From assembly GCA_043821645.1 (NCBI GenBank), contig JBDRCO010000086.1, forward strand, positions 1 through 63,947: a stretch of DNA of 63,947 nucleotides. The letters run 5' to 3'. How positions within the stretch are numbered: position 1 is the first letter of the stretch; each line of letters starts with the position of its first letter. Below the pieces are notes generated by a model. It was not told where the DNA came from. It ran no database searches and saw only the letters and a list, made by a program, of their open reading frames with translations. Below are positions 1 through 63,947 of this stretch, piece after piece. Both the position numbers and the translations under genes were made by a program. This DNA comes from Pseudomonadota bacterium (GTDB lineage Bacteria > Myxococcota > JACRCW01 > JAFGSX01).

Positions 1-1
1 C

Positions 2-943
2 TACGCGGCACTGCTGAAGATCCTGAACCTGCAGGCGCGCCGCATCGAGGTGCAGAACCGCGTGCTGGAGGCGGAGCAGCTCACCTTCGAGCGCCGACGC
101 CAGCATATGCTACGCGATGCGCGCATCCAGGCCCTGTGCATGCTGGTCGCCGGGCTGTCGCACGAGGTGAACAACCCGCTCGGCTTCGCCTGCTCCAACC
201 TCAACTCGCTCGAGGAGCTACTGCAGGATGCCCGGCAAGCGGCCACCCAGGCCTTGCAGCTGGCGCGCCAGGGTGCACCGGCGGTGCAGATCGCCGAGGT
301 GCTCGAGTCCGGCCAGTGCTGCGAGTTGCTGGCGGACGGGGAGCAATGTCTGCGGGAGAGTCTGCAGGGGCTGGATCGGCTGGCCAGCGTGGTGCGGCGT
401 CTGAATAGCTTTTGCTCACTATCGGTGCAGGGGCAGGACGGGGTGAACCTGAGCGCGGTGGTCGAGCGGGCTGTTGCGAAGGTGCTGGTACAGCACCCCA
501 CACGCCGCATTTGCTTCGAGGCTGTGCAGGTTCCCCCACTCAGGGGGTCGCGCGAGCATCTGGTCGAGGTTGTCGAGGTCTTGCTGGACAACGCACTCAA
601 GAACTCACCGCCTGACGTCGGCGTCGAGGTGCATCTGATGAGCAGCGGTGGTGAGCTGCTCCTGTCGGTGCGGGATTCCGGTCGAGGTATCGCACCCGAG
701 CGCATCGATTCCATCTTCGAGCCCTTCAGCACGGACAAGTTCGCGGACTGGCGTGGCACTGGCCTGGGTTTGGCCTCACTGCACGGCATCGTGCTCGCCC
801 ATGGAGGTCGCGTCGAGGTGTCGAGCCAGGTCGGGAAGGGCAGCATGTTCATAGTGTGCCTGCCGCACAGCGAGGTGGAGGCCGAGCGTGCTGTGGACCC
901 GCGCGATTCCACACCGGAGCCCCACCGCGGAGCCAACCCGTGA
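2..943 (+). CDS. Sensor histidine kinase, 5'-truncated by window edge
   Basis: Frame open from base 2; H-box AGLSHEVNNPL, N-box LLDNA, G1 DSGRG, F-box FEPF, G2 GTGLGL. Confidence 0.9.
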   Translation, partial: YAALLKILNLQARRIEVQNRVLEAEQLTFERRRQHMLRDARIQALCMLVAGLSHEVNNPLGFACSNLNSLEELLQDARQAATQALQLARQGAPAVQIAEVLESGQCCELLADGEQCLRESLQGLDRLASVVRRLNSFCSLSVQGQDGVNLSAVVERAVAKVLVQHPTRRICFEAVQVPPLRGSREHLVEVVEVLLDNALKNSPPDVGVEVHLMSSGGELLLSVRDSGRGIAPERIDSIFEPFSTDKFADWRGTGLGLASLHGIVLAHGGRVEVSSQVGKGSMFIVCLPHSEVEAERAVDPRDSTPEPHRGANP

Positions 944-2727
944 TCGGTCTGCCGCAGGAGCAGAGGCCTGTCGACGAGGTGCGTGCATCGGCACAGGTGC
1001 TGCTGGTGTCCAGCCAGTGGGGCCGTCGCTCGGCGATTCACAAGTTGTTCGATCTGTTCGAGGCACGGTGCTTTTGCGCGGAGACGGCAGAGCAGGCGAT
1101 CGGGTACCTCACCAGCGAGCCTGTGAGTGTCGCCGTGGTCGACCTGGACCTGGAGGGCTTCGATGGGTTGACCCTGATCGGACACTTGTGGCGCGGCGCC
1201 CCGGACCTGCCTGTGCTGGTGTTTGGTGGCAACCAGAGACCTGCCAAGCGCAGGGCAGCAGCCCTGGCCGGGGTGAGCGCCCAGTTTGACTGGCCACCTG
1301 ACCCCGAGGCGTTGATGCTGGCGGTCCGCGTCGCCACCAGCCAGCCGCACGGCAAGTCGTACAGCGTGACCCGCCAGCTCATGGCCACGTCGAGCGCCAT
1401 CGCCCTGCACGCCGGCACGGCCCAGGCCATCCAGGAGTTCCTGGATCGTGCGCTGGCGACATTGGTGCTGCATTTCGAAGCCAATAGAGGAAGCCTGTTT
1501 ACCCTGGTGAGCACCGAGGTGAAGCAGGTCCTGCGCGCCCAGGCCTGGCGGGGTCTCGAGGCGAGCTGGTTGCGCGACCTCGCACCGGGTGAGGGGGTCA
1601 CCGGCAGGGTCTTTCAGAGCGGGCTGGCTCAGCTCTTTCTCGACGAGGCCGCTGCCCAGCCGGGCTACGAGAGCTGCACGACCATCTGTGGGCTCAGCTC
1701 GAGTATGTCCGTGCCGTTGCGAGCCCAGGAGCAGATCTTGGGTGTGGTGAACCTGGCCGTGACCAGCCCCACCCGGGCATTCTCGCCGCGCGACCTCGAA
1801 ACCCTGGAGTTTCTGGCCGGTCAGGTCGGCGTGGCGACGCGACAGGTCGAGGTCCAGGTCGAGCAGGCGGCACTGCGCCAGCAGCTTCAGAACGCCGAGC
1901 GCCTGACCGTGGCCGGCGAACTGACCGCCGGCATCACCCACGAGATCAAGAGCCCGCTTGCGTACGTGCAGACCAACCTCCACGCCCTGCGCGACTATCT
2001 GCGCTCGGTGCAGCCCTTCCTTACGCGCGCGGTCGCGGACCAAGAAAGAGGTGCATTGCCGCGCGACCTCGACGACGTCCTGGACGTGGAGGGCACTCGA
2101 GAGCTGATCGCCGATGGACTTCCTCTGCTCGAGGAATGTGGCAGCGGGCTCGGCCGCATCTTGAAGATCGTGCAGGATCTACGCTCGATGATGCAGTCGG
2201 ATGCCGACGTGGTGATGGAGGCAGTACGCCTTGCCGAGGTCATCGCGCAGGCCGTGAAACTGACCCGGGCCCGAGTCAGCCCTGCGGCCAGGGTGAAGGT
2301 CACCTGCGACGGGGAACCTGTGGTCAGGGCCTGCGCGGTGCAACTGGTGCAGATCATCGTCAACCTGCTTAACAACGCCGCGGACGCCATCACCGAGCGG
2401 CCCGAGGGAGCAGCAGCGGGTGAGATCGCGGTGCGCGTGACCCAGCAAGACGCGCTGGTGCTGCTCGAGGTCGAAGACAACGGCGTGGGCATGGACGAGG
2501 CAACCCTGCAGCGCGCCTTTCAGCCGCTGTTCTCGACCAAGCTGCGGCGCGGTGGCACCGGTCTTGGCATGGGCATGGTCAAGCGTATCGTCGAGCGGCA
2601 CCAGGGCCAGCTCGAGGTCACCAGCACGCCCGGCCAGGGGACCTGCATCCGCGTGCGCTTTCCCCATCGGTCTGCACCGGAGCCTGTTGCCGAAGCGGGC
2701 TCAAGTTCCGGGGATGCGTCCCGATGA
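940..2727 (+). CDS. Hybrid kinase: atypical receiver + GAF + HisKA/HATPase
   Basis: GTG overlaps upstream TGA; REC-like N-terminus lacks acidic pocket and Lys; GAF (GEGVTGRV..SMSVPL..ILGVVNL..FSPRDLETL); AGITHEIKSPL, NLLNNA, GTGLG. Confidence 0.85.
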   Translation: MIGLPQEQRPVDEVRASAQVLLVSSQWGRRSAIHKLFDLFEARCFCAETAEQAIGYLTSEPVSVAVVDLDLEGFDGLTLIGHLWRGAPDLPVLVFGGNQRPAKRRAAALAGVSAQFDWPPDPEALMLAVRVATSQPHGKSYSVTRQLMATSSAIALHAGTAQAIQEFLDRALATLVLHFEANRGSLFTLVSTEVKQVLRAQAWRGLEASWLRDLAPGEGVTGRVFQSGLAQLFLDEAAAQPGYESCTTICGLSSSMSVPLRAQEQILGVVNLAVTSPTRAFSPRDLETLEFLAGQVGVATRQVEVQVEQAALRQQLQNAERLTVAGELTAGITHEIKSPLAYVQTNLHALRDYLRSVQPFLTRAVADQERGALPRDLDDVLDVEGTRELIADGLPLLEECGSGLGRILKIVQDLRSMMQSDADVVMEAVRLAEVIAQAVKLTRARVSPAARVKVTCDGEPVVRACAVQLVQIIVNLLNNAADAITERPEGAAAGEIAVRVTQQDALVLLEVEDNGVGMDEATLQRAFQPLFSTKLRRGGTGLGMGMVKRIVERHQGQLEVTSTPGQGTCIRVRFPHRSAPEPVAEAGSSSGDASR

Positions 2728-2815
2728 TCACACAGGACCTGTGCGCACAACATCGCCCCGGCGCTCGTATGCCGCGATCCGTGAAGTGGTCCAGCACCGT
2801 GTCCGGGAGGGCAGA

Positions 2816-5185
2816 ATGCAGAGTTCGACTCCCTTCGTGGTGGCGGTGGATGACGAACCCAAGGTGCTATCGACACTGCAGCGCATCCTGGCAAAAGTGG
2901 ACATCGATGTCCTCGGGATCCAGGGAGGTATCAAGGCCTGCGAGATCTTACGGGAGGTGACACCCAGCTTGATCCTTCTCGACAGGGCCATGCCAGACAT
3001 GGACGGTCTCGAGGTCTGTCGCTGGATCCGGGAACAGCCGCACCTGCTCGAGGTGCCAGTGGTCTTCGTCTCCGGGCAAGCGGAGCGCGATAGCATCGAC
3101 GAGTGCCTGCAAGTCGGTGCCTCGGATTTCATCGTCAAGCCCTTCAACACCAGTGAACTGAAGTTGCGTGTGCAGCTCCACCTGAAGCTCGCCGAGAGCT
3201 CCCGCTTCGTTGCCGCGGTATCCGCGGCAGCGCGCGATGCCATCGTCACCATGGATCCGGATTGCATCATCGCCGGCTGGAACCGAGCTGCAGAACGGAT
3301 CTTCGGCTACACAGCACGCGAGGCCGTGGGCAGCAACCTCTACTCCCTCATCGCGCCTAATCGCCAGCCCAGTGATTCCAGCCAGGACTTCGAGGATTTG
3401 CCTCAGACTGGTCAGTGGGGTCGGCTCGGGCAGATGCAGGAGCTGCAGGCCAAGTGCAAAAGCGGCGATGCGCTGCCCATCGAGTTCTCGCTGTCGCCCA
3501 TGCGTATCGCCAATCACTGGTGGGCTGTGGGCATCGCCCGGGACATCAGCGAGCGCAAACGCGTAGAGCTGGAACAGCAACGAGGTTACGAGACACTCAA
3601 GCTGGTCCTCGAGCGAATGCCCATCGGGGTCGTGCTCATCGATTTCGACCACAGGGTGCGCTGGTGCAACAGCGAGGTCGCGCGCATGGCAGGGGTGCCC
3701 GATGCCCGGGCATTGTTGGGTTCGCAGTGCAACGGTCTGCTTTGCCCAGCGCACGGGGGAGCGTGCCCTGTGCTGGACCAGGGCGAGCGCGTCGAGAATG
3801 CTGAACGCGTGTTCCGGCGAGCGGATGGGCACGAGATCCCCATCCTCAAGGCCGTGGACCAGGTCGAGTTTGCCGGCGAGCCCATGCTGCTCGAGACCTT
3901 TATCGATATCTCTGACAGAAAGCGTCAGGAGGCCGCGCTGTACGAGAGCGAGGCGAACTATCGCGGCCTGTTCGAGGGCTCTCACGACGCCCTGATGACC
4001 CTGGAGCCGCCAAGCTGGAGGTTCACCTCGGCCAACCCGTCCACTCTGAAGCTGTTCGGAGCCGGCAGCCTGCAGGAGTTTCTGAGCCTTGGACCGGGGG
4101 ACGTGTCGTCGGACAGGCAGCCGGGGGGAGAGGACTCTGCAAGCAGCGCCGCCGCATACATCGGGCGGGCGATGCAGGAGGGCTCCTGCTTTTTCGACTG
4201 GACACATCGGCGCATCTCGGGCGAGGAGTTTCCGTGTACGGTGCTGCTCACCCGAATGGTGCGTGGCAAGCACACGTTCTTGCAGGCCACGGTGCGCGAT
4301 GTCTCCGCGAGCAAGCGGTTGGAAGCCGAGCTCGGTCACGCGCGCAAACTCGAAGCCGTGGGGCAGCTCGCCGCGGGCATCGCCCACGAGATCAATACCC
4401 CGGCCCAGTTCATCGGCGACAGCGTGTCCTTCCTCAAGGATGCCTACGGCGATGTGATGGCCCTGCTCGATCGGGTAGAGGCCTTGCTGGCAGACCCGGC
4501 CGCGGCAGGAGATGCCACCCAGCTGGCACACGCCTACGCCGAGGCCGCCGAGCGGGCGGACCTAGACTACCTGCGCAGCGAGGCGCCCCAGGCGCTGGAG
4601 AGCTGCGCCGAGGGCGTGCGGCGTGTGGCCGCCATCGTGCGCGCCATGAAGGAGTTTGCCCACCCCGATCAGCGTCAGCAGAAGCCGGCAGATCTCAACA
4701 AGGCCGTCGAGAACACGCTGGTCATCGCCCGCAACGAGTACAAGTACGTGGCCGAGGTGGAGACCGAGCTGGGCGATCTTCCCCCGGTGCTTTGCTGTGT
4801 TGGTGACCTCAACCAGGTGTTCCTGAACCTGCTGGTCAACGCCGCGCATGCCATCGCTGACGCCCGTAGCGCCGAGGGAGAAAAGGGCACCATCCGGGTG
4901 AGCACGCGGCACGAGGGCGACTCCGTGTGCCTGGAGTTCGAGGACACCGGATGCGGGATTCCTGATGAGATCCGCGATCGCATCTTCGAACCCTTCTTCA
5001 CCACCAAGGAGGTGGGGCGCGGCAGTGGCCAGGGGCTGGCCATCGCGCGCTCCATCATCGTCGACAAGCACAAGGGCACGCTGGAGGTGAAGACCCAAGT
5101 GGGAAAGGGCACGACTTTCTCGATTCGCCTACCCGTGACCGGAACCCAGAAGCCGGCGAGGACCATTTCAGCGGGGGCGGCCTGA
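2816..5185 (+). CDS. Hybrid kinase: receiver + ~3 PAS + HisKA/HATPase
   Basis: ATG after GGGAGG; VAVDDEP..LLDRAMP..DFIVKPF; PAS WNRAAERIFGY..RDISERK; AGIAHEINTP, FTTKEVGRGSGQGL. Confidence 0.9.
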   Translation: MQSSTPFVVAVDDEPKVLSTLQRILAKVDIDVLGIQGGIKACEILREVTPSLILLDRAMPDMDGLEVCRWIREQPHLLEVPVVFVSGQAERDSIDECLQVGASDFIVKPFNTSELKLRVQLHLKLAESSRFVAAVSAAARDAIVTMDPDCIIAGWNRAAERIFGYTAREAVGSNLYSLIAPNRQPSDSSQDFEDLPQTGQWGRLGQMQELQAKCKSGDALPIEFSLSPMRIANHWWAVGIARDISERKRVELEQQRGYETLKLVLERMPIGVVLIDFDHRVRWCNSEVARMAGVPDARALLGSQCNGLLCPAHGGACPVLDQGERVENAERVFRRADGHEIPILKAVDQVEFAGEPMLLETFIDISDRKRQEAALYESEANYRGLFEGSHDALMTLEPPSWRFTSANPSTLKLFGAGSLQEFLSLGPGDVSSDRQPGGEDSASSAAAYIGRAMQEGSCFFDWTHRRISGEEFPCTVLLTRMVRGKHTFLQATVRDVSASKRLEAELGHARKLEAVGQLAAGIAHEINTPAQFIGDSVSFLKDAYGDVMALLDRVEALLADPAAAGDATQLAHAYAEAAERADLDYLRSEAPQALESCAEGVRRVAAIVRAMKEFAHPDQRQQKPADLNKAVENTLVIARNEYKYVAEVETELGDLPPVLCCVGDLNQVFLNLLVNAAHAIADARSAEGEKGTIRVSTRHEGDSVCLEFEDTGCGIPDEIRDRIFEPFFTTKEVGRGSGQGLAIARSIIVDKHKGTLEVKTQVGKGTTFSIRLPVTGTQKPARTISAGAA

Positions 5186-6396
5186 TGAGCTGGCGCGTGC
5201 TTTTTATCGATGACGAACCTGCGGTGCTGCAGGGGTTGAAGCAGAGGCTGAGGCGATATCGCCAGCTGTGGGACATGCACTTCGTCGAAGGAGGTGAGCA
5301 GGCGCTTGCCGCGCTCGCCGAGCAGCCCTTCGATGTGGTGGTCAGCGACATGCGCATGCCCGGCATGGATGGTGCGACCCTGCTGAGAAAAGTGCAGGAG
5401 CTCTATCCTCAGGTGGTGCGCATCGTCCTGTCGGGCCATGCCGAGCAGGAATCGGCCATACGCGCGGTGGCGGTGACACACCAGTTCCTCAACAAGCCCT
5501 GCGACGCCGGCGTGCTGGAGAACGTGATCGACCGCGCGGCCAGCCTGCATGCGCGGGTCCAGAACCCGGCCTTGCTGAGTACCATCGGTACAATACAGCG
5601 GCTGCCTGCCATACCCAGGGTCTACGTGGCGCTGACCCGGGCGCTGGAGGACGAGCGGAGCACCCTGAACGACGTCGCGGGGATCCTGCAAGAGGATCTG
5701 GCGCTGTGCACGAAGCTCCTGCAGATCGTCAACTCGGCCTACTTCAGGCTGTCTCGCCGCATCGCCAAGGTCGAAGAGGCAGTGGCCTACCTGGGCCTGC
5801 ACACGATCCAGAAGCTGGCGCTGGCCGCCGAGGTGTTCGGGCAGGTGACCGACCTGGGCGCCGAGGATCAGCAGCTCCGCGCTCGTCTGCAGGACCGCAG
5901 CCTCCTCGTCGCCGCGATCGCGCAGCAACTCCTGACCGATCCCGGGCAGCAGGACGATGCCTTTGTGGCCGGCTTGCTCCACGACGTGGGCTGGTTGATC
6001 CTGGTGGCACAGCTTCCCGACAAGCTGGCCGCGCTGCGGGCGGATCTGGCGACGCACGGTGGCCCCCTGCACGAGATCGAGGTGCAACGGCTGGGGGTCA
6101 CCCACGCCGAGCTCGGGGGATACCTGCTGGGGATCTGGGGTTTGCCCTACTCGGTGGTGGAGGTGGCGTTTGCGCACCACGCCCCCTGGGAGGTCAGGCA
6201 GATGGGCATGGACATCCTGGCTGCGGTGTACATTGCGGAGTCCCTGGCAAGCGAGCACGTGCCTGCCCTGTTCGCCGGCGCCGACGAGGCCCCGCTGCGA
6301 GAGGACTACCTGCGACAGCTCGGTCAAGCCGACAGGCTCGCGACATGGCGTGCCAAGGCCGAAGCGCAGGCCAAGCAGCGACGAGCGCACGGGTAG
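5185..6396 (+). CDS. Response regulator with HDOD domain
   Basis: REC VLFIDDEP..VSDMRMP..NKP; HDOD LPAIP..KLLQIVNSAYF..AGLLHDVG..HAELGGYLL..WGLP. Confidence 0.9.
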   Translation: MSWRVLFIDDEPAVLQGLKQRLRRYRQLWDMHFVEGGEQALAALAEQPFDVVVSDMRMPGMDGATLLRKVQELYPQVVRIVLSGHAEQESAIRAVAVTHQFLNKPCDAGVLENVIDRAASLHARVQNPALLSTIGTIQRLPAIPRVYVALTRALEDERSTLNDVAGILQEDLALCTKLLQIVNSAYFRLSRRIAKVEEAVAYLGLHTIQKLALAAEVFGQVTDLGAEDQQLRARLQDRSLLVAAIAQQLLTDPGQQDDAFVAGLLHDVGWLILVAQLPDKLAALRADLATHGGPLHEIEVQRLGVTHAELGGYLLGIWGLPYSVVEVAFAHHAPWEVRQMGMDILAAVYIAESLASEHVPALFAGADEAPLREDYLRQLGQADRLATWRAKAEAQAKQRRAHG

Positions 6397-6419
6397 GGGG
6401 CGGCGAGGCGGCGACATCC

Positions 6420-7568
6420 ATGGAAACGACCCGCACCCCGGCACAGCGGCGACCTGCGATCCTGTGCGTCGACGACGAGCCGGAGTTGCTCGCCGGCCTG
6501 GGCCTTCACCTTCGTCGCCACTACACGCTGTCCACGGCCACCAGTGGTGCCCAGGGACTGCAGCTTCTCACCGAGCAGGGGCCCTATGCTGTTGTGATGT
6601 CGGACATGCGCATGCCCGGCATGAACGGGGCCGAGTTCCTGGCCGCCGTGCGTCAACGCGCGCCAGAAACGGTGCGCATGCTGCTCACCGGTCATGCGGA
6701 CATGGAATCCGCGATCAGCGCTGTCAACGAGGGTCAGATCTTTCGTTTCCTGACCAAGCCCTGCCCCCCGGCCTCGGTGCTGGCCGCCTTCGAGGCTGCC
6801 CATCGCCAGTACCAGCTGGTGACCGCCGAGAAGGTGCTGCTGGAGCAGACCCTGCACGGCAGCATCCAGGCCCTGTCCGCGGTCCTGGCGCTGAGCAACC
6901 CCGTGGTCTTTGGCCGCGCCTCGCGGATCAAGAAGAGTGCCGCGGCCCTTGTTCGTGCCCTCGGCCTTGCGGATGCCTGGCAGATCGAGGTGGCGGCCAT
7001 GCTGTCACCGCTAGGGACCATCATCCTGCCCGCGGAGACACTGGAGAAGCACCTGGCAGGCCAGCCGCTGACCGTGGACGAGCAGGCGATGGTCGAGCGC
7101 ATGCCTGCGGTGGTCGAGGACCTTCTGGCCCACATCCCGCGACTTGAGGAGGTGCGCGCCATTCTCGCCGATCTCTCGCTGGCCCGCGCCGGCAAGCTCG
7201 AGGTCTGCGAGGGTGCCGCGGTGCTGGCCATCGCCGCCGACTTTGATGACCTGGAGTCGCGAGGTCAATCAGCGCCGCGGGCTCTGGATGCACTGCAGGA
7301 GCGCGCGCGCTTCTATCGACCGGAGCTGCTCGCGCGCTTCGTGCAGGTGCAAAGAGCGGCCCAGGCCGGAAAGGTGCGTCAGATCGAGGTGAGCGGGCTC
7401 AAGGTGGGGCAGGTGCTGGCCCAGGAGGTGCGCTCGACCGGCGGAGTTCTGCTGGTGGCGCGAGGGTTCGAGATCACCCCAGGGGTGGTCGAACGCCTGA
7501 AGAACTTCAGGGGTGGCAGCATCGCACAACCCCTGCATGTCATCGATCCAGGGTGGGGCGAGAGCTGA
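6420..7568 (+). CDS. Response regulator with degenerate HD/HD-GYP-like domain
   Basis: REC ILCVDDEP..MSDMRMP..FLTKP; HD-fold-like region with AAMLSPLG in place of LHDIG and no GYP motif. Confidence 0.8.
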   Translation: METTRTPAQRRPAILCVDDEPELLAGLGLHLRRHYTLSTATSGAQGLQLLTEQGPYAVVMSDMRMPGMNGAEFLAAVRQRAPETVRMLLTGHADMESAISAVNEGQIFRFLTKPCPPASVLAAFEAAHRQYQLVTAEKVLLEQTLHGSIQALSAVLALSNPVVFGRASRIKKSAAALVRALGLADAWQIEVAAMLSPLGTIILPAETLEKHLAGQPLTVDEQAMVERMPAVVEDLLAHIPRLEEVRAILADLSLARAGKLEVCEGAAVLAIAADFDDLESRGQSAPRALDALQERARFYRPELLARFVQVQRAAQAGKVRQIEVSGLKVGQVLAQEVRSTGGVLLVARGFEITPGVVERLKNFRGGSIAQPLHVIDPGWGES

Positions 7569-7747
7569 TCGGTCAGATCCGGTAGAGCGATGGGGGGGCC
7601 AGCGAGGCGCCACGAAACAGGTGCCCTGACCCCGGGCGCTGGAAAAAAGTGACGGGCACGAGCACGGGGGGATGGAGGGACGGGTCCATCCTCGCCACCG
7701 GGACGCCGGTCAACCCCCGGCCACCAGCAGGGGCTCTACTACCCGGC

Positions 7748-7775
7748 TCAAGGTCGGACCACCCTGTACCGATGA
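7748..7775 (+). promoter_or_regulatory. Sigma28 (FliA)-type promoter of flgM operon
   Basis: TCAAG-N15-ACCGATGA upstream of flgM. Confidence 0.7.
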
Positions 7776-7807
7776 GGGGAGAGGTTGAAACCAGGCTGGA
7801 GTTGCCA

Positions 7808-8098
7808 GTGAAGATTCGCTCTCAACATCCCCCTGCGATCCGTGCCCTGCCGGGCAACATGGCGCCGCTCGCTGCCCGCCGGGGGCCAGAGACCATGGAC
7901 CGGGTCGAGCTGGGCCCGTCGCGCGATGTGCAGCGTGTGGTCGAGCTGGCCACGGCCGTGGTGGACGCACCTGTGGTGCAGGACATCCGGGCCCTGGCGC
8001 TCGAGGGTGTCAGCGTGCAGCAGTTGCACAGGGTGAGCCAGGCCCTGCTGCTGGATGTGCATCTGCAGCACGCCCTGCTGGCAGGAGAGGGAGGTTGA
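7808..8098 (+). CDS. flgM: Anti-sigma28 factor FlgM (divergent)
   Basis: GTG-AAG-ATT (MKI) start with GGAG RBS; DRVELG and VQDIRAL motifs; position before flgN-flgK. Confidence 0.6.
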   Translation: MKIRSQHPPAIRALPGNMAPLAARRGPETMDRVELGPSRDVQRVVELATAVVDAPVVQDIRALALEGVSVQQLHRVSQALLLDVHLQHALLAGEGG

Positions 8099-8553
8099 GC
8101 GAGGTGAGCGCCCAGCCCGCACCGCTGCTCGAGCTGCTTCGCCAGGAGCATGTCGTGCTGCAACAGCTCCTCCGTGCCGAAAGTGCCCTGTCACGGTCGC
8201 TGCTGAGCATGCACGCCGAGGGCATGGACGCATCGCTGGCACTCGTCGTGCGCGCCCAGGACGCCCTGATGGCGCAGCGCGATCGCCGGGACCAGGCCCT
8301 GCAGGATCTCTTCGCCGGCGGAGGGCGGCGCAGCGTCGAGCAGGTGCTGGAATGCCTGCCCGAGAGCCAGCGCCCGGGACTGCAGCAGGAACTGACGCGC
8401 GTGCGTCAGGGATGGAGCCAGTGGTCCACGCTGCGCCAGCGCAACCTGGGGCACGCGGCACGCGGACGGGTGTTGCTTCATCAGCTGTCCACGGCGGGCC
8501 CGGCGTCGAGCACCTACGGAGCTCGCCACGGTCGAGCCATGGTGCGCCCGTGA
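8095..8553 (+). CDS. flgN: Flagellar chaperone FlgN (start 8095 TTG or 8104 GTG)
   Basis: Helical ~150 aa, LRQRN motif, C-terminal TYG; between flgM and flgK. Confidence 0.7.
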   Translation: MSEVSAQPAPLLELLRQEHVVLQQLLRAESALSRSLLSMHAEGMDASLALVVRAQDALMAQRDRRDQALQDLFAGGGRRSVEQVLECLPESQRPGLQQELTRVRQGWSQWSTLRQRNLGHAARGRVLLHQLSTAGPASSTYGARHGRAMVRP

Positions 8554-9941
8554 TCTCGCGCGGCTCCCTGATCCTGGGCATCGCGCGCGACGCCCTGACC
8601 ACGCACCGGCTGGCCAGCGACGTGGCTGCCCACAACATCGCCAATGTCTCGACGCCCGGCTATGCCCGCTCCCGAGCCGAGCTCGAGGCGTTGACCCTGG
8701 CCGGCGGTCGTGGCCAGGGCGTCATCGTGGCCACCCTGCAGCATGCGCGCACGCGCCCGCGGGACGACGCCGTGCAACAGGCCACCAGCCAGCAGGGGGG
8801 AGCTGCCCTGGCACGCGATCTGGCCGAGCTGGGCGAGCTTGCCCTAGCCACGCCGGGCACAGCCACGATCTCCGACCGCATCGCGAGTTTTTTTGGGGCG
8901 CTGCGGCAAGCCGAGGGCGCACCGCAGGACCTCGCCGCCCGGCGCCAGGTACTGGCGAGCGCCGCGGCCATGACCCAGTGTTTCAACCGTGCCGCCACGG
9001 CCGTTGCCTCCGCCCAGGCCAGCGCCGACAGCCTGCTAACCGATGGGGTGCAGCAGGCCAACCAGGCGCTGGCCACCATCGCCTCTCTCAACGCGGAGAT
9101 CCATGCCCTCGAGGGAAGCGGCACCCCGGCGCTCGACCAGCGCAACGCGCGCGCTCTCGCGGTCGAGGAACTGGCCACGCAGGTGGCGGTGGAGGTGCAC
9201 GAGGACAGCGACGGGACGCTGCGGGTGTCACTGCAAGGGGGGCCAGTACTGGTGGAGGGTGGCCGGTCACACGCGCTGAGCGCCAGCAAGGACCCTGTCA
9301 CGGGTCGAGTGCAGGTCGCGGTAGCGACCAGCACCGCGCGTCACCAGCTCGATTCGGACTGTGGCGGTCGCCTGGGTGCCGCCTTGGAACAACGCGACGG
9401 AGAGCTGGCCGCGCTCGCCAGTGGCCTGGATCAGCTCGCCTTTGATCTCGCTGGTGCCCTCAACGCGGTGCATTCCGCCGGTACCGGACTGGATGGGGTG
9501 AGCGCGCGAGATCTCCTGGACGCGGGCGCCGGTGTCAACGGAGCCGCAGCTCATCTGAGCCTGGCGGCCGCGGTGGTGAGCTCGCCCGAGGCTCTGGCCT
9601 TCTCGCTGGATGCGGCGGGTCTGCCCGGTGACAACCGGAACCTGCAATTGCTGCTGGGGGTGTCCACAGTGGCGCTGCCCTCGGGTCGGACGGCGAGCCA
9701 GAGCGCAGGCGACCTGCTGGCGCAGGCGGGTGTCAACATGCGCAGCGCGAGCGCCGCTTTCGACGAGGCGAGCGCCAGGCTGGGGCAAACCACGGCGCTG
9801 CGCGAATCGGTGCAGGGTGTCAGCCTGGAAGAGGAGATGATCGCCCAGGCCCAAGCGCAGCGCGCCTTCGAGGCGGCGTCCAAGCTTGTCACCGTCGCCG
9901 ACGAGATGTTCTCGACGGTGCTCGACATGGTGAGGCGCTGA
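8550..9941 (+). CDS. flgK: Hook-associated protein FlgK
   Basis: HNIANVSTPGYAR at N-terminus; GVSLEEEM..QRAFEAASKL at C-terminus. Confidence 0.95.
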   Translation: MISRGSLILGIARDALTTHRLASDVAAHNIANVSTPGYARSRAELEALTLAGGRGQGVIVATLQHARTRPRDDAVQQATSQQGGAALARDLAELGELALATPGTATISDRIASFFGALRQAEGAPQDLAARRQVLASAAAMTQCFNRAATAVASAQASADSLLTDGVQQANQALATIASLNAEIHALEGSGTPALDQRNARALAVEELATQVAVEVHEDSDGTLRVSLQGGPVLVEGGRSHALSASKDPVTGRVQVAVATSTARHQLDSDCGGRLGAALEQRDGELAALASGLDQLAFDLAGALNAVHSAGTGLDGVSARDLLDAGAGVNGAAAHLSLAAAVVSSPEALAFSLDAAGLPGDNRNLQLLLGVSTVALPSGRTASQSAGDLLAQAGVNMRSASAAFDEASARLGQTTALRESVQGVSLEEEMIAQAQAQRAFEAASKLVTVADEMFSTVLDMVRR

Positions 9942-9942
9942 C

Positions 9943-10815
9943 ATGCGAGTGACCGACCGCATGATGTTCACCACCGCCAGCGAGCGGCTCGCACGCCAGG
10001 AGTCCAACCTGCAGCTCGAGATGGCGCGGCTGTCGAGTGGGCGCGCCGTCGACAAGCCCTCGGATGACCCCGTTCGCTACGAGCAGGGCCGGCTGGCAGC
10101 CGAGCAGCGAGCGATGCTGCAGGCCTACGCTCTGAATTCTGAGCAAGCGCTGGGTGCCATGGACCAGGTCGACCAGGCGCTGGCAGGGATGCAGAATGCA
10201 CTGCAGCGGGTGCTCGAGCTGACCGTGCAAGGTGCCAGCGAGCAGTTCACCCAGGACAAGCGTGACGCCATGGCGCTGGAGGTCGAGGCCCTGCAGCAGG
10301 AGTTCCTCGGTCTGGGCAACACCCGTCTCGGGGGTCGTTACCTGCTGGGTGGCACGCTGGACACCACGCCTCCCTTTGCCAGCGACGGCAGCTACCAGGG
10401 CAGCAGCGTCGAGGTCTCCGTCGAGGTGGCGCCCGGGATGCGCGCGGCCACCCGGCTCGACGGTGGGCGATTGCTGGCCACAGGTGCTGGGACTCTGTTC
10501 GGCGTTGTTGCCGACGTCGCCGGCGCCCTGCGCTCGGGCGACACCACGGCGCTGTCTGGGGCCGTGGTCACGGTGCAGCAGGCCGTCTCCGATCTGGCGA
10601 CGACCCAGGCTGAGGTCGGGAGCCACGACAGCCTGGCAGCCCAGGCCAGTGCCATCCTGCAAGCCGACACCCTGCAGAACGAGGTGCGGGCGGATCGCGC
10701 CGTGGCCACCGATGTCGCAGCATCGTCGTCACGGCTGGCGTTGACTCTGCGCTCGTTGCAGGCCCTGCAGCAGGTCTTGCAGCAGACTCTGTCCGTCGGG
10801 CTGCTCGACCTCTGA
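9943..10815 (+). CDS. flgL: Hook-associated protein FlgL
   Basis: MRVT..LSSGRAVDKPSDDP..NTRLGGRYLLGG; follows flgK. Confidence 0.92.
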   Translation: MRVTDRMMFTTASERLARQESNLQLEMARLSSGRAVDKPSDDPVRYEQGRLAAEQRAMLQAYALNSEQALGAMDQVDQALAGMQNALQRVLELTVQGASEQFTQDKRDAMALEVEALQQEFLGLGNTRLGGRYLLGGTLDTTPPFASDGSYQGSSVEVSVEVAPGMRAATRLDGGRLLATGAGTLFGVVADVAGALRSGDTTALSGAVVTVQQAVSDLATTQAEVGSHDSLAAQASAILQADTLQNEVRADRAVATDVAASSSRLALTLRSLQALQQVLQQTLSVGLLDL

Positions 10816-10835
10816 TCGCACTCGGGACAAGATCA

Positions 10836-10862
10836 TGCCAGGAGGCAGTACAGCCAGGAGGC
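10836..10862 (+). promoter_or_regulatory. Two AGGA-loop mini-hairpins in csrA leader (putative CsrA sites)
   Basis: GCC-AGGA-GGC repeated at 10837 and 10853; the second overlaps the RBS. Confidence 0.55.
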
Positions 10863-10868
10863 CCGACC

Positions 10869-11108
10869 ATGTTGCAGCTGACGCGCAAGGAGGGTGAACG
10901 CATCGTGATCGGCGACGGCATCGAGGTGGTGGTGCTGGGGGTGTCGCGAGGCGAGGTTCGCCTAGGCGTGCGTGCACCACGCTCGGTGGCCATCCTGCGC
11001 GGCGAGATCGCGGACAGGGTGGCCCAGTCGAACCGCGACGCCGCCTCTGCACCGGCCGCCGAGCTGGTGTCGCGCCTGCGGCGGCACCGCGGGGAGGGTG
11101 ACCGGTGA
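10869..11108 (+). CDS. csrA: Translational regulator CsrA
   Basis: MLQLTRKEGERIVIGDGIEVVVL..VRLGVRAPRSVAILRGEI. Confidence 0.95.
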   Translation: MLQLTRKEGERIVIGDGIEVVVLGVSRGEVRLGVRAPRSVAILRGEIADRVAQSNRDAASAPAAELVSRLRRHRGEGDR

Positions 11109-11515
11109 CCGCGTCGCGCGCGTCCTCCCTCGACGCCACCACCCTGACTCTGGAGCGGGGTCTCCTTGGCTTCGAGCCGTTCACGGCCTTCACCCTGGCG
11201 CCCATTCCCGAGGCACCGCCCTTCGGCTTGCTCGCATCGGTCGAGGCCTCGGATCTGGGCTTCATCGTGGTCAGCGTTGCGGACGCGGTTCCCGACTTCA
11301 CGCCCACCATTCCGACCTGGCTCACGACCCGGCTCGAACAGGCAGGCGTGCAGCACGTCGAGATGCTGCTGCTGGTGACCGTGGATGCAAGCGGCGCGGC
11401 CTCCGTCAACCTGCGTGCTCCCCTGGTGTTGTGGGAGGGACGTCAGTACGGCGTGCAGGTCGTTCTGGACGAGGCCTTGCCCCTGCGGCACGCCTTGCCC
11501 AGTGGCCAGGGATAA
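11105..11515 (+). CDS. fliW: Flagellar assembly factor FliW
   Basis: GLLGFE..LASVE..LGFIVV..SVNLRAPLVL..QVVL; adjacent to csrA. Confidence 0.85.
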   Translation: MTASRASSLDATTLTLERGLLGFEPFTAFTLAPIPEAPPFGLLASVEASDLGFIVVSVADAVPDFTPTIPTWLTTRLEQAGVQHVEMLLLVTVDASGAASVNLRAPLVLWEGRQYGVQVVLDEALPLRHALPSGQG

Positions 11516-11519
11516 GCCC

Positions 11520-13895
11520 GTGCCCGAGCGGCAGGGTCACACGTGGGACTGGGCGGAGCACATTCAACCGGTCGTGCCGGGCCATTCCGGAGCGCGGAGC
11601 CAGCCTTCCTCGAGGCTCGACAGGATGTGCGCCCAGCGCACGCAGGTGGTGCAGGCCTTGGGGGCTCGCCTCAGCGACGACGCCGGTTTTACCCTGTGGG
11701 CAGTCCCCGCCTTGCTCGACCCCGGTATCGTGGCTGCGCCGTGGCCAGGCCTGCCACCTCCCGAGCAGACTCTGGACGCGGCGCTGGTGCTGGATCCTGC
11801 GATCCGCTCCCGAGCCGGCAGCCGGTCACCGCGCACCCCGTTTCGTGCACTGTGGCTGATGCCAGCCGCGAGCAAGGGGGGGCGCCTGTCGCTGGCGGTG
11901 CTGGTCGAACCGGACACACTGAGGAGCGGTGAACCCTGGGTGCTCAGGGAGCAGCTCGTCTCGACCCTGGCCCGGCAGGGGGTGCGGCTGCGCCTGCGCT
12001 TCGTGACGGCCGAGCCCGGGGAGCGCTGGCCGGGGAGCGTGCAGTTCGCGGTGCCACTGTGTGGGGCCTTCCCCGAGGGCTGGCTGTCCGCCGATGAGCG
12101 CGTGACGTCTGCCGGGAGTACCCGGGACGATGGCCTGCTGCAGGATCGCGCGCCGGCCTGGGTGCCGCAGCTGCCGACGCTGGCTCCAGCCATGTCCCTG
12201 CGCCGAGTCCTACGCCGTGCGCTGTTCGGCCTGGCGGTGCTTCGCGGGCAGCTCCTGGATGTCCCGGCTCGTCGCGATCTGTTGCAGGACTCGGCGTTGC
12301 CCGAGCTGTGGTGCGAGCCCGAGGCCATCGCGTTGACGGGGCTGTGGGGTGTACTGCATCGCGACGCGGTGCTGGCCGAGTCGGCCGGAGCAGCCCTTGC
12401 GCTGGTGCACGAGGATGCGCACTGGATTGGGATGCGGCACCTGCTCGGGCTACCTCCCTGCCACGACCTGCCGCCCGATCCTCGCCATGCCGTCGCGCGC
12501 GTGCACGAGGTCCTGGTGGAGTTCGCATTGCTGCTCGATGCGCTCCCGGGAGGTGGGGTGCTGGCCGGTGAGCTGCGCCAGTGGGTGGGACAGTTCGATG
12601 AGAGCGCAGGCTGGATCCCACGCAGCCTGGTGCGCGAGCTGTATTTGCCTGCCAGACCCCACCGCCTGGTGCTGCAGCTCAGCACAGATGCGAGCTGCGA
12701 GCTGCGCGCCGAGAAACCCGATGGGGCTTTGCTGAGCCAGGGCGTGAGCCCGGAGCTGGCCTTGGGCCAGCTGGCCAGTGACGGCCTGCTGTTGCCCGAG
12801 ACGAGTCTGCGCGTGCTGCCGCCGCTGCAACCGCGGCGCTGCAGCCGTCTGCCGGCGATCTTCCGGCGCTGGTTCGCGTCGCCACGGCGCGCCCTAGTTC
12901 TGATCGAGACCGCCGAGCCCGAGAACCAGTGGAGCCTGGAGTCCGCCCCGCGGCACCGGGTCGTGCTGCTCGTGCGCAGGGGCACGGGTGTGTTGGTCCA
13001 GACGCTAGAGAACCAGCAGGAGCTGTCCTGGCTCGCCCTTGTCCCCCGGGCTGCAGTGGCCTCGACCCTGGTGGTCCCGGTGGCCGGGGCCCGGGCCTGG
13101 ATCCTGGCCCGCTTCGCGGCATCGGCCCTGGCCGCTCTGGCGTGCGGCCAGGACCTGCTCGTCGACACGGGGTCCCGGCCACTGGCCATGACCCAGCGTT
13201 CCTGGCAACTCCGACCTGCCGCCCGTGGCCTCAGTTCCTTGCTCGGGAGGCGCGATGGGCTGCGACGCGTGGCAGCCATCGGCACCGGTGTCTTGGTAAG
13301 CACCCTGCGCCGGGTCCACGGGTCCGCTCCTCCCGGCCTCCAGGCGGCAGGTCTGCCCGGTGAGATCGCAAGCCCCGCCGCGGTGGGGATGGGGCAGTCC
13401 CTCCACGTGGTCGAGGACCCTCCCTGCGTGGCCTGCCTCGACGCCACAGGGGCCGTCAGCCTCTGGCCCTGCGAGTCGCATGAGCTCGGCAACCTGGTCG
13501 AGGACCTGAGCCACTTCTGCCGAGCCAGTGGCTTCCCGGTGCGCGTGATGTGGCACGCCGATGGGACCGAAGTGGTCCTTCATCCTCCCCGACCTGCTGG
13601 CGTCGACATCGAATTGGTCTACCAGCGGAAGTACCCCCGGTATGCCAGGGTCGGCGACCTGCACATCGAGTTGGATCGCAGGGGTACGGAGAGGTTGGCC
13701 CAGGCGATCCTGGCATGCACCAGCCCCTATCGCGCACCGCGCTTCTGCCTGCGCCGAATCGAGATGCCAGGGAGCTCGCTGACGTATCTTCTGCGCCTGC
13801 GGCAGGCCATACACCGGCGTCTGCAGGGCCGCCTCAGCCGCCTGGCCGAGCGCACCCAGATCACCCCTCAAGCCTGGCCAGCAGCGAGCCGATAG
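11520..13895 (+). CDS. ~790 aa hypothetical protein; N-terminus resembles a degenerate class I adenylate cyclase
   Basis: Long ORF filling the fliW-fliC gap; by-eye similarity to the CyaA class I N-terminal motif order without the catalytic DxD; start codon uncertain. Confidence 0.55.
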   Translation: MPERQGHTWDWAEHIQPVVPGHSGARSQPSSRLDRMCAQRTQVVQALGARLSDDAGFTLWAVPALLDPGIVAAPWPGLPPPEQTLDAALVLDPAIRSRAGSRSPRTPFRALWLMPAASKGGRLSLAVLVEPDTLRSGEPWVLREQLVSTLARQGVRLRLRFVTAEPGERWPGSVQFAVPLCGAFPEGWLSADERVTSAGSTRDDGLLQDRAPAWVPQLPTLAPAMSLRRVLRRALFGLAVLRGQLLDVPARRDLLQDSALPELWCEPEAIALTGLWGVLHRDAVLAESAGAALALVHEDAHWIGMRHLLGLPPCHDLPPDPRHAVARVHEVLVEFALLLDALPGGGVLAGELRQWVGQFDESAGWIPRSLVRELYLPARPHRLVLQLSTDASCELRAEKPDGALLSQGVSPELALGQLASDGLLLPETSLRVLPPLQPRRCSRLPAIFRRWFASPRRALVLIETAEPENQWSLESAPRHRVVLLVRRGTGVLVQTLENQQELSWLALVPRAAVASTLVVPVAGARAWILARFAASALAALACGQDLLVDTGSRPLAMTQRSWQLRPAARGLSSLLGRRDGLRRVAAIGTGVLVSTLRRVHGSAPPGLQAAGLPGEIASPAAVGMGQSLHVVEDPPCVACLDATGAVSLWPCESHELGNLVEDLSHFCRASGFPVRVMWHADGTEVVLHPPRPAGVDIELVYQRKYPRYARVGDLHIELDRRGTERLAQAILACTSPYRAPRFCLRRIEMPGSSLTYLLRLRQAIHRRLQGRLSRLAERTQITPQAWPAASR
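13868..13895 (+). promoter_or_regulatory. Sigma28 promoter of flagellin
   Basis: TCAAG-N15-GCCGATAG; the -10 box contains the upstream ORF stop codon. Confidence 0.85.
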
Positions 13896-13939
13896 GCCAG
13901 GTGAGAGTCAGCCGGCGGCCGCCGCGCCTCTCGTCACCA

Positions 13940-13990
13940 CGAGGCAAGGAAGCCTCGGCCCCCCCCCGCGGGGCAACGTCCAAGGAGGAC
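13940..13990 (+). promoter_or_regulatory. CsrA-binding hairpins in flagellin 5' UTR
   Basis: CGAGGC-AAGGAA-GCCTCG and GTCC-AAGGA-GGAC (over the SD), with GGA in both loops. Confidence 0.75.
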
Positions 13991-13995
13991 ACATC

Positions 13996-14835
13996 ATGGC
14001 ACTGTCAATTCTCACCAACGTCGCCTCTCTCAATGCCCAGCGCAACCTGGCCGAGACCCAGCGCACCATGGATTCGTCGCTGTCCCGTCTGTCCAGCGGC
14101 ATGCGCATCACCAAAGCTTCGGATGACGCGGCCGGTCTGGCGGTCAGCGAAACCCTGCGGGCGCAGGTGCGCGGCCTGCAGCAGGCCTCGCGCAATGCCC
14201 AGGACGGCATCTCGGTGATCCAGATCGCCGAGGGCGCCATGAACGAAATCACCAACATGATGATCCGCATGCGCGAGCTGGCCGTGCAGTCCGCGTCTGA
14301 CGGTATCAGCGACACCGAACGCGGCTACCTGAACACCGAGGTCAGCGCCCTGGCCGACGAGATCGACCGCATCGCCGGGTCGACTGCCTTTGCCGGCAAC
14401 AACCTGATCGACGGCTCCGGTGCCGACATGGACTTCCAGGTCGGCATCGACTCCACCGCGAACTCGCAGGTCACTGTGTCGTTCAGCGCCCTGGATGTCA
14501 CCGCTGCAACCCTGGGAGTCGATCAGCTTTCCATGACGGTCGACAGCAAGGCCAATGCCCTGCTTGCCATCGACGCCGTGGACACGGCCCTGGACACTGT
14601 GGCCTCCAACCGTGCGACCCTGGGCTCGGTCGCCAACCGCCTGGTCTCCACCATCAACAACCTGGCGGTGTCGATCGAAAACGTGGCCGCCGCCAACAGC
14701 CGCATCCGCGACGTCGACGTGGCCGAAGAGTCCTCGCGCATGACTCGCGCGCAGATCTTGATGCAGGCCGGCGTGTCCGTGCTGGCCCAGGCCAATGCCG
14801 CGCCGCAGTACGCCCTGGCACTGCTGGGCCGCTAG
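13996..14835 (+). CDS. fliC: Flagellin (short, 279 aa)
   Basis: TNVASLNAQRNL..RLSSGMRI..DDAAGL; SRIRDVDVAEE..QAGVSVLAQAN. Confidence 0.98.
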   Translation: MALSILTNVASLNAQRNLAETQRTMDSSLSRLSSGMRITKASDDAAGLAVSETLRAQVRGLQQASRNAQDGISVIQIAEGAMNEITNMMIRMRELAVQSASDGISDTERGYLNTEVSALADEIDRIAGSTAFAGNNLIDGSGADMDFQVGIDSTANSQVTVSFSALDVTAATLGVDQLSMTVDSKANALLAIDAVDTALDTVASNRATLGSVANRLVSTINNLAVSIENVAAANSRIRDVDVAEESSRMTRAQILMQAGVSVLAQANAAPQYALALLGR

Positions 14836-14841
14836 TCCGTC

Positions 14842-14877
14842 GAGCGCTGGCGGGCCTGAAGGGGTCCGCCAGCGCTC
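14842..14877 (+). terminator. Strong GC hairpin after fliC (terminator or mRNA stabiliser, no U tract)
   Basis: GAGCGCTGGCGG...CCGCCAGCGCTC perfect 12-bp stem. Confidence 0.6.
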
Positions 14878-14923
14878 ACCTCCCCGGGGGGAGGCCTGTC
14901 GTACCCCCGGACAGGGGTAGGCC

Positions 14924-15382
14924 ATGAAGATTGAAGAGATCACCCAGAGCAGCGTGCGCGGACGACACATGGAGCGCCCGTCATCCTCGCCGCCGCGACC
15001 GAGCAACATTCACCCAGACAGTGCCGGGCTGCAGGCAAGTGCCGAGACGGAGCTCTCCCCCAGCAGGGTTGTCCCGCAGAACGCCAGGGCAAAGGCCCCT
15101 GCATCCACAGAAGATGCCTTACGCACACCACAGGCGACGGAGCAGGACGCCCAGCCCACGCGCGCCGCCTTCGAGGCCCTGGCCAAGGATCTCGAGGTGC
15201 AGGTCCAGGTGCATGGCTACTCGGCCGTGACCTTCGAGGTCTCCAGCGACGAACCACCAGTGATGGTGCTGCGCGACACCCAGAGCGGTGAGGAGCTCAA
15301 GCGCATCCCACCCGAGACAATGCACAAGCTCCACGAGGCCTTCAAGGACCTCAAGGGCCTGCTGGTGGACGAGAAGGGCTAG
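14924..15382 (+). CDS. flaG: Flagellar protein FlaG
   Basis: C-terminal DTQSGEELKRIPPE..GLLVDEKG; between fliC and fliD. Confidence 0.85.
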   Translation: MKIEEITQSSVRGRHMERPSSSPPRPSNIHPDSAGLQASAETELSPSRVVPQNARAKAPASTEDALRTPQATEQDAQPTRAAFEALAKDLEVQVQVHGYSAVTFEVSSDEPPVMVLRDTQSGEELKRIPPETMHKLHEAFKDLKGLLVDEKG

Positions 15383-15406
15383 AGCAGAGGCGGGACGGAG
15401 CAACAC

Positions 15407-16744
15407 GTGACCATCCGGAGCGGCGGCATCGTCTCGGGCCTGGACACCAACGCCATCATCGAGGCCCTGGTGACCGCCGAGCGCACACCCATCACCAAGC
15501 TGAGCACCCAGCGTGCCGACTTCAGCCTTCAGCTCTCGAAGATCGCCAATCTCAAGTCCGCCCTCGGCAAGCTCGACCAGGCGGCTGGGGCCCTGTCGAG
15601 CACCCGCGACGTCCTGGCCTGCAGCGCCAGCAGCAGCGACAGCAGCCAGTTCACCGCCACAGCCACCGGTGCTGCCACTCAGGGAAGTCACCAGGTTCAG
15701 GTGCTGGCGCTGGCCACCAGCGAGCGAGACCGCAGCGCCGCCTTTGGCTCGGCCAGTGACGTGGTGCGAGCAGGCACCCTGACCGTGCAGGTCGAGGGTC
15801 AGGACGACGTGGTGGTGGACGTCGCCGAGGGCATGACCCTGCTCGACGTGGCCGCGGCCATCAACGCCAGCTCGGCCCGGGTCACGGCCAACGTGCTCCA
15901 GACCGGGACCGCCGCCTACCTGGACATCGTGGCAGACGACAGCGGCCACTCAGGCGCGAGCGCGAGCGACGCCGTGCAGCTGATCGAGAGCTACACCGGT
16001 GGCACGGGCACCGAGCTTGGCCTGGCCGAATTGACCCAGGCCCAGAATGCCCAGTTCACGCTCGATGGCCTGACCCTGACCCGGCGCAGCAACACGGTCG
16101 GTGACGCCCTCACAGGGCTGACCCTGCAGCTGCGTGGCGTCGGAACGAGCCTGGCTAGCCTCGATGTGGCAGTGGCCCCCGACGCGGTGGTGGTCAACAT
16201 CACGACCCTGGTCACCGCTTACAACGAGCTGATGAAGCTGGTGAATGGCGAGCTGCAGGTGGGGGAGAGCACAGCCAGGCGCGGCGCCCTCAGCGGTGAC
16301 CCGACGGTGCGCAGCCTGCGCATGAGCCTGGCTGCTGCCCTGGGCGGGGTCACCGCGGGAGATCCGCCCAACCTGGCCGCCGCGGGCATCACCACCCAGC
16401 GCGATGGGACACTGGCCATCGACGACGGGATCCTTCGCAGCACGCTGGCGCAGTCGCCGGCCGGCGTGGCCAGCCTGTTCACCGACGCCACCCAGGGCAC
16501 CAGCGCGCGCCTGAAGGCGCTGGTTGATCGCTACCTGGACTATGTCGATGGCGCCCTGCCCATGCGCGAGAAGGGTATACAGCGCTCGATCCAGGCACTG
16601 GAGAGTCAGATCGAGCGGCTCGAAGCGCGCGCGGCAAGGTACGAGGAGCGCTTGGTGCTCCAGTTCACCGCGCTGGAGAACGCTCTGAGTGGGTTGAGGA
16701 GCCAGGAGAGCTATCTGAGCTCGGTGCTGGGAGGTAAGGGATGA
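15407..16744 (+). CDS. fliD: Filament cap FliD
   Basis: GIVSGLDTNAIIEALV..AQNAQFTLDG..SNTV..QFTALE. Confidence 0.95.
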   Translation: MTIRSGGIVSGLDTNAIIEALVTAERTPITKLSTQRADFSLQLSKIANLKSALGKLDQAAGALSSTRDVLACSASSSDSSQFTATATGAATQGSHQVQVLALATSERDRSAAFGSASDVVRAGTLTVQVEGQDDVVVDVAEGMTLLDVAAAINASSARVTANVLQTGTAAYLDIVADDSGHSGASASDAVQLIESYTGGTGTELGLAELTQAQNAQFTLDGLTLTRRSNTVGDALTGLTLQLRGVGTSLASLDVAVAPDAVVVNITTLVTAYNELMKLVNGELQVGESTARRGALSGDPTVRSLRMSLAAALGGVTAGDPPNLAAAGITTQRDGTLAIDDGILRSTLAQSPAGVASLFTDATQGTSARLKALVDRYLDYVDGALPMREKGIQRSIQALESQIERLEARAARYEERLVLQFTALENALSGLRSQESYLSSVLGGKG

Positions 16745-17142
16745 ACGCGCGTGCCTTGGGGACCTATCGCCGCCAGAGCGTCGAGACCACCGACGCCGCC
16801 GGTGTCCTCTTGCTGCTTCTCGATGGCTTGCAGCGCTTCTGCGACGAGGCCCAGCAGGCCTTTGCCGCCAACTGCGTGCCCCGCGCCCTCGAGCAGACAG
16901 CGCGTGCCCGGGCCATCGTCGACGAGCTGCTGGTCAGCCTGGACCGCACGCAAGCGCCGGAGCTCTGCGATAACCTCTCGGGCATCTACAGTTTCGCGTC
17001 GCGGCGTCTGGTCGAGGCCCTGACCCAGCGCAGCGGCAGCGCGGTGGCCGAGGCCTGGCGTGCTCTGGCTCCCGTCGTCGAAGGCTTTCGAAAGGCGGTA
17101 CCACGCGCCCGTGCCGAGGGCCTGCGAGCAGCACGCCGATGA
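16741..17142 (+). CDS. fliS: Flagellin chaperone FliS
   Basis: YRRQSVET..LLLDG..IVDELLVSLD..NLSGIY. Confidence 0.9.
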   Translation: MNARALGTYRRQSVETTDAAGVLLLLLDGLQRFCDEAQQAFAANCVPRALEQTARARAIVDELLVSLDRTQAPELCDNLSGIYSFASRRLVEALTQRSGSAVAEAWRALAPVVEGFRKAVPRARAEGLRAARR

Positions 17143-17441
17143 CGTCCTCGAGCATCGCCGACGAGCTGCAGCACCTGCAGCTTCGCCTGCTGGCTGCGGC
17201 CGGAGGCGACGAGGGAGAGGACCTGAGCCAGCTCGTCGAGGCCCGGGATGACCTGCTGAGGCAGCTGGCCAGCAGTGGCGTCGCGATCGACGACGACCTG
17301 GCCATGCAGCTTCGTGCGCAGCAGCAGGCCCTTCAGCGCGCCGTGCAGCAACGCCGCGATGCCGTCGCCACCGCCCTGCGTGAGCTGGACCACGCGCGTC
17401 GTGCTCGTCGCGCCTATCGCCACGTCGCGCGGTCGAGCTGA
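17139..17441 (+). CDS. Small helical protein, FliT-like by position
   Basis: Overlaps fliS stop; LVEARDDLL..AY pattern. Confidence 0.5.
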   Translation: MTSSSIADELQHLQLRLLAAAGGDEGEDLSQLVEARDDLLRQLASSGVAIDDDLAMQLRAQQQALQRAVQQRRDAVATALRELDHARRARRAYRHVARSS

Positions 17442-17644
17442 GCTGGGGCTGGATAGCGACATCCTTGCTGGAACCCCGGATGATCTGCTCTCCGATCCGG
17501 GACGATCGCTGCTCTCGTTTATCCGAGACGATCGCTCACGGAAACACGGGATGGCGTGCTCTTCTGGGTGCTGGGATGCCCTGAACGCGCTGGACCTGGT
17601 GTGACATCGAAGCCGCGTCGGGCCTGGAACCACCGACCCAGATT

Positions 17645-18415
17645 TCAGTCGCGGTGCGTGGCAAGGGAGGTGGCGCCGGGAAGGGCTGCCCGCAGGGGAT
17701 CGACAGGTTCACCGCGCACCCGCAGCTCGACGTGCACGTGGGGGCCGGTGGATCGCCCGGTGTTGCCCACCTCGCCGATGCAATCACCAACCTGCACGGT
17801 CTGGCCCACCTGCGCGTGGGTCGCGGACAGGTGCGCGTAGCGGCTGAGACGTCCGGCTCCATGATCGACGACAACGTTGAGGCCGTAGTCCGGGCTGTGG
17901 CCGATCCACTGGACCGCGCCGGGTCCCAGGGGGTGCACGGCGCTGCCCTCGGGGGCAGCCAGATCGACCCCGGCGTGAAAACTGCGGACGCCTGTGAGGG
18001 GATCGCGACGCGGCCCGAAGCTCGAACTTTGGTGGGCCCCAGCCACCACCTGGGAGACGTGCGCAAGCTGGGTGGTGGCCGGGGTCACAGGTTGCTGCTC
18101 CCACTGGTGATCGAGCATGCGCGCGATGCCCACGCCACCCGACTGGGCCATAGCCATCGCAATCTGGCCGTCAAACATATCCAGGTAGCTGGATCTCGGC
18201 GATGCTGGACTGGACTCGCCACCCAGGGTCCCACCTTGTCTCATCGTCGACAGGAGCTGCTTGAGCATGACGGCCTCGAACTCGACGGCAGCGCGTCGCA
18301 GCGCCGCTCCGGGATCCTGCGCACCCGCCGCACCCGGGCGCAGAGCGCGCGGGGGGCCGCCTCGGGGCAACGGTCTCGCCAGTGCCTGCGGGGGGGCCGG
18401 TCGATGCGGCTTCAT
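17645..18415 (-). CDS. flgJ: FlgJ rod-binding domain fused to M23 peptidase
   Basis: LRRAAVEFEAVMLKQLLSTMR..MFDGQIA..GVGIARML; M23 motifs FHAGVD, YAHL, TGPHVHVE. Confidence 0.85.
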   Translation of the reverse strand: MKPHRPAPPQALARPLPRGGPPRALRPGAAGAQDPGAALRRAAVEFEAVMLKQLLSTMRQGGTLGGESSPASPRSSYLDMFDGQIAMAMAQSGGVGIARMLDHQWEQQPVTPATTQLAHVSQVVAGAHQSSSFGPRRDPLTGVRSFHAGVDLAAPEGSAVHPLGPGAVQWIGHSPDYGLNVVVDHGAGRLSRYAHLSATHAQVGQTVQVGDCIGEVGNTGRSTGPHVHVELRVRGEPVDPLRAALPGATSLATHRD

Positions 18416-19608
18416 TGCACCACCAGCTCGGCCTGCAGTGCCCCCGCGCTGCGCAGGGCCTCGAGGATGACGACGAGATCACGCGGTGTGGCACCCAGCG
18501 CGTTGAGAGCCGTGGCCAGGTCCGCCACGCTGGCGCCACGGGCCTCGACCCCGAGGGCGCGGAGCTGGTCCATCTGCTCGTGCGCCTGGACCTGATCCTG
18601 GCGGGTCACGGCGGTGGTCCCCTGGCCGAAGGCGCTGGGCTGGCTCACTTCGGGGCTCGAGCGAATCTCGATCTCGAGTCCGCCATGGGCCACGGCCACC
18701 GGTGCGATGCGCACCTGCGCGCCAACCACCACAGTTCCGGTTCGTTCGCTCACCACCACCACAGAGCGCTGGTCCACGTCGACCCAGGCGTTCTCGATGA
18801 GCGACAGCAGCTCGACCTCGCGTCCTTGCCAGGCCGCAGGCACGTCGAGGACCACGCTGGCCCCATCCTCGGCGCGGCACGGTGCGAGCGGCGGTGTCGA
18901 CGCATCCTCGCCGAGATCGACTGTGCTGGCGGTGGCACCTCCGTCGACAGCCGGGGCGGCTCGCGGCGAGGGGACGATGCCGGCACTGCGCAGGGCCTCG
19001 GTCACCGAGGAGGCCAGACGCTGGGCGGTGGTGAAATCCGCGCGGTGCAGGACCAGCCGCAGCGAGCCATCGTGCAGAATCCGCGCGGGCGCCGGGCGCT
19101 CGACGGTGGCGCCACTGGCAATGCGACCGCTGGTGGCGTAGTTGCGATAGACCTGGTTCATGCCTGCCGCGGCGTCGAAGCCGCCCACCACCAGCGCACC
19201 CTGCGCCACAGCGTAGGGTCGACCATCGGCGGCGGTCAGCGGTGTCGCGATCAGGGTGCCACCTGCCAGGGATCGTGCGTCACCCAGCGACGAGACAGAC
19301 ACGTCGATGCGGTCACCGGGTCGCACAAAGGCTGGCAGTGTGGCGGTCACCAGCACCGCGGCGACATTGCGCAGCCGCAGGTCGCGCGCCGGGATGGTGA
19401 CCCCGAGGCGGGCGAGGAGCGCGCTCACGGATTGCGGGGCCACACCCCTGAAATCGAGATCGCCCGTGCCCTTGAGTCCCACCACCACGCCGTAGCCGAC
19501 CAGGTGATTGTCTCGCACACCATCGAGGCGAGCGATGTCCTTGACCCTCGCCGCCTGCACGGGCAGCGCCAGCAGCAACAGCAACAGCGCAAGAAGCCGC
19601 CACGTCAT
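18412..19608 (-). CDS. flgI: P-ring protein FlgI
   Basis: Signal peptide; RVKDI..GVRDNHLVGYGVVVGLKGTGD; NALGATPRDL; ATG after GGAGG. Confidence 0.97.
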   Translation of the reverse strand: MTWRLLALLLLLLALPVQAARVKDIARLDGVRDNHLVGYGVVVGLKGTGDLDFRGVAPQSVSALLARLGVTIPARDLRLRNVAAVLVTATLPAFVRPGDRIDVSVSSLGDARSLAGGTLIATPLTAADGRPYAVAQGALVVGGFDAAAGMNQVYRNYATSGRIASGATVERPAPARILHDGSLRLVLHRADFTTAQRLASSVTEALRSAGIVPSPRAAPAVDGGATASTVDLGEDASTPPLAPCRAEDGASVVLDVPAAWQGREVELLSLIENAWVDVDQRSVVVVSERTGTVVVGAQVRIAPVAVAHGGLEIEIRSSPEVSQPSAFGQGTTAVTRQDQVQAHEQMDQLRALGVEARGASVADLATALNALGATPRDLVVILEALRSAGALQAELVVQ

Positions 19609-19626
19609 GAGCGTCGCCTCCACCGT

Positions 19627-20316
19627 CTAGAAGGGCCAGACCCAGCTCATCACCCGGGACAGCCAGCCATCGCGCTGCCGGTCTGCCACTGTACCCGAGC
19701 CAGTGAACTCGATGTGCGCGTCGACCACCCTCGTCGACAGCACGGTGTTGCCCGGGGTGATGTCCTGCGGCCGGATCACACCGCTGATGTACAGCCTCTG
19801 CTCGTCGTGGTTGACCAGGATCGCGCGCTCGCCCTCGATGAGCAGGTTTCCGCCCTCCAGCACTTGGCGCACCGTGCACGGGATGGTGGCTCGCACGGCC
19901 TCGCGTCGGCTGGTGCTACCCCGACCGTCAAAGGACCCCTGGCTCTGGCCGTCGACGGCGGGGTCAAGCTGCACCTCGGGCACGTTGGCCTGCAGTAGCC
20001 CCAGAGCGCCGAAGAAGGCGCGCAGGCTGGCGGTCTCCTGGGCCTCGCGCTTGAGCTCGGTGGCGGCGTCGCGCTCGGCCAGGGTCTCCTCGTCGATGAG
20101 CACGGTGACGAGGTCGCCGGGTATGCGCGCCCGGCTGTCCGCGAACAGGTTGGCCTGGGGGGCGCTCTCGCGGAACAGCGAACCGTCGGTGGGTCCCGGA
20201 GCCTCGGGCGACGCCTGAAAAGTCGAGCTGTACTCCCGGTGAAGGGGCTTGGTCTCAGCGAGATGGGCTGTGCAGCTGACGAGCAGCGGCAAGGCGATAA
20301 TGGCGAACTGCTTCAT
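19627..20316 (-). CDS. flgH: L-ring lipoprotein FlgH
   Basis: Lipobox LVSC; LFADSRA..GDLVTV; GVIRPQDI..NTV; GWL..WPF. Confidence 0.95.
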   Translation of the reverse strand: MKQFAIIALPLLVSCTAHLAETKPLHREYSSTFQASPEAPGPTDGSLFRESAPQANLFADSRARIPGDLVTVLIDEETLAERDAATELKREAQETASLRAFFGALGLLQANVPEVQLDPAVDGQSQGSFDGRGSTSRREAVRATIPCTVRQVLEGGNLLIEGERAILVNHDEQRLYISGVIRPQDITPGNTVLSTRVVDAHIEFTGSGTVADRQRDGWLSRVMSWVWPF

Positions 20317-20963
20317 GGCACAACCTCGACCTGCTGGGGTCCGACCGCCAGCCCCTGCATCGGTGCACCGTGACCCCGTACCCGGACCTGGACGCTCTGG
20401 CCACGCACAGCATCCTCCAGCGCCACGCCCTGGGTGCGGATGGTGAGGGCACCACGCTGCACGGTCAGGGCGACGCTCTGGTGGGCGCGGATTAGAGGTG
20501 GTTGGACCACGTCGCGTTGCTCGACCACCGCGCCCTCGGTCAGGTGGCGCCGAGCCGCCGTGCCGAGCAGCGATTCGTTGCTGCTGGAGAGCGCGGCGAG
20601 TTCCACCCCACAGCGATCCTCGCGACGCAGGTCTGCAGCACCCAGGGATGCGCCCGGGGTCAGCTCGTGGTTCGCCACCCAGACCGGTCCGCACAGCTGG
20701 ACCCCGGCCTGCAACCATTGCACGGGCATGCGCTGGCCCGTGGCGTCCTCGGTCTCGAGACAGAAGCGCGCGCGCCCCCTTTCGGGGGGCGCGACCAGGC
20801 GCAGAGTCGTGGCCCGCCGCCCGCGCGCGCTCAGTGATTGCAGCTCGAGGCTGGCTACCCGCGCTCCGGGAGGCAAGGTACGGGTGAGCTCGTCCAGGGC
20901 GGCGGAGCGGGTGGCGTCGGTGGTCAGGGCCCATAGCGAGAGCAGCATGAGGGTGCCGTTCAT
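20313..20963 (-). CDS. flgA: P-ring formation chaperone FlgA
   Basis: SAF-like region; GALTIRTQGVALEDA..GQSVQVR; between flgG and flgH. Confidence 0.85.
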   Translation of the reverse strand: MNGTLMLLSLWALTTDATRSAALDELTRTLPPGARVASLELQSLSARGRRATTLRLVAPPERGRARFCLETEDATGQRMPVQWLQAGVQLCGPVWVANHELTPGASLGAADLRREDRCGVELAALSSSNESLLGTAARRHLTEGAVVEQRDVVQPPLIRAHQSVALTVQRGALTIRTQGVALEDAVRGQSVQVRVRGHGAPMQGLAVGPQQVEVVP

Positions 20964-20970
20964 GAAAACC

Positions 20971-21756
20971 TCACCGAAGGTTGACCAGGCGCTGCAAGAT
21001 GGCGTCGGCAGCCTGAATGGCCTTGCTGTTCAACTCATAGGCGCGCTGGGAGGCGATGAGCTCGACCATCTCCTCAACGACCTGCACGTTGGAGGTCTCG
21101 AGGTAGCCCTGCAGCAGGGCTCCACTTCCCTCCTGCCCGGGCGTGACCGCGACGGGTTCTCCGCTGGTGGTGGTCGGGGCGAACAGGTTGCGACCCAGGG
21201 GTCGCAGCGCCGATGCGTTGACGAAGCGCGCCAGCTCGACGTGGCCCACCTCGACCGGGTCGGTGCGCCCGTCGACCAAGACGGAGACCACACCATCGCG
21301 AGCCACGGTCACCGCCACGGCGTCGCGCGGTAACACCACCGGTGGATCCAGGGGATCGCCGTCAGGGGTCACCAGGCGGCCATCGCCGTCGCCGCGCAGC
21401 AGGCCGGCGCGGGTGTACCCCAGGGCACCACTGGGCAGGCGCACCTGAAAGAAACCGTCGCCCTCGATGGCCAGGTCCAGGGGATTGTCGGTCTGCTTCA
21501 GGTCCCCCAAGGCCATGACGCGCTCGGTACCCGAGATCTTGACCCCACTGCCGACGTCGATCCCCGCCGAGGGCGCGCTCCCAGTACGGCCCGCCACCCC
21601 CGGCGCCTTGATCTGCTGATACAGCAGATCCTGAAACTCGGCGCGCGAGCGCTTGAAGCCCGCGGTGTTGACGTTGGCCAGGTTGTTCGAGGTGACGTCG
21701 ATCTTGAACTGCTGTCCGGCCATGCCGGCGGCGGCGGTGTGCAGTGCCTTCAACAT
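20971..21756 (-). CDS. flgG: Distal rod protein FlgG
   Basis: SNNLANVNTAGFK..FQDLLYQ; LETSNVQVVEEMV..QRAYELNSK. Confidence 0.97.
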   Translation of the reverse strand: MLKALHTAAAGMAGQQFKIDVTSNNLANVNTAGFKRSRAEFQDLLYQQIKAPGVAGRTGSAPSAGIDVGSGVKISGTERVMALGDLKQTDNPLDLAIEGDGFFQVRLPSGALGYTRAGLLRGDGDGRLVTPDGDPLDPPVVLPRDAVAVTVARDGVVSVLVDGRTDPVEVGHVELARFVNASALRPLGRNLFAPTTTSGEPVAVTPGQEGSGALLQGYLETSNVQVVEEMVELIASQRAYELNSKAIQAADAILQRLVNLR

Positions 21757-21811
21757 GTGGCTCTCCTATCGATGGGGCCGGCGTGGCTCCCCAGGTGTCG
21801 AACGTCATGGT

Positions 21812-22588
21812 TCACGACTTGACCTGCCCCACGTCGCTGGAGGCCTTGCGGTCGAGGTCCACCGCGACCTGCAGCACGCGCTCGGCCAGCTCGAAGCCGC
21901 GCTGTGCCGCGATGAGCTCGATCAGGCTGCCAAGCGGATCGGCGTTGCTTTCCTCGACCGCTCCCGCCTCGACCAGGGTCTCGCTGGCCAAGATCAGTGG
22001 TTGGCCGGCGTTCGCGCTGTAGACGCCGGCGCCGTGCATGGCGAGCTGGCCCGGGTCTGCCACCGTCGCGATTTGAAGCTGACCCAGGACTCGCCCGGCC
22101 GAACAGACGCGCCCCTGAGCGTCGATGAGCAAGGGCGCGCCGGGGTCCACGCGCAAGGGGCCCGCCGCACCGTCACGGGTCACCTGCACCGCCAGGCCCG
22201 AGGCGTGACGCAGGTTTCCCTGGTCGTCCAGGTGAAGCCTGCCATCGCGGGTCAGCGTCACGGGTTGACCCTCGAGCACCAGGAAGCCATCGCCGTGCAG
22301 CGCGACATCCAGCGGGTTGTCGGTGCGGGTCACGGCCCCGGCGCGAGTGGACACCCGCTGCCGCTGGGTGGCGGTGTAGACGGTGTCGGCGGGCAGGTTC
22401 CGCGGCGACATCGGCAGGGCTGGCTGGTTGCGCAGGCTCCCGGGCATGCCCGCACGAACCTGATCGAAGGCCAGACGGGTCTGCCGGAAGCCAACGGTCT
22501 GCACGTTGGCCAGGTTGTGCGAGGCCTGGTCCAGCTGCCGCAGGCGCGCCACCGCTCCGCTCATGGCCGTGTAGATGGACTTGGGCAC
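21812..22588 (-). CDS. flgF: Proximal rod protein FlgF
   Basis: GTG after AAGGAGG; SIYTAMSG..HNLANVQTVGFR; TDNPLDVAL; VEESN. Confidence 0.9.
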   Translation of the reverse strand: MPKSIYTAMSGAVARLRQLDQASHNLANVQTVGFRQTRLAFDQVRAGMPGSLRNQPALPMSPRNLPADTVYTATQRQRVSTRAGAVTRTDNPLDVALHGDGFLVLEGQPVTLTRDGRLHLDDQGNLRHASGLAVQVTRDGAAGPLRVDPGAPLLIDAQGRVCSAGRVLGQLQIATVADPGQLAMHGAGVYSANAGQPLILASETLVEAGAVEESNADPLGSLIELIAAQRGFELAERVLQVAVDLDRKASSDVGQVKS

Positions 22589-22649
22589 ATCGCCTCCTTG
22601 CATCGGAGCGTACCGCCCCTGGTTGCACGGCCCGCCCGAGTCCATCAAC

Positions 22650-22664
22650 GCAATGTCCATGCCG
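22650..22664 (-). promoter_or_regulatory. Sigma54 promoter of flgFGAHIJ
   Basis: CGGCATGGACATTGC on minus strand (GG-N10-GC). Confidence 0.75.
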
Positions 22665-22728
22665 TCGCTGCGCCCGTGTGGCAGCCCGAAACGAGTGGCT
22701 TTTTCGGGGTGCGTGCGATGTCCCCGGT

Positions 22729-22761
22729 GTCAAGATGCCGCCATTGCGTCAAAGGCCACAC
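22729..22761. promoter_or_regulatory. Tandem GTCAA half-sites (putative activator enhancer)
   Basis: GTCAAGATG.. and GTCAAAGGC.. 19 bp apart; GTCAAAGGC also occurs at 42911. Confidence 0.45.
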
Positions 22762-22774
22762 ACTGGCGGGTGAC

Positions 22775-22801
22775 TCAAGGTCTGGCCTGGACAGCCGATA
22801 G
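22775..22801 (+). promoter_or_regulatory. Sigma28 promoter of fliJ
   Basis: TCAAG-N14-GCCGATAG, 6 nt before the ATG. Confidence 0.8.
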
Positions 22802-22807
22802 CAGGAC

Positions 22808-23215
22808 ATGGCCGCCGATACACTCGCTCGCCTGCTGCGTCTGCGCTCTCGCCAGGAAGACAGCGCGCGCTCGATGCTCAGGGCATGCCACGAAGCCCAA
22901 GACAGGCTGCAGCAGCACCTCGAGGCGCTGCGGTCCCAGGCGGGCTCCGATCCTGTACACAGCGTCGGGGAGGGCCTGACTCAGGAACTGTGCACGCTAC
23001 GTTGTCAGATCGAGCAGCGTGCCCTGCAGCAGCAGCTTCTCGCCGCCGATCAGAAGGAAGCCCGGGCCCGCAGCGAGGTGTTGCAGCGTCGGGCAGATCG
23101 GGTGCTGGTGGAGCGCGTGCACGAGCGGCACCTTCGTCAGCGCCAGCATCGTGCCGAGCTCGGCCTGCAACGGGCCGCCGATGAGCGCTCTTCGCGTCGA
23201 CGTCGCCCCTTCTGA
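22808..23215 (+). CDS. fliJ: Flagellar export protein FliJ (stand-alone, inverted)
   Basis: LARLLRLRSRQEDSAR..coiled coil..LVERVHER..QRAADE pattern; 135 aa. Confidence 0.75.
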   Translation: MAADTLARLLRLRSRQEDSARSMLRACHEAQDRLQQHLEALRSQAGSDPVHSVGEGLTQELCTLRCQIEQRALQQQLLAADQKEARARSEVLQRRADRVLVERVHERHLRQRQHRAELGLQRAADERSSRRRRPF

Positions 23216-23370
23216 TCGCCGCCACGGCCCCGCCATACCGCCTGCGGACCTGGAACCCGTCTTGCCTCGTCGGATGTAACTCGCTGCGCCATGGCGCAGG
23301 GCACCCAGGTAGCTTGGCCTGTTGTCTAGGAGGTGCCGCGTGGGGCGACGGACCGAACTCCCGAGGGTGC

Positions 23371-24675
23371 TCAGCGCTTGAGGCTGATGAGCTCGGCCAG
23401 CAGCTGGTCCGCAGTAGTGATGGTCTTGGAGTTGGCTTGAAAGCCACGCTGGGCGGCGATCATGTTGACGAACTCCTCGGCCAGGTCGACATTGGAGGCC
23501 TCCAGCGCCCCGCCCACGATAGCGCCTCGCCCGGCCTCCCCGGCCATTCCGACGACGGGCTCGCCCGATCCCGTGGTTTGCTGGAACAGGTTGCCACCCA
23601 CACGCTCGAGTTCGGTGGCGCCCGAGAACAGCGACAGCGCCACCCGGGCCAGGGTCACCACCTGGCCATTGGAGAACGATCCCACGATGGCACCGTCGGG
23701 AGAGATGCTGACGTATTGCAGGCTACCTGTGCCATAACCGTCCTGGGTTTGCCAGACGACGCTGGAATCGGCTCCGTAGCCGGTACTGCCGCTGACGCCA
23801 GTACCGCCGTCCGTGGTGATGGCGTCGCCAAAATCGAGCTGCAGGGGCTGCGGGTTGGTGGCGCCGATGGGATTGAAGGTGTTGACGGTCTGGGCTTCGG
23901 TGTCGAGCGCGCCGTTGGCATCGAAGGTCAGGGTGCCCGCCACCACCTCGCTGGCGGTGCCCGCGGCGCCACCTGTCAACTCCCCTCCGTCCACCAGCCC
24001 ATGATATTCCCAGCCCGCCGCGGTGTGCCGGAAGTAGACGTCCACCTCGTGGGACTGGCCCAGGGAGTCGTAGACGGTGATGGTGGTGCTGAAGTTGGAG
24101 GTGGCGGCCGGATCGGCCGGGTCGAAGGCCGCACCTCCCGGATCGATTGTGGCACCTGCGTCGAAGTTGGCCGCGATGTCGACGCGGGTGCTGGCGTTGG
24201 GCGGGGCCATGCTGCTGGACAGGTTGATGTCGCCCGGAACACCCGAGGCGTTGCCCGCGGCGTCGACGGGATAGCCCTGCAGGAGCAAGCCCTCGGGGTT
24301 GACCACGAAGCCATCGGCGTCGATCACGAACTGCCCGGCGCGGGAGTAGTACACGCCCTGGCGTCCGTCGTGGGTGCCCTCGAGCACGAAGAAGCCGTTG
24401 CCTGAGATGGCCATGTCGGTCTCGTAACCCGTGCGCTGGATGGCGCCTTGGGTCAGGATCTGCTGCACCTCGGCCACCGAACTACCGAGCCCGATCTTGT
24501 CCATTGCGCCAGCGATGCCAATGATGCTTTGACCCAGCACGTCCGAGAAGTTCACGCGCGAACCCTTGAAGCCGATGGTGTTGACATTGGCGATGTTGTC
24601 GCCGATGGTCGACAGCATCGAACCATTGGAGCGCAGCCCGGCGACGCCGGTGTACATCGAGCGCAGGATAGACAT
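23371..24675 (-). CDS. flgE: Hook protein FlgE
   Basis: GDNIANVNTIGFK; TITVYDSLG; LEASNVDLAEEF..QRGFQANSKTI. Confidence 0.98.
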   Translation of the reverse strand: MSILRSMYTGVAGLRSNGSMLSTIGDNIANVNTIGFKGSRVNFSDVLGQSIIGIAGAMDKIGLGSSVAEVQQILTQGAIQRTGYETDMAISGNGFFVLEGTHDGRQGVYYSRAGQFVIDADGFVVNPEGLLLQGYPVDAAGNASGVPGDINLSSSMAPPNASTRVDIAANFDAGATIDPGGAAFDPADPAATSNFSTTITVYDSLGQSHEVDVYFRHTAAGWEYHGLVDGGELTGGAAGTASEVVAGTLTFDANGALDTEAQTVNTFNPIGATNPQPLQLDFGDAITTDGGTGVSGSTGYGADSSVVWQTQDGYGTGSLQYVSISPDGAIVGSFSNGQVVTLARVALSLFSGATELERVGGNLFQQTTGSGEPVVGMAGEAGRGAIVGGALEASNVDLAEEFVNMIAAQRGFQANSKTITTADQLLAELISLKR

Positions 24676-24711
24676 CTCGTTCTCCTCGGCGCCCAGGGCG
24701 CCCGTTGGTGA

Positions 24712-25374
24712 TCACACGCGGATCTCGATCACGTCTCCCAGCGGAACCCGCTGTGCTCCGAACAACAGCTCGGGATAGCCGTTCTCGTAGCTAAGGCCGG
24801 TGACTCGACCACAGGCGCGGGTGGCGCTGTCCACCACCCGGCCGTCGGTGTCGCTGGCGCTGACCTTGAAAGTGTAGTGGCCCGCGGACAGCCTGTTGCC
24901 ATCGTCGTCGCGGCCGTCGAAGGCCACGCTGTTGGAGCCACTGGCGCGACCGGTCAGGCTCAGGGTGCGGACCTTGTGCCCGTCCTCGTCGTAGACTGTG
25001 ATCTCGACGCTACTCGCCGCCCCGCCGAGGTCGAAGTGCAGGTCGACGGGTGTGCCGTCGGCAAGCAGCTCGAACCAGTCGCCACGCACGGCCACCTCCC
25101 GTCCCACCAGGCTGGCGACCTGGGCGTTGGTCGCCGCGGTCTGCAGAAACGACAGGGCGTCCACCGAATCACGCACCTCGACCATGGCCTCCAGCCCCGA
25201 AAACTGCGCGAGCTGGGCCACGAAGGCGGTGCTGTCGGTGGGTGCCAGGGGGTCCTGGTTCTGCAACTGGGTGACCAGCAAGCGCAGGAAAGCGTCCTTG
25301 TCCAGGGCGGTGCCACCACTGCTGGGTGCCGTACTCGCGGTCGCGCCCTGGGCGGAGGAAACGGAGGTGGTCAT
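24712..25374 (-). CDS. flgD: Hook capping protein FlgD
   Basis: FLRLLVTQLQNQDPL..QLAQFSGLE. Confidence 0.97.
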   Translation of the reverse strand: MTTSVSSAQGATASTAPSSGGTALDKDAFLRLLVTQLQNQDPLAPTDSTAFVAQLAQFSGLEAMVEVRDSVDALSFLQTAATNAQVASLVGREVAVRGDWFELLADGTPVDLHFDLGGAASSVEITVYDEDGHKVRTLSLTGRASGSNSVAFDGRDDDGNRLSAGHYTFKVSASDTDGRVVDSATRACGRVTGLSYENGYPELLFGAQRVPLGDVIEIRV

Positions 25375-26351
25375 GGTGAACTCCTGAAATCCCGGCGACG
25401 CGAGTCCTTGCCGCCGGAGCGGCTGTGCACGATCACCAGGCAGTTGTCGAGTCGGCGGCGCAGCTCACCGCTCTCCTCGCGCAGGCGCAGGGCCAGTGCT
25501 GGCTGTGCCACGAAGCTGACCGTGAGCAGGCCGGAGCCTTGGCGCAGGCTGATATGGATGTCGCCGGCCGCGACGTCGTGGAGCTGGATCTGTATCCCTC
25601 GGACCAGAGCGCTCGAGTCTGCGCTCGACACCGCCAAGCGCACGGCGTGCTCGATGCGCGCACTCAGACGTTCGCCGGGGATCCCGAGACGCTCGGTCGA
25701 GACCTCCCCTACGGAGGTTGCCTGCACGTCGCGTACCGGCTGGACCAGTCGATCCGGCGCGTCCTGGCTAGAGGCCGAGGTCTCGCGTTTGAGTGCGACG
25801 ACAGGCTCCGCTCGCGCCATCGCGTCCGTGGTGTCGTCACCCGCGCTGTCTTTCTTGGGCGCAGGCTCCTGCGGTAGCGACGAGGCGTGCGGGGTCGCAG
25901 CCGCTGTGGCGGGCGCCTGCGCAGCCGTGACGCCACTGGTTCGCAGCACCGAGATCGCCACCAGGTGCAAGGGGGAGGCGACGCGACCGTGCCGCGCGAA
26001 TGAGGTCGTATTCGCCCGAACAGGGACCGCCGCGGGTGGTCGGGGTGACGCCGGGCTTGCATGGCCAGCTGTGCGGGCCCGCAACCCCTGCAACAGTGTT
26101 GCCGCCAGCTCTGCACAGATCATGAGGGACGACAGATCAGTCGCTGATGCCTGCCTGTCCTTGGCGACGATCGAAGGCGTCCGCAAGTCGTTGCCTGTCG
26201 GTGTGGTGTGGGCCTCGCTGATGCTGTTCTGGGTAGAGCAGCTCGCACGCCCCAGCATGAGGGCGAAAGCATTGCACGGTGACTGGGGAAGACCGCGAGT
26301 CGCCGGCAGCACTGGCCGGTCACCAGGGGATTTCACGCCCTGCGAGTTCAC
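25371..26351 (-). CDS. fliK: Hook-length control protein FliK (divergent)
   Basis: Low-complexity N-terminus; C-terminal IQLHDVAAGDIHISL..LTVSF..LRRRL; directly before flgD. Confidence 0.6.
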   Translation of the reverse strand: MNSQGVKSPGDRPVLPATRGLPQSPCNAFALMLGRASCSTQNSISEAHTTPTGNDLRTPSIVAKDRQASATDLSSLMICAELAATLLQGLRARTAGHASPASPRPPAAVPVRANTTSFARHGRVASPLHLVAISVLRTSGVTAAQAPATAAATPHASSLPQEPAPKKDSAGDDTTDAMARAEPVVALKRETSASSQDAPDRLVQPVRDVQATSVGEVSTERLGIPGERLSARIEHAVRLAVSSADSSALVRGIQIQLHDVAAGDIHISLRQGSGLLTVSFVAQPALALRLREESGELRRRLDNCLVIVHSRSGGKDSRRRDFRSSP

Positions 26352-26998
26352 GGCGCACCTCGGCCGCCTGCACTCGCGGGTGCAGACGTCTCGGGGAACT
26401 GCGGCGAAGCGCCGGCAGCGTGGTCAAGATCTTGCGGTTCCTTCGCGATGGCGCGGGCCAGCCGGGCCGCTCGATCAGGAGGCAGAGCAGCCAGGAGCTT
26501 GGCGGCGGCGGCGGGTTTCATGCCCCGCAGCACACCTTCGGCCAGGACCTGGTCCAGGCGCTGCACGACCAGGGCCGCGGCGGCGGGTTTCATGCGCTCG
26601 ACGACGCGGACCAGTTTGCGTGGGTCTCGCGGTAATTCCTGGTCCTCAGCGGCTTGCGTGTCGTCGGGCGATCCTGCCTGGGGTCCTGTGGTGGCAGCCG
26701 AGGAGCCGGCCAGGGTCTCGGTTCCGCCTCCAGCGACAGGCCTCACTGGTTCGGTGGAGTCGGACAGCAAGATCAGATCTTGCATTGCTTGCTCGAGTGA
26801 CAGGCGCTCGGTTTCGAGGGCTAGGCGTTCGTGCTGCAGCTTCCGGATCACCTGGGCCAGATCCATGGCCAGAGCCCGATCCTCGTCGTCGAGACCCGCG
26901 CAGGCCAGGACCTGGCTTTCCGTCCTGTCCTCACCTGTGCCCGGCTGGGGTGCCTGGCTGGCGCCGAACATCAGCACGCCGAAGAGGAGTGCACTCAT
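26348..26998 (-). CDS. MotE/MgtE-N-like flagellar protein
   Basis: Signal-like N-terminus, coiled coil, repeated MKPAAAA helices; downstream of fliI. Confidence 0.7.
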   Translation of the reverse strand: MSALLFGVLMFGASQAPQPGTGEDRTESQVLACAGLDDEDRALAMDLAQVIRKLQHERLALETERLSLEQAMQDLILLSDSTEPVRPVAGGGTETLAGSSAATTGPQAGSPDDTQAAEDQELPRDPRKLVRVVERMKPAAAALVVQRLDQVLAEGVLRGMKPAAAAKLLAALPPDRAARLARAIAKEPQDLDHAAGASPQFPETSAPASAGGRGAP

Positions 26999-28329
26999 GG
27001 GGTTTCCGCCTTGGTGGCACCGGTGGTGATCTCGCGCAGGGCCTGCACGCTGGCAGTGAAGCTCTCTCGCTGTTCCGCGGTCTGCTGCAGCAGCTTGAGC
27101 AGGGCGGGTCGGCGGGCCATCGCGCGGTCCACCTCGGGGTTGGTGCCTGCGCGGTAGGCACCCAGGTTGATCAGTTCCTCGGCCTCCCGGTACACGGTGT
27201 GTATACGCCGGACACGGCGTGCCAGCTCGGCGTGGCTGCGATCGACGAGGGCGTCCATGAGGCGACTCTGGCTGGCAGCGATGTCAATGGCCGGGTACAC
27301 ACCCTGCTCGGCGAGACGCCGATCCAGCACCACCAGCCCGTCCAGGAGCCCTCGTGCGGCATCCGCGATCGGATCGTCGAGCACAGCGTCTCCCTCGACG
27401 AGCACGGTGTAGAAGGCCGTGATGTCACCCTCGGCAGGAGTGCCGCATCCCGCGCGCTCGATGAGTGGAGGCAGCAAGGCAAAGGCCGAGGGAGTGTAAC
27501 CCCGCGTGGTCGGAGGCTCGCCCAGAGACAGGCCGATCTCGCGCTGCGCCATGGCCACGCGAGTCAGCGAGTCCACCAGCAGCAGGGTGTGCAAGCCTCG
27601 GCGGCGAAGACCCTCAGCGATGACGGTGGCGGTCTCGACGGCACGAACCCGCACCACCGGCGAGGTGTCGCTGGTGGCGACTACCACGGCACAGCGATCG
27701 GCTGCAGGCCCCAGGTGGACCTCCAGGAACTCTCGCACCTCGCGACCGCGCTCGCCGACCAGCGCCAGCACCACGGCGTCGCAGTGGACGTGACGGGCCA
27801 GCATCCCCAGCAGCGTGGACTTGCCCAGACCGGCGCCGGCCACGATGCCCAGGCGCTGGCCGCGTCCCACGCTGATCAGGGCGTCGATGGCCCGTATCCC
27901 TGTCTCGAGGCGCTGGGTGATGGGGCGCCGGGTCAGTGGCGAGGGTGCCGCACTACGCAGGGGTTCTCCGTCGAAGTGGTCGAGGGGCGGCCCGGCGTCG
28001 ATGGCACATCCAAATGGGTCCACCACGCGTCCAAGAAGCCGCGAAGCGGTGGGGATCAGCTCGGCGTGCGGAGCCAGGCGAACGGGGGAACCCGATGCCA
28101 GGCCATGCAGGGCAGCGAAGGGCATCAGCAGGCTGTCCTGCTTCTCGAAGCCGACCACCTCGGCGCGGGTCAGGTGTGGGGCGTTGCCTATCTCGACCAC
28201 CGCACCAATGGGGGCCCTGACGCCCTCGGCTACCACCAGCAGTCCCTGTACACGCACGACCTGCCCCCGCCAGCGCACCGGCGACGTCGAGGCGAGGGTT
28301 CGCTCCACAAGCTGCAGGTCGAAGATCAT
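26995..28329 (-). CDS. fliI: Flagellar export ATPase FliI
   Basis: GQRLGIVAGAGLGKSTL; GERGREVREF; DSLTR; GEPP..GYTPS. Confidence 0.97.
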   Translation of the reverse strand: MIFDLQLVERTLASTSPVRWRGQVVRVQGLLVVAEGVRAPIGAVVEIGNAPHLTRAEVVGFEKQDSLLMPFAALHGLASGSPVRLAPHAELIPTASRLLGRVVDPFGCAIDAGPPLDHFDGEPLRSAAPSPLTRRPITQRLETGIRAIDALISVGRGQRLGIVAGAGLGKSTLLGMLARHVHCDAVVLALVGERGREVREFLEVHLGPAADRCAVVVATSDTSPVVRVRAVETATVIAEGLRRRGLHTLLLVDSLTRVAMAQREIGLSLGEPPTTRGYTPSAFALLPPLIERAGCGTPAEGDITAFYTVLVEGDAVLDDPIADAARGLLDGLVVLDRRLAEQGVYPAIDIAASQSRLMDALVDRSHAELARRVRRIHTVYREAEELINLGAYRAGTNPEVDRAMARRPALLKLLQQTAEQRESFTASVQALREITTGATKAETP

Positions 28330-29129
28330 GATGTCGGCTTGTCCCCTCTCGGTGTCGAAACGCTGCTCGCAAGGCCTCGGCGCAGGGCCTCGAGCCGGGC
28401 CGCAAGGCGACCGTCAAGCTGCCCGCCACCGGCTGCGATGAGGCAGTCGCCGCGCTGCAACGCTGGGTCCGGCTGCAGCGTGATGTGGGTGGCGCCCTCG
28501 CTGGCCAGCGCCAGCTCCTGCTCGAACTCCTCCAGCAGGGCCAGATCCTCGGGATGCAGGTGTATCGTCAGCGCGCTGGAGCCCCTGGCCTCCCGCACCA
28601 CCGTCCGGGTCAGGTCGAGCAGGGTCGATGGCTGGGTGGTGATCTCCCGCTCGAGCAGACGCCGGGCCAGCCGCACGGCCAGGTCCATCACCGACTCGCG
28701 CGTCTCCGCCTGCAGGATCTGCTCCAGCACATGCAGCCGCTCGATGCTATGGCGCAGGCGTTCGACCTGCTCCTGCCACTGGCCCCGGAACCCCTCCTCG
28801 AGCTGGTCCCGGGCCTCTGCCAGGCCCACCCGGTAGCCCTCTTGGTGTGACTGCCGGAAAGGATCCAGGACCTGCGTGTCCTCGCTCACTGTCATGTCCG
28901 GCACCTGGCCATGGTCGTCGACCCCAACTGGCGCTGCAGCTGCCGAAGTGCTGCGCGCGGTCGCGGCCTCCGTCGCTGCGCCCGTTTCCGTGCTGAACTT
29001 CTCGGCCTCGGTACCCCGGGCGGTCCCGACGTGGTGTGGCCACGCCACCGGACGCGGGGTTGTCGGTGTTCCCGCCGGGTGAAAGACTGGAAAGGACGGG
29101 CCGGTGCTGAAGCTGTTAGACAAGGTCAT
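28326..29129 (-). CDS. fliH: FliH
   Basis: EGYRVG..EG repeats; IHLHPEDL; DPALQRGDC; between fliG and fliI. Confidence 0.9.
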   Translation of the reverse strand: MTLSNSFSTGPSFPVFHPAGTPTTPRPVAWPHHVGTARGTEAEKFSTETGAATEAATARSTSAAAAPVGVDDHGQVPDMTVSEDTQVLDPFRQSHQEGYRVGLAEARDQLEEGFRGQWQEQVERLRHSIERLHVLEQILQAETRESVMDLAVRLARRLLEREITTQPSTLLDLTRTVVREARGSSALTIHLHPEDLALLEEFEQELALASEGATHITLQPDPALQRGDCLIAAGGGQLDGRLAARLEALRRGLASSVSTPRGDKPTS

Positions 29130-30117
29130 CTCCCATGGCCAGCGCGATGGTGCCCTCCTCGGCCAGGCGCATCACTGTCGACACAATCTCTTCGTGGGCC
29201 TTCTCGACGTCGGCGATCCGGACCGGTCCCATGGCAGACAGGTCCTCTTGCAGCATCTCTGCCGCGCGGCTTGACATGTTGCAGAAGAACTTCTCCTTGA
29301 CCGCGGCAGGGGCGCTGCGCAGGGCCACCGACAGGGTGTTGCCATCGATGGAGCGCAGTACCTGCTGCACCGAACGGCTGGCCATGTCGGCGATGTCATC
29401 GAAGGTGAAAAGGCGCTTCTTGATCTCCGCCGCGAGCTGGGGGTCGGTGGCCGCGATGCGTTCGAGCACCTCGTCGCGACGCCCCGTCGCCTTGAGCACG
29501 GCAGCGGCTGCCGTGGGCCCGCTGAAGGGCATGCTTCCACCCGCGCTCATGGCGCGGACCTCGGCCAGCAAGGTCTCGCCGATCTCGCGCACGAGCTCGG
29601 GCTTGATGTTCTCGAGCCTGGCCACCCGTGCCAGCACCTCGCTGCGAACATCCTCCTTCAGGCCATTGAACACCTTGACCGCGTGCTGCGGCGCCAGGGC
29701 TGCCAGTACCAGGGCTGCGATCTGCGGATGCTCGCGCTCGATCAGGGTGGCCAGGGCGCCCGGATTGAGCTCGGCACAGTCGGCCAACGGATCGGGATCG
29801 CGCGACGGCGCGGGGGCCGGTCCCAGTAGCAGGTCGGCGCGTTCTGGACCCACAGCTCTCACCGCCAGCGAGTGCAGGTAGCTGCCGCCACCGGGACCCA
29901 CGAAGGGGCCCGTCATCGCCACCGCGAACTGCTCGAGTACGCCCTCGATATCCTGCGCCGTGACCTGTCCAAGGTGCCGGGCCGCATCGCTGATGGCACG
30001 GAGTTCGTCGCCTCCCAGATGGCGCATGAGCCGGACGGCTACCTCCTCGCCCAGGCTGAGCAGCAGGATGGCCGAGCGCCGGGCCCCGGCCGTGTGACGC
30101 TGAGCGGCGGCGCTCAT
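29116..30117 (-). CDS. fliG: Motor switch FliG
   Basis: AILLLSLGEE; EHPQ; LFTFDD; NMSSRAA..GPVR. Confidence 0.97.
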   Translation of the reverse strand: MSAAAQRHTAGARRSAILLLSLGEEVAVRLMRHLGGDELRAISDAARHLGQVTAQDIEGVLEQFAVAMTGPFVGPGGGSYLHSLAVRAVGPERADLLLGPAPAPSRDPDPLADCAELNPGALATLIEREHPQIAALVLAALAPQHAVKVFNGLKEDVRSEVLARVARLENIKPELVREIGETLLAEVRAMSAGGSMPFSGPTAAAAVLKATGRRDEVLERIAATDPQLAAEIKKRLFTFDDIADMASRSVQQVLRSIDGNTLSVALRSAPAAVKEKFFCNMSSRAAEMLQEDLSAMGPVRIADVEKAHEEIVSTVMRLAEEGTIALAMGDDLV

Positions 30118-31739
30118 GCGGCCACCTCGTTCTCCACCGGCAGCGTCTCGATCTCGCTCTCGGCGTCGCTGGCCAGCCAGGCGCGGACGATCTCGGCGGC
30201 GCGCTCCGAGTTCTCGAGGGCCGCATCCAGGGCCCGCTCCCGCTGCACGTGCATCTCCTCGGACGGAGCTGGCAAGCTAGCGGCCAGGGCTTCCTGGGGC
30301 AGAGGGCTCTGGCTGGTGTACCCATCCAGGGCAAGAGGATTGTCTCTTGCCACCTCGACCATCGCGCGCTGACCTGAGCGCAAGATGGGCCGCAGCGCGA
30401 AGACCACGACGGCGAGGGCGAGCAGGGCCACTCCGATGAACTTGGCGACAGGTAGAACGAGCGGGGCCCAGCTCGTTGTCGTCCCTACTTCCGAATTCGT
30501 CTGGACAAAGGACATGCTCTCGATCTGCAGCTGGTCGCCGCGGCTGGCGTCGAACCCGATCGCCGTCATGGCCAGGGCGCGCAGGCGCTCCACCTCCTCG
30601 GGGCTGCGTTGCTGCTCCACTGTCGTTCCTGAGCCGGCGGGACCCTCGACCTGGCGCGGGCCCACCAGCACAGCCGCAGACAACCGCCGCAGGGTGCCAC
30701 CTCCACGCTTGGTGCGCATCTGGGTGTATGACACCTCGTAGTTGGTCACTTCGCGGGCCGAGGAACCGACTGAACCCTCGCCAAAGACCGCGGAGTTGCC
30801 AGATCCGGCCGTGTTGGCTTGTGCGCCAGCGAGCCCTGCGGGATCGCCACCAACTTTGCGCTCGTCCTCGCTGCGCTCCTCGCTGCGCACCGCGCTCTGC
30901 TCGGGTTGATACACCTTGGAGGTCTCGACCGTGGACGAGGTGTCCAGGTCCACGGTGACCCGGGCGGTGACCATCCCCTCACCCACCACGGGAGACAGCA
31001 AGGAGATCAGCCGTTGCTCCAGCGCGCTCTCCATTGCGCGTTGACGCTCACTGGCCACGACCGCCCCTCCATCGTCCTCGGTGAGCAGGTGACCGCGGTC
31101 GTCGATCACGCTGACATCCTTGCTGTCCAGTCGCTCGACCCCGTGGGCAACCAGGTTACGGATGCCGCGAACCTCGTCCCGCTCGAGTGCGGCGCCGCCC
31201 TCGAGGGCGACGACCACGCTCGCCGATGGCCTGCGTGCGTCCTTGTCGAAGATCGAGGGCTCTGGGGTGGACAGGTGCACCCGTGCACTGCGCACTCCCC
31301 GGATGGAGCTGATAGTGCGCGCCAGTTCTCCTTCGAGAGCTCGACGCTGGCGCAGCTTGATGGTCACGTCACTGGCTCCGAAAGGCAGCGTATCGAGGAT
31401 CTCGTATCCACCGGCGACCTGGCCCACCGTGCCTGCTGCTGCGAGTTCGACGCGCATGGAGTCGATCTGGCTCTGGGGCACTCGCAGGGTCCGCCCGCCG
31501 TCCTCCAGCTCGTAGGGAACCTGGGCAGCGCGCAGTGCCTCCACCGCCGCCTGTGCCTCGCCGGGCTCCAGGTTGCTGAACAGCACCCCGTAGGGCTGGT
31601 AGCTCCCCACCGCCAACAGCAGCGCGGCAGCGATGCCGAGCACGGACACGCCATACAGGATCCCGCGCCGCTGTCCCGCCGACAAGCGAGCCAGTCGGGC
31701 GCGAGCGACCTGGATCAGCGCCGGGAGGTTTTCAGGCAT
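30114..31739 (-). CDS. fliF: MS-ring FliF
   Basis: ATG after AAGGAG; RALEGELARTI..ARVHL..PSASV; GFDASRGD; two TM segments. Confidence 0.96.
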   Translation of the reverse strand: MPENLPALIQVARARLARLSAGQRRGILYGVSVLGIAAALLLAVGSYQPYGVLFSNLEPGEAQAAVEALRAAQVPYELEDGGRTLRVPQSQIDSMRVELAAAGTVGQVAGGYEILDTLPFGASDVTIKLRQRRALEGELARTISSIRGVRSARVHLSTPEPSIFDKDARRPSASVVVALEGGAALERDEVRGIRNLVAHGVERLDSKDVSVIDDRGHLLTEDDGGAVVASERQRAMESALEQRLISLLSPVVGEGMVTARVTVDLDTSSTVETSKVYQPEQSAVRSEERSEDERKVGGDPAGLAGAQANTAGSGNSAVFGEGSVGSSAREVTNYEVSYTQMRTKRGGGTLRRLSAAVLVGPRQVEGPAGSGTTVEQQRSPEEVERLRALAMTAIGFDASRGDQLQIESMSFVQTNSEVGTTTSWAPLVLPVAKFIGVALLALAVVVFALRPILRSGQRAMVEVARDNPLALDGYTSQSPLPQEALAASLPAPSEEMHVQRERALDAALENSERAAEIVRAWLASDAESEIETLPVENEVAA

Positions 31740-31821
31740 CGCGAACACTCCTTCTGGCACGCTCCCGCGGGCGGCATCTCCTGACGGCCCGGTCCCCCGC
31801 GGGCATCACCATCGCGACGAC

Positions 31822-32112
31822 TCAGACGCTGAGCCGCATGATCTCGCGATAGGCATCCACGACCTTGTTGCGAACCTTGACCAGCAGGCGGAGCTCGAGG
31901 TCGGCACGCTCGAGGGCCAGGGCGGCCTGGTGGACATCGACCTTCTCGCTGGCAGCCTGCTCGACCACATGATCTGCAGTGCGAAGCTGCCCCTCGAAGT
32001 GCTCGGTGGCCTGGGCCAGCGCCGAAGAGAAGTCTCCTGAGCGACCAGCCCCGGAAGTGGTCTCCGATCGCAGCTGTGGTGCGAGAGACGGTCTTTCAAG
32101 AGCGATGCGCAT
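31822..32112 (-). CDS. fliE: FliE
   Basis: VRNKVVDAYREIMR. Confidence 0.95.
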   Translation of the reverse strand: MRIALERPSLAPQLRSETTSGAGRSGDFSSALAQATEHFEGQLRTADHVVEQAASEKVDVHQAALALERADLELRLLVKVRNKVVDAYREIMRLSV

Positions 32113-32116
32113 GGTT

Positions 32117-32530
32117 TCACCTCATCAGCTCGAGGGCCTTGGAGACCATGTCCTTGGCGGCCTTGAAGGCAGTGGTATTGGCTTCGAAGGCCCGCTGCTC
32201 GGTCAGCAGGTTGACCATCTCCTCGACTGGGTTGACGTTGGGCATGGCGACCATGCCTTCGGCATCCGCGTCGGGGTGATCCGGGTCATGGACCATGCGC
32301 GGCGGGTCGGTATCTGTAGCGACCCGGGCGACCTCGACGCCACGCACCGCGCCGTCGAGCGCGCCGGCAAAGGACGATGCCACCAGCACGGGGTCGCGCC
32401 GTCGATAGGGGCCACCCTCCGCTGTTCGCGTGGTCTCGGCGTTGGCGATGTTGGACGCCGTCGTGTTGAGGCGAACCCGCTGGGCGCTCAGGCCCGAGGC
32501 ACTGATGCGCAGGGCGTGGTACAGGGTCAT
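32117..32530 (-). CDS. flgC: Rod protein FlgC
   Basis: SNIANAETT..GGPYRR; HPDAD..PNVNPVEEM. Confidence 0.97.
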   Translation of the reverse strand: MTLYHALRISASGLSAQRVRLNTTASNIANAETTRTAEGGPYRRRDPVLVASSFAGALDGAVRGVEVARVATDTDPPRMVHDPDHPDADAEGMVAMPNVNPVEEMVNLLTEQRAFEANTTAFKAAKDMVSKALELMR

Positions 32531-32663
32531 CGCAGCTCTCCTGAGTGCAGGGGCTCAGCCACCGAGTGCGTCCCGGGGGCGGCGATCGGGAGCGGTTGTG
32601 GGGTGCCCGACCACAGGTCGAGAACGTGGGTGCAAGTGCGGCGATGCAGTGCATGGTGCGGCG

Positions 32664-33044
32664 TCATCGGTCGCCCTCGATGGCGTAGCGAAGCATGGCA
32701 AGCTTCTTCGAGATCATTCGCGTCGCTGCGCTAAACCGCTCGTTGTTGGCGGCGAGCTTGGCCATCTCCACGTCGAGGTCCACAGCGTTGCGATCGAGCC
32801 CGGGCAGCGAGCGCAGATCGTAAACCGGCTCCCCTTCGTCATCCGGGCCACCCAGGTGACGGGGGTCAGACGCCTCGGTAGCCAGGCCTCCCGGCGAGTT
32901 GTCCACCTCGGCGAGATCCACGGGCAGGTAGCCGGGCGTGTCGACGTTGGCGATGTTGCTGCTCAGCAGCTGGTGCCGGAAAGCGCTGCGATCGAGCACG
33001 TGCTCCAACAGGGCATGGGTTGAACCCAGGAGGTCCCGGATCAT
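32664..33044 (-). CDS. flgB: Rod protein FlgB
   Basis: SSNIANVDTPGY; DRNAVDLDVEM. Confidence 0.95.
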   Translation of the reverse strand: MIRDLLGSTHALLEHVLDRSAFRHQLLSSNIANVDTPGYLPVDLAEVDNSPGGLATEASDPRHLGGPDDEGEPVYDLRSLPGLDRNAVDLDVEMAKLAANNERFSAATRMISKKLAMLRYAIEGDR

Positions 33045-34969
33045 CGTGGTCGCTCCTTTCGCGCGATGGTTTCGCCGGGTGCACTGCCTGCCGATGACGG
33101 CGCGGTATGCATGTTGACGATGGTCTGCAGGGCCCGGAGCTGGGCACGCCCCAGGGTGCTGTCGGGCAGCAGGGCCTGCGCGCGATCAGTGCGTCCGACA
33201 CTGGCCAGGCAGCGCGCCTCGGCGTACGTCGCCTGTGATGGGCACAGCATACCTGTCTCGACGAGGGGGAGAGCGGACGCGCTGGTGCCGGGGGGCAGCG
33301 CGCCGCGCTCGTCGAGGAAACGCAGGGTCATTCGATAGCGCGCGTCGTTGCCATCATTCCGGTAGGCCCGCGCCAGCGCGAGGACGTCATCGACCGGGGC
33401 TTGCTCGCCGAGCCGCCTCAGCAGCGCGGTCCGGATCGCGATCTCGCGGGGCCACAGTGCCAGCTCAGCACAGGCTCCGGCAGCCAGGCGCTGCTCGTCG
33501 GGACCGAGCAACTCGTCATGGGTATGGAGCTGAATGCGAAGAATCTGCAGGGGCCGGCCATCGAGCGCGGCGCGCTGCATGGCCGCCCGCGTCAACGTCT
33601 GGATCAGAAGCGTCGGTGCGGTCGGGACCTCCAGCGCTTGCCTCAAGGCGCGGCCTTCCTCGCGGCGCTGGTACAGGCCCAGCGCCAGCCGCAGGCGCAG
33701 CTCGGGACGGAGCGCTCGCAGCGCCGGCTCGCGCAACGCGGCGCGGTAAACCTCGTCGAGCTCTGGTCGACTCGCAGCATCGTCCAGCTCGGCGCGGCGC
33801 AGCTCGAGCCAGGGCGCCTGTGAGGGCAGCACATCGCGACATCTCAGCAGGGCACGCCGAGCGGGCGCGATGTGTCCCTGCTGGGCGTGGATGTCGACAA
33901 TGCGCGCCAGGGCCAGAGCGCACTGGGGACCCTGGGCCTGCACCACACGTGACAGACGGCGCAGCGCTCCTCCGGTGTTCCCAAGGATGCGATGGGCCTC
34001 CGCCAGCAGGAGCGCGAGCTCGTGTCGAGTGCCCAGGGCGGGCTGGCGCTCCTCGGCTCGCAGCAGGAGTGCCGCGCCTTCGCGTTGTGCGCCCTGCGCC
34101 CACCGCGCCACGCCAAGCCACGCCAGGGCCGACGCACCCGCTGCATCACTCCGCAGGGTCATACGCTCGAGCTCGGCGGTCGAGGCCCCGGGGACCTGGG
34201 CCAGCAGGGCGAGCAGCAGCAGGCGATACACCGCAGGGGCGTGGGCGAGTTCGGGCTCGACCAGCTCACGCGCAATGGTGGCATGTCCGGCCTCAAGCTC
34301 GGCGCGCGCCATGAGGTAGCTGGTGCGGACCCGCAGCGGGGAGCCGGGGGCTTGCAGCAGGGCATCTCGCAGCTCGCCAAGGCGCGAGGTCGACGACAGG
34401 GCAGCCCGCCAGGCGCACACATGTCGCGCATCGCCCTGCCCTGGCGTCGCCGCTTCCTGTTGCAGCAGGGCCTCAGCCCGCTGCCCTGCTCCCCGGGCAT
34501 CGCCACGTTTCAGCGCTCCGGCCAGCGCGGCATCTTGGACGGCGGAGGCAAAGGCAGACAGGGGACCATCCGGGAGGTGCGCGAGGCTGGGGGGCAGAGG
34601 CAGCAGGGCCTGCTCGAACAGCGGCGATTCCGGAGCCAGGCGCCGCAGCACACACAGAATCAAGCGCTTTCCCCGGGGCCGATGCTCCACCCACAGCGCG
34701 GCGGCACGTCGGGCGGGTTCAATCTCCAGCAGCTGCCCACGACGCTGCACGCGCCAGACCAGCTCCGGCCGAAGCAGTTCGAGCTGACTCGCCAGTTCCT
34801 CTGCTGTGGACACGGGGCCCAGGGTGCCAACTCCGTACGAGGCATTCCAGTCGAGCTGTACATGCTCATTCGCTGGCAGGGGCAGCTCGCCATAGCGCTC
34901 GCAGTCGCCCACCGGCACGACGGCCAGAAGTCGGGGCAGAAGCAGCGCCGGGAGCAGGAGCTGGGACAT
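33041..34969 (-). CDS. TPR-like helical-repeat protein heading the flgB operon
   Basis: Hydrophobic N-terminus, Ala/Leu-rich TPR-like repeats; stop overlaps flgB start. Confidence 0.65.
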   Translation of the reverse strand: MSQLLLPALLLPRLLAVVPVGDCERYGELPLPANEHVQLDWNASYGVGTLGPVSTAEELASQLELLRPELVWRVQRRGQLLEIEPARRAAALWVEHRPRGKRLILCVLRRLAPESPLFEQALLPLPPSLAHLPDGPLSAFASAVQDAALAGALKRGDARGAGQRAEALLQQEAATPGQGDARHVCAWRAALSSTSRLGELRDALLQAPGSPLRVRTSYLMARAELEAGHATIARELVEPELAHAPAVYRLLLLALLAQVPGASTAELERMTLRSDAAGASALAWLGVARWAQGAQREGAALLLRAEERQPALGTRHELALLLAEAHRILGNTGGALRRLSRVVQAQGPQCALALARIVDIHAQQGHIAPARRALLRCRDVLPSQAPWLELRRAELDDAASRPELDEVYRAALREPALRALRPELRLRLALGLYQRREEGRALRQALEVPTAPTLLIQTLTRAAMQRAALDGRPLQILRIQLHTHDELLGPDEQRLAAGACAELALWPREIAIRTALLRRLGEQAPVDDVLALARAYRNDGNDARYRMTLRFLDERGALPPGTSASALPLVETGMLCPSQATYAEARCLASVGRTDRAQALLPDSTLGRAQLRALQTIVNMHTAPSSAGSAPGETIARKERPR

Positions 34970-34982
34970 GGTGCGTGTCTGA

Positions 34983-34997
34983 GCACAGGCCGTGCCA
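34983..34997 (-). promoter_or_regulatory. Sigma54 promoter of TPR-flgBC-fliE..flgE operon
   Basis: TGGCACGGCCTGTGC on minus strand (GG-N10-GC). Confidence 0.75.
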
Positions 34998-35092
34998 GGT
35001 CTTGCGTCCGCGGCGAGAAAAAAAGACGAGCACTTCTGCCTGGTTCCTGCATCCCGTCGGCGCGGAGCCAGGGTGGGGTGGGTCAATCGCGC

Positions 35093-35126
35093 GTCAACGA
35101 CTTGACGACCTCGTCGCGGCGCCGAC
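35093..35126. promoter_or_regulatory. Tandem 14-bp palindromic enhancer boxes
   Basis: GTCAACGACTTGAC and GTCGCGGCGCCGAC ~100 bp upstream of the sigma54 site, with an A-tract in between. Confidence 0.6.
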
Positions 35127-35132
35127 ACTGGC

Positions 35133-35159
35133 TCCAGATCTCATGGCGCGTGCCGATAG
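35133..35159 (+). promoter_or_regulatory. Sigma28 promoter of MinD-like/PilZ operon
   Basis: TCCAG-N14-GCCGATAG. Confidence 0.65.
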
Positions 35160-35176
35160 CAGACCAAGGGAGTGCC

Positions 35177-36352
35177 GTGGTGCCTTCTCGTCTACACATG
35201 ATCGCCAGTGGCAAGGGTGGTGTCGGCAAGTCCACCGTCGCGGTCGGCCTGGCCGCAGCTCTGGCCGCCGATGGCCGGCGCGTGGTGCTGGTCGACGGAG
35301 ACATGTCTCAGGGGACGCTTCACCTGCATCTGGGCAGCCACCGCCCGGCCCCCGGCATCCGCGAGTTCTTCGCCTCCCCGCGCGCCACCTTGCCGCCGCT
35401 GCTGCAGCCCTGTCCGGCGCTGGGTTTCGAGCTGCTGGGCGCGGGCGGCGAGACCCTTGGCATGACCCACCTGCACGTACAGCGCATCGCTCGCCTGGTC
35501 AGGGCGCTGCGCAAGCTCGACCGCGACGACGTGATCGTGGATCTGGCAGCGGGCAGCGCCAATAACACGCTCGATCTCTATGGAACGGGGGACCTATGCT
35601 ACATCGTCCTGACCCCGGATCCCCCCGCGGTTCTGGCCGCCTTCGCCTTTCTCAAGGCGGCCCTATTCAGGGCCATGCGGCGCAGCCTACCCGATGACAG
35701 TGAACTCGGGCTGGCCACGGCGGCGCTGTACCAGCACGTCAACCTGCGCGAGGCGCCACAACCTGTGGTGCTGGATCTGGTGGCTGGAGAGCAGCGCGAT
35801 CAACTAGAGCAGATCCGCGCCAACCTGCACATTCGCGCCGTGGTCAACTTTGCCGAGAGCGCCAACCCCATGGCGCCAGCCAGCGCAGTGGCCAGCGTGG
35901 CCCGGGAGCGCCTGGGCCTGCACACCCAGGCTGTGGGCGCCCTCCCTGCATCGTCGGTCATCGCCCACGCCCTGAGACAAGGGCAGCCCTGGCCGAACGT
36001 TGCCCCCGAACTGGCGCTCCGCCTGCGCGCCTGGACCGCGGTGCAAGCCGAACCTATGCCGGCGCCGCCGTCACCCGTCGCCTGCGTCATCGGCTTCAAC
36101 GAGGAGGTGGTGCGAGGTAGCCTCAACCTGCACGTGCAGACCGAGGACCTGGGGGCGGCGGGACAGGTGCTAAGCCTGGTCTACCTCGGAGGGCGTGTGG
36201 TGTTTCGCATACAGCGCCCGCTCCTCCCCGACGGGGAGGCGAGCGAGCTTCGTGCCACGGCCGTGCAGCACCAGCACCGGACCGTCATCCTCGGCATCCT
36301 GGGCGGAAAGCTGGACCGGGTGCTCTCGGGCCTGCGGGAGGATGCTGCATGA
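35177..36352 (+). CDS. MinD/FlhG-family ATPase with extra C-terminal domain
   Basis: GTG after AAGGGAG; IASGKGGVGKST, LVDGD, IVDLAAG; C-terminal GFNEEV..HVQTEDLG..QH..GKLD extension. Confidence 0.85.
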   Translation: MVPSRLHMIASGKGGVGKSTVAVGLAAALAADGRRVVLVDGDMSQGTLHLHLGSHRPAPGIREFFASPRATLPPLLQPCPALGFELLGAGGETLGMTHLHVQRIARLVRALRKLDRDDVIVDLAAGSANNTLDLYGTGDLCYIVLTPDPPAVLAAFAFLKAALFRAMRRSLPDDSELGLATAALYQHVNLREAPQPVVLDLVAGEQRDQLEQIRANLHIRAVVNFAESANPMAPASAVASVARERLGLHTQAVGALPASSVIAHALRQGQPWPNVAPELALRLRAWTAVQAEPMPAPPSPVACVIGFNEEVVRGSLNLHVQTEDLGAAGQVLSLVYLGGRVVFRIQRPLLPDGEASELRATAVQHQHRTVILGILGGKLDRVLSGLREDAA

Positions 36353-37008
36353 ACACGCCGGTGCTGGTGACACACCCGGATCCCGTGCGTACGCGGGCCA
36401 TCGAGGATGCCCTACGGCAGAGCGGGTTCGCGCCCTGTACGCCGGGCACCACGGGGGTCAAGCTGCAGGTGCGCGGTGAGGGGAGCGCCCACCTGCGCGT
36501 GCGGCTCGAGCGCCACAGCGCCGTGCTCGAAGCCTCGGCCAGTGTCGAGGAGATCCTGTTCTGGGTCAACGAGCTGTGGTTCTCGCGCCGGCGCCCCGGT
36601 GGTCCACGCTGCCCCATCGAGCTTCAGGTCGTCGTCGCGCATGGAGCGCAAGTCTCGCACACCACCACGGCGGATCTGTCCGCCTCGGGCCTGTATGCGG
36701 TGATGGTCGATCCACCGGTCCGAGGCGCCGCGGTCGGCGTCGAGCTTTATCTTGACGATGACGCTCCGCCTCTTCGAACCCTGGGCATGGTAGTCAAGTC
36801 GGTGCGCGGTGAGGACGATCTGCTGATCGATGACAGTGGCACCCGGACGTGCTCTCACCCGGGTGCAGCCATCGACCTCGTTGGGCTGCCCGATGCCGGC
36901 CGGCAACGTCTCGCCCGATGCGTGCAGCGCGCTCTCCGCACCCGCAGCGCCCAGGATCGCTCCGGGCACGCGAAGACGCCGTGCCTTCCCAGCCGTGCGC
37001 GCCGTTGA
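36349..37008 (+). CDS. PilZ-domain protein
   Basis: RRRPGGPR..DLSASG; beta-rich C-terminal domain. Confidence 0.7.
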   Translation: MNTPVLVTHPDPVRTRAIEDALRQSGFAPCTPGTTGVKLQVRGEGSAHLRVRLERHSAVLEASASVEEILFWVNELWFSRRRPGGPRCPIELQVVVAHGAQVSHTTTADLSASGLYAVMVDPPVRGAAVGVELYLDDDAPPLRTLGMVVKSVRGEDDLLIDDSGTRTCSHPGAAIDLVGLPDAGRQRLARCVQRALRTRSAQDRSGHAKTPCLPSRARR

Positions 37009-37037
37009 TCGGTGGCGTAACGCCACCCGACCCTTGT

Positions 37038-38138
37038 CTACCTCGTGAACTGAAGGCTGCGCACGAAGTCCGCTGGACGCGAGGCGGCAGCGCGGGCGGT
37101 CTCGAAAGTGATCAGCTCTCCCTCGAGCAGCTCGACCAGGTGCTGGTCAAAGCACTGCATGCCGTGATCGAAGCGCCCGCTGGCGATGTAGCTGTCCATG
37201 TTGCGTAGCTTGGAGGGGTCGCGGATGGCCTCGACCGTGCTGGGAGCCGAGACCATGACCTCGGCCGCCATCACGCGCCCCGGCCCCTTGGCGCGGGGTA
37301 GAAGCTTCTGCGAGACCGTCATGGCCAGCATCTCGGACAGCCGCAGACGCAGTGGCTGCTGCTCCTCGGTGGGGTACATGCCCACCAGACGCGAGATGGT
37401 GCTGATGGTGTCCGAGGTATGAAAGGTCGCCAGCACCAGGTGCCCGCTCTCGGCAGCCTGCAAGGTGATGGCGATGGTGTCGCGATCGCGTAGCTCGCCG
37501 ACGAACAGCACGTTGGGATCCTGGCGCAGTGAGGCGCGCAGGCCATCGGCGAAGGACAGGGTGTCGCGACCGACCTCGCGCTGGGTCACCGTCCCCACGC
37601 GGCTCGGGATCACGTACTCAATGGGATCCTCGATGGTCACGATGTGCCGCGCGCTGCTCTCGGCGATCAGCGCCAGCAGTGATGCCGCGGTGGTGGACTT
37701 GCCCATGCCGGTGGCGCCGGTGATCAGCACCAGGCCGCGGTTGAACTCGGCGACGCGGCGCAGCACTGGTGGCAGGCGCAGCGCCTTGAGATCCGGGATC
37801 TCGAGCGGGATCACGCGCATCGAGATGGCCAGGCGCGCATTCTCGTGAAACAGCGCGACACGGAAGCGCCCGAGCCCGGGACGCAGCAACGCGAACTCCA
37901 GCTCCTGGTGCTGGGGCAACCGGCGCAGCCTCTCCTCGCCCACCAGGGCCGCGGCGATGGCCGCCATCTGACTGGCTCCCAGGGGCGGGATCTCGAACGA
38001 GCGGAGCTCACCGTTGATGCGGTAGCGCGGCGTCTGGTCGACACGAAAGTGAATGTCCGAGGCCCCTACCTTGAAGGCACCTCGCAGCAGCTCATCCAGA
38101 TCCAGGGGCGCTGCATGCGCGGCAACGGCTGTGGTCAC
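37038..38138 (-). CDS. pilT: PilT/PilU-family ATPase
   Basis: GASDIH; GATGMGKS; TIEDPIEY; LRQDPNVLFVGELRD; ESGHLVLATFHT; GMQCFDQHL; GTG after GAGGAG. Confidence 0.88.
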   Translation of the reverse strand: MTTAVAAHAAPLDLDELLRGAFKVGASDIHFRVDQTPRYRINGELRSFEIPPLGASQMAAIAAALVGEERLRRLPQHQELEFALLRPGLGRFRVALFHENARLAISMRVIPLEIPDLKALRLPPVLRRVAEFNRGLVLITGATGMGKSTTAASLLALIAESSARHIVTIEDPIEYVIPSRVGTVTQREVGRDTLSFADGLRASLRQDPNVLFVGELRDRDTIAITLQAAESGHLVLATFHTSDTISTISRLVGMYPTEEQQPLRLRLSEMLAMTVSQKLLPRAKGPGRVMAAEVMVSAPSTVEAIRDPSKLRNMDSYIASGRFDHGMQCFDQHLVELLEGELITFETARAAASRPADFVRSLQFTR

Positions 38139-38189
38139 CAGGACCCTCCTCGGCGGCGCGCAGGCTGCGAGCGCGCGGACCCACTCCAC

Positions 38190-38216
38190 CTCTCGGTACA
38201 GCCAGGCCGGACTTGA
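38190..38216 (-). promoter_or_regulatory. Sigma28-like promoter of pilT paralog
   Basis: TCAAG-N14-ACCGAGAG on minus strand; spacer resembles those of the flgM and fliJ promoters. Confidence 0.5.
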
Positions 38217-38299
38217 GCGCGGGAGCAAAATGCGCGCCTGGCAATCAGTTGCTGGGTGAGCAAGCCGGGAAGGTCACGCGACTTCCTGGGTCCCTACGC

Positions 38300-39304
<1,005 letters not shown>

Positions 39305-39353
39305 CCCGTCCCGCCTTGCTGCTCTGAGTGTTGCTGCTAGTGGGGCGCACGCA

Positions 39354-39368
39354 GCAAGAGTCTTGCCA
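39354..39368 (-). promoter_or_regulatory. Sigma54 promoter upstream of the activator gene
   Basis: TGGCAAGACTCTTGC on minus strand. Confidence 0.65.
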
Positions 39369-39512
39369 GCGCGCGGGTGGGCCTGCGCGGGTTCACCTTT
39401 TTATCTATCGCGCCTATGAACAATGTGCGCAGCGTGGAAAGAGCCATTCATACGCTGGGGTCTTGTTGCCCCAGCCTGGGGCGGTCGCACCCCAGGGGCT
39501 GCGTTGTGCACC

Positions 39513-39539
39513 TCAAGTCCCCATCCGGCGTGCCGATGA
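39513..39539 (+). promoter_or_regulatory. Sigma28 promoter of kinase-hybrid-HDOD operon
   Basis: TCAAG-N14-GCCGATGA, 7 nt before the ATG. Confidence 0.8.
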
Positions 39540-39546
39540 ACAGTCG

Positions 39547-40755
39547 ATGTCACTGCAGAGTGCACTGCGATTGCTGGCGCACGTCGAGGGGCCCATGCTG
39601 GCCGCCCGCATCGACGATGGCACCATCGTGACCGTCAACCGCCCCTTCGCCGGACTCGTGGGCTACTCGCAGATGGCGCTCATCGGCAACAGTGTCGAGA
39701 TGCTGTTCCCGGCCAGCGGTGAGCAACCCGCACTCAGCTTGTCCATCCTGGGCCAGGACGGGCCCATGGAGGACCTCGCCCTGGGGACAGCCAGCGGCGC
39801 GGCCCTGCACGTCCGCGTGCTGCGCTGGCACCTCGCGCGCAACAGCGACAGTCCGCTATGCGCCCTCGCCCTGGAACCCGGCGAGCTGTCCACCCGTCTG
39901 GCCGAGGTGCTGGCGAGCAAGCACCAGGCGCTGGAGCAGTCCCTCCGCGAGCTACAAAAAGCCTTCAATGGCCTCGAGCTGAAGAAGGACGAACTCAACC
40001 TGCGCAACCGGGAGCAGGCAGCGCTGCATGCGAAGCTGGCGCGCAGCATGCGCCTGGCCGCCATCGGAGAGCTCAGCGCTGGCATGGCCCACACCCTGCG
40101 CAATCCGCTGGCAGCGCTGTGCAGCACCCTGGCGCGATTGCGCCGCCTGTTGCACGCGCCCGGGGCTGACCTGGGATTGTGCGACGAGCTGATTGGCCGT
40201 GGCCTCGCCACCTGTGATCGCATCGGTAGCATCATCGAACGCTTCCAGCGCCTGTCGCCCGCTGCACCCATCGGAGGCACACCCAGCTGCCTGCTTGCCG
40301 AGGAGGTGCAGGTCACCCTCGAGCTGCTCTCCCACCGCTGCGCACCCGAGATCTCCATCGAGGTACAGATCCCAGCCGGCACGCGAGTCGCGGCGTCCAG
40401 CGTGGATCTGCACCTGGTACTATCCAATCTCATCGACAACGCGCTCAACGCCGTGCAGGAGCGTGGGCACATCCTCGTCAAGGCAGAGACCGGCTCCGAG
40501 GCGGTGCTGTTGCGCGTTCAGGATAGTGGCCCGGGGGTGGCACCGGAGCTTCGTGATCGGCTGTTTGAACCCTTTGTGACCAGCCGCCCCGAGGGCTGTG
40601 GCATCGGCCTATCGCTGGTGCGCGCGGCCGTCGAACGAAGTGGCGGAACTGTGGATCTGGTCCCGGGCCCGATGTCCGGGGCCGCTTTCGTGGTGCGCCT
40701 GCCGGCGCCCACCGCTGGATGGCATCATGAGTACGCCGCGACTACTGGTCGTTGA
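39547..40755 (+). CDS. PAS-domain histidine kinase
   Basis: PAS VNRPFAGLVGYS; AGMAHTLRNPL; NLIDNA; DSGPG; FEPF; GCGIGL. Confidence 0.88.
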   Translation: MSLQSALRLLAHVEGPMLAARIDDGTIVTVNRPFAGLVGYSQMALIGNSVEMLFPASGEQPALSLSILGQDGPMEDLALGTASGAALHVRVLRWHLARNSDSPLCALALEPGELSTRLAEVLASKHQALEQSLRELQKAFNGLELKKDELNLRNREQAALHAKLARSMRLAAIGELSAGMAHTLRNPLAALCSTLARLRRLLHAPGADLGLCDELIGRGLATCDRIGSIIERFQRLSPAAPIGGTPSCLLAEEVQVTLELLSHRCAPEISIEVQIPAGTRVAASSVDLHLVLSNLIDNALNAVQERGHILVKAETGSEAVLLRVQDSGPGVAPELRDRLFEPFVTSRPEGCGIGLSLVRAAVERSGGTVDLVPGPMSGAAFVVRLPAPTAGWHHEYAATTGR

Positions 40756-41866
40756 CGACGACTCGGACGTGATGTTCGCCCTCGAGAGCGAGCTCTCCGA
40801 CCGCTACCAGGTGTTTGCCACGGACAGCCCGGTGCGGGCCCTGCAGATGGCACAGGCCGAGAGCTTTGACCTGCTGGTCACCGACGTGCGCATGCCCCAG
40901 CTCACGGGCATCGAGCTGTCTGCGCTGGCCCAGCAGGCGCAGCCGGATCTGCCCACGGTCTTCGTCAGTGCGTACAACGACAGCGACGCCACCGACGCCA
41001 TCCTCGAGCGGCCCGGTTGCTTCAAGGTCAACAAGCCCTGGCACGATGCGCTACAGGTGATCGTCGAGCGTGCCTTGGAGTACCGGGCCCTGCGCAACTC
41101 TCAACAGGGGTCCAACCCCGCCAGCCAGCGCGTGGCCATGCTGGGCCTGCGCGCGGCGGGACTGGTCCACGACCTGCGCAACCACCTAGCGACGCTGGGG
41201 CTCAACCTTGACATCGCCCTGCCGTCTCTGGAACTGGCGGTGACCACCTTGCAGCAGCTCTCGGCTGCACCCAATCTGGACCGCCGCTCGATGTTTGAGC
41301 TGTCGACGCTGGTGCAGGAGCAGTGCGTGGCCTCGGTGCGCGAGAGCATCGACGTGATGAGCCGTATCCACGATCTGGTGGCCAGTTCCGTGGCCCTGAT
41401 TCGCGGCGAGGGGATGGGTGGCGCTGCCTCGCTCGAGCTGGCTGTCGAGAAGGCCATCGCCCAGGTGCAGGCCATGCTGCCCAGCCACATCCAGTCCAAG
41501 CTCCAGCCCGGGCTCTGTGTCGTCATGGCCGAGGTCAACCTGACGCGGGTTGTCAGCAACCTGCTGTTCACAGCGGCCCGGGCCTCGCAGCCGCGGGATG
41601 GCGAGATCCTTGTGCGGACCTGGTCCGAGGATGATCTGGCCTACATCACCGTCGAGGACAGCGGACCAGGTCTGGACCCGGTGCGCGCGCTGCGGCTGGG
41701 TGATCCGACGCAGCCAACGAGCGTGGACGGCAGCCTGGCAGGCCTGGGACTGAGCGTCTGCAGCGACCTGCTGCTGTCGGCCGGTGGTTGCCTGCGCTGG
41801 CGGCGGCGCTCGGGGGGCGGATCGATGTTCGTGGCTCGCATGGTGCGCTCGAGTGATGCAGCTTGA
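40727..41866 (+). CDS. Hybrid receiver-histidine kinase (N-box degenerate)
   Basis: LLVVDDD..VTDVRMP..NKPW; AGLVHDLRN; NLLFTA; EDSGPG; GLGL. Confidence 0.82.
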   Translation: MSTPRLLVVDDDSDVMFALESELSDRYQVFATDSPVRALQMAQAESFDLLVTDVRMPQLTGIELSALAQQAQPDLPTVFVSAYNDSDATDAILERPGCFKVNKPWHDALQVIVERALEYRALRNSQQGSNPASQRVAMLGLRAAGLVHDLRNHLATLGLNLDIALPSLELAVTTLQQLSAAPNLDRRSMFELSTLVQEQCVASVRESIDVMSRIHDLVASSVALIRGEGMGGAASLELAVEKAIAQVQAMLPSHIQSKLQPGLCVVMAEVNLTRVVSNLLFTAARASQPRDGEILVRTWSEDDLAYITVEDSGPGLDPVRALRLGDPTQPTSVDGSLAGLGLSVCSDLLLSAGGCLRWRRRSGGGSMFVARMVRSSDAA

Positions 41867-41909
41867 GAAGCCTCCTTTCAGAGCTGCGCTGACGGTGATG
41901 GGGTGTGGG

Positions 41910-42827
41910 ATGGCGCGTATCCAGTATGACCAGCAGACCAATCGCACGACCACGGGTACGAGCTATGTTTGCGCGGAGTCCGCCGAGGCTCCGGACTCGA
42001 ACGCGACAGTGCTGCTGAGCTTGCGACGGCAGGTGCTGTCCCTGCTCAATAGTCCGGACTACACGCCGCCATCGCTGCCCGAGCGCGCTCTTGAGCTCGA
42101 ACACATGTGCATGCACCTGGACACACCAGTACAGGCCCTGACTGCCGTCATCTCGCAGGACAGCAACCTGACGGCCGCGGTGCTGCGCGCCGCCAACTCG
42201 GTGTTCGCGCGGCGCACCGGTCGAACCTTCACCAGCCTGGATCGCGCGGTGCTGCAGATCGGCTTCAACGGCCTGCGCACCGTCACCTTTGCCATGTCCA
42301 TGCGGGCTGTGTTCCTGCGCACCTCGCTGAACCTGGAGCTGATGCGGAACTGCTTTCAGCATAGCCTGGCGGTCGCGCACGGGGCGTCCTGGCTGGCCGA
42401 GCGCGCCCAGCTGGATCAGGGCAGCGCCTACGTGGCCGGGCTGCTGCACGACATCGGCAAGGTCATCGTGCTGCATGCCCAGGAGAAACTCGCCGCGGGC
42501 ATGACCACCAAGCATGATCCCGCTCACCTGCAGGAGCTGCTCGACTCCCTGCATCAGGAGGTGGGGAGCCGGTTTGCCAGGAGCTGGGGACTGTCCGAGC
42601 CTGTCGTCGAGGTCTGTTCCCGTCACCACCGGGTCGGCCCGCGCCAGGGTCTGACCTCGCTGGTCGCCAGCGCGAACCGGTTGACCCGGTGCATTGGCCT
42701 GTCCCTACGCCAGCCCGAGTCCTGCGACGCCGCCTTCGCGGAACTGGCACAGCAGGGACTGGCGATGACCGAGATCGAGGATCTGATCCAGTCTCTGCAG
42801 GAACATGCGCTGGGCCTCGCCGACTGA
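41910..42827 (+). CDS. HDOD-domain protein
   Basis: PSLP..DSNLTAAVLRAANS..HSLAVA..AGLLHDIGK..HQEVG..WGL; start uncertain. Confidence 0.88.
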   Translation: MARIQYDQQTNRTTTGTSYVCAESAEAPDSNATVLLSLRRQVLSLLNSPDYTPPSLPERALELEHMCMHLDTPVQALTAVISQDSNLTAAVLRAANSVFARRTGRTFTSLDRAVLQIGFNGLRTVTFAMSMRAVFLRTSLNLELMRNCFQHSLAVAHGASWLAERAQLDQGSAYVAGLLHDIGKVIVLHAQEKLAAGMTTKHDPAHLQELLDSLHQEVGSRFARSWGLSEPVVEVCSRHHRVGPRQGLTSLVASANRLTRCIGLSLRQPESCDAAFAELAQQGLAMTEIEDLIQSLQEHALGLAD

Positions 42828-42891
42828 CGTGCACCTCTCAGGATTGCTCTCCCGTCACGCGCCGGCGTCGCCTGTGTCGGACTTCTCACTA

Positions 42892-42924
42892 GCGAGTGGG
42901 TTGACGTCTCGTCAAAGGCTTGAC
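42892..42924. promoter_or_regulatory. Tandem enhancer boxes upstream of motA
   Basis: GTCAAAGGCTTGAC (42911-42924) preceded by a TTGAC half-site at 42901; T-tract at ~42967. Confidence 0.6.
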
Positions 42925-42987
42925 AGCGCCACCCGGCGGGGACCGCCAGCACCCGCGATCTGATGATTTTTTTTTACCACCTGGCGC

Positions 42988-43002
42988 CGGCACGTTCCTT
43001 GA
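42988..43002 (+). promoter_or_regulatory. Sigma54-like promoter of motA operon (-12 GA variant)
   Basis: CGGCACGTTCCTTGA. Confidence 0.5.
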
Positions 43003-43030
43003 AAGTTCGACCGGAGGGAGGTTGCGGGCT

Positions 43031-43804
43031 ATGGATCTCGCGACGATTCTCGGTGTCCTCATGGCCTTCGGGCTGGTCCTCGGTTCCATTGCCGTGGGCG
43101 GCAGTGCCATGGCCTTCGTCAATGTGCCATCGATCGCCATCGTGCTTGGAGGGACCACCGGCGCTGTGCTCATCAACTATCCCCTGGCCGATGTCATCGG
43201 CATGCTGCGGGTGGTCAAGAATGCGTTCACCACCCCATCCTTTGCACCCGCCGAAGTGATTCGCCACCTGGTGGAGTTCGCCGGCAAGGCTCGCCGAGAA
43301 GGACTGCTCTCGCTCGAGGGAGACCTGGCCAGCATCCAGGACAAGTTTCTGGTCGAGGGCATACAGCTCGCAGTGGACGGACAGGACGCGGCGGCCATCG
43401 ACAGCGTGCTGTCCCAGTCCATCGAGTCACTCAAGGAGCGACACAAGCTGGGGGCCGAGGTGCTGACGACCTTTGGCACCTTCGCGCCAGCACTCGGACT
43501 CGTCGGGACCCTGGTCGGACTGGTGCAGATGCTGCAGAACATGAGCGATCCGTCGTCGATCGGGCCCTCGATGGCGGTGGCACTGTTGACCACGCTGTAC
43601 GGCGCCATCCTCGCCAATCTGGTGTTCAACCCGCTTGCGGGCAAGCTGCGCACGCGCTCGTCGCGGGAGGTGCAGAGCCGCGAGCTGGTGCTGGCCGGCG
43701 TGCTTTCCATCTGCACGGGTGACAACCCGAGGGTCGTCGAGCGAAAGCTCCTGGCCTACCTCGCGCCGCAGCAGCAGGCCCAGATGACGCCGGCGGGGGA
43801 GTGA
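43031..43804 (+). CDS. motA: Stator A subunit (MotA/PomA type)
   Basis: MDLATILG; ARREGLLSLE; APALGLVGTLVGL..GPSMAVALLTTLYG; GDNPR. Confidence 0.96.
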   Translation: MDLATILGVLMAFGLVLGSIAVGGSAMAFVNVPSIAIVLGGTTGAVLINYPLADVIGMLRVVKNAFTTPSFAPAEVIRHLVEFAGKARREGLLSLEGDLASIQDKFLVEGIQLAVDGQDAAAIDSVLSQSIESLKERHKLGAEVLTTFGTFAPALGLVGTLVGLVQMLQNMSDPSSIGPSMAVALLTTLYGAILANLVFNPLAGKLRTRSSREVQSRELVLAGVLSICTGDNPRVVERKLLAYLAPQQQAQMTPAGE

Positions 43805-44475
43805 CGATGGCGCGACGTCGGCAGGCGGCAGCAGCGGCGGCAGAGGGAGGCGGCAGTGGTGGGTTCGCCGTGCTCTTCACCTCGCTGTCGGTGATCTTGC
43901 TGGCCTTCTTCATCCTGCTCAATTCCCTTGCCACGATGGACGGTCGGCGGCGTCGGGCGGCTCTGGGTTCCCTGGTCGGAAGCTTCGGAACACTCCCGGG
44001 AGGTTTCGGTCTCGATCCTGAGGGCGAGGTCCTGGGGCGCGAGGTCGGGCTCACCGAGTCCGAGGAGCAGCGCGTGTTCGCTGCCTTCAGCAAGGCCATC
44101 GCCCAGGGTGAGACCGCGGCCGAGTTGCAGAACGAGGGTGGCCGCTGGACGCTGCGCTTGCGGCAGGATGCGCTGTTCTCGCGCGGCCTGCACGAGGTCA
44201 ACCCGCGCTACTTCCCCATCCTCGATCGTGCAGTCGAGGTTGCCCGCCAGACCAACCGTGCCCTGGTGGTGCGCGGCCACGCGGACGGTGGCCCCCTGCG
44301 CCAGCACAACTGGCTGATCTCGGCGCGGCGAGCAGCAGCCGTGGGTCGCTTCCTGATCGAGGCAGGAGGGTTGCCCGGGAACCAGGTTCGCGTCGAGGGC
44401 CTGGGAGATACCCAGGCCGACACCCAGGAATCCAAGGACTCGGCCTCTCGGCGAGTGGACGTGGTGTTCGAGTGA
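43801..44475 (+). CDS. motB: MotB-family protein 1 (TM lacks conserved Asp; intact OmpA-like domain)
   Basis: TM FAVLFTSLSVILLAFFILL; VRGHAD..NWLISARRAAAV..RRVDV. Confidence 0.85.
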   Translation: MTMARRRQAAAAAAEGGGSGGFAVLFTSLSVILLAFFILLNSLATMDGRRRRAALGSLVGSFGTLPGGFGLDPEGEVLGREVGLTESEEQRVFAAFSKAIAQGETAAELQNEGGRWTLRLRQDALFSRGLHEVNPRYFPILDRAVEVARQTNRALVVRGHADGGPLRQHNWLISARRAAAVGRFLIEAGGLPGNQVRVEGLGDTQADTQESKDSASRRVDVVFE

Positions 44476-45221
44476 GCGCCTCGTCGCGGCACAAGACCGA
44501 GGACGCGGGTCCCGCACTCGACCCCAATGGCTGGATGCTGTCGTTCAGCGACACGCTGACCAACCTGCTGTGCTTCTTCGTGCTGCTCCTCACAATGTCG
44601 TCCATGGACGCCAGGAAGCTCAAGGAGACCTTCGGATTCTTCGATGCCGCGGCGGGGGCCCTGGACTACAACAGCCAGAATGCGTCGGAGATCGGCCCCA
44701 GCGAGGTCCAGCCCGTGGTGTCCAATGCCCTGGCCTCCGACGTGGCCAAGGCTCTTCGGCTGCACCTTGCTGGCAGCGAGGACCCGCTGACCGCCGCCCA
44801 GGAGGTCCTGCGACCCTACTCGGCCCTGGGCGACCTCATGGTGGTGGTACAGCGTGCGGACGGGCTGCACGTGGACATCGCCCATGCGGCCCTGTTCGAC
44901 GAACAGGACAGGTTGACCGCCGACGGACGGGCCCTGCTCAACGCCATGGCGACGCTGACCCAGAGCAGTGGTCTGCGCCTGCTCGCCACCGTCTGGTGCG
45001 CGCGTGCCGAGTCCTTTGTACCCGTCCTGAAGACGAAGCCGGATTCCTGGGAGCGGGCTGCAACCCTGGGGCAACTCGTGCTGCAGGTGCTGGGATCCCC
45101 GCGCGAGCGCCTGGCGACGCTGCGCCTCGGTTTGCGAGGCGATGGGGTCGACACTGGACCAGGGGCCGACGGGCATGCAAACAAGCTCGAAATCGTGCTG
45201 CAGCAACCTCGAGGAGATTGA
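44472..45221 (+). CDS. motB: MotB-family protein 2 (TM Asp present; OmpA-like domain degenerate)
   Basis: WMLSFSDTLTNLLCFFVLLLTMS; no GHTD/NxxLSxxRA motif, only an SWERA remnant. Confidence 0.8.
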   Translation: MSASSRHKTEDAGPALDPNGWMLSFSDTLTNLLCFFVLLLTMSSMDARKLKETFGFFDAAAGALDYNSQNASEIGPSEVQPVVSNALASDVAKALRLHLAGSEDPLTAAQEVLRPYSALGDLMVVVQRADGLHVDIAHAALFDEQDRLTADGRALLNAMATLTQSSGLRLLATVWCARAESFVPVLKTKPDSWERAATLGQLVLQVLGSPRERLATLRLGLRGDGVDTGPGADGHANKLEIVLQQPRGD

Positions 45222-45223
45222 CC

Positions 45224-45712
45224 ATGGCGACGACTGCCGAACCCGCCCAGGTGGCACGTTCCACGCCTCGCGTGATCTGGATCTTGCTCGTCGTCAACCT
45301 GGCCACGCTGGGGGCTGCCGGCATTGCCGTGGCGACCGCCCTGCGCACCCCGCCCGCCGCTGCCGCCGCAGAGTCTCCACCCGTCGAAGCCAAGCCCATC
45401 GTGACGCCGGTCAGCGGGCCTCGGCTGGCACTGGAGACCTTCGTGGTCAACCTCGACGAACCGGGTGGCAACCGCTACCTCAAGCTGCAGATCACTGTCG
45501 AGCTGCAGCGCGAGGAGGCGCGCGCCCCCTTCAACGAGGACGTGGCGCGGGTGCGCGATGGTCTCATCGCCTACCTGTCGAGCCAGCGACTGGACGACAT
45601 TCGCGGCGCCGAGGGAAAGCTTCGGATCAAGGAGGGCATACAGGAGAGACTGTCCGAGCTCACCCCTGGGCTGGTGCGGGCGGTCTACCTGACGGATTTC
45701 GTCGTGCAGTGA
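45224..45712 (+). CDS. fliL: FliL
   Basis: Single TM; FVVNL..RYLK..VRD..VYLTDFVVQ. Confidence 0.95.
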   Translation: MATTAEPAQVARSTPRVIWILLVVNLATLGAAGIAVATALRTPPAAAAAESPPVEAKPIVTPVSGPRLALETFVVNLDEPGGNRYLKLQITVELQREEARAPFNEDVARVRDGLIAYLSSQRLDDIRGAEGKLRIKEGIQERLSELTPGLVRAVYLTDFVVQ

Positions 45713-45731
45713 GCACAGCAGGAGAGATCCC

Positions 45732-46787
45732 GTGAGCTCTGTCCTCAGCAACGAAGAAGTCGATGCCCTGATGTCCGCCCTGGCGCAGGACAGCGCTAGT
45801 ACAGGGGAGAAGCATGCGCGTGAGGCGCTGAGCTACGACCTGACGAGCCAGGACCGCGTAGTGCGAGGAAGGTTGCCGGGCCTCGATGGCATCCTCGATC
45901 GCTCCGCGCGCGGCTTCGTACGCGATCTTGGCCTGGTGCTTCGGCAACAGGTGGACGTGATCCCGGAGCCCAGCGCTTTGCTCAAGCACTCCGAGTTCAT
46001 GGCCATCCTGCCCTCACCCGGCAAGATTGCTGTCCTGCGCATGCCGCCGCTGAGAGGCCACGCACTGCTCTACCTCGACTTCGAGCTGTCGGCGCGGCTC
46101 ATCGGCGCTCTGCTTGGTGACAGCCTGCACAACAACGACGGCGCCGTGGCCAGCAGCGCGCCGACGCCCGCCAGCGAGCGTATCATGCGCCGGCTCGTCG
46201 CGTACTTCACCGGCAACCTGGATCGCAACTGGCAGCCAGTGCAGCCTGTGACCACAGAGATCGTGCGCATCGAGCAGGAGCCCCTGCGGGCCGCCCTCGG
46301 CACCGCTGCGGACCTGGTCGTGGCGTCGAGCTTCGAGATACAGCTCGGCGAGGGAACCAGCGGCCGAATGCTCTTTGGAATTCCCTTTTCGTCGATCGAG
46401 CCCCTGCGCAAGGCCCTTGGAGATGCCAGCGTCACCCTCCGCGAGTCCCGCGACGCGGCCCAGCAGAGCGCCATGCGCCGGGTGGTGCGCGAGCTTCCGG
46501 TCGACATGCGCTGCATCCTCGGCGAGACCACGTTGACCGTGCGCGACCTGGTGCGCTTGCACGAGGGAGACATCCTGCGCCTCGAGAGAGGACCCGACAG
46601 CCTCGCCGTCTGCCTGGTCGAGGGCCAGCCACGCCTGCAGGGCAGGATCGTCGTGCACGAGGGAAACCTGGCCATTGCTGTTGGTGCTGCCGGGCAGGGT
46701 GGCCTGGAGGTGGACGAGGCGTCGGAAATCGCCACGGGATCCGCAAGGGCGACTGCGCGGGGTGGCGGGGTCGTGCCGGAGGGCTGA
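45732..46787 (+). CDS. fliM: FliM
   Basis: VLSNEEVDAL; YDLTSQDRVVRGRLP; IPFSSIEP; C-terminal SpoA domain. Confidence 0.95.
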   Translation: MSSVLSNEEVDALMSALAQDSASTGEKHAREALSYDLTSQDRVVRGRLPGLDGILDRSARGFVRDLGLVLRQQVDVIPEPSALLKHSEFMAILPSPGKIAVLRMPPLRGHALLYLDFELSARLIGALLGDSLHNNDGAVASSAPTPASERIMRRLVAYFTGNLDRNWQPVQPVTTEIVRIEQEPLRAALGTAADLVVASSFEIQLGEGTSGRMLFGIPFSSIEPLRKALGDASVTLRESRDAAQQSAMRRVVRELPVDMRCILGETTLTVRDLVRLHEGDILRLERGPDSLAVCLVEGQPRLQGRIVVHEGNLAIAVGAAGQGGLEVDEASEIATGSARATARGGGVVPEG

Positions 46788-46854
46788 ACACCGGTTGTGC
46801 GCCAGCCGCAGGCATGGGCTGCACTGGATGGTTGCACATAGAAAGGGAGAGCGG

Positions 46855-47151
46855 ATGAGCGAGCACCTGGAGAAGAACGCGACGCAGGCCATCGAGCATC
46901 TCCTGGACGTGCCCTTGCGCATCGCCGTCGAGGTCGGGCGCACCAGGCTCTCGATCGGGGAGCTGCTGGCCCTGAGCCCCGGCGCTGTGGTGGAACTCGA
47001 CAAGGCTGCCGGCGAACCCCTGGACGTGCTGGTCAACGGGCGGGCAGTGGCGCGGGGCGAGGCGGTGCTGATCAACGAGAAATTCGGCGTGCGCATCACC
47101 GAGGTGCTACCGCGCGCCGAGCGTCTGCAGAGGCTGCGGGGGGACGAATGA
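46855..47151 (+). CDS. fliN: FliN
   Basis: LLDVPLRIAVEVGRT..ELDKAAGEPLDVLVNG..GE..FGVRITE. Confidence 0.97.
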   Translation: MSEHLEKNATQAIEHLLDVPLRIAVEVGRTRLSIGELLALSPGAVVELDKAAGEPLDVLVNGRAVARGEAVLINEKFGVRITEVLPRAERLQRLRGDE

Positions 47152-47708
47152 GCGCCGTCTTCTTGCTGTTCGCCGCGCAGCTGGCGACCACGCCTACCGT
47201 CGACATCCAGGGCCTGTTCGGGGCTCCCGCGCAGCCTCGCTACGGGGTCCCGGCAGCTCGAGCTGTCACCTCCGACCGGGGTGAGGCCAGCTCAGCCGAG
47301 CCTGTGTCAGCCACGACGGACGAGGGCGACCTGCCCCTGCTAGCCACGATGGGGACGGTGCTGCTGGTGCTTGCCAGCGCCTGGGCCCTGTGGCGGCGCC
47401 GCCGCGGCAGCCTGGGGGCGCATCCGTTGATCCGGCGCATCGCGGTCGCTGGCATCGCACCCGGCCAGGGGCTGGCAGTGGTCGAGGTGGGCGACGAGAT
47501 CCTTGTGGTATCCACCGGCAACGGCGGGGTGCGCCTGATCCACCGCCTCGAGCAACTCCCGGCCAGCGATGACCTGCTGGACGAGCTACCGGCACGACAT
47601 GCCATGAGCACCGAAGAGAAGACCTTGCGCTCGCAGATCGGGGATCTCTTGCAGACACCACGCCCCCCGGCCTTCGATCTGAACCGACCTCCATCGTCGC
47701 GGACTTGA
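47148..47708 (+). CDS. fliO: FliO/FliZ-like export protein
   Basis: TM followed by LAVVEVGDEILVV..VRLI; between fliN and fliP. Confidence 0.75.
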   Translation: MSAVFLLFAAQLATTPTVDIQGLFGAPAQPRYGVPAARAVTSDRGEASSAEPVSATTDEGDLPLLATMGTVLLVLASAWALWRRRRGSLGAHPLIRRIAVAGIAPGQGLAVVEVGDEILVVSTGNGGVRLIHRLEQLPASDDLLDELPARHAMSTEEKTLRSQIGDLLQTPRPPAFDLNRPPSSRT

Positions 47709-47709
47709 C
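47696..47709. promoter_or_regulatory. Enhancer-like box upstream of fliP
   Basis: GTCGCGGACTTGAC, ~130 bp upstream of the sigma54 site. Confidence 0.45.
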
Positions 47710-47836
47710 GCGAGCGCCAGCTCGTCGACGCTGCGCCCCGGCCCGTGCCCTGGCGGCGCGAGCGGTCTCACCAGCCAACAGCGCGGAACTCCTGACTTCC
47801 GGGCGAAGAACAGAGGAATAGAAACATCCGCCGAGC

Positions 47837-47851
47837 GGGCACGGCACTTGC
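47837..47851 (+). promoter_or_regulatory. Internal sigma54 promoter of fliPQR-flhBAFG-fliA
   Basis: GGGCACGGCACTTGC (GG-N10-GC) in the fliO-fliP gap. Confidence 0.7.
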
Positions 47852-47865
47852 TCCGTGATTTGGCG

Positions 47866-48600
47866 ATGAGCCCGATCACCCTGCAGCTGATCCGTCGTCA
47901 CCGCACCCCGCTCGGCGCCCTGGTGGGCCTGCTCAGCGTGATGCTGCCGCAATCGGCGCTCGCCGCCGAGAGCGAGCCCAGTGGCGTCGTGCGCGTGCTG
48001 GTGCTCACCACCGTCCTCACCTTCATCCCGGCGCTGTTGCTCTCGGTCACCTGCTTCACCCGCATCCTCGTCGTGTTCGCTTTCCTGAAGCAGGGCCTGG
48101 GCACGCCACATGTGCCGCCAGCACCCGTCCTGGTCACCCTGGCCCTTGCCCTGACCGCCTTCGCCTCGATGCCCATGCTGCAGCAGATCCACGTGCAGGC
48201 GGTAGAGCCCTGGCAGGCTGGTCAGATCGACAGCGTCGAGGCCATGCGCCGCCTGGAGCAGCCCCTGCGGGTCCAGCTGGCGCCCCGGGTCGTCGAGCGA
48301 GATGTTGCGCTGTTTGCCGGGCTGCGCGGGGACGCAGGCTACGCCAGCGTCGACGTCGTGCCGATGTCGGTGCTGATCCCCGCCTTCATGCTGGGCGAGC
48401 TGCGCCTGTCGTTTCGCATGGGTTTCTCGCTCCTGGTGCCCTTCCTCGTCATCGACTTGCTCGTCGCCACCATCCTGATGACCCTGGGTATGATGATGTT
48501 GCCACCCATCCTGGTGTCGCTTCCCATCAAGCTGCTGGTGTTCGTCTCCGTCGACGGCTGGGCCCTGCTTGTCGAGAGCCTGGCGCGAGGTGTGTTGTGA
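47866..48600 (+). CDS. fliP: FliP
   Basis: TCFTRILVV..GLGTPHVPP; LIPAF..EL; PFLVIDL..GMMMLPP..SLPIK..DGW. Confidence 0.96.
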   Translation: MSPITLQLIRRHRTPLGALVGLLSVMLPQSALAAESEPSGVVRVLVLTTVLTFIPALLLSVTCFTRILVVFAFLKQGLGTPHVPPAPVLVTLALALTAFASMPMLQQIHVQAVEPWQAGQIDSVEAMRRLEQPLRVQLAPRVVERDVALFAGLRGDAGYASVDVVPMSVLIPAFMLGELRLSFRMGFSLLVPFLVIDLLVATILMTLGMMMLPPILVSLPIKLLVFVSVDGWALLVESLARGVL

Positions 48601-48869
48601 ACGGCGGCGATCTGCTGGGGCTGTTTCACTTGGCGTCGCGTGTGGCGAGCGAGGTGGCCGGGCCCATCCTGCTCACGGGCATCATGGTCGGCCTGGTCAT
48701 CGGCATCCTCCAGGCCGCGACCCAGGTGCACGAGGCCGCGGTCTCCTTCGTTCCCAAGCTCGCTCTCACGCTTGCCGTCATCGTGGCGGGGGCGCCCTTC
48801 TACCTGTCCCGTCTCGGCGACCTCTTGCGGGCAGCCATGGCCTCCCTGGCCCAGAGCGGCGGGCCGTGA
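48597..48869 (+). CDS. fliQ: FliQ
   Basis: VGLVIGILQAATQVHE..SFVPKL. Confidence 0.95.
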   Translation: MNGGDLLGLFHLASRVASEVAGPILLTGIMVGLVIGILQAATQVHEAAVSFVPKLALTLAVIVAGAPFYLSRLGDLLRAAMASLAQSGGP

Positions 48870-49645
48870 CTCCCGCCGAACTCGTCGGGCAGCCCGCGCA
48901 CCAGCTGCTCGCCCTGCACGTGTCGGTGCGCGCCTTCGCGGCCGCGGCAGCCACACCCGGGCTCGACAGCCCAGTGCTGCCCGGTGGCTCTCGCGTGGTT
49001 CTGGGGGCGGTGCTGGCGGCGGTCTTCGTCGGAGCGCTCGATCCTTCGTCCGCGCAGGCGTCCCCTCAATCGCTGGTTCTCAGTCTGGCGGGCGAACTGT
49101 GTCTGGGGGCGCTGCTGGGGCTGGCGCTGGTGCTGCCCATTCACGCGCTGCAAGGGGCAGGAGAGGTGGTGGGCTCGGCCATGGGACTCGGTTTCGCCAC
49201 GGCGGTTGATGCTGCGGTCGAGGGACAGGAAACCATGATGGCACGTCTGTACGGCGCCATCGCGGCCCTGGCCTTTCTCGGAGCTGACGGCCCCTCCGTG
49301 GTACTGCGAGCCCTTGGTCTGTCGCTGGTTCACGCCCCCCCCGGGCAGGTTCAGCTGGGGAGTTTGCTGGACCCCGTGCGCATCCTCGGCAGCCAGTTCT
49401 TCGACATCCTGGTGCGGGTGGCGGCGGCACCGGTCCTGGCGGTGCTGCTGGCCCAGCTCGTGGTTGGCCTCATAGGCCGCGCCAGCCCCGCCCTCAACGT
49501 CTTTGCCATCGGCTTCGCGATCACCCTCACCGCCGGGCTGCTGGCTGTTGGCCTGAGCATGCCAGCAACGCTGAACCTCCTCACCTCCGAGCTCTGGCGC
49601 AGCACGCGATGGCTCGAGCTGCTGCTGGCAGGATCGGTGAGATGA
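48866..49645 (+). CDS. fliR: FliR
   Basis: Multi-TM; AGEVVGSAMGLGFA; GRASPALNVFAIGF. Confidence 0.92.
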   Translation: MTPAELVGQPAHQLLALHVSVRAFAAAAATPGLDSPVLPGGSRVVLGAVLAAVFVGALDPSSAQASPQSLVLSLAGELCLGALLGLALVLPIHALQGAGEVVGSAMGLGFATAVDAAVEGQETMMARLYGAIAALAFLGADGPSVVLRALGLSLVHAPPGQVQLGSLLDPVRILGSQFFDILVRVAAAPVLAVLLAQLVVGLIGRASPALNVFAIGFAITLTAGLLAVGLSMPATLNLLTSELWRSTRWLELLLAGSVR

Positions 49646-50784
49646 GCGAGCGCGAGCAGGGCACCGAGCAGGCCACACCTCAGCGCAAGGAGCAGATGAG
49701 GCGCCGTGGCGATGTCCCGGTATCGCGCGAGGTGGCCACGGCGGGATCGGTGGCCCTGCTGGCGGCCTTCGTCTGCTACGGCTTTCCCTCGACGGGACAG
49801 GGGCTCGGGCGCCTGATGCGCGGTCAGCTCGGTGGCCTTTCCAGCGCCCTCGAGCGCGCACCAGCGAGCGAGATGTTGTCCGCCACCTGGGTGGCGGCCG
49901 AACCCGTGCTGGGCTGGCTGCTCGCGGGAAGCGTGGTCCTGGGTCTGGTTGCTTTTGCCGGGGCTTCGGCCTGCTTGTCCAGCGAACGCCTGCAACCCCA
50001 GCTCGAGCGGTTAAACCCGGTGGCCGGGTTGGGGCGCATGCTCTCCATGGACGCTCTGATCTCGGCTGTGCGCGGCATCTTGGTGGCAGGCGCCCTGCTC
50101 GCGAGCACCTCCGGCGCCCTCAACGGTTCCCAGGCATGGTTCAGCTCCAGCGCCGCGACTCCGCTGGCGCACATGCTGCGCGTCGGGCACCACCTGCTGT
50201 CCCGCAGCACCCTCAGCATCGCGATAGCCCTGGCCGCCCTGGACGTCCTGGTCGTGCGCTGGCGCTACGAGAAGCGCATCCGCATGAGCCAGGAGGACCT
50301 GCGGCAGGAGGTCAAGGACCACGAGGGGGACCCGACCATGCGCGCACGCCGCCGTCGCCGGCAGCGTGAGCTGCTCAAAGGTGCGATCGCGGTGGTGGTG
50401 CCCACGGCCAGCGTGGTGGTGGCCAACCCCACCCACGTCGCGGTGGCCCTGCGCTACCGCCAAGGATTTGACGCCGCACCGGTGGTGGTGGCCAAGGGTG
50501 TGGACGAGGTCGCGCTCAGGATTCGCAAGCTGGCAACGCAGCATGGCGTACCGGTGGTCACCCAGCGCGGGCTGGCGCGGGCCTTGCTGAGAGCTGTACC
50601 CATGGGCCAGATCATCCCCAGTCGATTCTTCCGTGCCGTGGCCGAGGTCCTGGCCTATGTGCAACGGCAGCGCCTGGCGCGCACCCGTCGTCCGCCGGCG
50701 GTGGCCTCGACCCAGGCACAGCAGCCCCGGCGCCAGCTGTCTCCAGGTTCGCTGCCTGTCCACAGCGCAGGGGGCGTCTTATGA
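49642..50784 (+). CDS. flhB: FlhB
   Basis: TEQATP..GDVPVSRE; EGDP; NPTH autocleavage site; PVVVAKG. Confidence 0.96.
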   Translation: MSEREQGTEQATPQRKEQMRRRGDVPVSREVATAGSVALLAAFVCYGFPSTGQGLGRLMRGQLGGLSSALERAPASEMLSATWVAAEPVLGWLLAGSVVLGLVAFAGASACLSSERLQPQLERLNPVAGLGRMLSMDALISAVRGILVAGALLASTSGALNGSQAWFSSSAATPLAHMLRVGHHLLSRSTLSIAIALAALDVLVVRWRYEKRIRMSQEDLRQEVKDHEGDPTMRARRRRRQRELLKGAIAVVVPTASVVVANPTHVAVALRYRQGFDAAPVVVAKGVDEVALRIRKLATQHGVPVVTQRGLARALLRAVPMGQIIPSRFFRAVAEVLAYVQRQRLARTRRPPAVASTQAQQPRRQLSPGSLPVHSAGGVL

Positions 50785-52880
50785 CGGCCTGGCGTGGCGA
50801 GGCCGTGCTGGCCCTGATCATCGTGGCTGTGCTGGCGGTGATGATCGTCCCCATGGCGCCCCCCATGCTGGACGCCCTGCTGGCGATCAGCATCTCCAGC
50901 TCGATCCTGATCCTCCTGGTGTCGTTGTCCGGCACACGTCCCCTCGAGTTCTCGGTGTTTCCAACCCTGTTGCTGGTGACCACCATCTTTCGCCTCGGCC
51001 TCAACGTCGCGTCGACGCGCCTCATCCTGCTCAACGGCGCCAGCGGAACCGGCGGCGCGGGACGGGTGGTCGGTGCCTTCGGAAACTTCGTGGTGGGCGG
51101 CAACGTGGTGGTGGGGCTGGTGGTCTTCGCCATCCTCGTCATCATCAACTTCGTCGTCATCACGCGAGGCGCAGGCCGCATCGCCGAGGTGTCCGCACGC
51201 TTCGTGCTCGACGCACTGCCTGGCAAGCAGATGAGCGTGGATGCCGAGTTGGGCTCGGGGGCGCTGAACGACATCGAGGCACGGGCGCGGCGCTCGGCGA
51301 TCGAGCAGGAGGCCGACTTCTTCGGCGCCATGGACGGCGCAAGCAAGTTCGTGCGCGGCGACGCGGTGGCGGGGCTGATCATCACCGGCATCAACATCGT
51401 CGGCGGTCTGGTGGTGGGTACCCTGCAGCACGGCATGACCCTGGCCGGGGCGGCGCGCAGCTTCACCATCCTCACCGTTGGCGACGGGCTGGTGTCGCAG
51501 ATCCCCGCGCTCCTCATTTCGACCGCGGCCGGTGCCGTCGTCACCCGTGCCTCCACCGGCAACGCCCTCGCGCCGACCCTTGGCCAGCAGGTGTTTGGTG
51601 ATGCCGCGCGCCTGCGCATGGCAGCAGCGGCGGCGGTCGTGATCGGGCTAGTGCCAGGCATGCCCCTGATCCTGTTCGTCGGGGTGGCGGGCGTGTTCCT
51701 GTTGCTCGCCAGGCGTGCCTCGAAGCACGCGGCCGGCGCCCGAGCTCCGGCGGCACCCACCCCGACCCACGCCGAAGGCTCGGTCGAAGAGGCCCTGGAA
51801 CTGGATCGCCTGCAACTCGAGGTGGGCTACGCGCTGGTCGAGCTGGTGGATGCTAGCAAGGGAGGAGAGATCCTGCGCCGACTGCAGGCGGTGCGACACC
51901 AGATCGCCACCGAGCTCGGCCTGATCTTGCCCTCGGTGCATGTGCGCGACGACCTGACGCTGGCCCCCGGCGGATACCGCATCCTGCTCACAGGTCAACC
52001 CGTCGCCAGTGGCGAGCTGCGCAAGGGCGAGCTGCTGGCCATGACTACGGGCGAGGACACGCTGCTGCAGCAAATCCCAGGTGTCGACACCCACGACCCA
52101 GCCTTTGGCCTGACCAGTCGCTGGATCTCGCGCCAGAGCCAGACCCTGGCCGAGCAGCTCGGCCTCGCCACCGTCGATGCGGCGACCGTCCTTGCCACGC
52201 ATTTCTCCGAGGTGGTGCGGCAGCACGCGGCCGAACTACTGGGGCGACAGGAGGTGCATCGGCTGATCGAGCACCTGCAGGCCAGCGTACCCAAGCTGGT
52301 CGAGGATCTCGTCCCAGGTCAGCTCAGTGTTGGTGATGTGCATGCGGTTCTGCGGGGCCTGCTGCGCGAGGGGGTGTCCATCCGCGACCTGCAGACCATC
52401 TTCGAGGCTCTGGCAGAGTGGAGCCCCAAGGCGACGACGACGCGTGAGCGCATCGAGGGTGTGCGCAGGGCCCTGGCGCGCCAGATCTGCACCCCGCTGT
52501 TGCAGCCGGGAGGCGCCATCTGGGCCTACTTCCTGGATCGCCGCACCGAGCAGAGCCTGCGCGACAGTCTCCTGGTGGTCGACGGAGATCCGGCGCTGGC
52601 GCCAGATCTTGGTGCGGCGCGCCGCCTGCTCGTCAGCGTCGAGCGCGCGCTGTCCGAGTTCGAGCGGCGCGACCTGATGCCCGTGCTGGTGGTGGCCGCC
52701 GACCTGCGTTGCCCGCTGCGGGACCTGATTCATCGCTTCCTCAAGGGTGTCACCGTACTGTCCCACCGCGAGCTGCCACGCCATGCCGAGCTCCGTGCCC
52801 TGGGCGTGCTCGGTGAAGACGCAACTCCTCCCGGCTCTGTGCCCATCGCAGCCACGAGCGAGGTTCTCCCATGCGCATGA
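50781..52880 (+). CDS. flhA: FlhA
   Basis: FSVFPTLLL..LNVASTR; RIAEVSARFVLDALPGKQM; GAMDGASKFVRGD. Confidence 0.98.
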   Translation: MTAWRGEAVLALIIVAVLAVMIVPMAPPMLDALLAISISSSILILLVSLSGTRPLEFSVFPTLLLVTTIFRLGLNVASTRLILLNGASGTGGAGRVVGAFGNFVVGGNVVVGLVVFAILVIINFVVITRGAGRIAEVSARFVLDALPGKQMSVDAELGSGALNDIEARARRSAIEQEADFFGAMDGASKFVRGDAVAGLIITGINIVGGLVVGTLQHGMTLAGAARSFTILTVGDGLVSQIPALLISTAAGAVVTRASTGNALAPTLGQQVFGDAARLRMAAAAAVVIGLVPGMPLILFVGVAGVFLLLARRASKHAAGARAPAAPTPTHAEGSVEEALELDRLQLEVGYALVELVDASKGGEILRRLQAVRHQIATELGLILPSVHVRDDLTLAPGGYRILLTGQPVASGELRKGELLAMTTGEDTLLQQIPGVDTHDPAFGLTSRWISRQSQTLAEQLGLATVDAATVLATHFSEVVRQHAAELLGRQEVHRLIEHLQASVPKLVEDLVPGQLSVGDVHAVLRGLLREGVSIRDLQTIFEALAEWSPKATTTRERIEGVRRALARQICTPLLQPGGAIWAYFLDRRTEQSLRDSLLVVDGDPALAPDLGAARRLLVSVERALSEFERRDLMPVLVVAADLRCPLRDLIHRFLKGVTVLSHRELPRHAELRALGVLGEDATPPGSVPIAATSEVLPCA

Positions 52881-53854
52881 AGCAGATCGAGGCCTCCACG
52901 CTCAAGGAGGCCCTGGCCCAGGCTCACCGGGAACTCGGTCCCAGCGCCGTCCTGCTGGCAACCCAGGAAGTACCTCCGCTCTCCAAGCTGGGCCTGGGGA
53001 GACCTCGGGTTCGCATCACCGTGTCCATCGACGAGCCAGCCGATCGCTTCGGCAAGCCCTACCTGGATACCTCCCTGCACCGCGCAGCGGAGAGACTGGA
53101 CCGCGCCCTGCAGCACCCCGAGAGTCCAGCCGAGGAGGCTCGCCACCAGGTGGCGCGGCAGGCCCTGCGCGCACCGCAGGCGCTCAAGGGCGCACAGCTG
53201 CGGGAGCTGCTGTCGCGCCTTCATGTTTTGCCTCCTCCGTGGCGCAAGGATGGACCTCGCGTCGTGCTGGTGGTTGGCGCCAGCGGCGTTGGCAAGACGG
53301 TGACGTCGGCCAAGCTGGCAGCACATGCGCGCCACTTCCACCGCTGCAGTTCCGGGCTGATCAGCGCCGACGCAGTTCGCATCGCAGGCCATGACCAGCT
53401 GTCGAGCTACGCCCGGATCCTCAACATCCCGTTCAGTGCGGTCGAGACGTCTGCCGAGCTGGAGCGTGCGCTGCACCAGCTACGGAGCTGCCGGCTCATC
53501 ATCGTCGACACTGCGGGCTGCAACCCGATGGTCGCCTCGGAACTCGGTGAGGCTGTGCAGCTCCAGAACGCCCTGCGATCCCGGGCCCAGGTCGAGACCC
53601 ACCTGGTCATCTCGGCGACCCAGGGCAGCGACGACCAACTCGCCTGCTGCGATGCCTTCGTCCAGGCTCGAGCGGTCGATGCCCTGCTGTTCACCAAGAT
53701 CGATGAGACCCGGCAGCCCGCGCAGGTCGTGCACACCGCCGTCCGCTCGGGCTTGCCGGTGAGCTTGCTGTCCGCCAGCAGTCAGGTGCTGGGGCGCCTG
53801 CAGGCCGCCCAACCCGAGTTTCTTGCTCGTCTATCCATGCACGATGCCGCCTGA
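52871..53854 (+). CDS. flhF: SRP-family GTPase FlhF
   Basis: ELGPSAV; GASGVGKT; VDTAG; TKIDE; between flhA and flhG. Confidence 0.92.
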   Translation: MRMKQIEASTLKEALAQAHRELGPSAVLLATQEVPPLSKLGLGRPRVRITVSIDEPADRFGKPYLDTSLHRAAERLDRALQHPESPAEEARHQVARQALRAPQALKGAQLRELLSRLHVLPPPWRKDGPRVVLVVGASGVGKTVTSAKLAAHARHFHRCSSGLISADAVRIAGHDQLSSYARILNIPFSAVETSAELERALHQLRSCRLIIVDTAGCNPMVASELGEAVQLQNALRSRAQVETHLVISATQGSDDQLACCDAFVQARAVDALLFTKIDETRQPAQVVHTAVRSGLPVSLLSASSQVLGRLQAAQPEFLARLSMHDAA

Positions 53855-53867
53855 AGGAGTGGTCCCT

Positions 53868-54704
53868 ATGAGCGTGCCGAACTCCATGACACCGCGATCC
53901 TCCGACCTGCGAGTGCTGGCCATCGCCAGCGGAAAGGGTGGTGTGGGCAAGACCATGCTCAGCTCCAACCTGGCCTGGGCGCTGGGCAGCATGGATAAAA
54001 AGGTCCTGATCGTCGATGCCGACCTGGGCCTTGCAAACGTCGACATCGTGCTCGGGCTAGCTCCGGCGTATCACATCGGGCACCTGCTCAGTGGTCAGCG
54101 TAGCCTGGACGAGGTTCTGGTCACCGCAGCCCCCAACGTGATGGTGCTGCCGGCAGCCAGCGGTATCGCCGAGCTGGCCGAGATGAGCGACGCGCACAAG
54201 CTGGCCTTCCTGTCCGTGCTCGACGAACTCGAGCGCCGCTTCGACTTCATCATCATCGACAACGCCGCGGGTATTGGCAAAAACGTCATTTACTTCACTG
54301 GCGCCGGGCAGGAGGTGCTGATCGTCATCACCCTCGAACCGACCTCGATCACGGATGCCTACGCTGCCATCAAGATCCTTTCACAGAACGCCGGCATCAC
54401 CCGCTTCGATCTGGTCGTCAACATGGTGGCAAGCCTCCAGGAGGCCGAGGATGTCTTTGCCCGGCTCACCACCGTGGCATCGCGCTTCCTCGATGTGCAG
54501 ATCCGACTGCTGGGGTCCATTCAGCGGGACCAGAGCACCTCACGGGCGGTGCTCGCGCAGCAACCCCTGCTTTCACTGTTCCCACAGTCGCCCGCCAGCC
54601 GCTGCGTGCGGCGTATCGCCGAGACTCTCGCGGCGCGTACCCCCGAGCACCTGGTTGGTCGGTCCAGCGTCACACATCCCCGGATGCCCGGGGTGGCACT
54701 GTGA
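53868..54704 (+). CDS. flhG: MinD-like ATPase FlhG/FleN
   Basis: IASGKGGVGKT; DADLGLANVD; EPTSITDAYA. Confidence 0.95.
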   Translation: MSVPNSMTPRSSDLRVLAIASGKGGVGKTMLSSNLAWALGSMDKKVLIVDADLGLANVDIVLGLAPAYHIGHLLSGQRSLDEVLVTAAPNVMVLPAASGIAELAEMSDAHKLAFLSVLDELERRFDFIIIDNAAGIGKNVIYFTGAGQEVLIVITLEPTSITDAYAAIKILSQNAGITRFDLVVNMVASLQEAEDVFARLTTVASRFLDVQIRLLGSIQRDQSTSRAVLAQQPLLSLFPQSPASRCVRRIAETLAARTPEHLVGRSSVTHPRMPGVAL

Positions 54705-55459
54705 GTGGAGCCCTGCCCTGCACCTGCGAGCGCACGCGCCAGATGGAGTCCCTGGTGCCCGTGCTGCGCGCGGTGGCGCGGGCCATCGTGCGCCGCCTGC
54801 CGGCGAGCGTGCAGCTCGATGATCTGGTGGCGGCGGGCGCCATCGGGCTGATCCAGGCAGTGGACAGTTTTGATCCCATGCGTGGAGCCAGCCTGGAGAC
54901 CTACGCACGCGCGCGCATACGGGGCGCCATCCTTGACGAACTCCGGCGCTCGGATATCGTGCCGCGTCGGCTCCGCGACAAGATGAACCGAATTGCCCGG
55001 GAGAGGGCGCGCATCGTCCACGAAGGTGGCGAGGATACCGACGAGGCCATCGCGGCCGCAGTGGGGTGCACCCCGGTCGAGGTCCACGACCTCGATGCCA
55101 CGGTGGCCGGCTCGGGTGTGCTGGCCTTTGTCGACTTCGAGGTCGTGGCGTCTCCGCTGCCCGGAGCTGAGCATGTGCTGGGGCGACGACAGCTCGAGCA
55201 GGCGCTTCGCCAGGCTGTGGCCCAACTCCCTGACCGCGAGAAGCAGGTGCTCAGCCTGTACTACGATCGACAGCTCACCTATCAGCAGATCGGTCAGATC
55301 TTCGGGGTCACCGAATCCCGCGTCTGCCAGATTCACCGCGCCGCGACCCGGCGACTGCGCGTCATGCTGAGCACCTGGGAAAATGAGCGGCCGACTCCTG
55401 TGGATACGGGGCATAGAACAGCCGATGCAGGCATCAGCGTACTCAACCGGCCGGGCTGA
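54701..55459 (+). CDS. fliA: Sigma28 factor FliA
   Basis: RLPASVQLDDL..GL..RIRGAILDELR; LSLYY..IGQIFGVTESRVCQIH. Confidence 0.96.
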   Translation: MSGALPCTCERTRQMESLVPVLRAVARAIVRRLPASVQLDDLVAAGAIGLIQAVDSFDPMRGASLETYARARIRGAILDELRRSDIVPRRLRDKMNRIARERARIVHEGGEDTDEAIAAAVGCTPVEVHDLDATVAGSGVLAFVDFEVVASPLPGAEHVLGRRQLEQALRQAVAQLPDREKQVLSLYYDRQLTYQQIGQIFGVTESRVCQIHRAATRRLRVMLSTWENERPTPVDTGHRTADAGISVLNRPG

Positions 55460-55719
55460 TATGCATGGCCGTGGTGCCACGCAGGAGACAACGTTGAGCC
55501 CCTGTCGGAAGCAACCGCGTCATCTGGCGCAGCCAGAGACGCCGCGAGTCCATTCGGAATCTGTGCCTGCGGACTGACGGCACAGAAGTGCCTGCGCGAA
55601 ATCCAATGAACCGGTTCTTGGGACGATATTTCTTGAGCGCCAGTCCCGTACCGTGAGCACTCCTCACGCGTCCTTTTCCCATCGTGACCCGACTGCAAAC
55701 GATTGCACTTGCTTCCGAT

Positions 55720-55865
55720 GACTTGCCTTCCATGTGACGGGGCAACCTGCTCCCTCCGTTACGGTCGACTTGCCCTCCAGCTGATTGGACTTGTCGCTCA
55801 CCTTCTTGACCGACTTTCCTTGCCCAGAAATGATGACTTGCCTGGCAAGGGTCTCATGACTTGCC
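55720..55865. repeat. Periodic GACTTGCC-core array (7 copies, 21-24 bp period), iteron-like
   Basis: Cores at 55720, 55744 (degenerate), 55767, 55788, 55812, 55835, 55858. Confidence 0.7.
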
Positions 55866-56310
55866 CAGCATCCGCGAGGTTCCTTTCTTCGCTCCTCGAT
55901 CGGTAGGCACGCCGCGGTCACTGCCATGTCGGAGGTCCTCGGTCACGGGGAGCAAATCACCGGCGTCTGCATACAACGAAAAAACTGTGTTGCACGTCGT
56001 CAGACGCCCACCAGAAGGTGTGCCGAACCCTCGCCTTCGGCTCAGGTGCTCGCTTCGCGTGCCGGCGCGGATTGACCTGCGGTCCATCCGCCACTTCTGG
56101 AGCGACAAGGTCGCTGGGCGTCTGACAGGCCGAGGCGGCCTCTCAGGTCAGAGGAGAGAGGGGGCCTTGCCCCCTTCGACTTTCAGTCTCATCCCCCATC
56201 GTCTGCGAGTGGCGTCCAGGTCACCAAGAACAGTAGGGCGCTACTCAGCCCCACTGGCCCGTCCCGGTTGGTATCCACCGTCGGCCGGGCGGCTTGCAGC
56301 TTCCGGTGGT

Positions 56311-57180
56311 CTAGATTGCAGCGGGTACGAGGCGCGTCTGCGGCAGGGTGTCGGCGAACGGGTCATCTGGCTGGCTGGCCTTGACGAGCTTGAGAATGCC
56401 CACGGTCCCGAACCAGCTGGGCCGGAGCGGTGTGGAGCGGGGATCGCCCAGCAGGGCCTTCAGGATACGACCAGCCCGTGGGCTGTAGCTCCAGCGCTCG
56501 GCCCCTGCATCGTACACCGAGCCGTCGTCCGCTGGGCGAAACAGGTAGCCCACGCGCGCGGCGTCTCCTGTGGGCCGAGGCACCCAGGAGAGGATAACCT
56601 TCTCGGGCTGGCTCGGGTCATCGACCAGGTAGATGTACCCCCGACGACGACCATCCGACTTGCGGCGGTAGAGGATGTCGTAGGGCAGGATGCCCACTTC
56701 AGGGAGTTCGATCCCGGTGGCCTCACGCAGGTAGCGTCGGGCGCGTACGCTCTGATCGCAGTGGAGAGTTGCATGGTGGTGGGCGAAGCGGCGTAGCTCA
56801 GCCCGCTGCCAGGCGCGCTGAACAGCGGCGACCAGAGAGGGACTGCTGGTGAGCTGGACAGGTGCGGCGGGCCCACGGAACTGGTTGCTCGACTGGACCG
56901 GCCGGAACCAGGCAGAGCGGGTGGCGCCAACGGCACGGAAATAGAGCCTGGAGATCACCCCCCGACGCTGCAGGGTGCCAAGCTTGAATCGCGTGTTGCG
57001 CAGGCTTCCGGAGCTCCTTGGTTCGATGCGGCGATGCTGATGGGGGTTCCAGTTGCGACAAGGTCTGGCCTGGGTCGAGAAGTACAGCGCGTGGAGTTGC
57101 TCGGTGGTGGCGAAGCCCAGCTCGTCGAGCAGGTCGAGCAGGGGTTGGTAGCTACTGAGCAGTGATCCGAGCTTGTACAT
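56311..57180 (-). CDS. Replication-relaxation (Replic_Relax)-like protein
   Basis: N-terminal winged-helix pattern LLDELGFATTEQLHALYF..RFKLGTLQRRGVISR; mobile-element context. Confidence 0.55.
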   Translation of the reverse strand: MYKLGSLLSSYQPLLDLLDELGFATTEQLHALYFSTQARPCRNWNPHQHRRIEPRSSGSLRNTRFKLGTLQRRGVISRLYFRAVGATRSAWFRPVQSSNQFRGPAAPVQLTSSPSLVAAVQRAWQRAELRRFAHHHATLHCDQSVRARRYLREATGIELPEVGILPYDILYRRKSDGRRRGYIYLVDDPSQPEKVILSWVPRPTGDAARVGYLFRPADDGSVYDAGAERWSYSPRAGRILKALLGDPRSTPLRPSWFGTVGILKLVKASQPDDPFADTLPQTRLVPAAI

Positions 57181-57440
57181 GCTGGCTCCTTACATGGCCC
57201 GGAGCATCGCTGCCCCGTTGCAGTAGATCGGAAGATCCTGGAAACAGGGGCCGAGGTTGAACGGGCTGTTCATGCACAGACCGATCTGGGTTTGAGGGAA
57301 TGTTCGTCGTGCCTTGTTCGAACGTCTGCTTCGTCGCAGGACGATCGCGCTCTCGCGGGTGCACCCCGGTCCTTCCTCCTTCCCGGCGGCCCTTCTTCTT
57401 TTCATCCGGTCTTGCCCAGCCCCCATGCTCGCCTCGCCCT

Positions 57441-57495
57441 CCTTGCCTTGTCCTTGCCTTGTCCTTGCCTTGTCCTCGCCTTGTCTTCGCCTCGT
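57441..57495. repeat. 11-bp tandem repeat (CCTTGCCTTGT) x5
   Basis: Three perfect and two near-perfect copies. Confidence 0.9.
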
Positions 57496-57687
57496 GCGCG
57501 TCATGACCCCATCGAGAGTCGGTGCATGGTCGAGCTGTTGCGACGAGGCTCACTACTGTTATGAGCGGTATCGAGCCTCGGCACATCCCATTCCGCTGAA
57601 CCCGTAGAGCCCACGACTGTCGTAGCGAGAGTCGAGGCGACGGTTCGTGTTGACTTCAAGGCCCTGCCGGTGAAACCGACCTGGCTG

Positions 57688-58110
57688 CTAGCGGCCAGGT
57701 CTGCGCTCGAACCTCGGGGCGTACTCGCCGCTGCTGCAATCACCGCTCGCCAGTCTTCTGATCTCGTCGGCCGGGATGCGCTTGCGGCCGCCGATCTGCA
57801 CCGTGCGGATCGCCTCGGAGTTGATCAACTTGTACAGGGAGCTCCTGGACTTGTAGCCAAGCTGCTCGGCCGCCTGGTCGATCGTGAGCAGAGCCGGTAA
57901 CCGATCTACATTATTTTGTATATCATAGGAATGTTGATTTGAGGCTCCTCTGGCGTTCAGCAGGACGGATGGGTCAGCCTCTTCCAGCCGTTCCCCGAAC
58001 ACCTTGACCATTCGCCTTATTTCTGGATATTGTAGATATTCTAAAGTATTACGTGCCCTCCTTGGTGCTTTTTTCGGCGCATCGCAGCGAGCAGCAATGT
58101 CCATAGACAT
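57688..58110 (-). CDS. Excisionase-like HTH (HTH_17 type) DNA-binding protein
   Basis: C-terminal LLTIDQAAEQLG..SRSSLYKLI..IRTVQIGGRKRIP; start uncertain. Confidence 0.75.
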   Translation of the reverse strand: MSMDIAARCDAPKKAPRRARNTLEYLQYPEIRRMVKVFGERLEEADPSVLLNARGASNQHSYDIQNNVDRLPALLTIDQAAEQLGYKSRSSLYKLINSEAIRTVQIGGRKRIPADEIRRLASGDCSSGEYAPRFERRPGR

Positions 58111-58131
58111 GTATTTTCCTCCCGTTTTCTC

Positions 58132-58183
58132 TTGACGTATATTTAATTTGTTCAGTATAACAGTTTTATGTCTATCAAGTCAA
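58132..58183. promoter_or_regulatory. Overlapping divergent sigma70 promoters in AT-rich switch region
   Basis: Plus strand TTGACG-N18-TATAAC (58132-58161); minus strand TTGACT-N18-TATACT (58183-58154). Confidence 0.7.
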
Positions 58184-58677
58184 ACACAATGTCACAGTCT
58201 TCTCCCAATTCAGCGACCGAGACGCTCCAGGGTGGTGTCTCCAAGGATGCGAGCCAGATCGGCCAGCGCATCCGGGAGGCGAGAAAGACGCTTGGCCTGA
58301 ACCAGCGAGATTTCTCGGCTCGCATCGGAAAGCACTACAACACCGTGGCAGCCTGGGAAGCGGGGTCGAGCCTACCGGACCTGAGCGTGGGCAAGGCCCT
58401 CGCACGGGAGCTCGGCGTGCCCTTTCTGTGGCTGGCAACGGGTGAGGGGGACCCCGCGTCGAAGGACGACCCGATTCCGCGCCCGCTGGATCTCAAGCTG
58501 TTCACGGACACGATGCGCGTGTTTGTCCACGAGGAAGACGCCCAGGGCAGCGCGCTCGATGCCGAGAAGGCCTGGCAGGTTTTCTTGACGCTCTGCAAGC
58601 TGACGCTCGCCATCGGCCGGACGCCAGAACCGGACCTCGTCTCTCAGATCTTCAAGCTCTCCGGCAATCAAGGATAG
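58168..58677 (+). CDS. XRE-family HTH repressor
   Basis: IGQRIREARKTLGLNQRDFSARIG..TVAAWEAG..P..LARELGVPFLWLATGEG. Confidence 0.9.
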   Translation: MSIKSNTMSQSSPNSATETLQGGVSKDASQIGQRIREARKTLGLNQRDFSARIGKHYNTVAAWEAGSSLPDLSVGKALARELGVPFLWLATGEGDPASKDDPIPRPLDLKLFTDTMRVFVHEEDAQGSALDAEKAWQVFLTLCKLTLAIGRTPEPDLVSQIFKLSGNQG

Positions 58678-58939
58678 GACAGCGCCTTGGATAGGACCGA
58701 ACCTCGAAACGCGATCCACGCACGGTCGAGGTGGACTCTGAACTGCAGCAGCCGCGCGTTCACCAGCAGAGTTCCCGGGCCGGCTCCAGGGTTCACGGAT
58801 GTCCGACGTGTTCTGTCTGCTTCTATCCCGGTCTCCGAGAAAATTGTGGATGGTCCTCGCAGACCGGTCTTCCTGGCTCGCTTCATCGAACTTCTCATGA
58901 AGACACGACCGCAGGAGCCGGCGATACGGAAGCAGGCGA

Positions 58940-59075
58940 GGTTACCCGATGTGAGCCAGCTGCGCTGCCTCACTCGGGCCTCGCCATGGGCTGCGCCCCT
59001 GGACCCCGCCAGCGCGGACGCAAGGAACGAGGCCTCGTACCGGAGATCCCCAGGGGCTCCGCCCCTTCGACCCCG
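58940..59075. other. Putative oriT region
   Basis: Immediately upstream of mobC; CTGGCTCA on minus strand (58959-58952) resembles the ColE1 nic CTGG/CTTA; repeated GGGCT.CGCCCCT..GACCCC motifs at 58988 and 59053. Confidence 0.5.
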
Positions 59076-59083
59076 GAGGAAGA

Positions 59084-59410
59084 ATGGCAGAGAGCAAGCT
59101 GAAGCGCATTCAATTCCGAGTTACCGAAGCAGAGCATGAACTCATCATGGAGAAGGTCGAGGCCTCGGGACTGACCATGGCCGCACTGTTCCGGGATCAC
59201 CTCGGGAAGGTCAAGGTGCGCAACCGCGTGGACGAGCGCAACCGCTACATCATGCTCCGACGCATCTCGAACAGCCTGAACCAGATCGCCCGCTGGGCGA
59301 ACACGCACAAGAGTGGAGCCGACGCGGTCAGGATCGTCGGCCTCCTCGGCGTGGTGCAGGCGACCATCGAAAGGTTGATCTACCGGATGGACGAGGTGAC
59401 AAGTGCCTAG
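59084..59410 (+). CDS. mobC: Relaxosome accessory protein MobC/MbeC
   Basis: RHH-like IQFRVTEAEHE..SGLTMAALFR; LRRISNSLNQIARWAN. Confidence 0.92.
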   Translation: MAESKLKRIQFRVTEAEHELIMEKVEASGLTMAALFRDHLGKVKVRNRVDERNRYIMLRRISNSLNQIARWANTHKSGADAVRIVGLLGVVQATIERLIYRMDEVTSA

Positions 59411-59654
59411 GACAGAGTTCGAGCACCTGCAGGAGCTGGCCCTGTCGAGGGCACTCGAGGAGCTGGAGGCCGAGAAGGCCGGCTGGAAAGAAGAGAAGGG
59501 GATGATGATCGAGATTCTGAGCCAGCTGAACAGGAGAGTGAAAGAGCTGACCCGGGACATCAGCGTCCTGTCCGCCAAGTTCGAGGAGAAGGTGGCGAAC
59601 GACGAGGCGATCGCCGCGCTCCTTGCCGGTCTGAACGCTGACGCGTCGCGCTAG
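59403..59654 (+). CDS. Small coiled-coil protein, MbeD/MobD-like
   Basis: TEFEH..LSRALEEL..W..LNRRVKELTRDISVLS; coupled to mobC. Confidence 0.5.
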   Translation: MPRTEFEHLQELALSRALEELEAEKAGWKEEKGMMIEILSQLNRRVKELTRDISVLSAKFEEKVANDEAIAALLAGLNADASR

Positions 59655-59666
59655 GGGCGAACGGTC

Positions 59667-61415
59667 GTGATCATCGTCTTCCCGAAGCATCCCCCGGGCG
59701 GCAGTGGTCGCAGGGCCATCAACTACCTTGTCAACAAGCAAGACCGTCAGATCGAGGCAGAGGTCCTCCGCGGCGACCCGGAACAGACCGCAAGGCTCAT
59801 CGACTCCCTCGAGTTCAGACACAAGTACACGTTCGGGATCTGTTCCTTCGCTCCAGGCGAGACCGTCGCGCCAGAGGTCGAGCAGAAGATCATGGATAGG
59901 TTCGAGTCAGCGGCCTTTGCCGGTCTTGAACGGGACCAGTACGACATCCTTTGGGTCCGTCACACCGACAAGGGGCACCACGAGCTGCACTTCGTCGTGC
60001 CGAGGGTCGAGCTGAGCTCTGGCAAGTCCTTGAACATCTGCCCTCCCGGTTCCAATGCCTACTTCAACGCACTGGGCGACTCCATCAACTTCGAGTACGG
60101 CTTTGCCGACCCGCGCGCCTCGACCAGGCAAAGAGAGCACAGGCTGCCCCACCACGCGGAGAAGCTCCGGGCCGAGACGCAGCGCATGCTTGGTGTGTCG
60201 AGGGTGGCGCCGAGCGAGGTGCTGCACGAGCGGCTCTGTGCGTATGCCCTGGAGAACCGGGAGAGGTGCATCACCCGCACGGACCTGATCGCGTATCTCG
60301 AGGCAGAGGGGCTGGAGGTGCCCAGGGTCGGCGACAGGTACATCACGGTCAAGCTGCCGGACCTGGACCTTCGATGGCGGCTGCGAGGCGCCATGTACGA
60401 GAAGGGCTGGGACTCGTCCAAGCTCCGGGATCTCGAGCGCGACGACACCATCCGCACAGGGGCACAGCCCGAGAAGGCTCGCCTGGCCATGGCGGCGCTG
60501 ACCGAGATGAGCGAGAAGCGGGCCGAGTACAACCAAGGACGGTATGGCCGCGAGTTCACCGACCGCGAGCTCGAGCGCCAGCTGGCGCACCAGGTCTTGC
60601 TCTCCAGGCTGGTCCGGGCAATGCCCAGCGTGCACGAGGCTGCACAGCAGGACGACCGTCTCCGGTTGAACCACCTGGCACGCAAGAACCTGCTCCTGAT
60701 GAAGTCAATCGACGCAGAGGTCGCGTGCAGCGATGCGAGAGCGTCAAGGGGCGTTGCCGATGGTGAGCACCTCGCATCGCTGAACGCCGCGCGATGCCGC
60801 GCCGAGCAGAGCATCCGAAGCTTCCTCCATCCCCCCAATGCCGAGGAGCACGCCAGGGGCCTTGCAGGCGAGAGACTGGTCGACATCGTGGGGGAGGCCG
60901 ACTCCCGCAACCAGGCCAGGCAGCTCATCGACAAGCACCTCGAAGCCTGTCTTGGCCACGCGCCCGACCGCGACGCGGTGGTCAAGACACTCGAGCAGGA
61001 AGGCTTTCGCATCACCCGGTCTGGCAAGGATTACCTGACCGTCCAGGACCCCGCGCGGGGCGATCGGTGGCGACTCACTGGACCCATGTACGAGGCCTGG
61101 GGGCGCTCTCGAACGACCTGCGACGACGGGCGCCCGCTGGAGCCGGACAACCATCGCAGGACGTCCCGGGGCGAGATCCATGGACAGCATCTGAAAGAGA
61201 GGCTGGGTGCTGAGCTGCTGTCGCTGATGACCGCGAGCGACGATCTGGGTGCACGGATGGGCAACCTGCATCTGTCCGGACAGGCGCTCGACAGGGCTCC
61301 GTCCTTCAGATGGACGGCCGCCGGCATGGCACCGCTCGTCGAGTACGATCGCGTCGACGAGTCCCGGTCCAGGAAGAAGAGAAAGAAGAAGTGGGTCGAG
61401 CGGGAGCGGGGCTAG
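59667..61415 (+). CDS. Relaxase, ColE1 MbeA-like (MOBP5)
   Basis: GSGRRAINYL; VLRGDP..LIDS..KYT; YDILWVRHTDKGHHELHFVVPRVELSSGK. Confidence 0.9.
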   Translation: MIIVFPKHPPGGSGRRAINYLVNKQDRQIEAEVLRGDPEQTARLIDSLEFRHKYTFGICSFAPGETVAPEVEQKIMDRFESAAFAGLERDQYDILWVRHTDKGHHELHFVVPRVELSSGKSLNICPPGSNAYFNALGDSINFEYGFADPRASTRQREHRLPHHAEKLRAETQRMLGVSRVAPSEVLHERLCAYALENRERCITRTDLIAYLEAEGLEVPRVGDRYITVKLPDLDLRWRLRGAMYEKGWDSSKLRDLERDDTIRTGAQPEKARLAMAALTEMSEKRAEYNQGRYGREFTDRELERQLAHQVLLSRLVRAMPSVHEAAQQDDRLRLNHLARKNLLLMKSIDAEVACSDARASRGVADGEHLASLNAARCRAEQSIRSFLHPPNAEEHARGLAGERLVDIVGEADSRNQARQLIDKHLEACLGHAPDRDAVVKTLEQEGFRITRSGKDYLTVQDPARGDRWRLTGPMYEAWGRSRTTCDDGRPLEPDNHRRTSRGEIHGQHLKERLGAELLSLMTASDDLGARMGNLHLSGQALDRAPSFRWTAAGMAPLVEYDRVDESRSRKKRKKKWVERERG

Positions 61416-61718
61416 GAACAGGCTCTGCTTCAATCAAGGAGCGGGCGTAGATGAAGATGCCGCCTCAATCCTGTTCCCCGCCATCCACCAGGCTGGCCGG
61501 CTGTTTTCGTCTCCAAGCGACGCGAACCGTCGCCGGGCAGTTCTAGACTGCGTGGCTCGAGTCACCCGCCGCTTGCCGGTGCCAAGTGCAAAGGGAGGAG
61601 ACATGCATCAGCGGAGCGACGGGTCAGTGCTCCGACGGGCCACTGGCCACAGCGATCCGGCGCGTGACCGCCCATTGATGATTCGCGCCGCGCGCCGCCT
61701 GAACCGCGGGAGGATGCG

Positions 61719-62249
61719 ATGACCACGCTGACCACGCGCACGCAAGCCCTGGCCCTGGCCACCGAGCTGGGCGCTCCCGCGCACCTGGTGCGCCACCTCG
61801 AGCTGGTGAGCGAAGTGGCGGCACAGCTGGCGCAGGCCTTGCGTCAGGCCGGTGTGGCTCTCGACACCGCGCTGGTCGAGGTGGGTGCGGCCCTGCACGA
61901 CGCCGGCAAGATCGTACACCCGGGGGAGTTGCACGGCCCTGGCGAGGAGCACGAGACCGCAGGCGAGCGGCTGCTGCTCGAGAGGGGCGTGGACCCGCGC
62001 GTGGCCCGCTGCTGTCGCAGCCACGGTCGTGCCCTGGAGCTCGCGGCAAGTCTCGAAGAGATGCTGGTCGGGCTCGCCGACAACCTCTGGCGCGGGCAGC
62101 GCCAGCCCGCACTTGAGCTCGCGATCGTCGACCGCGCCGCGAGCCTCCTGGGTCAGGACCGCTGGGACCTGTTCCCTGCGCTCGACGCCTGCTTCGAGGC
62201 GCTGGCGGCCGACGGCGACGTGCGCCTGGCGCGCAGCGCGGGAGACTGA
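61719..62249 (+). CDS. HD-domain metal-dependent phosphohydrolase (cargo)
   Basis: RH..V; GAALHDAGK; HETAG; SH; LAD. Confidence 0.85.
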   Translation: MTTLTTRTQALALATELGAPAHLVRHLELVSEVAAQLAQALRQAGVALDTALVEVGAALHDAGKIVHPGELHGPGEEHETAGERLLLERGVDPRVARCCRSHGRALELAASLEEMLVGLADNLWRGQRQPALELAIVDRAASLLGQDRWDLFPALDACFEALAADGDVRLARSAGD

Positions 62250-62568
62250 CGAACATGTGCGCCCGAAGACATGCTCGCTGTGGTCGAAGCGCAGAAGGGA
62301 GTGCGTCAGCTCGTGCATCGCCACTGGATCCCCCGCTGAACCCGCGAGCCGTGCCTCGACGATGATGCCGTGCCTGCCGATCGCCACGCGTGCCCCTCTC
62401 GAGGTCAGAAGCTCAGGGACGCACGCGCCCAGACCATGGCAATCCTGCGCCTTGCCACCCACTGCATACGTTGCAGAGCGATCACTGTCTCGGTCGCGGG
62501 AGCGCGGTGGTGAGAGTAAAAACCGGAGCCTGTATCCGCGATCTCCTCCGGCAGGCGCCTCAAAGAGC

Positions 62569-62985
62569 CTAGACCATGATGAACCGCAGCCTGGCCCTTA
62601 GCTGCTCGAGCTCTGCCTCGAGGGCGTCGGTGAGCCGGTCCTCCTCCTCGATGCGATCGTAGGCTTTCTGGGCTGCCTCCTCGCGAGCCTCGATGGCCTG
62701 GAACAACGCCACGTACTGGCTGTTCTCGTGCGCGAAGTGTGCCTCGATCTCCTCGATGATCGCGTTCATCTCCTTGAAGGCTGCGGCGTGGGCATCGACC
62801 CGGGCCGCGAGGTGCTCGGCCGCGTCGAGCTGCTCCTCGGCGAGGCGGTTGCTCTGCTCGTGCGCCCGGCCCTCCTCCTCGATCTTGGCCTTCAGCTCCT
62901 TCTGGAACCTGATGGACTCTTCGAAGTGATGCCTGATCTCCTCGGCGTCTTCCATGAGGTCCGTTCGCTGTGTGGTGTCGCTCAT
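62569..62985 (-). CDS. Acidic coiled-coil hypothetical protein
   Basis: Glu/Ala-rich 138 aa ORF with RBS; starts 1 nt after the upstream ORF stop. Confidence 0.65.
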   Translation of the reverse strand: MSDTTQRTDLMEDAEEIRHHFEESIRFQKELKAKIEEEGRAHEQSNRLAEEQLDAAEHLAARVDAHAAAFKEMNAIIEEIEAHFAHENSQYVALFQAIEAREEAAQKAYDRIEEEDRLTDALEAELEQLRARLRFIMV

Positions 62986-62986
62986 C

Positions 62987-63358
62987 TCAGTTCCCCCTTC
63001 GCAGCGGCTTGTTGAGGTCCCGCGCCCGGGCCAGAAGGTCCTGCTTGCGCGCGGTCAGCATGCGCTGGCAGTCCTCGAGCTTCGCCTCGCCTGCGAAGAT
63101 GGCGCTCAGGCGCGCGGAGAGGAGGTCCCGGGCGCGCTCCCTGTCGTCGCCCATGGCCCGAAGTCCCGCGAGCTTCGATCGCAGCGCCTGGGCCCTTCGG
63201 TCGTTCGCGTCGACGTTGTTCGCGAGAGCGCCGAGCCGATGGAGGAGGCTCCTGTCACGCTCCGTCATCTCCTTGAAGATGGCGATGTGCCGGTCCAGCT
63301 CGGCCAGCATGAGCTGGCCTGTCTGTCGCGCCTGGTTCCTCATCGTGGCCTCCTCCAT
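62987..63358 (-). CDS. Basic coiled-coil hypothetical protein
   Basis: Arg/Leu-rich helical ORF; GGAGG precedes the second Met (alternative start). Confidence 0.6.
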   Translation of the reverse strand: MEEATMRNQARQTGQLMLAELDRHIAIFKEMTERDRSLLHRLGALANNVDANDRRAQALRSKLAGLRAMGDDRERARDLLSARLSAIFAGEAKLEDCQRMLTARKQDLLARARDLNKPLRRGN

Positions 63359-63513
63359 GGGGGTCCGGATGCTGCTTTCTGTCCCCGGTCCATCTGTTTC
63401 CAGGGTACACGCGTACCGCGACAGGAGGTGTCGCTTTGGCGCCTCGGAGGGGAGCGCAGCAGCAGCCGCGGGAAGCCAAGAAGTCCGGAAATCGGACGTC
63501 CGAAAATCGAACT

Positions 63514-63551
63514 TTTGACAGCCAATTTGACAGCCAACTTGTTGGACAGCC
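63514..63551. repeat. Tandem TTTGACAGCCAA x2 plus degenerate copy (putative integrase arm-type sites)
   Basis: 63514-63525 and 63526-63537 perfect; TTGGACAGCC at 63542; ~100 bp from the tRNA break. Confidence 0.75.
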
Positions 63552-63637
63552 CTGAACAGTTCTGCAAATCGCCCTTGCCTCGCATCAATGTTTTCAGGTG
63601 GTTACGACACCCCTGGTCGTCGATGAACATGCCTCTG

Positions 63638-63681
63638 TCGGATTTGAAGACCGGGGGCAGCACCAGCCACCATGCGCTTCC
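63638..63681 (-). pseudogene. selC: 5' half of tRNA-Sec, truncated after the anticodon loop (attachment site)
   Basis: GGAAGCGC (8-nt acceptor strand), AT, 6-bp D stem GGTGGC/GCTGCC with TGGT loop, CCGGT-CTTCAAA (TCA anticodon); no variable or T arm follows. Confidence 0.85.
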
Positions 63682-63778
63682 GTCGACGACGATGGCACAG
63701 CCCGTTGACGTCGACAAGCGGATCGAGGCAGCGGCCCCGAAGGAGCAGAGCCGGACCTGACCTCGTCAGAGCGTCGAG

Positions 63779-63946
63779 CTACGCCTCCTCGGCGTCGAGG
63801 GTGAACACCCGCACCGGCTCGTCGCGGCCGCGCACCTGCACCGTCGACACCTCGCGCAGGGGCCCGGCATCGGCCCCCGCCGCCTGCACTGCCGCCTCCG
63901 AGATCAGCACGTGAGTGCCCAGCTGCTTGTTCATGGACTCCAGGCG
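63779..63946 (-). CDS. C-terminal end of class III adenylate/guanylate cyclase (runs off window)
   Basis: RLESMNKQLGTHVLISE..VQVRGRDEPVRVFTL..stop. Confidence 0.8.
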   Translation of the reverse strand, partial: RLESMNKQLGTHVLISEAAVQAAGADAGPLREVSTVQVRGRDEPVRVFTLDAEEA

Positions 63947-63947
63947 G

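Follow-up and report, generated by a model that had tools for sequence, protein, structure and literature searches.

A probable selC-inserted integrative mobilizable island with a complete flagellar gene cluster as its cargo in a draft bacterial genome of the Myxococcota lineage

The selC gene is the target of several large pathogenicity islands of Enterobacteria, including LEE, SHI-2 and PAI-I of E. coli 536. Their integrases are of the P4 type and work on the 3' end of selC, where a 3' repeat is left behind; the cargo consists of virulence genes, and most of these islands have no relaxase. LEE carries a type III injectisome, which is a relative of the flagellar export apparatus. IMEs such as NBU1, SGI1 and the streptococcal elements combine an integrase, an excisionase, a relaxase and an accessory protein, have no mating-pore genes and depend on a helper; typical IMEs are 5-30 kb in length with resistance or defence cargo. 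The flagellum needs ~40-50 genes and the horizontal spread of such a complex machine is debated, with transfers of whole flagellar systems having been inferred from trees and plasmid-borne clusters being known. In the passages of the Islander study that describe tRNA-gene islands, a tyrosine integrase splits the tDNA and the island restores the gene, so that the regenerated gene and the displaced fragment mark the two ends; islands with a 5' fragment make up 159 of 3919, and in these the fragment and the tDNA share one orientation, the fragment being upstream and the integrase inside (Hudson, Lau and Williams 2015, PMC4383910). The portion of the report on pSpoCB-1 of the roseobacter Sulfitobacter pontiacus that bears on motility places the only flagellar gene cluster of that genome on a mobile replicon (PMC9044938).

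In this work, we analysed the window, a stretch of 63,947 nucleotides that is the whole of contig C86 in a 7.07-Mb draft metagenome bin (G000) from an uncultured bacterium of soil or water. Open reading frames of the window (73) and of two further contigs of the bin, C16 (8) and C30 (12), were scanned with Pfam profiles. Comparisons were made with G001, which is the only genome of the same family and is 82% complete, and with two class-mates, G002 and G003. The reading of the original prediction, in which an island in selC carries a flagellar system, is supported by the analysis. We regard it as somewhat probable that the locus is a composite integrative mobilizable island of ~77.25 kb with flagellar cargo, inserted in the anticodon loop of selC, and that the window holds its right-hand 63.6 kb. 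All readings of the locus as an island rest on a draft metagenome bin. The features of the window are collected in Table 1.

Table 1. Features of the window, with positions, strand and the basis of each assignment.
Feature	Position	Strand	Basis or remark
Signalling genes: GAF-HK C-terminal part (continues from C30), REC-GAF-HK, REC-PAS-HK, REC-HDOD	1..6396	+	Pfam
Complete flagellar cluster	7011..55459		Pfam
fliA/Mob-backbone boundary, non-coding	55460..56310		at least 5 GACTTGCC-type repeats at ~55700-55870; no att remnant
289-aa protein ('Rep' of the original prediction)	56311..57180	-	weak replication-relaxation leads only
Iteron-like repeats, five tandem 11-nt TCCTTGCCTTG	57440..57494	+	repeat family D1
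Excisionase-type HTH protein, Xis/RDF candidate	57688..58110	-	PF12728 E 7e-9; TIGR01764 29.1 bits vs cut-off 28.8
cI/Cro-type HTH_3 repressor	58168..58677	+	PF01381 E 4e-13; PHROG repressor families to E 1.6e-15
NikA/MobC/MbpA-type relaxase accessory protein	59084..59410	+	PF21983 E 2.6e-14; PF05713 E 1.3e-7
Coiled-coil ORF, 83 aa	59403..59654	+	next after NikA/MobC-type gene
Relaxase, ColE1 MbeA-like in N-terminal ~315 aa	59667..61415	+	PF03432 39.9 bits vs cut-off 24.6
HD/HDIG-domain phosphohydrolase	61719..62249	+	Pfam HD E 7.7e-11; NCBIfam HDIG 32.1 bits vs cut-off 27.6
Two small coiled-coil ORFs, 138 and 123 aa, at island end	62569..63358	-	GC3 0.90; Pfam matches sub-threshold only
Putative arm-type integrase-binding repeats, two GACAGCCAA units, P arm	63513..63539	+	27/27 identical to C16 6029-6055
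Core common to both att sites, CCCGGTCTTCAAA, anticodon stem and loop	63643..63655	-	comparison of window, C16 and C138 copies
Displaced native selC 5' half, attL	63643..63681	-	tRNA positions 1-39; tRNA-like span about 63639-63681
Flank B, C-terminal 55 aa of gene running off contig end	63779..63946	-	GC3 0.95

Read on the minus strand from 63681 to 63643, the right end of the window has the 8-bp acceptor arm, the 6-bp D stem, the anticodon stem and the loop CTTCAAA of a tRNA-Sec, and the likeness to a tRNA ends in the anticodon loop. When the intact tRNA-Sec of the bin was compared with the window by BLAST, the match covered tRNA positions 1-39 only. The 5' half broken at the anticodon loop is confirmed, and the window holds no 3' half of selC. 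ARAGORN and Rfam identified no tRNA in the window; ARAGORN gives an estimate of ~48 tRNA genes for the whole bin. The original prediction expected a lone 3' half at the far att site. Instead, a complete selC was found on C16 (c5905-6001; ARAGORN, and 78.6 bits with the Rfam model), and its 5' half is element-borne. The 5' halves of the two copies differ at six positions, with compensatory changes in the D stem, and the selC of G001 matches the window half at 37 of 39 positions and the C16 copy at 33; the window half is thus taken to be the displaced native half and the 5' half on C16 the one brought by the element. As judged from these copies, the element appears to duplicate and restore the 5' half of selC, which is an uncommon orientation, and the crossover is placed within the 13-nt core CCCGGTCTTCAAA. 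The third selC fragment in the bin, a lone 3' piece on C138, is the sign of a second, tandem island, and the working selC has apparently been built from the 5' half of one island and the 3' half of the second.

The integrase that the original prediction sought beyond base 1 of the window is on C16, together with the partner att site, and C16 is joined to base 1 through C30 by exact overlaps of contig ends. It is a tyrosine integrase of 402 aa (6123-7331, minus strand) that matches PF00589 with E 2.1e-27 (96.4 bits against a cut-off of 27.1) and a PHROG integrase with E 4.5e-76, and it has an N-terminal motif of the arm-binding type and intact catalytic boxes. The window itself has no integrase among its 73 ORFs by Pfam, and none of the five six-frame Phage_integrase matches in the genome is on C86, in agreement with what was first noticed. 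The arm-like repeats noticed at the right end of the window are also borne out: the 27-nt copy on C16 adjoins the integrase gene in the same orientation as the window copy, and arm repeats and integrase lie directly upstream of the intact selC. In addition, the sequence TTGACAGCC is present in five copies on the 83.6-kb scaffold of C16, C30 and C86, all at the two att ends and in one orientation, and 52 copies in 7.07 Mb genome-wide correspond to ~0.6 expected on the scaffold by chance. A metagenome scan for the arm repeat returned one unrelated 1.46-kb contig with no tRNA nearby. The highest identity among the best 80 of 544 confirmed integrase loci was 38%, and none of these relatives is close enough for a comparison of att sites. 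At this end of the element the integrase forms a module with a HipA-like kinase and a Ser-Thr kinase. On the scaffold, the minus strand carries both the intact selC and the 5' fragment; in the direction of the tRNA the fragment comes first, upstream of the intact tDNA, and the integrase gene is inside the interval, as is required of an Islander island.

The contiguity of the tDNA and the selC fragment on one replicon depends only on two overlaps, of 141 and 50 nt. The end of C16 and the start of C30 share exactly 141 nt, which is the k of the assembler (of the 138 directed links between ends of contigs, most have this length), and the end of C30 and the start of C86 share exactly 50 nt; each joined end has a single partner in the bin. 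The 50-nt join is backed by the continuity of one GAF-HisKA-HATPase ORF and by a paralog on C7 that aligns straight across the junction (67% over 452 nt). The 141-nt overlap is in a truncated istA of IS21 that is fused to a truncated norB, an IS21::norB deletion scar, and because the assembler did not merge this 1:1 overlap a third branch outside the bin is implied, so that the join of C16 and C30 could be strain-specific or wrong. If the three contigs are truly contiguous, as we infer, then ~77.25 kb lies between the att sites and the whole flagellar cluster is included. Should the link between C16 and C30 be false or strain-specific, the real element could be a Mob/xis/repressor backbone of ~8 kb (~55.5-63.6 kb) that has lost its inner att site, may at one time have directly adjoined the integrase module and now lies next to a flagellar locus that is ordinary chromosome. 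We consider this unlikely. Its argument, besides the unmerged overlap within the IS21 fragment, is that the Mob backbone is the sole compositional outlier and that the flagellar loci of the class-mates are chromosomal and have no integrases. With the native 5' half at the right end and the element to its left, however, a complete or partial selC should be present at ~55.5-56.3 kb if the element is this small, and none was found there above background: in the window from 55400 to 56400, Smith-Waterman scores for the tRNA halves and the arms did not exceed those of 60 random 1-kb windows. Moreover, neither the IS21 fragment nor either contig end has a second copy in the bin at the DNA or protein level. 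C30 continues without a break past the IS end into unique genes, at a point where a repeat common to two loci would have split the contig, and the flagellar phylogeny is discordant. The same search left no trace of a tandem accretion of a separate Mob element, which was rejected.

The preferred larger island ends on the right in a set of mobilisation genes. In the backbone of Mob, Rep, xis and repressor genes that was originally described, Mob, xis and the repressor were identified by family matches, and 'Rep' was left unconfirmed: the 289-aa protein has no family match in Pfam, NCBIfam or PHROGs at standard thresholds, and its leads are Replic_Relax at E 0.21 and a sub-threshold structural match in the Atlas (TM 0.34, poor model). 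The repressor gene is divergent from xis with an AT-rich control region between them. The description of the relaxase as ColE1-like holds in part, as it is a relaxase by Pfam and its residues 1-315 match the NCBIfam MbeA family NF047848 with E 1.4e-44, at a score of 153.1 bits that is below the cut-off of 500; judged by this profile it is a relative and not a member of the ColE1 MbeA family. One relative of the relaxase was found, with 51% identity, on a 3-kb contig that offers no context, and a search of PDB sequences gave no match. The accessory protein matches MbpA with E 1.2e-7, which is below the cut-off. Flank B is chromosomal DNA outside the island. The 'cyclase' that was first named there could not be confirmed, as the 55-aa fragment has no Pfam match even at E<=1, and no contig in the bin overlaps this end of C86. 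The element has its own relaxase and accessory protein with an integrase/excisionase module, and the Pfam scans of the 73 window, 8 C16 and 12 C30 ORFs revealed no type IV secretion or coupling-protein genes, as expected for an IME; a VirB4/T4CP mating-pair formation family, as expected for an ICE, was likewise not found by Pfam among the scaffold ORFs, on which the sole secretion-type ATPase is the T2SSE-family gene inside the flagellar block. Searches with the relaxase, the arm repeat and the selC halves found no related island and no attP junction.

The flagellar cluster includes flgKL, csrA, fliC, flaG, fliDS, flgJIHAGF, flgED, fliIHGFE, flgCB, motAB(B), fliMNOPQR, flhBAFG and fliA, as well as regulators (a sigma-54 activator, HK/RR pairs, HDOD and PilZ proteins, a T2SSE-type ATPase and a ParA-like protein of 786 aa). 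At the Pfam level the set is complete, with the export gate (FlhA, FlhB, FliPQR), the ATPase (FliHI), the MS/C ring (FliF, G, M, N), rod, rings, hook, junction, filament, cap, stator, FlhF/FlhG and FliA; FliJ, FliL, FlgM and FlgN were not identified by family in the window, and FliK and FliT were identified weakly. FliG_C, Flagellin_N, FlhA and FlgI are found in the bin on C86 only, and none of the four was found in G001, a single genome of 82% completeness. In the FlhA and FlgI trees, G000 is outside the clade that holds its class-mates (SH-aLRT 100 and 96), and AU tests reject a grouping of G000 with G002 and G003 (p 4.2e-5 for FlhA and 0.0135 for FlgI); both trees were quick ones in which G000 is on a long branch (~1.0 substitutions per site) that can mislead placement and AU tests. 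FlhA of G000 and G003 is 49% identical, compared with 80% for RpoB and 82.5% for a second FHIPEP paralog. These comparisons support the view that the flagellar genes of G000 are probably not vertical counterparts of the clusters of the class-mates. The original prediction had proposed a comparison of flagellar gene trees, and it would have been refuted by the lack of a matching att site and an integrase upstream, together with a cluster syntenic in relatives that lack the Mob backbone; the att site and the integrase are present on C16, and for both proteins G000 is outside the clade of its class-mates. The flagellar contigs of the class-mates (97.6 and 76.8 kb) lack an integrase, and none of the backbone genes has a counterpart on them; the median best-match identity of their genes is 40% for 20 non-flagellar genes, whose best matches are mostly non-orthologs, and the same for 42 flagellar ones, so that this comparison gives no useful baseline. 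In a 400-genome sample of the phylum, 100 other genomes have a flagellar-type FlhA, none of them with more than 52% identity to that of G000, and a scan of all species genomes gave seven FlhA loci (best 50%); neither search identified a donor.

Other features of the block would count against its arrival as island cargo. REC-PAS-HK and REC-HDOD have counterparts of 45-50% identity inside the flagellar loci of G002 and G003, and idiosyncratic accessory genes are common to the clusters of all three genomes (REC-PAS-HK with REC-HDOD, and a T2SSE ATPase beside a sigma-54 activator); this sharing speaks, on sequence grounds, against the island reading. The flagellar block and the integrase module are typical of G000 in composition and the only outlier is the window at ~55.4-60.4 kb (GC in the 1st percentile, tetranucleotide distance in the 97th), so that long residence or a mosaic origin of the block fits better than a recent arrival in one piece. 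It is therefore conceivable, if improbable in our judgement, that the block between attL and attR is trapped in a fixed, decaying composite that no longer moves as a unit, either after long-resident DNA entered a small int-Mob element secondarily through an IS21-associated insertion or deletion, or because the island is ancient. The left edge of the block coincides with the IS21::norB deletion scar, and neither the bin nor the low-depth contigs of four public runs showed an attP or attB junction or an excised circle. Against such decay, the ORFs of the integrase, the excisionase, the relaxase and the accessory protein are all intact, and arm repeats still identical over 27 nt with an intact 13-nt core are unexpected for a long-dead element; there is no IS remnant or repeat at the right edge of the block, and the trees argue against its simple vertical descent.

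For the favoured composite island, we propose that the tyrosine integrase of the C16 end, a heterobivalent one, would have recombined attP with the chromosomal selC; this attP may have had a core flanked on both sides by arm repeats, together with a selC 5' half of its own. The element-borne half would now complete the working tRNA-Sec beside the integrase (attR), and the native half would have been displaced to a position beside the chromosomal flank (attL). The island would contain the integrase/HipA-like kinase/Ser-Thr kinase module, the IS21::norB deletion scar, two-component and sigma-54 regulators, the only flagellar system of G000, and a module of excisionase, repressor, MobC-NikA and MbeA-like relaxase; the flagellar block presumably came with, or on, the island. 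As no mating-pore genes are part of it, an island that is mobile would be excised as a circle by Int and Xis and then transferred by a helper conjugation system acting on the relaxase and a presumed oriT, and it may still be capable of this. The public runs (three holders, two studies; 0.21-0.31 of words, pieces of 150-570 nt, depth 2-6) contain pieces in run X1 (55255-55577 and 55550-55815) that span the fliA/Mob boundary, and the listed joints in these runs have sides of at most 44 nt and look like other organisms; stretches without cover carry no weight. No empty site was found in the species genomes scanned or in the selC loci of G001-G003. Exact-pattern scans of the species genomes gave no match for either the native or the element-borne 5' half, and a tblastx comparison of flanks A and B and C138 with the selC loci of G001, G002 and G003 gave short, low-scoring matches (none above 45 bits in one of two comparisons) and no synteny, these relatives being too distant for an empty site to be recognised.

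A bolder and rather doubtful reading is that of an active 'motility island' of ~77 kb, excisable by Int/Xis and mobilizable by its relaxase, that could turn aflagellate relatives into swimmers in a single transfer of the whole flagellar regulon and whose own selC 5' half, with its promoter, could keep host selenoprotein synthesis intact. If this is true, a flagellar regulon bounded by attL and attR with its own integrase, excisionase and relaxase would be a concrete and testable vehicle for whole-system transfer, swimming motility could move between bacteria as one package, and one step would have brought motility to a lineage in whose closest sequenced relative no flagellar markers were found. 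The selC locus further serves as a good illustration of tRNA-gene 'ownership'.

The selC pathogenicity islands resemble the proposed island in their target and in bringing a whole multi-gene export machine; the proposed island differs in carrying a flagellum and not virulence genes, in the duplication of the 5' half and in having a relaxase. It has the same module set as typical IMEs, and would be ~77 kb in length with ~50 motility genes. In the ColE1 MbeA/MbeC module (NF047848), MbeA aligns end to end with the N-terminal ~315 aa of the relaxase and a small RHH accessory gene is just upstream, whereas the C-terminal half of the relaxase is unrelated and the module here sits on an integrated island and not on a small plasmid. 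Anticodon-centred crossover and tandem arrays at one tDNA, both seen here, are also described in the sections of the Islander study on tRNA-gene islands; the displaced piece here is a 5' fragment (159 of 3919 there), the cargo is flagellar and the ends are on different draft contigs (PMC4383910). Lastly, in what the roseobacter report states of flagellar plasmids, motility is a transferable accessory trait, as we propose for this locus, and those replicons are autonomously replicating and of the RepABC type, while the flagellar genes here would be part of a site-specifically integrated island bounded by an integrase (PMC9044938).

The most likely reading of this locus, which we hold with moderate confidence, is a composite mobilizable island of ~77 kb in selC whose cargo is the genome's only flagellar system. 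The source draft genome (G000) consists of 140 contigs totaling 7.07 Mb, with a completeness of 94.7% and a contamination of 3.95%. The gene content of the window (contig C86) was determined by a Pfam scan of its 73 ORFs, and the features discussed here are collected in the table. The 836-aa protein, the ParA-like/PilZ/T2SSE genes and the paired MotB-plug genes are unusual members of the flagellar block.

Positions of features on the proposed island and at associated loci of the genome
Feature	Contig	Position	Basis or remark
Two-component genes	C86 (window)	1-6396	Pfam
Complete flagellar gene set, interspersed with sigma-54, HK/RR, HDOD and PilZ regulators	C86	~7-55.5 kb	Pfam
836-aa protein, no family	C86	11385-13895	between csrA and fliC
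786-aa ParA-like protein, PilZ protein, T2SSE-type ATPase	C86	33992-38228	adjoining sigma-54 activator
Two neighboring MotB-plug paralogs	C86	43801-45221	OmpA domain in first only
8-kb backbone	C86	55.5-63.6 kb	Pfam
NikA/MobC/MbpA-type accessory protein	C86		backbone
Excisionase-type HTH protein	C86		backbone
HTH_3 repressor	C86		backbone
GACTTGCC-type repeats, at least 5 copies	C86	55700-55870
TCCTTGCCTTG, five tandem 11-nt units	C86	57440-57494
27 nt of arm repeats	C86; C16	63513-63539; 6029-6055	identical, equal orientation
selC 5' half	C86	63681 to 63643, minus strand
Intact tRNA-Sec	C16	c5905-6001	only one in G000
547-aa HipA-family kinase with N-terminal extension, 349-aa Ser/Thr kinase, 663-aa DUF7309 protein	C16	7446-13001	adjoin integrase
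IS21 istA'::norB' deletion scar with IS terminal repeats	C16 (L001); C30 (L002)	~13935-14141; 1-700
selC anticodon loop and 3' half	C138 (L101)	1725-1792 + 5 nt (ACTTA)	no 5' half
Second FHIPEP gene	C70 (L110)	62229-64292

The original prediction described a broken tRNA-Sec 5' half at the right end of the window and placed a partner att and a tyrosine integrase beyond base 1. The broken half was confirmed as a well-formed selC 5' half with an 8-bp acceptor arm, a 6-bp D stem, an anticodon stem and the loop CTTCAAA; its tRNA likeness stops in the anticodon loop, and neither ARAGORN nor Rfam identifies a tRNA in the window. As had been noted, neither an integrase nor a selC 3' half was found on the whole of C86. 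The partner att and the integrase were both located on C16, which is linked to the window through C30 by end overlaps. Immediately upstream of the C16 tRNA-Sec, the same strand bears GACAGCC-type repeats and encodes a 402-aa tyrosine integrase. The motif TTGACAGCC, which occurs 52 times in the entire genome, has five copies on the joined scaffold and all five are at the two att ends. The double GACAGCCAA arm motif of 24 nt recurs in an otherwise unrelated context on a 1.46-kb metagenome contig (L100, 78-101), possibly one end of a related element.

CCCGGTCTTCAAA and the acceptor arm are common to both 5' halves, which differ at six positions, with compensatory changes in the D stem. The selC of G001, the only genome of the same family, is matched by the window half at 37 of 39 positions and by the C16 copy at 33; the selC genes of the other 14 relatives are too divergent to discriminate the two. 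From the geometry and this single comparison, the window half is the displaced native 5' half, and in the working gene this half comes from the element. The proposal of a selC island is supported in its main part and its att anatomy is corrected, as the left att had been expected to hold the selC 3' half and instead holds an intact tRNA-Sec with an apparently element-borne 5' half. In the published Islander statistics, a 5' fragment is recorded in 159 of 3919 islands (PMC4383910), so that this orientation is known but uncommon.

The selC fragment on C138 is 97% identical to the C16 copy, with a C-to-T change in the T-loop. It has a Fic/DOC gene toward the inside and, toward the outside, IS66 fragments and cell-wall genes; C138 overlaps the 249-kb contig C51, which anchors the locus in the main chromosome. 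The fragment has the classical 3'-fragment configuration, and a second island, in tandem at selC, lies between C16 5904-1 and C138 1-1724 with an assembly gap inside. In that case, both halves of the working selC would be element-borne, making it a chimera. C16 1-5904 encodes a 1074-aa ELWxxDGT-repeat protein and carries an IS91-type fragment.

The extent of the island depends on two joins. C16 overlaps the start of C30 by its final 141 nt and C30 overlaps the start of C86 by its final 50 nt, both without a mismatch; each contig end in the chain has a single partner in the bin, where 138 directed end-overlap links were found, mostly of 141 nt (the assembler's k). The C30/C86 join lies in a continuous GAF-HisKA-HATPase ORF, and a paralog on another contig (C7) is colinear across it (67% over 452 nt). 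The C16/C30 join falls within an IS21-type istA of which the 5' portion is present (N-terminal HTH, one frameshift, IS left end at C30 ~550-700); an in-frame fusion inside C16 links this truncated piece to the C-terminal 350 aa of a NorB/COX1-type gene. This scar is the exact left edge of the flagellar/signaling block. No further norB or istA homologs were found in the bin. A mis-join at the scar is a rival explanation: this is a one-to-one overlap that was not merged, which implies a third branch, absent from the bin. However, the uniqueness of the IS21 fragment, together with the unbroken course of C30 from the fragment into unique genes, argues against a repeat common to two loci. The C16/C30 join is likely but not certain to be true. 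On the joined scaffold the two 5' halves are separated by 77,250 bp, and the kinase and DUF7309 genes beside the integrase could be an addiction or defense module of the island.

Several observations count for a foreign origin of the flagellar block. FliG_C and Flagellin_N are found in G000 only on C86, and none of FlhA, FliG_C, Flagellin_N and FlgI was found in G001, a genome that is 82% complete. RpoB identity to G000 tracks kinship (G001, 85%; the class-mates G003 and G002, 80% and 78%; remaining relatives, at most 76%). FlhA of G000 does not follow kinship, being 49% identical to both class-mates and 44-51% to 17 other relatives; FlhA of G003 is 64% identical to G002 and 61-65% to the relatives G034 and G021. 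The second FHIPEP gene is 37-39% identical to the window FlhA and 82.5% to its G003 counterpart; it seems to be vertically inherited and, as other flagellar markers are absent elsewhere in G000, probably belongs to a type III system that is not flagellar. In quick IQ-TREE runs G000 is placed outside the clade of G002, G003, G021, G027 and G034 (SH-aLRT 100 for FlhA, 22 rows; 96 for FlgI, 20 rows). AU tests reject G000+G002+G003 (p 4.2e-5 for FlhA and 0.0135 for FlgI), but the clade test followed inspection of the tree and the G000 branch is ~1.0 in both trees, which counts against foreign origin. Neither an integrase nor a counterpart of a backbone gene is present on the flagellar contigs of the class-mates, which counts for it. 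Also counted against it, the flagellar block and integrase module are compositionally ordinary for G000 in 5-kb windows, and the REC-PAS-HK/REC-HDOD and T2SSE-ATPase/sigma-54-activator pairs are common to the G000, G002 and G003 clusters (40-50% identity). A further point against it comes from 400 genomes sampled across the phylum: a flagellar-type FlhA is encoded by 100 of them in addition to G000, and its identity to that of G000 is 52% at most. No donor can be named.

The sole compositional outlier among these 5-kb windows is at window ~55.4-60.4 kb, and even there the Mob genes, with a GC3 of 0.78-0.90, are similar to the flagellar genes. The mobilization backbone that had been predicted is borne out by family matches for the relaxase, accessory protein, excisionase and repressor. 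The first ~315 residues of the relaxase align to ColE1 MbeA (E 1.4e-44; 153 bits, under the curated 500). Two labels were not confirmed: the 289-aa "Rep" has no family match, its only leads being Replic_Relax (E 0.21) and a structural neighbor (TM 0.34, poor model), and the flanking "cyclase" is a 55-aa fragment with no family match. Short direct repeats, in two sets on either side of the 289-aa gene, resemble iterons or regulator sites. No att remnant was found at the fliA/Mob boundary, so that accretion of a separate Mob element in tandem has no support.

Four public runs yielded pieces of only 150-570 nt at a depth of 2-6, which cover the fliA-to-Mob boundary piecewise. In a groundwater run from a second study (X3), the flagellar pieces have no differences and the Mob pieces have up to 10 per 300 nt (window 56029-63686), which suggests that the sample holds a related strain also carrying the backbone. 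No attP or attB junctions were seen in the bin, no empty site was seen among the relatives, whose selC loci share no synteny with either flank, and searches by integrase, relaxase, 5' half and arm repeat found no related islands. The rival to be weighed here is a fixed composite that has lost movement; against it, the integrase has an N-terminus of the arm-binding type, and its catalytic boxes are intact. A mobilizable island is still the reading we prefer.

Islands in tRNA genes that encode an integrase, an excisionase and a relaxase and lack a mating pore are of a well-known kind, and selC is a classic island target. No report of an att-bounded flagellar system with its own integrase and relaxase was found in the portion of the literature that is open-access full text. 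Within that portion, flagellar genes have been noted in uncultured Myxococcota bins, and roseobacter plasmids provide documented cases of entire flagellar clusters on a mobile replicon (PMC9044938).

Follow-up and report, generated by a model that had tools for sequence, protein, structure and literature searches.

An Asp-less MotB between motA and an Asp-bearing motB in Myxococcota: candidate genes for a mixed flagellar stator

To our knowledge, the models now in use for the flagellar stator, as for the related 5:2 motors Tol, Ton, Agl and Zor, all assume two identical central subunits that bind and release ions by turns at their aspartates. In the canonical units MotA5MotB2 and PomA5PomB2 (6ysf; 8brd/8bri; 6ykm of C. 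jejuni), each of the two identical B chains carries an aspartate and an anchor. The available text of PMC12890895 and of bioRxiv 10.64898/2026.04.14.718414 describes models that require both aspartates in alternation and a consumption of ten ions per MotA turn. Two described systems resemble the locus presented here in their subunit composition. According to the accessible part of Takekawa et al. 2015 (PMC4525482), the operon motA-motB1-motB2 of Aquifex aeolicus consists of one motA followed by two motB genes; the encoded proteins are 97% identical in their N-terminal and helix regions and strongly different in their periplasmic regions, and the transmembrane region of each drove motility in a chimera combined with MotA. 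The gliding motor AglR5-AglQ-AglS of Myxococcus xanthus, which belongs to the same phylum as the bacterium studied here, is a 5:2-type ion motor for which two unlike B-type subunits per pentamer have been proposed. As far as the available parts of PMC11761067 and PMC9389320 go, this heterodimer was proposed from structure prediction only, its A and B subunits are of the TolQ/TolR type without an OmpA domain or a MotB plug, the motor is non-flagellar, and both AglQ and AglS are described with a conserved aspartate.

A literature search for MotB without the aspartate, for a MotB heterodimer, for two motB genes and for MotB paralogues found no description, most subscription journals lying outside its reach. 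It returned only the Aquifex case, in which both proteins have the aspartate, pairs designated MotAB1/MotAB2, and the use of MotB1/MotB2 as names for the chains of a homodimer. In the main text of a survey of MotAB (mBio 2025, PMC12505986), the terms 'aspartate', 'D32' and 'two MotB' have 0 occurrences.

The locus was analysed within a window of 63,947 nucleotides, which is the whole stretch of DNA under study. Its relevant features are:

43031..43804, + strand: motA, 257 aa, from ATG 43031 to TGA 43802-43804, the sole flagellar-type A subunit of the operon
43801..44475, + strand: motB1, 224 aa from GTG 43801 or 222 aa from ATG 43807, ending with TGA 44473-44475
43882..43884, + strand: TCG codon, a serine that aligns with the essential aspartate of MotB
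44275..44334, + strand: wall-binding motif GHAD...NWLISARRA of MotB1, read from the sequence
44472..45221, + strand: motB2, 249 aa, from GTG 44472 to the stop codon 45219-45221
44550..44552, + strand: GAC codon of Asp27, the ion-binding aspartate, invariant in 61/61 MotB2 orthologues
44985..45059, + strand: remnant of the wall-binding motif of MotB2, with ATVWCAR for IEGHTDN and DSWERA for SNWxLSxxRA
45224..45712, + strand: fliL (Pfam FliL, 5.3e-22), from ATG 45224, adjoining the 3' end of motB2

The reading of ORFs and Pfam matches in the window showed that motA, motB1 and motB2 are intact, tightly coupled frames and that a complete flagellar cluster surrounds them, with fliM, fliN, fliO and fliP downstream of fliL. 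The start codon GTG 43801 of motB1 overlaps the motA stop as GTGA, and GTG 44472 of motB2 overlaps the motB1 stop in the same form. The reading frames, coordinates and stop-to-start overlaps listed by an earlier sequence-only reading were borne out; an alternative motB1 start, ATG 43807, is preceded by the Shine-Dalgarno-like run GGGGAG. A candidate sigma-54 promoter at 42988-43002 (TGGCAC-N5-TTGC with 2 mismatches) was rejected, as such matches are not clearly above chance: 103 were found in the window, where 83.5 +/- 9.1 are expected, and 2 of 100 shuffles gave at least 103. A search of sequencing runs for expression yielded no RNA run with the locus and three DNA runs with shares of 0.32, 0.25 and 0.11.

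The window MotA is a close sequence relative of the canonical A subunits (E-values from 4e-65 to 1e-28), both B proteins possess a short N-terminus, one helix, a plug region, a linker and an OmpA-like domain as in MotB, and the trio precedes fliL and fliM in a flagellar operon. In contrast to the canonical unit, the locus encodes two different B proteins, each of which is deprived of one of the two functional elements. It also differs from the Aquifex operon, as the helices of its B proteins differ throughout and MotB1 is devoid of the aspartate.

In MotB1, the residue encoded by TCG 43882-43884 is Ser28 if counted from GTG and Ser26 if counted from ATG, and it aligns to the aspartate column of MotB. 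Among 61 non-identical MotB1 orthologues, this column contains S in 34, A in 20, T in 5, C in 1 and N in 1 case; Ser, Ala or Thr thus occupy it in 59 of 61 proteins and Asp in none (0/61). The membrane helix of the window MotB1 has no other acidic residue; the same holds for 60 of the 61 orthologues, the one exception having an acidic residue at the cytoplasmic edge of the helix. The wall-binding motif is present, and Pfam assigned an OmpA domain with 54.2 bits (1.9e-14), so that the combination of Ser28 with an intact peptidoglycan-binding motif, which the sequence-only reading had noticed, was confirmed. The OmpA match is above cut-off in 60/61 orthologues, and the residues G157, D160, A176 and R216 are nearly invariant (n = 61). 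For MotB_plug, the window protein scored 28.3 bits (cut-off 24); all 61 orthologues matched with E <= 0.01, 36 of them above cut-off. The AF2 model (pLDDT 79.2) consists of a transmembrane helix (18-42), a next helix (46-59) and a beta-alpha domain. Within the helix region, F34, F35 and S55 are invariant in the 61 rows, and L27, I30, L32, L38, A52, F60 and G61 reach at least 90%. Judging by these columns, the MotB1 helix is conserved as a packed helix and not only as the holder of an anchor.

These findings bear on a role of MotB1 outside the stator ring. The MotA pore could be filled by a MotB2 homodimer, with MotB1 as an accessory anchor attached to MotB2's periplasmic domain or to a periplasmic scaffold and lending its peptidoglycan-binding domain to the stator, in the way that MotY or the T-ring serves PomB. 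Stators are known to have accessory wall-binding partners, among them MotY. In agreement with such a role, the OmpA domain is the most constant feature of MotB1, and the C-terminal domains of MotB1 and MotB2 are homologous, with the MotB-C fold that is dimeric in crystals. However, the helix of MotB1 and the next stretch GSLxGSFG are conserved as well as those of MotB2, which is unexpected for a simple tether, and MotB1 keeps the whole MotB architecture in register. Moreover, a subunit fixed to the wall outside the rotating MotA ring would block rotation. We regard this role as quite improbable.

MotB2 shows the reverse pattern. Besides Asp27, the residues W21, F35, F36, V37 and M42 are invariant in its 61 orthologues, and Pfam gave a MotB_plug match of 50.4 bits (1.7e-13) and no match to OmpA. 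In the family, the G, H, T and D of the wall-binding motif occur in 40, 35, 29 and 37 of 61 sequences, respectively; the window MotB2 has V, W, C and A instead. The asparagine, present in 31 of the 58 rows filled at its column, is a serine in the window protein, and the Arg of the RA pair (52/61) is retained. The earlier claim that MotB2 has the aspartate and has lost the motif consequently holds for Asp27, for the Asp of GHTD (now Ala) and for the Asn of NxxLS (now Ser), and does not hold for the motif Arg, which is still there. The fold is preserved: in the AF2 model (mean pLDDT 73.7), Foldseek matched the C-terminal domain to MotB-C of H. pylori (3s0h, E 2.3e-7) as well as to MotS, Salmonella MotB-C and PomBc. 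The profiles of MotB2 and MotB1 align over the full length with an hhalign probability of 99.2; MotB1 and MotB2 share about 18% of their residues overall and have different helices (FAVLFTSLSVILLAFF versus WMLSFSDTLTNLLCFF). With these residues exchanged, the C-terminal domain of MotB2 may no longer bind peptidoglycan.

In order to assess the distribution of these properties, the best 150 cluster representatives at 50% identity matched by a MotB1 profile were considered; the aspartate is absent in at least 113 of these 150. This family of more than 100 clusters, which at present bears no other labels than 'OmpA family protein' or 'MotB', merits a name of its own. Independently of MotB2, 56 metagenome loci were found by means of MotB1 motifs alone, of which 45 had enough downstream DNA and 8 ran off the contig end; 3 of the 56 have no Asp-less copy. 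An Asp-bearing MotB directly follows MotB1 in all 45 assessable loci, and motA precedes MotB1 wherever upstream DNA is present. The gap between the two B genes has a median of 2 nt and is at most 30 nt in 51 of 61 loci, with start codons picked by a heuristic. Three Myxococcota families have the trio, several phyla show it in a looser form, and relatives have the identical order motA-B1-B2-fliL-fliM. Among the names and titles shown for carriers of Asp-less copies, every named organism is a MAG, with no cultured carrier.

The window MotB1 and MotB2 fall into matching clades of the identical 13 loci (SH-aLRT 99 and 95), and upstream and downstream copies each occupy nearly one side of a branch with support of 88 and 98. 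The dN/dS values are 0.083 for motB1 and 0.055 for motB2, both from the one pair with unsaturated dS. As far as these comparisons tell, purifying selection acts on the trio, and its two B genes have diverged in parallel. That one of them is a functionless, decaying duplicate might be supposed, as each protein is without one feature held essential in canonical MotB; it is contradicted by two intact frames, by dN/dS values well below 1, by the number of Asp-less clusters, by a gene order kept across phyla and by invariant residues specific to each paralogue, and we give it hardly any credence. The paired defects, for which a check of conservation had been suggested, are real, and strain-specific decay, which had been named as a finding that would speak against them, is not the case.

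The two halves of the pattern differ in age and range. An OmpA domain is above cut-off in 45 of 61 MotB2 proteins, 13 have no match and 3 remain below cut-off. From this distribution, the general and old trait is seemingly the Asp-less MotB located between motA and an Asp-bearing motB, and the loss of the wall motif in MotB2 is apparently a derived state, the 13-locus clade of the window being one in which it is seen. Within this clade, the upstream copy of one locus (L156) does carry the aspartate. Single MotB proteins with a degenerate wall motif and no MotB1 occur in a Myxococcota MAG (L121) and in two Planctomycetota loci (L108, L136); therefore a decayed motif is no proof of dependence on a partner.

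The genome of the window (94.7% complete) contains two MotB_plug matches only, which are MotB1 and MotB2, and in three relatives (G066, G071 and G106; 92, 92 and 70% complete) the trio likewise holds the only MotB genes found. To the extent that these assemblies are complete, motility in the four genomes must run on the trio, in which the only canonical anchor is on MotB1 and the only aspartate on MotB2. The missing 5-30% of the genomes leave room for an unseen stator.

This inventory affects the possibility that two homodimeric kinds of stator coexist: a conducting MotA5-MotB2(2), kept at the motor by other means than canonical peptidoglycan binding, and a non-conducting, wall-anchored MotA5-MotB1(2), which takes up stator sites as a brake, a placeholder or a regulator of stator number. 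MotB is normally homodimeric, each Aquifex MotB worked alone with MotA as a chimera according to the available text of PMC4525482, most MotB2 proteins elsewhere have the full OmpA domain, single MotBs with decayed motifs exist, and MotB1 has kept its match to the plug region. On the other hand, a constitutively co-translated competitor for MotA would waste half of the MotA, and random pairing would give half mixed units anyway. Nor is there an account of why the anchor decayed in MotB2 only and almost never in MotB1, and the genomes with the trio as sole stator would be left without a unit having Asp and canonical anchor together. Two separate homodimers thus seem unlikely to us, albeit less so than the accessory anchor.

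Gene linkage and complementary retention suggest that MotB1 and MotB2 share one MotA5 ring. The mixed MotA5-MotB1-MotB2 unit is in our opinion the best reading, with our confidence evenly balanced between its being right and wrong. The three genes would form one stator unit, whose MotA pentamer would enclose a heterodimer of MotB1 and MotB2. MotB2 would give the single ion-binding aspartate and a canonical plug, and MotB1 a permanently neutral helix, with Ser or Ala in place of the aspartate, together with a working peptidoglycan anchor. Such a unit comprises 7 chains with 1,756-1,758 residues, depending on the MotB1 start. With regard to its history, an old duplication of motB may have led to the upstream and downstream copies, the aspartate may then have been lost from the upstream copy, and finally, in the lineage of the window, the wall-binding residues of the downstream copy would have decayed, as we propose because anchoring is still provided by the partner within that complex. 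A prediction of the full-length MotB1-MotB2 complex with alignments of 61 rows each scored 0.27 and 0.29, where the mark is 0.32; this argues neither for nor against binding.

Several observations count against the mixed unit. Linkage and co-divergence would also be expected if MotB1 and MotB2 acted in separate complexes within one machine. MotB2 has a canonical OmpA domain in about three quarters of the pairs, and where it is kept, MotB2 homodimers could be complete stators with MotB1 as an accessory. The retained motif Arg of MotB2, the upstream Asp of L156, the single degenerate MotBs without MotB1 and the Aquifex chimeras belong to the same list.

In the mixed unit, the neutral residue of MotB1 would act like an always-protonated aspartate, and, of the 36-degree steps of the MotA ring, only every second one would need an ion. 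The resulting stoichiometry would be about five and not ten ions per MotA revolution. That the trio is a widespread natural single-aspartate stator, with Ser or Ala of MotB1 mimicking the protonated Asp, is a tentative proposal that we consider more doubtful than the shared ring itself.

A stator operon with one gene for an Asp-less central subunit has been retained in many lineages, and in that of the window the other gene gave up the canonical anchor. If MotB1 and MotB2 share a ring, the locus offers a ready-made asymmetric stator, with which the need for both ion sites, the number of ions per turn and the sufficiency of one anchor can be tested. If the single-aspartate reading is true, ion flux and torque have a different gear ratio, and strict alternation of two aspartates is not obligatory for 5:2 motors. 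If the ring is not shared, MotB1 constitutes a new conserved, non-conducting stator-like unit, and the part it plays, be it as brake, placeholder or scaffold, would be new as well.

For MotA, Pfam detected MotA_ExbB (2.8e-29) and MotA_N, and among solved chains C. sporogenes MotA (6ysf/8ucs, 4e-65) and Vibrio PomA (8brd/8bri, 5e-61) come closest. The motifs GTL and TT had been taken as PomA-like and as a hint at Na+ coupling. Clostridium sporogenes MotA (6ysf) possesses both motifs as well, and its score against the window MotA is as high as that of Vibrio PomA; therefore the motifs are no marker of the PomA type. The NCBIfam PomA model gave 275.8 bits, below its cut-off of 341 bits, with the MotP and MotA models close behind. 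The hint consequently fails, and from these comparisons Na+ coupling cannot be inferred from the window MotA.

Tandem motA-motB-motB operons of the same phyla, which were not found in print, have the same gene order as the trio and differ from it by an aspartate in both copies. Their upstream copies belong with the MotB1 lineage, the downstream copies for the most part with the MotB2 lineage. In two of these operons (L210, L211), no GHTD/LSxxRA motif is seen in the upstream copy; a cruder regular expression also flagged L106 and L135 as motif-less in that copy. Genomes of one family (f12) possess such an Asp+Asp operon beside the Asp-less trio.

Between positions 43031 and 45221 on the plus strand, the window carries three intact genes, motA, motB1 and motB2, with fliL following:

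ATG 43031 to TGA 43802-43804, plus strand: motA
GTG 43801 (GTGA overlap with the motA stop) or ATG 43807 (after a GGGGAG run) to TGA 44473-44475, plus strand: motB1
GTG 44472 (GTGA overlap with the motB1 stop) to stop 45219-45221, plus strand: motB2
Start 45224, two bases past motB2, plus strand: fliL

With the GTG start of motB1, the stop-to-start overlaps noted in the sequence-only reading are found at both junctions of the trio. MotA matches the Pfam families MotA_ExbB and MotA_N. Aligning the two proteins with typical MotBs from their phylum places Ser of MotB1 (codon 43882-43884) and Asp27 of MotB2 (codon 44550-44552) in the column of the ion-binding aspartate in the membrane helix. MotB1 matches OmpA with 54.2 bits and MotB_plug with 28.3 bits (cut-off 24), its wall-binding motif reads GHAD...NWLISARRA, and its predicted model has the expected fold (pLDDT 79.2); the proposed Asp loss in a MotB with an intact wall-binding motif is thus confirmed. 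In OmpA-like domains, diaminopimelate is bound by the GHTD Asp and the LSxxRA Arg. The loss of the GHTD/NxxLS motif claimed for MotB2 is borne out: ATVWCAR stands where the family has IEGHTDN, Asn is replaced by Ser, and MotB_plug (50.4 bits) is the sole Pfam match; the Arg is retained. Judged from profiles and a predicted model, the C-terminal half is still a MotB-type domain: the comparison of MotB2 with the MotB1 profile gave a probability of 99.2 over the full length, and the beta-alpha-beta-alpha-beta-beta domain of the AF2 prediction (pLDDT averaging 73.7 for the model and lying at 72-92 in most 10-residue blocks of this domain) matches H. pylori MotB-C (3s0h, E 2.3e-7) as well as B. subtilis MotS, Salmonella MotB-C and PomBc.

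Close relatives of the window's genome are few, and the query used did not find the locus in the only other member of its family. A MotB2 profile scan over 401 genomes of the phylum gave near-full-length matches in nine: the window's own, five from the Myxococcota family f12 and three from f4. All nine share the gene order motA, MotB1 with Ser or Ala, MotB2 with Asp, which contradicts strain-specific decay; fliL comes next in the 8/8 loci extending beyond motB2. With the MotB1 profile, 171 matches at E 1e-30 or better were obtained among 1.84 billion cluster representatives. The helix is present in 139 of the best 150 of these, with Ala (53), Ser (49), Asp (25), Thr (8), Gly (2), Gln (1) or a gap (1) at the aspartate column; existing names of MotB1-like proteins are only "OmpA family protein", "hypothetical protein", "chemotaxis protein MotB" and "flagellar motor protein MotB". 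The dN/dS values were 0.083 (motB1) and 0.055 (motB2) in the single pair with unsaturated dS, those of the remaining, saturated pairs being only rough. That motB1 or motB2 is a decaying, functionless duplicate is hardly credible.

A genome scan seeded by MotB2 motifs yielded 80 loci, 24 of which have an Asp-less MotB directly upstream (MAG labels: Myxococcota, Thermodesulfobacteriota, Desulfomonilia, Syntrophaceae, Bacteriovoracaceae, Desulfofervidaceae, Methylomirabilis, Thiohalorhabdus). A fairer test of linkage is the metagenome scan seeded by MotB1 motifs alone: among 56 loci, 53 contain an Asp-less MotB1, and an Asp-bearing MotB lies immediately 3' in 45/45 with enough downstream DNA; in the other 8 the contig ends first. 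After removal of identical rows, 69 MotB1/MotB2 pairs remained, 61 of them complete, with a median gap of 2 nt between the genes.

Features retained by the two proteins in the 61 complete pairs
OmpA above the Pfam cut-off: MotB1 60/61; MotB2 45/61 (13 without match at E 0.01, 3 below the cut-off)
MotB_plug above the cut-off: MotB1 36/61; MotB2 61/61
Asp at the helix column: MotB1 0/61; MotB2 61/61

In 60/61 cases the MotB1 helix is devoid of any acidic residue. MotB1 might be an accessory anchor outside the pore, which we regard as distinctly improbable; the conservation of its helix and the adjoining ALGSLxGSFG stretch equals that of the MotB2 helix.

Phylogenies were computed with FastTree (172 rows) and, as an IQ-TREE quick tree under a mixture model, for a diversity-chosen subset of 99 rows, the short row L126 being dropped; these are quick, unrooted trees with SH-aLRT as the only support measure. 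A branch sets the Asp-less MotB1s, together with the upstream copies of tandems with Asp in both MotBs, apart from the other rows (SH-aLRT 88, one extra row), and another does so for the downstream copies (SH-aLRT 98, one extra and one missing row). MotB1 and MotB2 of the window each fall into a 13-row clade comprising the identical 13 loci (SH-aLRT 99 and 95). From this split and the matching clades it follows that the Asp-less partner is old. In the 12/12 Pfam-scanned loci of this clade (all but the metagenome locus L156), OmpA scores of MotB2 are at most 43.3 bits, with six lacking a match and one below the cut-off; weak scores also occur at some loci outside the clade. Anchor decay in MotB2 looks like a later step common to the window's lineage. 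At L156, a row cut at the contig start and on a long branch, the upstream copy has an intact OmpA motif and Asp, the latter having been either kept or regained. The tandems with two Asp-bearing copies (L106, L107, L127, L135, L139, L146; labelled Desulfovibrionaceae and Desulfobacteraceae) may represent the state preceding Asp loss: their upstream copies cluster with the MotB1 lineage, most downstream ones with the MotB2 lineage.

In the window genome, which is 94.7% complete, the trio operon accounts for both MotB_plug matches, and five further MotA_ExbB matches all lie away from it; genomes G066, G071 and G106 likewise have the trio alone. Besides the trio, the f12 genomes have another stator operon of three genes (L210 on G022:C56, L211 on G036:C48) in the order motA, motB with Asp in which the GHTD/LSxxRA motif was not seen, motB with Asp and motif. 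Single MotBs with an altered wall-binding motif and no upstream MotB1 were also observed, namely L121 from a Myxococcota MAG (GFAE...KRG) and L108 and L136 from Planctomycetota MAGs (GHAA).

Because the only Asp and the only canonical anchor of the sole-stator genomes sit on different proteins of one tightly coupled operon, MotA5-MotB1-MotB2 as one stator unit is the simplest account. Anchor decay is confined to MotB2, whose partner retains the anchor, and duplicated homodimers that degenerate in complementary ways usually end up as such a mixed unit. However, the contact between MotB1 and MotB2 is inferred, three quarters of the pairs have a complete MotB as their MotB2, decayed motifs occur in the single MotBs as well, the upstream copy of L156 has Asp, and Aquifex MotB1 and MotB2 are each functional alone as chimeras, according to PMC4525482. 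We therefore give the mixed unit an even chance; separate homodimeric units of MotB1 and of MotB2 appear unlikely. In the mixed unit, the neutral Ser/Ala of MotB1 would cross the hydrophobic interface at once instead of awaiting an ion, and a single ion might then drive 72 degrees. The accepted model, as given in PMC12890895 and bioRxiv 10.64898/2026.04.14.718414, has two half-channels, two alternating Asps and ten ions per MotA turn. The suggestion that MotA hints at Na+ coupling was dropped, as the coupling ion is not inferable.

Among published systems, the motA-motB1-motB2 operon of Aquifex comes closest, with two motBs behind one motA; in contrast to the window, its two MotB helices are near-identical and both contain Asp (PMC4525482). 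For the gliding motor AglR5QS, a heterodimer similar to the proposed mixed unit has been predicted, but both B-type subunits are described with Asp (PMC11761067, PMC9389320). An Asp-less MotB was found neither in the literature searched, as far as its text was accessible, nor by a term search of the main text of the 2025 MotAB survey (PMC12505986).

Downstream of fliL follow fliM, fliN, fliO, fliP, flhB, flhA, flhF, a MinD-like flhG and a sigma-28 gene; upstream of the trio are flagellins, flaG, fliD, fliS, flgI, rod and hook genes, fliI, fliH, fliG and fliF, together with a sigma-54 activator, two histidine kinases and an HDOD protein. The trio thus lies inside a complete flagellar cluster. 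The HDOD gene (41784-42824) is directly 5' of motA; a receiver-HDOD protein is encoded earlier in the cluster (5185-6393), and at a relative's locus, L015, an ORF 3' of motB resembles, by eye, an HD/HDOD-type protein. Also within the cluster (33992-36349), a protein of 786 aa has a ParA/MinD-type P-loop domain in its central part; it is distinct from FlhF and FlhG, which are encoded at 52871-54701. At 11385-13892, flanked by a flagellin-like and a flagellin gene, an ORF of 836 aa shows high G+C at third codon positions and has no Pfam match at E 1e-5. Directly past the cluster, a stretch of lower G+C (0.60-0.64; 58168-61412) encodes an HTH protein, a NikA/MobC-type mobilisation protein and a MobA/VirD2-type relaxase, and could be the border of a mobile element.
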